Below are positions 1-29,363 of a stretch of DNA of 29,363 nucleotides, piece by piece. The notes beneath the pieces are model-generated. The model was not told the DNA's origin, did not search any database, and saw nothing but the letters and a program-made list of their open reading frames with translations. The position numbers and the translations under genes are program-made. The first letter of the stretch is position 1. Every line of letters begins with the position of its first letter. Source of the stretch: Chiloscyllium plagiosum (Eukaryota); assembly GCF_004010195.1 (NCBI RefSeq), contig NC_057718.1, positions 100,696,411-100,725,773 of the forward strand. Direction: 5' to 3'.

Positions 1-726
1 TCATCTGTGCATTCCTTGGAAATAAAACCATTCCTTGGGGAGAAACCAGTAAGTAACATGACACTGTAACATTCACCAAGTTCACAACATCGAAATGCTA
101 ATTTGTTCCACACACAGAAGACAAAGCCATAAGGCCAGCTTATACTCCCATACCACAATTACACAGAGAGAGGAAAATGCAGAGTTAATGTGGCTGTCTG
201 ACAATGTAGAGGAACTTCCCAGTATTCATGATCCTTGCTGGAGACACCACTACCACACTCGTGGCACCAAGTTAAATACTTACATGAGTTTTCCCCTCTT
301 TATTGTTTAATGAAAATGCCATGGCAACATTCCAAATCCACAATGGATTGATATCACAGACATTTAAAGACAGAAGACAGCCGATTCAGCCCAGTGCTTC
401 ACGCTAGCTACACTAACCCATGTTCACATTCTAAAATATTGTGATTTCTGATCACCCCCACTACATCAAAATTTGTGTTCACTTCTCCAAGTCCAATTTT
501 TAAAACTGACACTTTCTCCTGAATTCTGCTCCCTCCGTCATACAAGTGTTCCCCACGATCAAAGAATGGCTTCCCATGCCTCTGATTATTGTGCTCCTAT
601 TGAGTGAGGAGATTGGTAAGGAGAATGCAAAAATAGAAATTGCTGGAAAAGCTCAACAGGTTTGGCAGCAGCTTGGAGAAAAATCACAGTTAATATTTCA
701 GGTCGAGTGACCCTTCCCCAGAACCA

Positions 727-1045
727 GGCAGCACGGTGGCACAGTGGTTAGCACTGCTACCTCACAGCACCAGAGACCCGGGTTCAATTCCCGCCTCAGG
801 CAACGGTGTGTGGAGTTAGCACATTCTCCCCGTGTCTGCATGGGTTTCCTCCGGGTGCTCCGGTTTCCTCCCACAGTCCAAAAATGTGCAGGTTTGGTGA
901 ATTGGCCATGCTAAATTGCCTGTAGAGTTGCTAAATTGCCTGTAGAGTTGGGTGAAAATGTGGGGGAATGGGTCTGGGTGGGTGGCAGGTCAGTGTGGAC
1001 TTGTTGGGCCGAAGGGCCTGTTTCCACACTAAGTAATCTAATCTA
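727..1045 (+). mobile_element. HE1/V-SINE-type tRNA-derived SINE, full length
   Basis: A box TGGCACAGTGG, B box GGTTCAATTCC, V-domain (...TGGGTTTCCTCCGGGTGCTCCGGTTTCCTCCCACAGTCC), CR1-like tail ending in (TAATC)n. Confidence 0.9.
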
Positions 1046-1074
1046 AAAACCCTTACTTTCTTTTGGAAAAGAAG

Positions 1075-2056
1075 GATACAGTTATAAAACAAGTAATTAG
1101 GAAGCCAAATGGAATTTTGTCATTTATTGCTAAAGGGATTGAGTTTAAAAGCAGGAAGGTTTTTTTTAAGATTCCCTACTGTGTGGAAACAGGCCTTCGG
1201 CCCAACCAGTCCACACCGACCCTCCTAAGAGCAACCCACCCAGACCCATTTCCCTCTGACTAATGCACCTAACACTATGGACAATTTATCATGGCCAATT
1301 CACCTAACCTGCAAATCTTTGGACTGTGGGAGGAACCCGAAGCACCCGGAGGAAACCCACGGAGACAGGGGGAGAATGTGTAAACTCCACACAGAGTCGC
1401 CCGAGGCTGGAATCGAACCTGGGACCCTGGTGCTGTGAGAAGCAGTGCTAACCACTGAGCCCGTACCGTCCCATATTGCACTTGTATGGGGTGCTGGTAA
1501 GGCTACATCTGGAGTACTGTGTACAGTTTTGGGCTCTTACTTGAGAAAGGATGTAATGCCACTGGAGGGGGTGCAGAGGAGGCTTACTCGGTTGATTTCA
1601 GAGAAGAGGGAGTTGGCTTATGAGGAGAGACTGAGTAGACTGGGATTATATTCATTGGAATTCAGAAGAATAAGAGGGCATCTTATAGAAACATATAAAA
1701 TTATAAAGGGAATGGTTAAGATAGAAGTAGAGAGGATGTTTCCACTGGTGGTGAAACTACAACAAGTGGGCATAGCATCAAGATTAGAGGGAGCAGATTT
1801 AGGACTGAATTGAGAAGGAACTGCTCCAGAGGGTTATAAATCTATGGAATTACTTGCCCAGTGACGTAGTTGACGCTACTTCAGTAAATGTTTTGAAAGC
1901 TAAGATGGAATTTTTTTAAGCAATAAAGGAGTTAAGGGATACGGTGAGAGCACGGGTAAGTGGATCTGACTCCACAAAAAGATCCGCCCTGATCTTACTG
2001 AATGGCAGAGCAGGCTCGAAGAGCCAGACAGCCTACTCCTACTCCTAATTCTTATA
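1075..2056 (+). mobile_element. CR1 LINE 3' end (ORF2 C-terminus plus 3'UTR), interrupted by the SINE at 1168-1472
   Basis: Peptides NGILSFIAKGIEFKS and LEGVQRRLTRLI...YEERLSRLGLYSLEFRR..DLIETYK-like; 3' tail CCTACTCCTACTCCTAATTCTTAT. Confidence 0.88.
1168..1472 (-). mobile_element. HE1/V-SINE-type SINE inserted into a CR1 LINE
   Basis: Reverse complement of the same family. It splits the CR1 ORF2 reading ...GIEFKSRKV / ILHLY... Confidence 0.9.
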
Positions 2057-2479
2057 GTGCTAGAAATTACAAGACTTAAGATTAGACCAAAGCCTATTGC
2101 TATTCAATGTGGACAGTTAAACTACCAATAAGCAAGGGCACATTCACTGTCTCGAAAAATCTTATCAGCTCGTGGGTATAAGCAGTCCAATGTTACTGCG
2201 TTACACTAATTTTGATTTAGATTAAATATGGGACGACGAAGGCCTTTTTTGGCAATCCTCACTCAAAACTCCATTGTCTAGGTACCCAAATCCAACCATC
2301 TCCCGAACAACAGTATGAGATTAAGCCAGGCTGTTTGGAACCATGGTGCCGACGAGTTTTCAACCTTGTGTTTGTGCTATCACCAAGACTGCTTATTTTC
2401 ACTTATCACCCCCCATGTTCACCCATCGCAGAACTTCTGCAAATGAAACTCTCATTCATACCTTTGTTATCAGTACACT

Positions 2480-2970
2480 TGAAAATTCCAATTCATAATT
2501 GGCTGGTTTACTATCATTTCCCTCCCATCAGCTGTCCATTTATTAACACATATCAAGTCCTGTTGCCCATCACTCCTGTGCTTGGTGACCTACCCTGGCT
2601 CCCAGTCAGACTACCAAAGTTCTCATCCAGTTTTCAAATCCATCCATGGCCTCACCCTTTCTTTTCTCTGTCCCACATACCTCAGAGACACGCACTCCTC
2701 TAATGTCATCCTGACCATCCCCAATGTTAATCGGTCTGTTACTGGTAACCATGCCTCCTTTTTCCTCAGCCCTAAGCTTTTGAATTCCTTCCATAAACCT
2801 CTTCATTCTCTACATCACTTTAACACACTTCTTAAAACTTAACTCTCTGACCAAGCCTTTCAGTACCTGCCTTAGTATCTCTTTATGCAATTTGATGTCA
2901 TATCGTGTTTTTTAATTCTTCTCTGAAGCACATTTCATTTCACTGAAGGCCTTTTAGAAATATACTGCTT
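2480..2970 (+). mobile_element. L2-clade LINE 3' fragment
   Basis: PITPVLGDLPWLPV resembles the L2 HITPVLxxLHWLPV motif, followed by FKSIHGL and LLKT. Confidence 0.7.
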
Positions 2971-3231
2971 ACTAAAGATCCATTTTGCCAAATGTTTTTG
3001 TCTTGAACCCATCAGGATAAATTGCAAGCATTTATGTTTTCAAGGAGTTAGATATGACTCTTGTGAATAAAGGAATTAAGGCTTATACAGGGAGGATGAG
3101 ATTAGAATATTGAGCTTGATGATCCCTGATCATTTTAAATGGCAGAGCAGGCTCAAGGTGGTCAAATGTCAAAAAGTGTGGCACTGGTTCAAGTGATCAA
3201 ATGGCCTACCTCCTTCATAATGTCCAACCTT

Positions 3232-3593
3232 GAATTAAAGATGTACAGCATGGAAACAGACCCTTTCGTCCAACTCATCCAACCCAATCTAGTCTCAGCC
3301 TCCCACGCTCCAGGGAAAACAGCCCCAGCCTGTTCAGCCTCTCCCTATAGCTCAAATCCTCCAACCCTGGCAACATCCTTGTAAATCTTTTCTGAATCCT
3401 TTCAAATTTCACAACATCTTCCGATAGGAAGGAGACCAGAATAGCACGCAATATTCCAACAGTGGCCTAACCAATGTCCTGTACAGCCGCAACATGACCT
3501 TCCAACTCCTGTACTTGATACTCTGACCAATAAAGGAAAGCATCCCAAACACTTTCTTCACTATCCTATCTACCTGCAACTCCACTTTCAAGG
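3232..3593 (-). mobile_element. CR1 LINE 3' fragment with internal deletion
   Basis: ORF 3409-3591 reads MLRLYRTLVRPLLEYCVLFWSPSYRK; highly similar to 9090-9390. Confidence 0.9.
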
Positions 3594-3667
3594 AATGGCC
3601 TGTTCCTGCTCCTAACTAGTGTGCTCAAGTTGTAGTGCTCTTGTTGTCCATGTATCTGTGTTATATG

Positions 3668-3768
3668 AGGGGATAGGGGTGGAGAGGGAGAGGGGTGTGA
3701 GAGGGAGGCGGAGGGGGAAAGAGACAGGGAGAGAGAAAAAGTCGGAGAGATAGAGAGAAGGAGAGAGA
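3668..3768 (+). repeat. GA-rich low-complexity tract
   Basis: Near-continuous purine run of degenerate (GA)n next to the ESF1 exon 4 donor. Confidence 0.8.
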
Positions 3769-3825
3769 ATAGGCAGTTTAAAAAACTAGATGGTAAAAAA
3801 CATGGAAAAGTTTTCAAATGCTCAC

Positions 3826-3939
3826 CTTCACAGACAAGATAGCACCTCCTTTGGGGACGAAGGAATTGAACAATACCAACAGGTCCTTTGCCTTTATTTT
3901 ATCCCAATCTATGTTGCAAACTGCTAATCGTCGAGTGAT
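3826..3939 (-). CDS. ESF1: ESF1 exon 4
   Basis: ttttacctcag|[38 protein letters not shown]|gtgagc; 114 nt, phase 0/0, conserved ESF1 segment. Confidence 0.96.
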
Positions 3940-4109
3940 CTGAGGTAAAACAGGATGTGTTATTGGAATCTTGTGAAAATACACCCCCTGCCCAACTTTG
4001 CAAACCATTTCAATGAAAGTTAATAATAAGATAGGATCCTAAAATGTTTATATTTTTACTTAAGACCCGGACGATCAAATGGGAAAAAAAAAACAATTGT
4101 GTGATGTAC

Positions 4110-4414
4110 CGTGTCTGCACGTGGAGCATCCTTAGCTAACTCGCCCCATTCATGTTCAATTTCTGGAGGCTTTGACGATAGGTCATCAAAATAGTCATCA
4201 TCATCAGAGCTTGTTTCAATATTCCCTCTACCCCTGGCTAAGTCGGGACCACTGTCGCTGTCGGTGTCTTCCTCAGATAATTCCTCATCATCTTCACTGT
4301 CTCTGGTTTCTTCACTTTCCTCCTCCTGACTCTGGTGACCCGATCCTGTAGATCTTGCTTCAAACGAGCTGCCTTCACCCTGATTGCTGTCACCTTCGTG
4401 GCTGTCACTGCTTT
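4110..4414 (-). CDS. ESF1: ESF1 exon 3 (acidic region, DSGPDLARG motif)
   Basis: Acceptor ttttgcatttcag|AA (phase 1). Translates to ...EEDTDSDSGPDLARGRGNIETSSDDDDYFDDLSSKPPEIEHEWGELAKDAPRADT, then donor |gtacat. 305 nt. The ORF track reads it in the wrong frame. Confidence 0.95.
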
Positions 4415-4994
4415 CTGAAATGCAAAAACAATTACATGAGTATTTTCATTTCTTAAAAGGCAAGGATCTGTCTTCCAAACAACCATCTATAAAAACAAAA
4501 TGGTGGGATGACATCCTTCATGCAGCAGTTGAAAAAATAGGAAGCGCACAGGAAAGAGTCAACATTTCAGGTCTGTACTCTTCAGCAGATCTTTTGCCAA
4601 GGTTATTCACCCAAAACTTTGATTGTAGTATTCAAGGGTGCCAATTGGTGCACCCCTGTTTCTTTCAGGATGCCAGTATTTGAAAAACTTTACTTTTTAT
4701 TTGTGTTGGTTGGGTCCCATTCCCTTCAAAACAGCTGATGCAAAGATATAAAAATACTTTTAAAAATTGAGCAGCTCACAGAGAATTCAATTAACATTCC
4801 TCAAGTCTGATTTAATCCCTCATGTTTGTGAATGGAATAGTTTTTTTGCCATGAGTTTTTGTTTTCCACAATAATCTTTGATATGGCACTTTATCAAAGC
4901 CTTCTGGAAATTTGGTCCACAGCACATCTTACTTCCTCAAAAGAACTACAAAGAAATGGTCAAACGTGATTTTCCGTTCACAAAATAACAAGAA

Positions 4995-5943
4995 CATAAG
5001 GATGAGAATTTAGGGGACATGGTTAGTAAGTTTGCAGCTAACACCACAATTGGTGGTATAGTGAACAGTGAAGAAGGTTATCCAAGATTACAAAGGGATC
5101 TTGATGAATTGGGTCAATGGGCTGAGGATTGGCAGATGGAGGTTAGTTTGGATAATTGCAAGGTATTGCATTTTGTTTAAAAAAAAACCAAGGGCAGTAC
5201 TTATACAATTAAGAGTAGGGGCCTGAGTAGCATTGTAGAACAGATAGACCGAGGGGTTCAGGTATATAATTCATTGAAACTTGAGTCACAGGTAGACAAA
5301 ATGGCTAAGACGTCATTTAGCATGCTTGCTTTCATTGCTCAGACCTTTGAATATAGGGGTTGGGACATCATGTTGAGGTTGGTCACGGCGTTGGTGAAGC
5401 CTCTTCCGGAGTACCGTGTGCAGTTATTGTTGCTCTTTTATAGGAAGGATATTATTAAACTGGAGAGGGTTCAGAAAAGATTTACCAAGATGTCACCAAA
5501 AGTAGAGGGTTTCAGTTACAAAAATAGACTGGGACATTTTTCACAGGAGCATTGCAGGTTGACGGTGACCTTTGGAGTTTAAAAAATCATTAGGGCATAG
5601 ATAAGGTGAATGACAAAGGACTTTTCTCGAGAAGTTCCCTCGAAGTGTGGAAGTTCAAAACTGGGGACATTTTTAAGGTGAGAGGAGAAAGTTCTACAAA
5701 GGACAGAAGAGGCAACTTTTTTTTACACCGATAATGGTTTGTGTGTGGAACAAACTGCCAGAGGAAGTGGTGGATGCAGGTACAGTTACAATATTTCAAA
5801 AACATTTGGATAAGTATATAATAGGAAAGGTTTGGAGGGATATGGGCCAAATGCAGACAAGTGGGACTAGTATTGTTTGGGATTATGGTCGGTGTGGACG
5901 CGGTAGACCCAAGGGTCTATTTACATTCTGTATGACTCCATAA
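4995..5943 (+). mobile_element. 5'-truncated CR1 LINE (~950 bp)
   Basis: Degraded SKFADDTKIGG-like region; ORFs 5274-5582 and 5734-5943 are CR1 ORF2 C-terminal peptides. Confidence 0.9.
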
Positions 5944-6720
5944 AACTGTAACATATATTTTACCTTTTGGAACTATAAACTGAAATGGAAATTGTATTGC
6001 TAAAAAATTTGAAATACTAGGAGAGATTTACAACTTGGAAAAAAATCAGGTCGTGCACATTTTGTAGGCTGTGAGAGAGAACGTTCCTTTTCGATGCATC
6101 AAGGAGATAGGTTGAGACAGAGTGGCATCAAGAGTCTTTGAGTTAATGAAATTCGGTTTGTTACAAAGCTGAAAGCACAAGGGCAGCTGGAGAAATCCAG
6201 AGCTTGTGAAATGAACATCTCTCTCTCTCTCATCCTCTCTCTATGTGGGGAAAGACAAAAACAAAGCAAGCTTGAAATAGAACTCTACTAAGAAATGACC
6301 TAGATCTGAAAGATTACCTATCAAAGCGAAGAACAACGACCACCTTAAAGACAGCAGCATGTTATAACAAATGGAACTGTGTGAGACAGTGTAATTCATC
6401 CATGAAATCTGTTCTTCTGATCTCTGGAATTTTATTTATTCTCTCTATATTATTTTCTACTCGTAATATCAGCATCAAACCATCTGCCTTTTGTCTGTTT
6501 TAATTATGAATGAGTATGTAGGTATTCTGGAATTTTAAAGGGGCATAGTTTAAGTTACATAGTAGTAGATTAGAAATCCTTTCTTTGCAGTGTCTTTTGT
6601 TAAAATTAACTGTGTTACAACAAATAATTATTTTATGTTAATAATGAAAGCTGGTGTGAATTGTTTTTGTCCTGAACTGCAGTAAGGTGGGTAAATTGGT
6701 CATCTTGATGAAAATTAAAT

Positions 6721-7000
6721 GAGGAGATAGAGAGGATTGCAAATGCTAGAGGGTCAGAATCAATAAAAGTGTGGTGCTGGAAAAGCCCAGCAGGTCAGGC
6801 AGCATCCGAGAAGCAGGTGAATCAATGTTTCGGGCAGGACCCTTCATCAGGACTGGGGAGGGGGAAGGAGGCTGAGAAATATCTTTGCGGAGGGAGGGAG
6901 GAAAACATCTTCAAGGTGGGCATCCTTGGAAGGGTCTTTCACTGTATGGTGAGCAGCAACGAGGAGTTGATGAGGACTGCCGATGCTGGGGGATTAACAT
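6721..7000 (-). mobile_element. Penelope-like terminal-repeat fragment, type A, carrying a hammerhead motif
   Basis: Shares GTGGTGCTGGAAAAGC.CAGCAGGTCAGGCAGCATCCGAG with 11825-12040 and 13580-13670. PLE assignment is inferred from the minimal hammerhead and the inverted-repeat architecture of the family. Confidence 0.6.
6820..6854 (-). ncRNA. Minimal type-I hammerhead ribozyme motif (ESF1 sense strand, intron 2)
   Basis: Minus strand: AGTC CTGATGA A GGG-TCCTG-CCC GAAA CA TT GATT. Core intact, with stem II and a 4-bp stem I (AGUC/GAUU). Confidence 0.65.
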
Positions 7001-8266
7001 GGTGTGAAAGCAGAGCTGGCTCATGATTTGCAAATTAGATTAAAGGTTGGGTCATCAGAGATGCAGTGACAAACATTTAAGGAGTTATTTCAGAACACGC
7101 ATGACAGTTACATTGCAAGGAGTAATTTTATACATTTTGTCATGGCTTGGGGAACTGTGGGGCACAATTATCAGTACACTCTTCCCAGTAACATCATGAC
7201 AAAAGCGATTTTGACTGCAATATTAGCACAAACTTAGTTAAGTGCCCAGCTATTACTTTGTAAATAGTAGCTTCTATCATTTCCCCTATGATAGTCGTTA
7301 AGCTAACTGCCCTGTTCTTCCTGCTCTTTCTCTTCCACTTTTTGAATAAAGGAGTTACATTATCTTCCAATTTAATGGGACCTTCCTGAATCTAGGGAGT
7401 TCTGAAAAACTGAAATCAATGCATCAACTATCTCACTGGCCACTTAGTTTCTGAACTGAGAATGAAGTTCATCGGGATTAACTGATTTATCAGCTGCAGC
7501 TCCAACAATTCATTTCCATGTGGATTGTACTTTTCCTGAGGTCCTTCCTCCCTTCCATTTCCTGACTTATGGGATGTTACTTATGTCTTCACTGCAGAAG
7601 ATACATGTAGAATATCTGTCCAATTCATCTGCCAACTCATTATTTTTCATCATTAATTCTTCAGATTTCCTTCCTTCAGGACAAATGCTCACTTTGTTAA
7701 CTTATTTCTTTTTAAAACATCTACAGCAACTTTCATTATCTTCTTTTTACTTACACATAGTTTTCTCTCTTATTCTAATCTTTGCCTTTTTATTAATTTT
7801 TAAAAATCAATCTTTACTATTTTTAGAGATTGTTCAATATTGTGGCCCACCCACTATCTGCCTTTACACAACTATATGCTTTGTCTTTTAATTTGATACG
7901 ACCTTTAAGGCTTCTGCTTAATTATGGATCGTGGGTTTGTCCTTTGGAATTTATCTTACTCCTTGAAATGTATTTAATGTATATATTCTGAAATATCCCT
8001 CTAAATGTTTGTCACTGCATCTCTGTTTAAATCTAATCTACTTTCAAGCCAAGTTAATTGCCCTTATTTATTTTTTGAACTCCTCTCTCACTCAAGCTGC
8101 ATGTTATATTCAATCATGTTGTTGATTGCTACCTTGTGTTGTCTTTACTGTGAGATCATGAATTAATCTTATCTCATTACATAATACCAGGTCAGGTATA
8201 GCCAGCTCTCTAGAAGGCTGCAGAACACAAAACTAGTGTGAAAACATTCCATGAATTCCTCATTGT

Positions 8267-8584
8267 GGGCGGCACGGTGGCACAGTGGTTAGCACTGCTA
8301 CCTCACAGCGCCAGAGACCCGGGTTCAATTCCCGCCTCAGGCGACTGACTGTGTGGAGTTTGCACTTTCTCCCCGTGTCTGCGTGGGTTTCCTCCGGGTG
8401 CTCCGGTTTCCTCCCACAGTCCAAAGATGTGCAGGTCAGGTGAATTGGCCATGCTAAATTTCCCATAGTGTTAGGTAAGGGGTAAAATGTAGGGGTATGG
8501 GTGGGTTGCGCTTCGGCGGGTCGGTGTGGATTTGTTGGGCCGAAGGGCCTGTTTCCACACTGCAATGTAATCTAATCTAATCTA
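8267..8584 (+). mobile_element. HE1/V-SINE-type SINE, full length and young
   Basis: GGGCGGCACGGTGGCACAGTGG start, intact A/B boxes, many retained CpGs, (TAATC)n tail. Confidence 0.92.
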
Positions 8585-8719
8585 GGCTACCCTTGAGCAT
8601 CTGATTTTACTAATCCATGTGTAGATTGAAATGTCTAGCAATTTCTTTTATGCTGTACCTGACCGTGTAGTTAACATTAGGCAGCCCATGCACCACTCCC
8701 ACAAGTGACTTACAGTCAG

Positions 8720-10310
8720 AGAGATGCATAACACAGAAATAGACCCTCCGGTCCAATTTGTCCATGCCGAACAGATATCCCAACCCAATCCAGTCCCGCT
8801 TGCTAGCATCTGGCCCATATCCCTCTCAACCCTTCCTATTCATGTACCCATCTAGATATCTTTTCAATGTTGCAATTGTACCAGCCTCCACCAGTTCCTC
8901 TGGCAGCTCATTCCATATACGCACCACTCTCTGCGTGAAAAAGTTGCCCCTCGGACCTCTTTTATATCTTTCCCCTCTCATCCTAAACCTATGCCTTCTA
9001 GTTCTGGACGCTCCCACCCCAGGGAAAAGACTTTATCTATTTAACCTATCCATGCTCCTCATGATTTTATAAACCTCTATGAGGTCACCCCTCAGCCTCC
9101 GATGTTCCAGGGAAAACAGCCCAGGCCTATTCAACCTCTCCCTATAGCTCAAATCCTCCAACCCTGGCAATATCCTTGTAAATCTTTTCTGAACCCTTTC
9201 AGGTTTTACAACATCCTTCCAATAGGAAGGAGACCAGAATTGCACATAATATTCCAACAGTGGCCTAACTAGTGTCCTGTACAGCCGCAACATGATCTCC
9301 CAATTTCTATACTCAAAACTCTAGCCAATATAGGAAAGCATTCCAAATGCCGTCTTCACTATCTGATCTACCTGCAACTTCACTTTCAAGGAACTATGAA
9401 ACTGCACTCCAACCTTGTTCTTTGTTCAGCAACACACCCTTGGACCTTACCATTAAGTGTATAAGTCCTTCTAAGATTTGCTTTCCCAAACTGCAGCACT
9501 TAGCATTTATCTAAATTAAACTCCATCTGCTACTCCTCAGCCCATTGGCCCATCTGATCAAGATCCCGTTGTAATCGGAGGTAACCCTCCTCTGTCCACT
9601 ACACCTCCAATTTTGGTGTCATCTGCAAACTTACTAAGGATACCTGCCATGTTCATATCCAAATCATGTATATAAATGATGAAATGTAGTGGACCCAGCA
9701 CCAATCCTTGTGCCACTCTACTGGTCAAAGGCCTCCAGTCTGAAAAACAACCCTCCACCATCACCCTCTGTCTTTTATCTTCGAGGCAGTTCTGTATCCA
9801 AATGGCTAGTTCTCCCTGCATTCCACAAGATCTAACCTTGCTAATCAGTCTACCATGGGGAACCTTGTCGAACGCCTTACTGAAGTCCATATAGATCACG
9901 CCCACCGTTCTGCCCTCAATGCTCTTTGTTACTTCTTCAAAAAACCCAATCAAGTACATGAGACATGATTTCCCACGCACAAAGCCATGTTGCGTATCCT
10001 TAAACAGTCCTTGCCTTTCCAAATACATCTAAATCCTGTCCCTCAGGATTCCTTCCAACAGCTTGCCCACCAATGATGTCAGGCTCACCGGCCTATAATT
10101 CCCTGGCTTGTCCTTACCACCTTTCTTAAATAGTGGTACCACATTAGCCAACCTCCAGTCTTTCCTGCACCTCACCTGTGACTATCAACAATACAACTAT
10201 ACAGCAAGGGGCCTGGCAATCACGTCCCTAGCTTCCCACAGAGTTCTTGGGTAAATCTGATCAGATCCTGGGGATTTATCCACCTTCATGCATTTCAAGA
10301 CATCCAGCAC
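8720..10310 (-). mobile_element. 5'-truncated CR1 LINE (~1.6 kb) with disrupted reverse transcriptase
   Basis: ORF 9558-10028 contains QHGFVRGKSC, VIYMDFSKAFDKVPH, QGLVLGP and KFADDTK; frameshifts and stops present. Confidence 0.95.
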
Positions 10311-11229
10311 TTCTTGCCTTTATTATTTCTCATCCCTACCCAAGCCATTTTGATATTCTGCCACTCAACTTAGGTTGTCTCTTTCCATTATGTTAAATTG
10401 AACTAACTAACAGAGCCACCCCTCCATCTTTTCCTTCGGTCTTTTCTAAAGGCCCTGTACCCTTAAATGTTCAGGTCCCAATCCATGCCATCCTGCAGCC
10501 CTGTCTCTGTAATGGCTATCAACTCATTTATTTATTTCTATTTACATTCCTATTTTAAATGCTCTGTGCAGTCAGACACAGAATTTTCAGCTTCATTTTA
10601 TCCTCTTTTTGTAACTTATCGACGTATTTGTTGCTTTACTCTTATATTTGTACTGTCCCTCCCTCCTTGTCACAGTCTGTTTAACATTTCTTGTGTTAAT
10701 ACAATTCTCATTTGCCTTGCTTGCATACCTTCCCAAATTTGATACTTGCTGCCATCAATTTAGTTTATAATTCTCTTGCCTCCCTAGTTGTTCACCATTC
10801 ATGAACACTGGCTGTAGCATGGTTCAGATGCAGGCTACTGCAAATGCACAGATCTAAATGTACCTGTACACTCAATTAATTCTGGCCTCTTGTGCCAAAG
10901 TTGAAGGCGACACTTAAACGCAGTTGCCAGATACATTTGTAGAAAAACTTCCTGCTCTTCTTCAAACACGGTCCAAAAACCTTGTGTCTGTGAAGGCACA
11001 GAAATGTTGGTACCTCCAACAATGCCACACTCACTTAACACGGCATTGGATTGTTAGGTTGGCATATGGACTGAGCTCAGTAGTGAGGTATGGACTTAGC
11101 TCGGTAGTGAGGCATGAATTCACAACATTCTCATTCACAGTAATGAACGCGACCAACTCAATCAAGCTTAAACCTGTAATGAGATCTCAAAAATGAACAA
11201 AGCTGTCAACAAGAAACTTGATGTCCAAA

Positions 11230-11690
11230 GTTGATGCAAGGATCCTAACAGTTAAGCATAATTTAAGATTCAAACTGCAAAGAATGAGTGCAGCATGGAG
11301 TCACACCAGAATAATAACTGCTGGACATGAAAGGTTGAATTGTGAGGACAGACTGCCCAAATAAGGTTGTGTTCCTTGGATCAAAGTTTTCAAGATATTA
11401 ATGGGAACAGACTGGGTGGATTGAGAGAAAACATTTCTGCTAATTGGGAACACTAGGATTAAGGGGCAGAGTGGAGAAGTGGGAGCTGTATTTTTCAGCA
11501 CTGAAATGAAGAAACACTTCCACACACAAAGGGTGGAACGAATTTGGAACTCCCTTCTACTCATAGCTAATGATGCTGTATCAGTTATTAATTTTGAAAT
11601 CTAACCTGGCAAATTTGTGTTCACCAAATTATACAAAGTATAGGGCAGAAAGCAGGTGTTCAGTTGCCGATTAGCCTTGTTCTTACAGGA
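11230..11690 (+). mobile_element. Old CR1 3' fragment
   Basis: Degenerate CEDRLPK*GC and FHTQRVERIWNSL peptides. Confidence 0.65.
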
Positions 11691-11824
11691 TGTAAGAACT
11701 ACCCACCTGGATCCTGTTCCTACGCACAAAACTATCCAAATCAATAACAAAGGCAGAGAACAAAGTTTCAAAGGAAAAACGTGAATAAACAAATAAATTG
11801 AACAGGTTCAATGGAGATTCCGGA

Positions 11825-12040
11825 TCGAGAGTGTGGTGCTGGAACACCACAGCAGGTCAGGCAGCGTTCAAGAGGCTGGAGAATCGACGTTTTGGGTATA
11901 AGTACAGGAAAGGGCTGATGAAGGGCTTTTGCCCGAAATGTTGATTCTCCTGCTCCTCGAATGCTGCCTGACCTGCTGTGCTTTCCCAGCACCACACTCT
12001 CGACTCTGATCTCTAGCATCTGCAGTCCTCACTTTCTACC
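11825..12040 (+). mobile_element. Palindromic Penelope-like element, type A, with hammerhead core at 11915-11942
   Basis: 78-bp inverted arms 11825-11902 and 11926-12003; CTGATGA A GGGC-TTTT-GCCC GAAA TG TT. Confidence 0.7.
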
Positions 12041-12109
12041 TGCAATTGAGATTCCCACTGGATCCAGCACAGTCAGAGGAAAAATGATAATTTCAGGAAA
12101 GTCACATAC

Positions 12110-12839
12110 CATATTCAATTTCATGCTCTGAAGAACTCCAACTTATCAAACACCTTTCTTGATTTTCGTGATTCCTTGCTTCTAATTGTTTCCCCATATC
12201 TTGATTTATGTTAAGATTTTTCTTCGGCTGTTTCTTCTGTTTGGATGTGGATTTTACCTGTTTTGCACTTATCTGCTCCATCTCTTTATCACTGCTTTCA
12301 GCACCATCATCTTTAATTACACCCATCTCATTGGCAGGTCCTTTAAGCTTTTCATGTTTAACTGGTGTCTTAGTAGACTCTTCAACATGATTGTTGTTCA
12401 ACTTTTCAGTTTCCAGGTCCTGCCTTGCCGCCTTATCCACATCAGATTTCAAAAACATCCCCTGCTTTCCCTTCTTTTTGTCCAATGCGGTGCCTTTTGC
12501 ATCTTTCTTGGGACCATCCTTTCCTCTCTGTTTCAGATTTTTCTTAACCTTTCCTCTTCTTTTCTCCTTCACGTCTTCACCTTCTCCTAGGTCAGAGTCC
12601 TCGGAATCCAAGTCATAAAATCGCTTCAGGTCCTCTGTGGTGCTGTGGTTGATTGGTCTTCCTCGCTTGTCCACTGTGTAATTCAGTTTGAACTTCTTAT
12701 CATGAAACATCCCCTGAAATCTCTTATCAATCTTGATCTTACGTTCCTTGTCAGGCATCTCCCAGAACCTGGGGTCAGTCATCACCTGACTGAAACGTCC
12801 ATCGTTCATGATTTCCTGGGATCTTGACACCATTTTCAT
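12110..12839 (-). CDS. ESF1: ESF1 first coding exon (exon 2; exon spans 12110-12861 including 22 nt of 5'UTR)
   Basis: ORF MKMVSRSQEIMNDGRFSQVMTDPRFWEMPDKERKIKIDKRFQGMFHDKKFKLNYTVDKRGRPINHSTTEDLKRFYDL matches the recalled vertebrate ESF1 N-terminus. Acceptor ttgttgttgcag| lies before 12861 and donor G|gtatgt at 12109 is phase 1, compatible with the next exon. Start is ATG 12839 or 12833. Confidence 0.95.
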
Positions 12840-12994
12840 TCAATTTTCTGACTTGATAAAACTGCAACAACAAAAATACAACTTTCAATGAATAAATATC
12901 TCAGGGAAAATAAAGCAAGTTGAAATATCAAAAGTGAAGTGGTTACATTTTTCTCCGAGACAGAGATTTTCTGAACTACAATTTACATAAATAC

Positions 12995-13480
12995 AAACAT
13001 ACAGATCAAGAGCAGAAGGTCATTCAGGCCCTCGAGCCTACTCCGCCATTCAATAAGATTATAGCTGATCTGATTGTAACCTCAAATCCGGATTCCCCCC
13101 ATAAAAACCGAAAGAACTGCAGATGCTATAAATCAGACAAAAACAGAAATTGCTGGAAAAGCTCAGGTCTGGCCGGAGAGAAATCAGAGTTGACATTTTA
13201 GATTGAGCGACCCTTCCTCAGTTCTGACTCAGCCAGACCTACTGAGCTTTTCCAGAAATTTCTATTTTTGTCTATAACCTTTCACCCCCTTGCTTAACAA
13301 GAATCTACCTACATTTGCCTTAAAAATACTCAAGGACTCTGTTTCCTTCGTTGTTTCAGAAAGAGACCACGATCCTTAGTCGTTTCAGAGAGAGAGACCA
13401 CGATCCTTAGTGAGAAATGATTTCACTGATCTCAGTTTTAAATGGGTCACCCCAATCATTTGAACAGTCCTTGAGGAATA
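12995..13480 (-). mobile_element. CR1 3' end interrupted by a palindromic element (13102-13273)
   Basis: Reverse CR1 tail (GAGCAGAAGGTCATTCAGGCCCTCGAGCCTACTCCGCCATTCAATAAGAT) that resumes after 13273. Confidence 0.7.
13102..13273. mobile_element. Palindromic Penelope-like element, type B (degenerate hammerhead)
   Basis: Inverted arms ~13134-13172 and 13232-13273; minus strand CTGAGGA A GGGTC...AAAA TG TC. Related to 630-726. Confidence 0.55.
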
Positions 13481-14449
13481 AACATATTTTGCTTTACCCT
13501 CACAGCACCTTCCAATGAAATCCCAACTAAGAACAGGCAATCTACTACCAAGCCTTTATACATGCAGTCCCTTGACAATTGCTTATGAAGGGCTTATGCC
13601 CGAAATGTCGATTCTCCTGCTCCTCAGATGCTGCCTGACCTGTGTTTTTCCAGCGTCACATTTTCGACAATATCAAATAGTTGGCAAAAATGATCTTATT
13701 TGCATTAAGCTCTACATGGCCATAGTGCCTGTTAATTAAATCTGGAACCTGCCTTGTGTAAAATCACTGTTATTAGCTTGTCCTTCCACCAGTTAGACCT
13801 ATTGCTGAGGTCCACTTTGCAGTATTTCAAATGTCCACAATGCCCAAAAGCAGCTCTGCCTTGGCTGTGATAGTTATAAGAAGATTACTGTGGAAAACTC
13901 CACAGAAATATTCCCAAAAAGACGTCTTGTTGATGAATGCCCCATTGATCTATATGGGCAGACAAAAATAACAACTGCCGATTGATATACAAAAAGCACT
14001 GTATGTCAACTGTTGCTTTGAAAACCATATATTTCCAATTTTGGGCAAATATTAATAGAAATGTTGGAAACACTCAGCAGGTCAGGCAGCATCAGTGAAC
14101 AGAGCAACACAACTCGTCAGTTTTAACAAAAGATCGTCAAATTGATAACTCTCTTTCTCTCATTATCAATGTTACCTGACCTGCTGAAAGTTTGCCAATG
14201 CTTATAGTATTTATTGGTTTTTTGTGCTGTAAGTCATTTGCTGTAACTGGAGCTGGAACAACATTTGATGGTTTCTCTGTCACTGAATAAACTATTCAGT
14301 TAATTCTGTAGTGTAAAAGTATGATTGTCATTAGCGAGTTTTGCGAGGTCATTGTCATTGCCAAATCATGAATTGCTTGGTTTACTTTCAATACTTCTCT
14401 CATGATCTTTATGAGATGCAGGTATCGACCGTTACTGTTTCATTATTCT

Positions 14450-14828
14450 TTAACAGGATGAGGGAGTCACTGGCCAGGCAGAATTCATTGCCCATCCCTA
14501 ATTGCCCAAAGGGCATTTGAGAGTCAACCCCATTGTTGTGGGTCTGGATTCACATGTAGGCCAGTCCAGGTAAGGATGGCAGACTTCCTTGCCTACAGGA
14601 CATTAACGAACCAGATAGGTTTTTCCCAACAAGTGGCAATGGATTTATAGTAGTAGTCATTAGATTCTTAATTCCAAATTATACAAAATATAGGGCAGAA
14701 AGCAGGTGTTCAGTTCCAGATATTCCAACATCTACCATCTTGGGATTCGAACACAGGTGCCTGGAATGTTATCTGGGTCTCTGGTTTAACAGTCCAGTGA
14801 CAATATCACTAGGCCATCGTATCCCCAC
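14450..14828 (-). mobile_element. tRNA-derived SINE, Deu-SINE/SacSINE1-like
   Basis: Minus-strand A box TGGCCTAGTG and B-box-like TGTTCGAATCC; homologous to 21870-22152. Family name is from recall. Confidence 0.7.
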
Positions 14829-15219
14829 TATCCAACCCTGCCTTAGCTCATCTACGTACACCCTCACTTATGCTTTCTCTACCTCCAGATCTAACTGTTC
14901 CCAATGCACTCCTGATCAACATTCCAGCTTCCCCTTGCTTGTTGTTGGTAGCTGCTCCTACCAGATCTGCTATCAACAGTATATTGTGATCATCCATCCA
15001 ACACCAGCCTCACTCCTCTGCAATCACTCTATTCCATCCATCAGCTAACTATGTCTCACTAATGCTGCTTTCTGCTGCCCTCTATATTGCCCTCAAATAG
15101 AAAGCTCTATGTTTGTTTCAGATTTCCAGCACCCACAGCATTTTGCTTTTATTTTTGGCTAGCTCAACAATTCTTTTAATTTCTAAATCTCATCTACCAT
15201 CTTCTTTATTATTTATCCA

Positions 15220-15377
15220 AGATGTGATGGGACCAGTGTTGGACTGGGGTGGGTGGACAAAGTCAGAAATCACACGACATGAGGTTATAGTCCAACAAGC
15301 GTATTTGAATGCTCAAGCTTTCAGAGTGCTGCTCCTTCATCAGGTTGGACTATAACCTGGTGTCGTGCAACTTCTGA
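15220..15377 (-). mobile_element. Palindromic Penelope-like element, type C, hammerhead core on the minus strand
   Basis: Arms 15263-15296 and 15344-15377; minus strand CTGATGA A GGAG-CAGCA-CTCT GAAA GC TT (15343-15315). Confidence 0.65.
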
Positions 15378-15684
15378 AATTAGATATCCAAAACAGACTT
15401 ACCAATATTCCAGCATGACACCACCCACTTCAACCTTCGTTCTAGTTTCTAACTTTAAGGTCATCCAAAATTCTACTCCTACATCCATATTATTGTGTTA
15501 TATCTGAAGATGAGTCTTTCAGTACACCTTTATTTCACAAGTGACCTTAGAGTATAACAATCTTATAGTTCATATTATCCCAGGATCATTTGAACCATAG
15601 GATTCTACTGGAAGCATGTCCCTATGTTATAATTAATACCTTAATTTTGTCCATTTATGTGTGAATGTAATGTTTCTACATAAT

Positions 15685-16110
15685 GTTTGACCGACAGGGA
15701 GAGGCTGAATAGGCTGGGGCTTTATTTTCCCTGGAGCACTGTAGGCTGGGAGGGTGACCTATATAAAATCATGAGGGGCATGGATAGGGTAAACAGCCAA
15801 GGTCTTTTCCTCAAGGACTCCAAAACTAGAGGGCAAAGGTTTAAGGTGAGAGGGGAAACATTTAAAAAAGGACCCGAGAGATAACTTTTTCATGCAGAGG
15901 GTGGTGCATGTACGGAATGAGCTGCCAGAGGAAATGGTGGAGGCTGGTACAATTACAACATTTAAAAGGTATCTGGATGGGTATATGAATTGGAAGGTTT
16001 TAGAGAAATATGGATCAAATGCTGGCAAATGGGATTGGGACAGTTTAGGATTTCTAGTCAGCATTTACGAGTTGGACCAAAGGGTCTGTTTCTGTCCTGT
16101 TTGACTCTAC
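15685..16110 (+). mobile_element. CR1 3' fragment
   Basis: RERLNRLGL and QRVVHVRNELPEEMVEAGTITTFKRYLDGYM; same family as 8720-9300. Confidence 0.9.
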
Positions 16111-16658
16111 GATAGTTGTAATAAATGTCTGTTGGATTCTTCAACATCATCATATCCACACCCACATCGTTATATTGCAGAGGATAATGTAAGCATTGCC
16201 ACGTCGGGCTGGGTATACCCATAAGACATAGGACCCCATCATACCTGCTCCAGCAGTCAATGAAATCATGTCCGATCCAACACCCCTCAGCAAGTCTTAT
16301 TCTCCCATCTCAAACAACAATTTCTAAAATGTCCTCACTCACATCACCTCCCAAATTCCATGAGCTCTTTCAGTACTGTCGAGATATTTCCTCTACGTCC
16401 GTAGAGGATGGAAACAAGCCCTTCGTTCCAACTCGTCTGTGCCAACCAGGTTCCCTGGTATGAACTAGTCCCAGGGACCTTTGTTTAACCCATATCCCTC
16501 TAACCTTTCACATCCACAATCCTTTAAATGTTGGGACTGCATCTGCCACTAGAGTGACTTGGTCTCAAACTCCACCCATTTACTCTTACTGATCGCCCTG
16601 GGTGAACAGGAGGGCCTAGAATAGCAATACCACTAGAATTTAATTATATCCTCCCGCC

Positions 16659-16730
16659 GCCCCCCAGTTGGATTCGAACCCGCCACCCCAGTTTCACCAG
16701 GCGCTGACAGTACCGCTCGGCCAAGGGAAA
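16659..16730 (-). other. tRNA-like element with consensus Pol III A and B boxes (tRNA pseudogene or solitary SINE head)
   Basis: Minus strand reads TTTCCCT TGGCCGAGCGGT ACTGTCAGCGCCTGGTGAAACTGGGGTGGCG GGTTCGAATCC AACTGGGGGGC. A box 16723-16712, B box 16680-16670. Cloverleaf stems are imperfect. Confidence 0.65.
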
Positions 16731-16854
16731 GGGCATAGTCGCTGGGCAACCAGCCGTGTGCCCATATCGCGCGTACCCACCTCAGATCCGCGTGCAACCC
16801 CAGGCCAGTGTCCCCTGACCCTTCACCTCCACCCGGGGGCGTGCTCAAGCTTAC

Positions 16855-16990
16855 GGCACCTCTTCCACCGTGGCGGGGAGAGGGGGGGGTGATTAGTTTC
16901 CAGCTCCGCTCAACCTCTTCCGACACCGACCGCCGCTCTCCCTGAAAACCCCCCTCTCCTCTCCTATCCGTGGTGAATGGTTCGGTCGGG
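16855..16990 (-). other. ESF1: Putative non-coding exon 1 of ESF1
   Basis: Exon 2 begins at a splice acceptor, so an upstream exon is required. A minus-strand donor GGTGCC|gtaagc (16854-16849) lies in the CpG island just beyond the NRF1 site. The TSS boundary is a guess. Confidence 0.5.
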
Positions 16991-16997
16991 GTCGCCA

Positions 16998-17009
16998 GGC
17001 GCATGCGCC
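16998..17009. promoter_or_regulatory. NRF1-type binding palindrome
   Basis: Perfect 12-bp palindrome GGCGCATGCGCC containing the NRF1 core GCGCATGCGC, at the centre of the divergent promoter. Confidence 0.75.
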
Positions 17010-17173
17010 GTGCTGGCGTGCTCAGCTCCTTCCAGTCGGCGGGGAGGCTCGGGTGAGTTTATATCCGGTCGCAGCTCCCGGAGAGCGGGAGAGAAAGGAC
17101 AGAGGGAAGGGCGCCAGTGTTACCGTCACGCTTTCCGCGGCCTTCCCCCACTCAGTCGGCGCCCTGGGGATAG

Positions 17174-17416
17174 ATGAGCGGGATTCCCTGCCGACTCCGC
17201 TGCTGGCCCGCCCGGTATGATGGGTGCCTCTGGTTTTTCTCCAGCCTCGGCCATCCTTCGGGCTCCGGGAGCATCGCCCGCTCCACCGGGTGGCGGCCTT
17301 GGTCATCGAGGTTCGACAGCCCGATGAACGTGTTTGACAGAAAGATGAAACGGCGGCAGAAAAACTGGGCGTCCTCCCTCCCCGAAAGCGGAAAATATGA
17401 TTATCTGAAAGAGGAG
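17174..17416 (+). CDS. NDUFAF5: NDUFAF5 coding exon 1 (probable mitochondrial presequence plus MNVFDRKMKRRQKNWA)
   Basis: ATG directly preceded by an in-frame TAG. 81 codons ending ...KYDYLKEE, donor |gtttgc; the C-terminal half matches recalled NDUFAF5. Confidence 0.93.
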
Positions 17417-18054
17417 GTTTGCACATTAATAAATCACGTTTTACAACGATATGTAGGCATTAAGTAACACTTAAAACCAATAGTACAAGTTGCTCGCTTG
17501 GTGTAAGCTATGGCTGAAATATCTCTTCACACTCATTCATTAGAAATGAGGCCATTTAGCCCCTCTGACCTGTTCCTGCCATTCATTGGGATCTCAACTC
17601 TTCATTCGTTTGTGGAATGTAGACATTATTGGTATGGTCAGTATTAAGAGTCCAACCCTAATTGCCCTTCAGTTGTCACTCAGCCTTGTCAGATGGCAGT
17701 CAAAAGAATTGAGTCAGTCTCCGACAGATCTGGAATCATATGCCCTCATCCTGTTTGCCTTTCATCACCTTTTAACCCTCATTGATCCCCAGTCAAGCAT
17801 TGGTCTCAATTTTAAATTCTCCTCAAATCCCTCCATAGCCTTGTTCTTCCCCGTCTGTGGCACCTCTTCCAGACCCAAAACCCCCTGCGTTGCTCTCTTT
17901 CTGGCCCCTTCAGCCTCCCTGATTTCAGACACTTCATTAAGGGGTATGCCTTCAGCTGTATGGTCCCGCAGCACTGAAATTCACTCTCCTCCTTTAAGGC
18001 ACTCATTAAAGTCTGCCTTCTTGACCTAGATTTTGGTCACATTGTCCAAAAAGC

Positions 18055-18870
18055 AGTAGAAATAGAAGCAGCAGTAGTCAATCAAACCCTGACTGATCTG
18101 CCCTCAATCCTGCTATTTTTTTTAAATCTATCTGCATCCTCTTTAAATACTTCCTGTGATCTACCTCCACAATTGTCTGGTGTAGAGAATTCAGACATTA
18201 ATTACCCTCTACGAGAAGAAATTCTTTCTCATCTCAGTTTTAAATTAGATTAGATTCCCTACAGTGTGGAAACAGGCCCTTTGGCCCAACAAGTCCACAC
18301 CGACCCTCTGAAGAGTAACCCACCTGACTAATGCACCTAACACTTTGGGCAATTTAGCATGGCCAATCACCTGACCTGCACATCTTTGGATTGTGGGAGG
18401 AAACTGTAATTATGTTCCGTAATTTGAGATTACCCCACTAGTGGAAATTCTCAACACCTACGTATCAAGCCCCCTCAGAATCTTGTATGTTTCAATGAGG
18501 TCATCCCTCATTCTTTTAAATTGTAATGAATAAAGACCTAACCTGTTTAGCCATTCTGGATAAGGCAACCCATTCATCCCAACCTAGTGAATCTCTTTTG
18601 AACTCCTCCAATGTCAATATATCCAGTTTTAAACACAAGGATCAAAACTGTGCACATACTGCAGATGCAGCCGTACCAACACCTTGTGCGGTTGGAACGA
18701 GACTTTCTCATTGTTTTAATATTCAGTTCCCTCACATTGGAAAGCAAAATTCCTTTTGCTTTATTAAACACTTGGTGTGCTTGTAAGTTAAATTTATGTT
18801 ATATTCAGAAGAACAACCAGATGGCTGTTTGCTTTTTGAGAGCCTCTCTCTGTCTACTTAAACAATAGTC
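18055..18870 (-). mobile_element. CR1 3' fragments containing a 5'-truncated HE1-type SINE (18245-18404)
   Basis: GVQKRFTRL peptide; reverse SINE tail TTAGATTAGATTCCCTACAGTGTGGAAACAGGCCC. Confidence 0.75.
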
Positions 18871-19488
18871 TGCCTTTTGACTAAATCCTTATATAGCATG
18901 GTGTCATATTTTGTCTTAATGTTCCTGTGATATTTCATTTTGTTAAAGGAATTATGTAAATGTTTGACTCTTTGATACCCTTGGGATAGTCTGCTTAAAA
19001 CATGACTCTAGTTTTGATGTTATACTGATCATAACTGAAAATAAGTCTGTAAGGAATAGGGTGAGGAGTAGGCTATTTGATCCATTGTGTTTGTTCTGCC
19101 AGGTCTAGCCTTAACCCCTACTTTATGCATTCTGGAAGCAGATATAAAATATTCGGTTGGAAAGTGCCTGACCTGAAAGCTTCTAATTTGAGAGATCACC
19201 AGAGGAAATGAAATTATCTGTTTGCAGGGAGTAGGTAGGGGATGGGGGGGAACGGAGACACACTTGCACCTACATCTTGTACGAAAACCTGGGAGAGGTG
19301 AGGGGGTTGGGATTTACTGGATGAAGCCTGTAAGAGAGGAACAGGCCATTTGGCCCCTCGAGTCTGGTTCTGCCATTCAGTTAGATTATGGCTGATCGAT
19401 TATGAAGCAAACCGTTTCTTTATATTTAAGTTGCAGTCATGAGCTATCTTTTTATCCTCTAGATCACAATAATTTTGCAATTGTGCAG

Positions 19489-19529
19489 GTTGGAAGCAGA
19501 GTTGTGGACCGTGTTTTTGATATTGTAAG
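19489..19529 (+). CDS. NDUFAF5: NDUFAF5 exon 2
   Basis: tgcag|VGSRVVDRVFDIV(R)|gtaagt; 41 nt, phase 0/2. Confidence 0.95.
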
Positions 19530-19693
19530 GTAAGTTTGACATCATTGTGTTATCTCTTCAGTAATGACTAGTTCAGTATTTTGTATATCTGCAGTGTGCT
19601 CAACCTTCTAATCTTTCTGTCTTCCAGTTCAAATGCTAGCACAATTTTGTTGGAAATTTTATGTATGTGTGATTTAATTTTGTTTTGCTTTAG

Positions 19694-19757
19694 AACTTTT
19701 CCCCTTGCATTGGACATTGGTTGCGGAAAAGGCTATATAGCAGAAAATCTAAACAAG
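19694..19757 (+). CDS. NDUFAF5: NDUFAF5 exon 3 (SAM-binding motif I)
   Basis: ctttag|[21 protein letters not shown]|gtaaca; 64 nt; DxGxGxG motif. Confidence 0.96.
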
Positions 19758-20619
19758 GTAACATTAGCTCAGATAGTGGCAAATACTTTATTTTAAATCT
19801 GAAGGCGATGTATAAATGTTCATTCTCATTGCAGATCTGGTTTTAAGTTGTATCATCTTTAGTTCTCTGCCCAAAGGAAGGTCTGACCCACAGTGCTGTG
19901 ATCCCCACCACAGGAAGGGCAAAGAGCCAGGTCCCAAATCTATCCAGGCAGACTAGGATCAAATCCCGTGATGTCACCACCAATCTGAAGCAAGATGCTT
20001 CAAGGTTCTTTCCATCACATGGCTGATCGGGATAACCAGGGAGACGCCTTGCCCACTCTTACTGCCCGCGACTGCACTGACATGTGTTGGTAGCATTTGC
20101 AAGTTGAAAGTTGATCTACTTGGCTACATAGTGATCACACCTTCCTTGGCCGTTGGACTTGAACCCAGAGCTTCTGGCTCAGAGTCAGAATGCTATCCAC
20201 TGCACTCCAATGGTGCCTATTTAAATCACATACCATTTTAAAGTTTCTCCTTTTTCCTGTATTAAAAAATGGTTTAAAATTTGTAGCTCTTAGAGTGTAG
20301 AAAATATGAGCAGTTGGGTTATTGCAGCCTTCCAAAATGATATGTGATGTAGTTGTGCTTGCTGGTTGGTACAGTTTAGGCTGGTTTCTGAGTTAAATTT
20401 GAATTCCACCTGATATCACACTTTAACTTTCTAGTTCTTACACCAGAAGTTCTGCACAATTTTTTGTGGTATCAGACTTCTGTAATTCTCCACTTATTAT
20501 GTCTTTGTATGAACTGTCCTGAGCTACAACACTGCCATTAAACTCTGGATTAGTCAGGGTGTCTAATATTACACCAGCTGTTCTCTATGTGACCATAAAT
20601 GAATCAAACTCTTGAACAT

Positions 20620-21160
20620 TGTTTAGGCCATTTTTGGAATACTGCGTTCAGATCTGGTCTCCCTCCTTTTGGAAGGACGTTGTGAAACTTTAAAGGGTTC
20701 AGAAAAGATTTACAAGGATGTTGGCAGGGTTGGAGGGTGAGCTATGGGGAGATGCTGAATAAGCTAGCACTGTTTTCCCTGGAGTGTCGGAGACTGAGGG
20801 GTTACCGTAGAGGTTTATAAAATCATGAGGGGCATGGAGAGGGTGAATAGCACCCCCCCCCCTCCAAAAAAAAGCTAGAGGTCATAAATACAAGGTGAGG
20901 GGAGAAAGATTTCAAAGAAACCTAAAGGACAACATTTTCATGCAGAGGGTGGTGTGTGTGGAATGAACTGCCAGAGGAGGTGGACGAGGCTGGTACGTTT
21001 ACAATATTTAAGAGGCATCTGGATGGGTGTGTCAGTAGGAAGGGTTTAGAGGGATATGGGCCATATGCTGGCAGATGGGATGAAATTAATTTAGAATATC
21101 TGGTCAACATGGACAAGTTGGACCGAAGGTTTGTTTCTGTGCTGTACAACTCTATGACTC
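20620..21160 (+). mobile_element. CR1 3' fragment
   Basis: LEYCVQIWSP-like start and WNELPEEVDEAGTFTIFKRHLD. Confidence 0.9.
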
Positions 21161-21362
21161 ATTCTTCTAAAACTGAAGCATTTCTTACATCTGAGAATCT
21201 AAATTTATATTTAGGTCTCTTTTTGTCAATTGAATAAAACCTTTATAGTTCACAGAAATTCCGATACCCCTAACGGAACCTATTATTCAGAACAGTGAAT
21301 AGATTGGAGTAATTCTGTGTAAAAGAAAAATTAGTTTGAGTTTTCTACTTGTTTCATTTCAG

Positions 21363-21410
21363 GAAACAGTTCAAACGCTCTTTCAAGTTGATATTGCAGA
21401 CAATGTTTTG
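21363..21410 (+). CDS. NDUFAF5: NDUFAF5 exon 4
   Basis: tttcag|ETVQTLFQVDIADNVL|gtaagt; 48 nt. Confidence 0.94.
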
Positions 21411-21869
21411 GTAAGTACACCAATGGATTTCTTTATGCTGTGTTTTACTCAGACTTTAGTGAAATGTATAACGATTATACCCTCAATTGTGATTTTATTC
21501 AGAGGGTATTGCCTTCACTGGCTAGAACTAGCGTTTATTTCCCATTTCTTTTTGTCCTTGACAATGCAGTGGTGAGCCGAGCTTCTCGAACTGGTGCAGT
21601 CCTTTTGATGTCGAGACATTCAGTGTAAACATATGACTTCTAAACTGAAGGGAATATTTTCTCTCAACTCGCAAACAAAGTCATTATCTTCCACTTTCCC
21701 ATTGTTAAATTGGAAACAAAGGCTGTTTTGATCTCTGCGTCAGTTCACAGACCTACTGCTCCCCACTATACTGTTGGAAGCAATGACCAAGCTTCTGGAA
21801 TACTGAGCCCAAGAATTATTAGTTGAAAGAAATTAAGGAGGTACAAAATAGAAAGCTTTTGTATTCATC

Positions 21870-22152
21870 CACTGCTAGTGCAGCATTTATTGTTCATCTC
21901 TAATTTATCAGCTGTGGAGTCACACGTAGGCCAGACCAGATAGGGATGGTAATTATCTTTCCTCAAAGATATTACTGAACCAGATAGATTTTTCCAACAA
22001 TCAACAGTGTCATCGTTATCATTATACTCTTAATTCCAGATATATTTTGTTCAAATTCCACAATCTGTCATGGTGGGATTTAAACCTGGATTGCAGAACG
22101 TCAGCAGGGTCTCTGGATTACTAGTGTACTGGCAATATCACTAGACCATCGC
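21870..22152 (-). mobile_element. tRNA-derived SINE (same family as 14450-14828)
   Basis: Collinear similarity to 14450-14828. Confidence 0.7.
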
Positions 22153-22492
22153 TTAGTGATTAATTGTTTTAGAATGTTGTGGATTGTCTCAGCTGCTGTG
22201 GTGGAATTTGTCGCAGTTGACAAAAATCAAGCAGTGTTTTCAAAGCAGATTACTGGATTTGTATTGATCTGAGGCCTCCTCAGTGAGACGGGAGCTCTTA
22301 AATTAAATAAAAATGTTTTTCAGCTTTGTAGTTACATAATATCAATCAGGCAGTGCAAACTTTCAAGGAAGGAACTGTGAGGAAATTGAAATAGTGTTGA
22401 GTTAATTGTATGGTGCAGGTTTGTTCCCTTAATAACTGTACCAGTTGGACAGTTCTAATTTTGTAACTTGTGGTTTAAATGTTGTTTTACAG

Positions 22493-22596
22493 AAACATCC
22501 AGTTAAGACTGAAATTCCCACCTATCGTGTCTTAGCAGATGAAGAGTTTCTTCCCTTCAAGGAAAACACATTTGACCTCATTCTTAGCAGTTTAAG
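22493..22596 (+). CDS. NDUFAF5: NDUFAF5 exon 5
   Basis: ttacag|[34 protein letters not shown](S)|gtacat; 104 nt. Confidence 0.96.
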
Positions 22597-22714
22597 GTAC
22601 ATGAAGTGTGATTTTTGAACAACCTCAGCAAACTGAGTAAAACCAACTGACTGGTTCCCATGGGTATAGTTAAATCCTTATGATAGTGTTGACATAATAC
22701 TGTGCAATCAAGAT

Positions 22715-23070
22715 CATAAGAAATAGAAAAGGGTTAGGCTGTTCATTCCTCAAGCCTATTCCACCATTCAATAGAATAATGGCTGATCCACATTCCTGCC
22801 CTTTCGCAGTAACCCATGATTGCTCAATTGATCACAAATCCATCTGTCTCAGCCTTAAATATACATAAAGACTCTGGCCCCACAGCTCTGGGTCGCATGG
22901 AATTCCAAAGAAACTCAAACCCATCTGAGAGAAGAAATTCCTCCTCATTTCTATTTTAAATTGATGCCCCTTAATTCCGTTCCAGTCCCAGACTGCCATG
23001 AGGGGAAGCAACCTCTGTGTTTAACCTGTCAAGCTGTTAGAGATTTCAATAAGATCGCCTCTGCATCTTC
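22715..23070 (-). mobile_element. CR1 3' fragment
   Basis: Reverse tail CATAAGAAATAG...CCATTCAATAGAATAATGGCTGATC; similar to 12995-13480. Confidence 0.7.
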
Positions 23071-23228
23071 AAAGATGGAGGTGTGATTTGCAAAGGATAT
23101 AGATTTCAATTTTACAAAAGCATTTGATTTAAATTGATAGACAATTGAAAACCAAATTCATCCCAGATTACTTGTAATTGAAAAGATTGAAAACAACGTT
23201 TATTAAAATCTGTTTCTCTTATTTCTAG

Positions 23229-23268
23229 TTTGCATTGGGTTAATGACCTCCCTCGTGCATTCAAACAG
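23229..23268 (+). CDS. NDUFAF5: NDUFAF5 exon 6
   Basis: ttctag|LHWVNDLPRAFKQ|gtgaga; 40 nt. Confidence 0.96.
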
Positions 23269-24879
23269 GTGAGATTACCTTCTCTAAATGAGAAGATCCA
23301 AAACAAATTGACTATACTTTTATTGCTTAACTAATGTTGGTTTTGAAAATCGTGTTTAATAGGTAATCTTAATAACATGATTTTGTAATTGTGATTTCAG
23401 TGTTTCCGAGAGATCAATCTTTTTTGTATAAACACATTCAGTTCTATATAAGCAACCATCATTATGTTACTTGTGTTATAATCTCGAAAACAACAATCTA
23501 TAATTATGATCCATCGGCATGTAGCAATGAAGCATAGAAAGTGACAGAAGTAACATTTTGGCCTTGTTTCTATTCTGACAAGCCATATAAAGATGTTATA
23601 GCCCAATGCTTTATATTTGTTACATCTGTGATCAAAATCATTCATCTTTATTTGATTTGAATAAACATTCAGTCCACTTATCATCTAACATTAGTTTCCT
23701 GGGATAGTGCTTTCACTTTTCCCAAAAGGGAATGCACATACGGACAACCAATTCTTCATATTTTGTATTTGTCAACAGGAGAACACATCTGTGAAAGTGG
23801 TCTCACCCATTTTACTTTCCTGAAATGGTATTGTTTTAGGATTCTGTCTGTTTTGATAAAAAATACACAGTTGGCTATGCATCTAACTATGGTTTGGACA
23901 AGGTTTCACATTTGTGATAAGAAAGAGAAGTGACCAGTCTAATAGGGTGGGCTATTAAAATAACTGTGTGATGTATATCATATTTAACAAGTTGTTCATA
24001 ATGATTCAAAGAGGGAAACCCATTTGAGATATGAATGAAAGCTTACACAAAATCAAGATTTTGCATAGAGGTGCATGGAAGGAATGATGGTATCAAAGGA
24101 AGGGAGGGAAAAAAAGAGGCCATAGTATAAGGTATACGTTCTCATGGGGTAGTGGGTTTAGGACTGGAAGCAGTTACAGGAAGAGCTAGTCCATTAAGAA
24201 ATTTAAACAGGATAAGGTTTGTAAATTGTGAATGTTAGGAGACTGGAATTCAATCTATTCAGTTCAGTTCAACTTTATTGTCTATTCAAAAATTCTAAGA
24301 CCACAATAGAGCAGAGCTGGCCATTCAGCCCATCGAGTCTGCTCTCGCATTCAATGAGATTATGGCTGACCCGATAATCCTGATCTTCACTTTTCTGCTT
24401 TTTCACTGTGGATACACTGTTTATACATTAGAATTGAAAATACATGAATAATCACATTTATAAATTATGGTGAAAGGTGTATGAATTATATCTACTTATA
24501 GTTTAAATTTTAAATGAGTGGCATATGGGTATTTATCAATTTTTGTGAAGGGGTTTACAAATTAACTCAGTCACTCTTAATGAGAATCATGGTTTTTAGC
24601 CATGTACTGCTTCCTGGAGTGTTAATGTAAGTTTATTTATTCAGTGGCAACTTTATTATTGGAGAGAAAAAATGTAAAACCATGAGCTTAACAGAGTCTA
24701 AGATGAGCAATTATTTCAATTTAGTTAAAAAGTTTCTTGGGTTCAGTTTGAAAGAGATCTGACTGGGGTCAGAAGCAGGTGTTCTTGCTTATGTCACAAG
24801 ATTTGGAGCAGAAGTGCCATCGACCCATCAGGAATATTCTTTCTTTCATTGTGATCATGACTGATATGATACTCCTCAA

Positions 24880-25890
24880 CTCCACTTTCCCACTTAATCA
24901 CGCTCTCAGTTCTGAATATTGTCAAATCAAGTGGTGAATGGTAGTGGACAATGAGGTAATTCACTGAAGGTGGAGGAGGCTCCACTAATATCCCAGTTTC
25001 AATGATTGGAGAGTCCAGCACATCAGTGCAAAAGGTAAAGTGGAAGTGTTCGTATCTGTCTTCAGGTCTCTTCCCAAGCTCCCCAGCATCACACATGCTA
25101 GCCATCGAAAATTCAATTCGTTCCATGTGCTATTTTTAAAAAAAACAGCTGAAGATACTGGATACTGAAAAAGCTATTAGCTATAACAACTCTGCAGTGA
25201 TTGTACTGAAGGCTTGTGGCACAGAACTGGGGCCAACCCCCTAGTCAAGCTGCTCCAACAGCTACAACACTGGTGTCCACCTGAAAATGAGGGAAATTGC
25301 CTAGGTATGTCCTGAGCACAAAAACAGGACAAATCCAACCTGGCTAATTACTGCCCTATCAACTCTTGGTGTCGGAAAACTGGTGGGAGAGGTGATCATT
25401 AGTGCTATTAAGTGACACTGGGAAAGGAATAACCTTCTCACTGTCACTTGATTTCAGTTCTGCCAGAGCCACTCAGCTCTTATCCACATTGCAACTTTGG
25501 CTTAAACATGGACAAAAGAGTTGAATTCTAGGGGTGAGGTGAGAGTGACTGCCCTTGATGTCAAAGCAGCATTTAATTGAGTATGGCATCAAGGAGCCCT
25601 AGCAAAATTGGAGTCAACAGAAATCTAGGTGAAAATGTTCCCCTGGCTAGATTCATATTGAGCACGAAGGAAGATGATTGTGATGGTTGGAAATCAATCC
25701 AGGATACCTCTGCAGGAATTCCTCAGAGGATGTCCTCAGCCCAATCTTCCAAACAACACTGTGTCCCCCGAACCTCAAGGACTGCAGTGGTTCAAGAAGG
25801 CAGCATGCCACTACCTTCTCCAGGACACTTGGGGATGGTCAATAAATGCTGGCTCAGCCGTAGACACCTACATCTCATGGATCAATGAAA
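24880..25890 (+). mobile_element. Degraded LINE ORF2 (RT) fragment plus 3' tail
   Basis: KQDKSNLANYCPI (NYRPI motif) and VRVTALDVKAAF (LDxxxAFD motif) remnants. Confidence 0.7.
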
Positions 25891-26602
25891 AATCTCACTG
25901 GCAAACAATATTCTTTACAAGTAAAAGAATATTTGATGAAAATCTTTTAGAATCAATGATAATGTTATTTATAAGTGACAATAACACCAAAAATAACTAA
26001 AAGATAAAATATCTGCAATTCAGAATTTTATCTGGGATATTTTCAATGCCACAGCTTTATATAACAGTTGTATTTGAATTCAGAGTTGACCTATAGAAGC
26101 ACATTTGAATTGTTGTAAACAAAACTTTCAAAGTCACAATTTCTGGTTGTGTTTGTGATTCAGCAATTACAATTATTAATTCCTTTGTCAGTGCAACTTC
26201 AAGTTTTGTCGGGCCGGTTGTCACAATTTATATCCACATTCCGACCTTCCGAGTGAGATGACTGATTTGGGATGATACAGTGACGTTCAAAACTGAAATT
26301 AGCAACATAACTCTCAGAAACAGACCCTGAAAATGAACTAACACCCAAGCAAAAATAACAGTAAACAGGGCAGTGTTAAACAAGGATTATGTGTTTCGGA
26401 ATGATGAGGTACATTAGGAGATTCCACAGGAACGATGTTGAACAAGGTTGTTTTAATTTCTCATCATCTTGTAGCCCAAAATTACAGAATTGTTGGGTGA
26501 GGATATCTGGTTAAAACCTTCACCGACATGCACTTTGCTGGCTTGTAGTTTTCTCAGTTGTGGTGCCTGTACTGTTTACATTGATTATCCGGCACTTTGC
26601 AG

Positions 26603-26800
26603 ATTCATTCTTCCTTGAAAGCAGATGGAGTGTTCGTTGGTGCCATGATGGGAGGGGAGACACTATATGAACTTCGTTGCTCTCTACAGCTGGCAGAACT
26701 GGAGCGTGAAGGAGGATTTGCACCCCACGTATCACCATTTACTGCTGTTACAGACTTGGGAAATCTGTTGGCGCAAGCAGGATTTACTATGCTAACCGTG
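26603..26800 (+). CDS. NDUFAF5: NDUFAF5 exon 7
   Basis: ttgcag|[66 protein letters not shown]|gtacgt; 198 nt. Confidence 0.97.
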
Positions 26801-27467
26801 GTACGTCAAACTAAATCACTGCTAATTATGAAAAATTGTGTAACAAATTGAGATGTTGAACGATTCATACAATACTTTTTTAGCTGCTGTAACTGCTTTG
26901 CAGCTAAAAGTGATTTCCTACTTTTTTCATCACGTACCATCTCAATTCACTGGCCAAGAAGATAGACAAGAGAAATGGCCTTTGACTTCTGATAGTGTCA
27001 TTTCTTCCAACTGTCAAGAGTAAAATGGCTCGTCTTTGTTAAATGTCCTCTCATCCTGGTGGTAAGATGAAGAACTTGTTGAGATGAAGAACTTTTTGTT
27101 AACCCCATCAGATTAATGTCATGTCTTATTACACTTTGTTAGCTAATCAATAATCCCTTACTTGCGTGAGTGACAACAGTATATCCATAAATAAACTAAA
27201 TCATTTTTGTACTGTCTGCTGGTAATAAGTGAGTTTGAGTTCGTCATCAACAGAAAACAGTGGACTTTCAGCTTAAACTGAGAACGAAAGCAAACCTCTG
27301 GCCTGCCCTTCTAGATTAGTCAGACATTAAACAATTATTGTTTGGCCTTGTGAAATTAGGAAACTAAAAAGGGAAGAATATGAGTTGATTGGTTCAGTTA
27401 TTTAAATATTAGTATTGCATCAAAAAGAAGTGTTTTATATTAAACTGCATTTGTTCATTTCGTACAG

Positions 27468-27528
27468 GACATTGATGAGATCCTGGTCAATTATCCAGGA
27501 ATCTTTGAAGTAATGGAGGACTTGCAAG
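27468..27528 (+). CDS. NDUFAF5: NDUFAF5 exon 8
   Basis: gtacag|DIDEILVNYPGIFEVMEDLQ(G)|gtgggt; 61 nt. Confidence 0.96.
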
Positions 27529-27881
27529 GTGGGTATAGATGTGTGTCACACTGTTACAACTTAAATGCAAACTGATTTAGTGACAGGATGCAGTGTAATT
27601 GAGGACTTCAGTCATTTGAAATTTAATTTCCAAAATATTCTCTAAAAATATAATTACAAATAGTAAACTCAACAGAAGTTGCTAAAAATCGATGAAACAG
27701 CTTTCTGTTTATTGCTCTCTGTGAACCATTTCAGTTGAGGTGTACCAATATACCGACACCGAAGACAATTGTGGAATGAAACAGGACAAATAGGCCACTT
27801 GGCCCATCATGTCTATGCTGGAAACTTGATGAGAATTTTCTTTTTAAAGTCTATCTTATTGTATTCGCTTTGAATTTTAAG

Positions 27882-27965
27882 GTATGGGGGAGAGCAATTG
27901 TGCTTGGTCCAGGAAACCTTTGTTGCACAGGGACACGATGCTGGCAGCTGCAGCAGTTTACAAAG
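27882..27965 (+). CDS. NDUFAF5: NDUFAF5 exon 9
   Basis: tttaag|(G)[27 protein letters not shown](E)|gtgaga; 84 nt. Confidence 0.96.
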
Positions 27966-28862
27966 GTGAGACCCTGAGAGTTAGAGTTCAAATTGAATTT
28001 GGTGTGAATTGAAACATAGGTTGTTTATTAATGGTTCCACAAATTATCAGTAACAAAATCAAATTGTGAAAATAGCTTCGGTTTAAAGTTGTAGTTCAAT
28101 TAGAAGAACTCTTCATCTTCTCTTCATCAAGTGAAACTTTGCAATTTTTTAAAAATTACTGAAATAAGTTTGACTGCATTTTGCTTGCCTGCAATGATAC
28201 AGTACTTGATACTTGGCTGAAATTGTAGGTTAAAGTGAGGACTGAAATTGCCGACTTGCATGGGTCCTGACCCGTATGCAGGACAGGAAAAGCTATGTCG
28301 CTTTTATTGGGAGTGCTTTTTAATTAGACCTGAGCTGAGAGACTTGAGTGGTAAGCCTTCATTGGATAATGACAGTAAAGCTAAGCTTTAGTTCTCAAAA
28401 CCTTTTTTTAAAAAAAAACTGGTTAATTTGGAGTAATTTGCACAAAGAATTCTTTCCCATATACTTTTTAAATTCAACAGTTTCATCTGGGTGTTCACTT
28501 AAAATATTTTTGTGCATATCCGAATATTAGATGGTGCATTTGATCCAACCTGTGAATTTTTCTAATTGAAATTCTACAATTTTACCTTCATCCAAAGACA
28601 TATAGTGGTAAGATTAGATCACTAATCGGATAGTAGAGGGTGGGCTGCCATTGTGCAAAGCAGATGATGGAACAGTGTAAATCAGTCAGCAAAGTGGGGT
28701 GACTGATCACACAGCATGTCCCTCTCCTTTAACTTGCTGGCCATACCCCATACTAATAACAGCATGAGTTGTGAACTTGCCATTATTTTTGAAGTTTACT
28801 AACTATCCTCCTGAGCTTGCCAGCAATGGTTTCTATTTGTTGCTATCTATTCTAAAGTAGCC

Positions 28863-29040
28863 ATGATGTGGAGGTGCTGGTATTGGACTGGGGTGGACAA
28901 AATCAGAAGCCATACGACACCAGGTTGTAGTCCAATAGGTTTATTTGACCTTCACTTGACGAAGGAGCAGCGCTCTGAAAGCTTGTGATTTCAAATAAAC
29001 CTGTTGGACTATAACCTGGTGTCATGTGACTTCTGATTTT
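28863..29040 (+). mobile_element. Palindromic Penelope-like element, type C, hammerhead motif in the loop (28952-28988)
   Basis: 50-bp arms 28899-28948 and 28991-29040 (45/50 complementary); TCAC TTGACGA A GGAG-CAGCG-CTCT GAAA GC TT GTGA. Confidence 0.7.
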
Positions 29041-29112
29041 ATTCTAAAGTAACACTTGAATGTATGTAACAATCATGTTGAAACGCACTGCCTTTTTTGT
29101 CTGTCTCTGAAG

Positions 29113-29195
29113 AGATGTATGGAAATGATGATGGGTCGGTGCCAGCAACATTTCAGATTCTGTACATGATTGGCTGGAAACCTCATGACTCTCAG
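29113..29195 (+). CDS. NDUFAF5: NDUFAF5 exon 10
   Basis: ctgaag|(E)[27 protein letters not shown]|gtatgt; 83 nt. No stop codon yet, so the final exon is outside the window. Confidence 0.96.
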
Positions 29196-29363
29196 GTATG
29201 TAGATTAAGGCTGATGCAGCTACCACCCCCACGCTGATTGATGATGTCACTTCTGCCCCCATCATGGCCACTCCCACAGCCACTTCCGGCCCTCACACCA
29301 TCACTGATGCCACACGCTCAGTGACTTCCGTCACCCCTACTGCCATGTCTGCCACCACCTCCG

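Follow-up and report, generated by a model that had tools for sequence, protein, structure and literature searches.

The association of Penelope-like elements (PLEs) with hammerhead ribozymes has already been published, as have the inverted arm and the tail. In the available text of PMC8557442 and PMC3846280, the PLE layout comprises an inverted, 5'-truncated pseudo-LTR (pLTR) and a 30–40 bp tail, and the available text of the former distinguishes the Neptune/Nematis clade by a linker preceding the GIY-YIG domain together with a CCHH motif. In vitro work on the Poseidon element of Anolis carolinensis has additionally established that reverse transcription starts at two internal sites bracketing the tail, and that both target strands are cut (PMC11167929). 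Because link, arm and tail are thus all on record, the proposal made in a sequence-only reading of the present locus, that it harbours a ribozyme-bearing mobile RNA system, fails as the discovery of a new one.

The window, the entire 29,363-nucleotide stretch of Chiloscyllium plagiosum contig NC_057718.1 (positions 100,696,411 to 100,725,773), was matched against family references, and 13 pLTR arms making up eight insertions were resolved (Table 1); for three of these the matched arms cover less than the tabulated span, at 6722-6858, 13102-13271 and 14054-14193. As judged by their sequence, these sites are pLTR pieces of PLEs carrying a known, mostly decayed hammerhead motif. They account for eight of the nine sites listed in the earlier reading, including a palindrome at 14055-14200 correctly described as having lost the core, since both its arms stop short of it. 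The ninth site (4500-4680) was undetected by the family references: its best match over 16 family/strand tests was 19 nt, with a score reached in 6 of 200 shuffles, and it may be a very old remnant. The short palindromic form ascribed to all of them applies to the five two-armed insertions, the exceptions being two single arms (628-724 and 13578-13668) and the head-to-tail copy at 6721-7000.

Table 1. Insertions resolved in the window (arm positions in family numbering; a point marks features given no single strand).
Feature	Coordinates	Strand	Remarks
Type B pLTR arm, single, tailless	628..724	-	family B match -3..+95, 87% identity
Type A head-to-tail derivative, retrozyme-like	6722..6990	-	junction common to 3 other loci
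Type A two-armed insertion	11825..12040	+	arms 11825-11902 and 11915-12037; 13-bp TSD
Type B two-armed insertion	13102..13272	-	tail-bearing arm beginning at -6; inverted arm short
Type A single tailless arm	13578..13668	+	family A3 match -4..+90
Old B/E-like two-armed insertion	14054..14197	.	arms +40..+91 and +31..+77
Type C1 two-armed insertion	15221..15377	-	tail-bearing arm, short inverted arm
Type C1 two-armed insertion	28863..29040	.	tail-bearing arm minus, tailless arm plus; 12-bp TSD

The CTGANGA/GAAA core is retained in only three window cores (11915, plus strand; 6850 and 15343, minus strand), and in none of the eight insertions do core, stem I and palindromic stem III occur together, there being no complete hammerhead in the window. 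Two of the eight passed the target site duplication (TSD) test. The arm at 628..724 starts about 3 nt before a core broken by an A6 to G change, has a decayed stem III, and gave no TSD on flank comparison. A tRNA-like SINE adjoins it from position 727. The 6722..6990 copy consists of a partial tail and a 5' fragment of the ORF, joined to upstream pLTR sequence and followed by the hammerhead and tail; core and stem I are intact, stem III is not palindromic, and the junction recurs at L262/L267, L263 and L265. BLAST resolved L262 into two units in tandem, and TRF found no array there. At 11825..12040 the left-hand arm is inverted and tailless and the right-hand one bears the tail; the core is intact, the 5' strand of stem I is lost at the junction, stem III is decayed, and the TSD matches at 12 of 13 positions. 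The inverted arm of 13102..13272 lacks a core, that of the insertion being broken by a G12 to A change, while 13578..13668 starts at about -4, the predicted +1, with a broken core and a TSD below threshold. The tail-bearing arm at 15221..15377 combines an intact core with a palindromic stem III and lacks the 5' strand of stem I. Finally, at 28863..29040 the tail-bearing arm ends before the core, which is present in the tailless arm (from -6) with a C3 to T change, and the TSD is perfect.

A census of 120 stretches of 10 kb, taken at round coordinates on large contigs, placed these copies in a genomic context. Hammerhead cores numbered 97 in 1,152,775 sampled bases, compared with 0–3 in each of ten shuffles, and 57 of them had a palindromic stem III plus at least three of four stem I pairs, compared with none in all ten shuffles. 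The core postulated as common to the elements is therefore far above chance genome-wide, even though seldom kept in the window. Stem pairing was confirmed for types B (AGTT/AACT) and C1 (TCAC/GTGA), whereas the AGTC/GATT pairing suggested for type A is confined to the 6850 copy and a small number of closely related ones; type A stem I is commonly ATTC/GATT, which includes a U-U mismatch, and one subfamily has ATTC/GAAT. Type E carries a U3-A8 core variant. At the level of families, as had been anticipated, the hammerheads are of the minimal type-I class, with one nucleotide added after A9, stems I and II that covary between families and a palindromic 15.2-16.2; none of the eight window insertions has the full set. 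An Rfam search (E ≤ 10) returned no hammerhead family among 11 matches, only sub-threshold miRNA and snoRNA entries. Minimum-energy predictions for four natural copies, made on both monomer and dimer, also lacked the hammerhead fold, but helices this short make the method uninformative.

The PLE origin inferred in that reading, and the reverse transcriptase (RT) plus GIY-YIG partner that it recommended looking for, were both confirmed, as other genomic copies of types A, B and C all lead into open frames encoding RT/GIY-YIG. The type A1 pLTR lies directly 3' of a 754-aa open frame matching RVT_1 (E 9e-8) and GIY-YIG (E 2.5e-4); a type B or E pLTR was located downstream of a GIY-YIG match in 27 of 30 loci by manual reading of the output; in L033 and L056 the type C1 tail runs into an RT region bearing a DKG motif; and L196 and L255 each have type C sequence downstream of an EN, the type C ORF beginning at or after the tail. 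Pfam (E < 0.01) gave no match in six of eight broken ORF pieces, and PDB searches no useful match. The A1 frame contains a complete CX2-5CxxC linker, the two core cysteines and downstream histidines, translations from types B, E and C contain the CxxC half of the linker plus the core cysteines, and type D lacks the linker. On these residues the linker, which precedes GIY-YIG and is accompanied by the CCHH motif, is of the Neptune/Nematis type, and the association of a pLTR with an ORF encoding both RT and, C-terminally, GIY-YIG is that of an EN+ PLE.

Arms were called by BLAST against eight in-script family references, and old or unmodelled families were therefore missed; type D (11 arms) was excluded from end statistics. 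The 312 insertions detected in 1.15 Mb, in which pLTR arms make up about 4% of the DNA, correspond to some 270 per Mb, or by extrapolation roughly a million genome-wide, bearing out the high copy number claimed. That density equals the window's, and the proposed spread through introns found no intron-specific signal. Most copies are arms alone of 90–230 bp: 227 of the 312 insertions are single arms, and the remaining 85 are head-to-head pairs, with no tail-to-tail pair. The tail (31–38 nt) is present on one arm in 68 of the 85 pairs, on both in one and on neither in three, 13 being unscorable. There are thus two fixed outer ends, separated by the length of the tail, and sequence is missing from the middle rather than from the outer end, with either arm of a pair capable of being the longer and 84 distinct arm-end combinations among the 85 pairs. 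When 66 pairs (19 were unscored) and 65 single arms starting between -13 and +7 were scored, a TSD was recorded for 35 of the former and 16 of the latter, compared with 1 of 400 mismatched flank controls; roughly one pair in two and three single arms in four lacked a scorable TSD. Their lengths ranged from 9 to 25 bp, mostly 12–16 bp, with 66% AT. The same head-to-head geometry plus TSD was found on a 3.7 kb scale at L284. An inverted, 5'-truncated head-to-head arm with a one-ended tail and a TSD of variable length is the arrangement of EN+ PLEs; the asymmetric ends created by the one-sided tail, and the long variable TSDs, speak against a DNA-transposon MITE, the length of the TSDs supports the retrotransposition put forward in the earlier reading, and the relationship to PLEs was found instead of the DNA-transposon duplications that would have counted against the original proposal.

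Taken alongside the observed RT/GIY-YIG link, fixed outer ends, head-to-head form, variable centres, TSDs and inner-end wall (vide infra), our preferred reading, held at a probability of roughly 0.7, is that the stubs are short, TSD-flanked pLTR insertions of endonuclease-bearing PLEs, each formed anew by run-off copying rather than derived from a hairpin master. The TATA-like promoter of the pLTR would drive the element, giving an RNA with its 5' end at the first base of hammerhead stem I, and the element protein would nick both target strands some 12–16 bp apart, with reverse transcription beginning inside the RNA at two sites bracketing the tail, as with the anole PLE in vitro. From a start in the upstream pLTR, 90–135 nt from the RNA 5' end, the cDNA would run off after a single arm. 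One primed strand would then yield a single arm, and two primed strands two arms with the tail on one only and the inner ends joined imprecisely, while a start in the downstream pLTR would yield longer copies. The copied RNA would be uncut, and cleavage therefore unnecessary for making stubs.

That the elements are non-autonomous hammerhead hairpin RNAs, transcribed and retrotransposed as units in the manner of SINEs or retrozymes, was the original suggestion, and we consider it very unlikely. Their very high copy number, and the existence of solo pLTR copies that keep the promoter and could serve as sources, would suit such a model, as would the AAGGG before the core that recurs as a centre in about half of the best 30 matches to the 11825 copy; this centre could have been inherited, although it occurs in two subfamilies. 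However, arm-end combinations differ in 84 of 85 pairs, so no shared master is apparent, losses are central with fixed outer ends (some could have arisen after insertion), nearly three quarters of insertions are single-armed, every type has an ORF-bearing parent, and in the read-through hairpin RNA the ribozyme arm is predicted by folding to pair with its own antisense. Only the head-to-tail copy, a deletion derivative common to three other loci, looks to fit the non-autonomous description, and the remaining window insertions do not.

The preferred reading also has to be weighed against the possibility that a single cDNA, or an antisense template, folded back or primed itself to give the inverted arm, in which case the elements would still be de novo PLE products. 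An antisense template has been proposed for rotifer PLEs in the available part of PMC3846280, and some centres do resemble short fold-backs of the neighbouring arm. Over 5,703 sites compared within pairs, departures from the family reference were shared by both arms in 189 instances and unshared in 678, which fits one template but equally subfamily structure. In 68 of 85 pairs, nevertheless, each arm terminates at a different one of the two fixed outer sites, either may be the longer, single arms with TSDs exist with either outer end, and the in vitro system cuts both target strands and extends them from a pair of neighbouring RNA sites (PMC11167929), all of which render fold-back unlikely.

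The inner ends of the arms supply the evidence for run-off copying. The starts of 386 arms were counted relative to C3: 176 fall in the interval -13 to +7 (8.4 per nt), compared with 42 from -119 to -14 (0.4 per nt) and 118 from +8 to +70 (1.9 per nt), while 49 extend at least 120 nt upstream. The wall is spread over about -12 to 0, and its modal end follows family only roughly (A, -3/-4; B, -3/-5; C1, -6/-8; C2 scattered). In all seven subfamilies of types A, B, C and E a TATA-like box precedes the boundary adenine by 29–33 nt, although that of type A is weak (TTTATC/TTATC); this adenine is at -4 from C3 in types A, B and E, at -7 in C1 and at -8 in C2. For an extra G at the inner end, possibly cap-derived, the signal was weak (15 of 33; p ~0.02 on a background that had to be assumed). 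At the cleavage site itself arm ends do not pile up (3 arms, against 0–8 per position nearby), and no accumulation of read starts or ends was seen there in RNA data. The location of the wall at the ribozyme 5' edge rather than at the cleavage site thus suggests run-off copying of uncut RNA from a transcription start. Contig joints at which the hammerhead is repeated, from -4 to slightly beyond the cleavage site, fit ATTC microhomology on both sides and were therefore not counted as evidence of cleavage.

Two raw RNA runs were used, of which X22 contributed no placed reads. In a type A1 copy, position A(-4) was exactly where the strongest inner loose end fell in two public runs (X21, 152 reads; X16, 122 contigs), and the RNA run, from a library type poorly suited to the question, showed no site where many molecules begin. 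Since the X21 reads, from a species that may differ from the window's, derive from many copies and both strands and continue into unrelated flanks, autonomous transcription is not demonstrated by them. Some other fixed RNA end, for instance a processing site or splice acceptor located at helix I's 5' edge, might produce a similar wall: the available part of PMC4209133 maps the end of a D. virilis Penelope intron to the helix I 5' end, and a pyrimidine tract and AG immediately precede the core in types B and E. Types A and C, however, have the same wall with no AG there, and the constant upstream exon predicted of spliced RNA is contradicted by heterogeneous flanks (consensus agreement 0.32–0.42), making this explanation highly improbable.

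If run-off copying is correct, internal starts would mean that each transcript carries, roughly 100 nt from the cap, a site for reverse transcription to begin, and the element would constantly shed strong-stop-like stubs with one or both strands primed. That the hammerhead is the first structure of the transcript, acting on the RNA 5' end (for example in decapping or translation control) and not on the insertion template, is a proposition to which we give even odds. The approximately one million stubs would then be a fossil record of the promoter, both reverse transcription start sites and nick spacing in at least seven subfamilies. Their predictions are exact (transcription starting at the first base of helix I, reverse transcription start sites 31–38 nt apart, nicks 12–16 bp apart, an uncut template) and bear on both PLE integration and the role of the hammerhead. 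Such palindromes are, moreover, easily misfiled as MITEs or microRNA hairpins.

Compared with described systems, the shark elements share with Neptune/Nematis EN+ PLEs an RT with the DKG motif, the CX2-5CxxC linker, a C-terminal GIY-YIG with two core cysteines, a hammerhead pLTR, the head-to-head inverted arm, a one-sided tail and a TSD, but differ in being predominantly stubs and in their abundance. Their TSDs are also longer than the 8–10 bp of the rotifer examples in the available text, and the accessible parts of PMC8557442 and PMC3846280 contain no description of a sharp inner-end wall at the hammerhead 5' edge. A link to MER6 found no support in the available part of PMC5753468. With the minimal hammerheads that Cervera and De la Pena (2014; PMC4209133, whose available text does not name sharks) described in metazoan PLEs they share the core, the extra nucleotide between 9 and 10.1, G10.1-C11.1, the palindromic 15.2-16.2, a helix I of short length, numerous families that covary, copies that are mainly single and dispersed, and the U3-A8 variant, differing from that text in a helix II of 4–5 bp (types A–C) and in the helix I mismatch of the commonest type A. 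Animal non-LTR retrozymes (PMC7229834; bioRxiv 10.64898/2026.07.22.740005) are likewise short PLE-derived units with a type-I hammerhead, and their head-to-tail form is represented by the 6721-7000 copy (a partial tandem) and by L262; in contrast, the other seven insertions of the window have single or head-to-head arms, and so lack two same-sense ribozymes per transcript. Poseidon has the two start sites around the tail, the cutting of both strands and the uncut RNA proposed for the shark elements, and resembles them in its AT-leaning targets, but belongs to another clade, Penelope/Poseidon, which lacks the CxxC linker, and its ORF starts in stem II, whereas that of shark type C starts at or after the tail.

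Eight of the nine sites at which the sequence-only reading had placed short hammerhead-bearing palindromes proved to be arms (single pieces) of one kind of repeat, the hammerhead-bearing pseudo-LTR (pLTR) of Penelope-like elements (PLEs), amounting to 13 arms in 8 insertions; the ninth, at 4500-4680, was no better than chance. The CTGANGA/GAAA core was kept in three window arms, and core, stem I and palindromic stem III were jointly kept in none of the window arms. Across the genome the motif lies far above chance: the first 579 kb sampled contained 44 cores against 0-2 in five shuffles, and the whole 1.153 Mb sample contained 97 against 0-3 in ten shuffles, 73 of these 97 having a palindromic stem III and 57 additionally at least three of four stem I pairs. 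Extrapolation over the 3.56 Gb genome gave totals of about 300,000 cores and 960,000 insertions, the window density (8 insertions in 29.4 kb) matching the sampled 271 per Mb.

The window itself (41% GC) includes, on its minus strand, exons of a gene resembling ESF1, a weak lead from the closest named Atlas cluster (ESF1, 0.91); its plus strand carries another spliced gene, presumably NDUFAF5-like. Other features are collected in the table; the LINE fragments are taken by us to be CR1-like.

Positions of features in the window
Position	Feature	Observation
628-724	Arm	Adjoined by one of the SINE copies
727-1049, 1177-1471, 8265-8584	tRNA-like SINE copies	Abundant
1440-1990, 3244-3600, 5000-5940, 8730-10330, 15690-16110, 20610-21160	LINE retrotransposon fragments	Both orientations
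6721-7000	Head-to-tail insertion	
11825-12040	Insertion	Passed the target duplication test
13102-13340	Type B palindrome and flanks	Matched as a whole by another locus, L062, at 88%; possibly a duplication, an assembly duplicate or a copy inside another repeat
16900-17400	GC-rich segment between two host genes pointing away from each other	Likely their shared bidirectional promoter
28863-29040	Insertion	Passed the target duplication test

Family references and intact copies showed that the stems differ among pLTR families yet stay paired: stem II is GGGC/GCCC in type A, GGGTC/GACCC in type B and GGAGC/GCTCC in type C; stem I is AGTT/AACT in type B, TCAC/GTGA in type C1 and, in type A, ATTC/GAAT or, more commonly, ATTC/GATT with a U-U mismatch; and stem III is ACGT or AGCT. 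The type E pLTR (L170, L173, L177, L124) combines a stem I of AGCT/AGCT with a compensatory U3-A8 core variant, a natural covariation within the catalytic core. Dimer cleavage of small PLE hammerheads was reportedly the subject of a 2017 paper.

A census of 397 arms in 120 sampled stretches yielded 85 head-to-head pairs and 227 single arms, and no tail-to-tail pairs among the same 397. Outer ends fell at two fixed positions 31-38 nt apart, the resulting tail being present on exactly one arm in 68 of the 85 pairs. Of the 66 pairs and 65 single arms scored for target duplications, 35 and 16 respectively had one, mostly of 12-16 bp, as against 1 of 400 controls. Arm-end combinations were distinct in 84 of the 85 pairs, with the core reached by both arms in 30, one arm in 37 and neither in 18. 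At one locus (L284) the layout of such stubs, insertions reduced to their arms, was seen at a scale of 3.7 kb with a 14-bp target duplication (13/14 match), and four window palindromes, when folded, gave long arm-to-arm hairpins on both strands. The insertions have the head-to-head, tailed PLE layout already described in PMC8557442 and PMC3846280.

The sequence-only reading had regarded these repeats as non-autonomous, hairpin-shaped PLE derivatives forming a mobile RNA system with ribozymes. Copying of a hairpin master predicts common centres and losses from the outer end, the opposite of what was observed, and is disfavoured because the centres differ and the losses are not from the outer end. 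A recurring centre would be a sign against formation anew, and a short centre is common to many of the 30 sequences that best match 11825-12040; that set is, however, biased towards its query, and the presence of the centre in two subfamilies is what a joining step that recurs would give.

Three copies from the window, used as queries in DNA searches, produced 3,600-4,600 first-look candidates apiece, and some copies extended beyond the pLTR. Two type C1 loci had 1.4 kb in common past the tail, coding for a broken reverse transcriptase (RT) with a DKG motif. A type B locus had the end of a GIY-YIG endonuclease (EN) upstream; a search with that end returned 110,700 candidates, and by our reading a B (24) or E (3) pLTR lay at most 620 nt after it in 27 of 30 fetched loci. 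EN was followed by a type A pLTR in four sampled loci and by type C in L196, and an EN piece preceded the C1 pLTR in 1 of 20 loci. A 754-aa open frame at L283 contained RVT_1, a C-x4-CxxC linker and GIY-YIG, with an A1 pLTR directly after it. By the criteria in PMC8557442, the parent elements classify as predicted Neptune/Nematis-type PLEs.

A fourth PLE family, type D (L099, L111, L143), was Penelope/Poseidon-like, without the CxxC linker, and had no member in the window; since all 11 sampled arms were single and 7 of them extended far upstream, type D sheds no stubs or palindromes as the other families do. Type A1 frames contained in-frame tandem repeats (~39-aa units on the N-terminal side, L279:2383-5061; 25-aa units within EN, L197), which may be assembly artefacts beside gaps. 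The tails of types A and B end in a pyrimidine tract plus AG right before the ORF region, resembling a splice acceptor, and that of type C ends at the ATG of the ORF.

In PMC11167929 a PLE protein was shown in vitro to cleave the two strands of its target and to reverse-transcribe uncut RNA, starting at two internal sites that bracket the tail. Carried over to the shark elements, this mechanism would supply the steps of stub formation: initiation in the upstream pLTR would give cDNAs of 90-135 nt, one primed target strand would leave a single arm, and two would leave an asymmetric palindrome with an imprecise centre. Its main rival, from PMC3846280, is that the second arm arises by fold-back priming.

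Inner ends of arms formed a wall at the 5' edge of the hammerhead: 176 of 386 arms started within -13 to +7 of the core C (C3), start density just upstream was twenty times lower, and 49 of 386 extended at least 120 nt into the 3' UTR. In all seven subfamilies of types A, B, C and E, a TATA-like box upstream of the wall was followed 29-33 nt later by an adenine with initiator-like surroundings; this boundary adenine coincides with the first base of helix I or narrowly precedes it. Public-run reads and contigs on an A1 copy had loose ends at the tail end, the tailless end and the boundary adenine, the strongest inner one being exactly at the latter; no excess of arm ends was detected at the cleavage site. 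From these positions we infer that the wall reflects run-off at the predicted transcription start of uncut RNA, modal inner ends being blurred per family and the cap-G sign weak (15/33). No account of shark PLE palindromes or of an arm wall at the hammerhead edge was found in the literature searched, largely open-access articles. This promoter and run-off reading is the part worth testing.

The repeats of the window are real and of a kind already known, their members being new. Their hammerhead is the minimal hammerhead published in PMC4209133, and type E shares the U3-A8 core variant known there from Schistosoma. The exception at 6721-7000, in which the start of the ORF region is joined head-to-tail to upstream pLTR sequence by a junction common to three other loci, one with two units, is a retrozyme-like derivative: in its head-to-tail form it resembles the retrozymes of bioRxiv 10.64898/2026.07.22.740005, which reports them in its one chondrichthyan.
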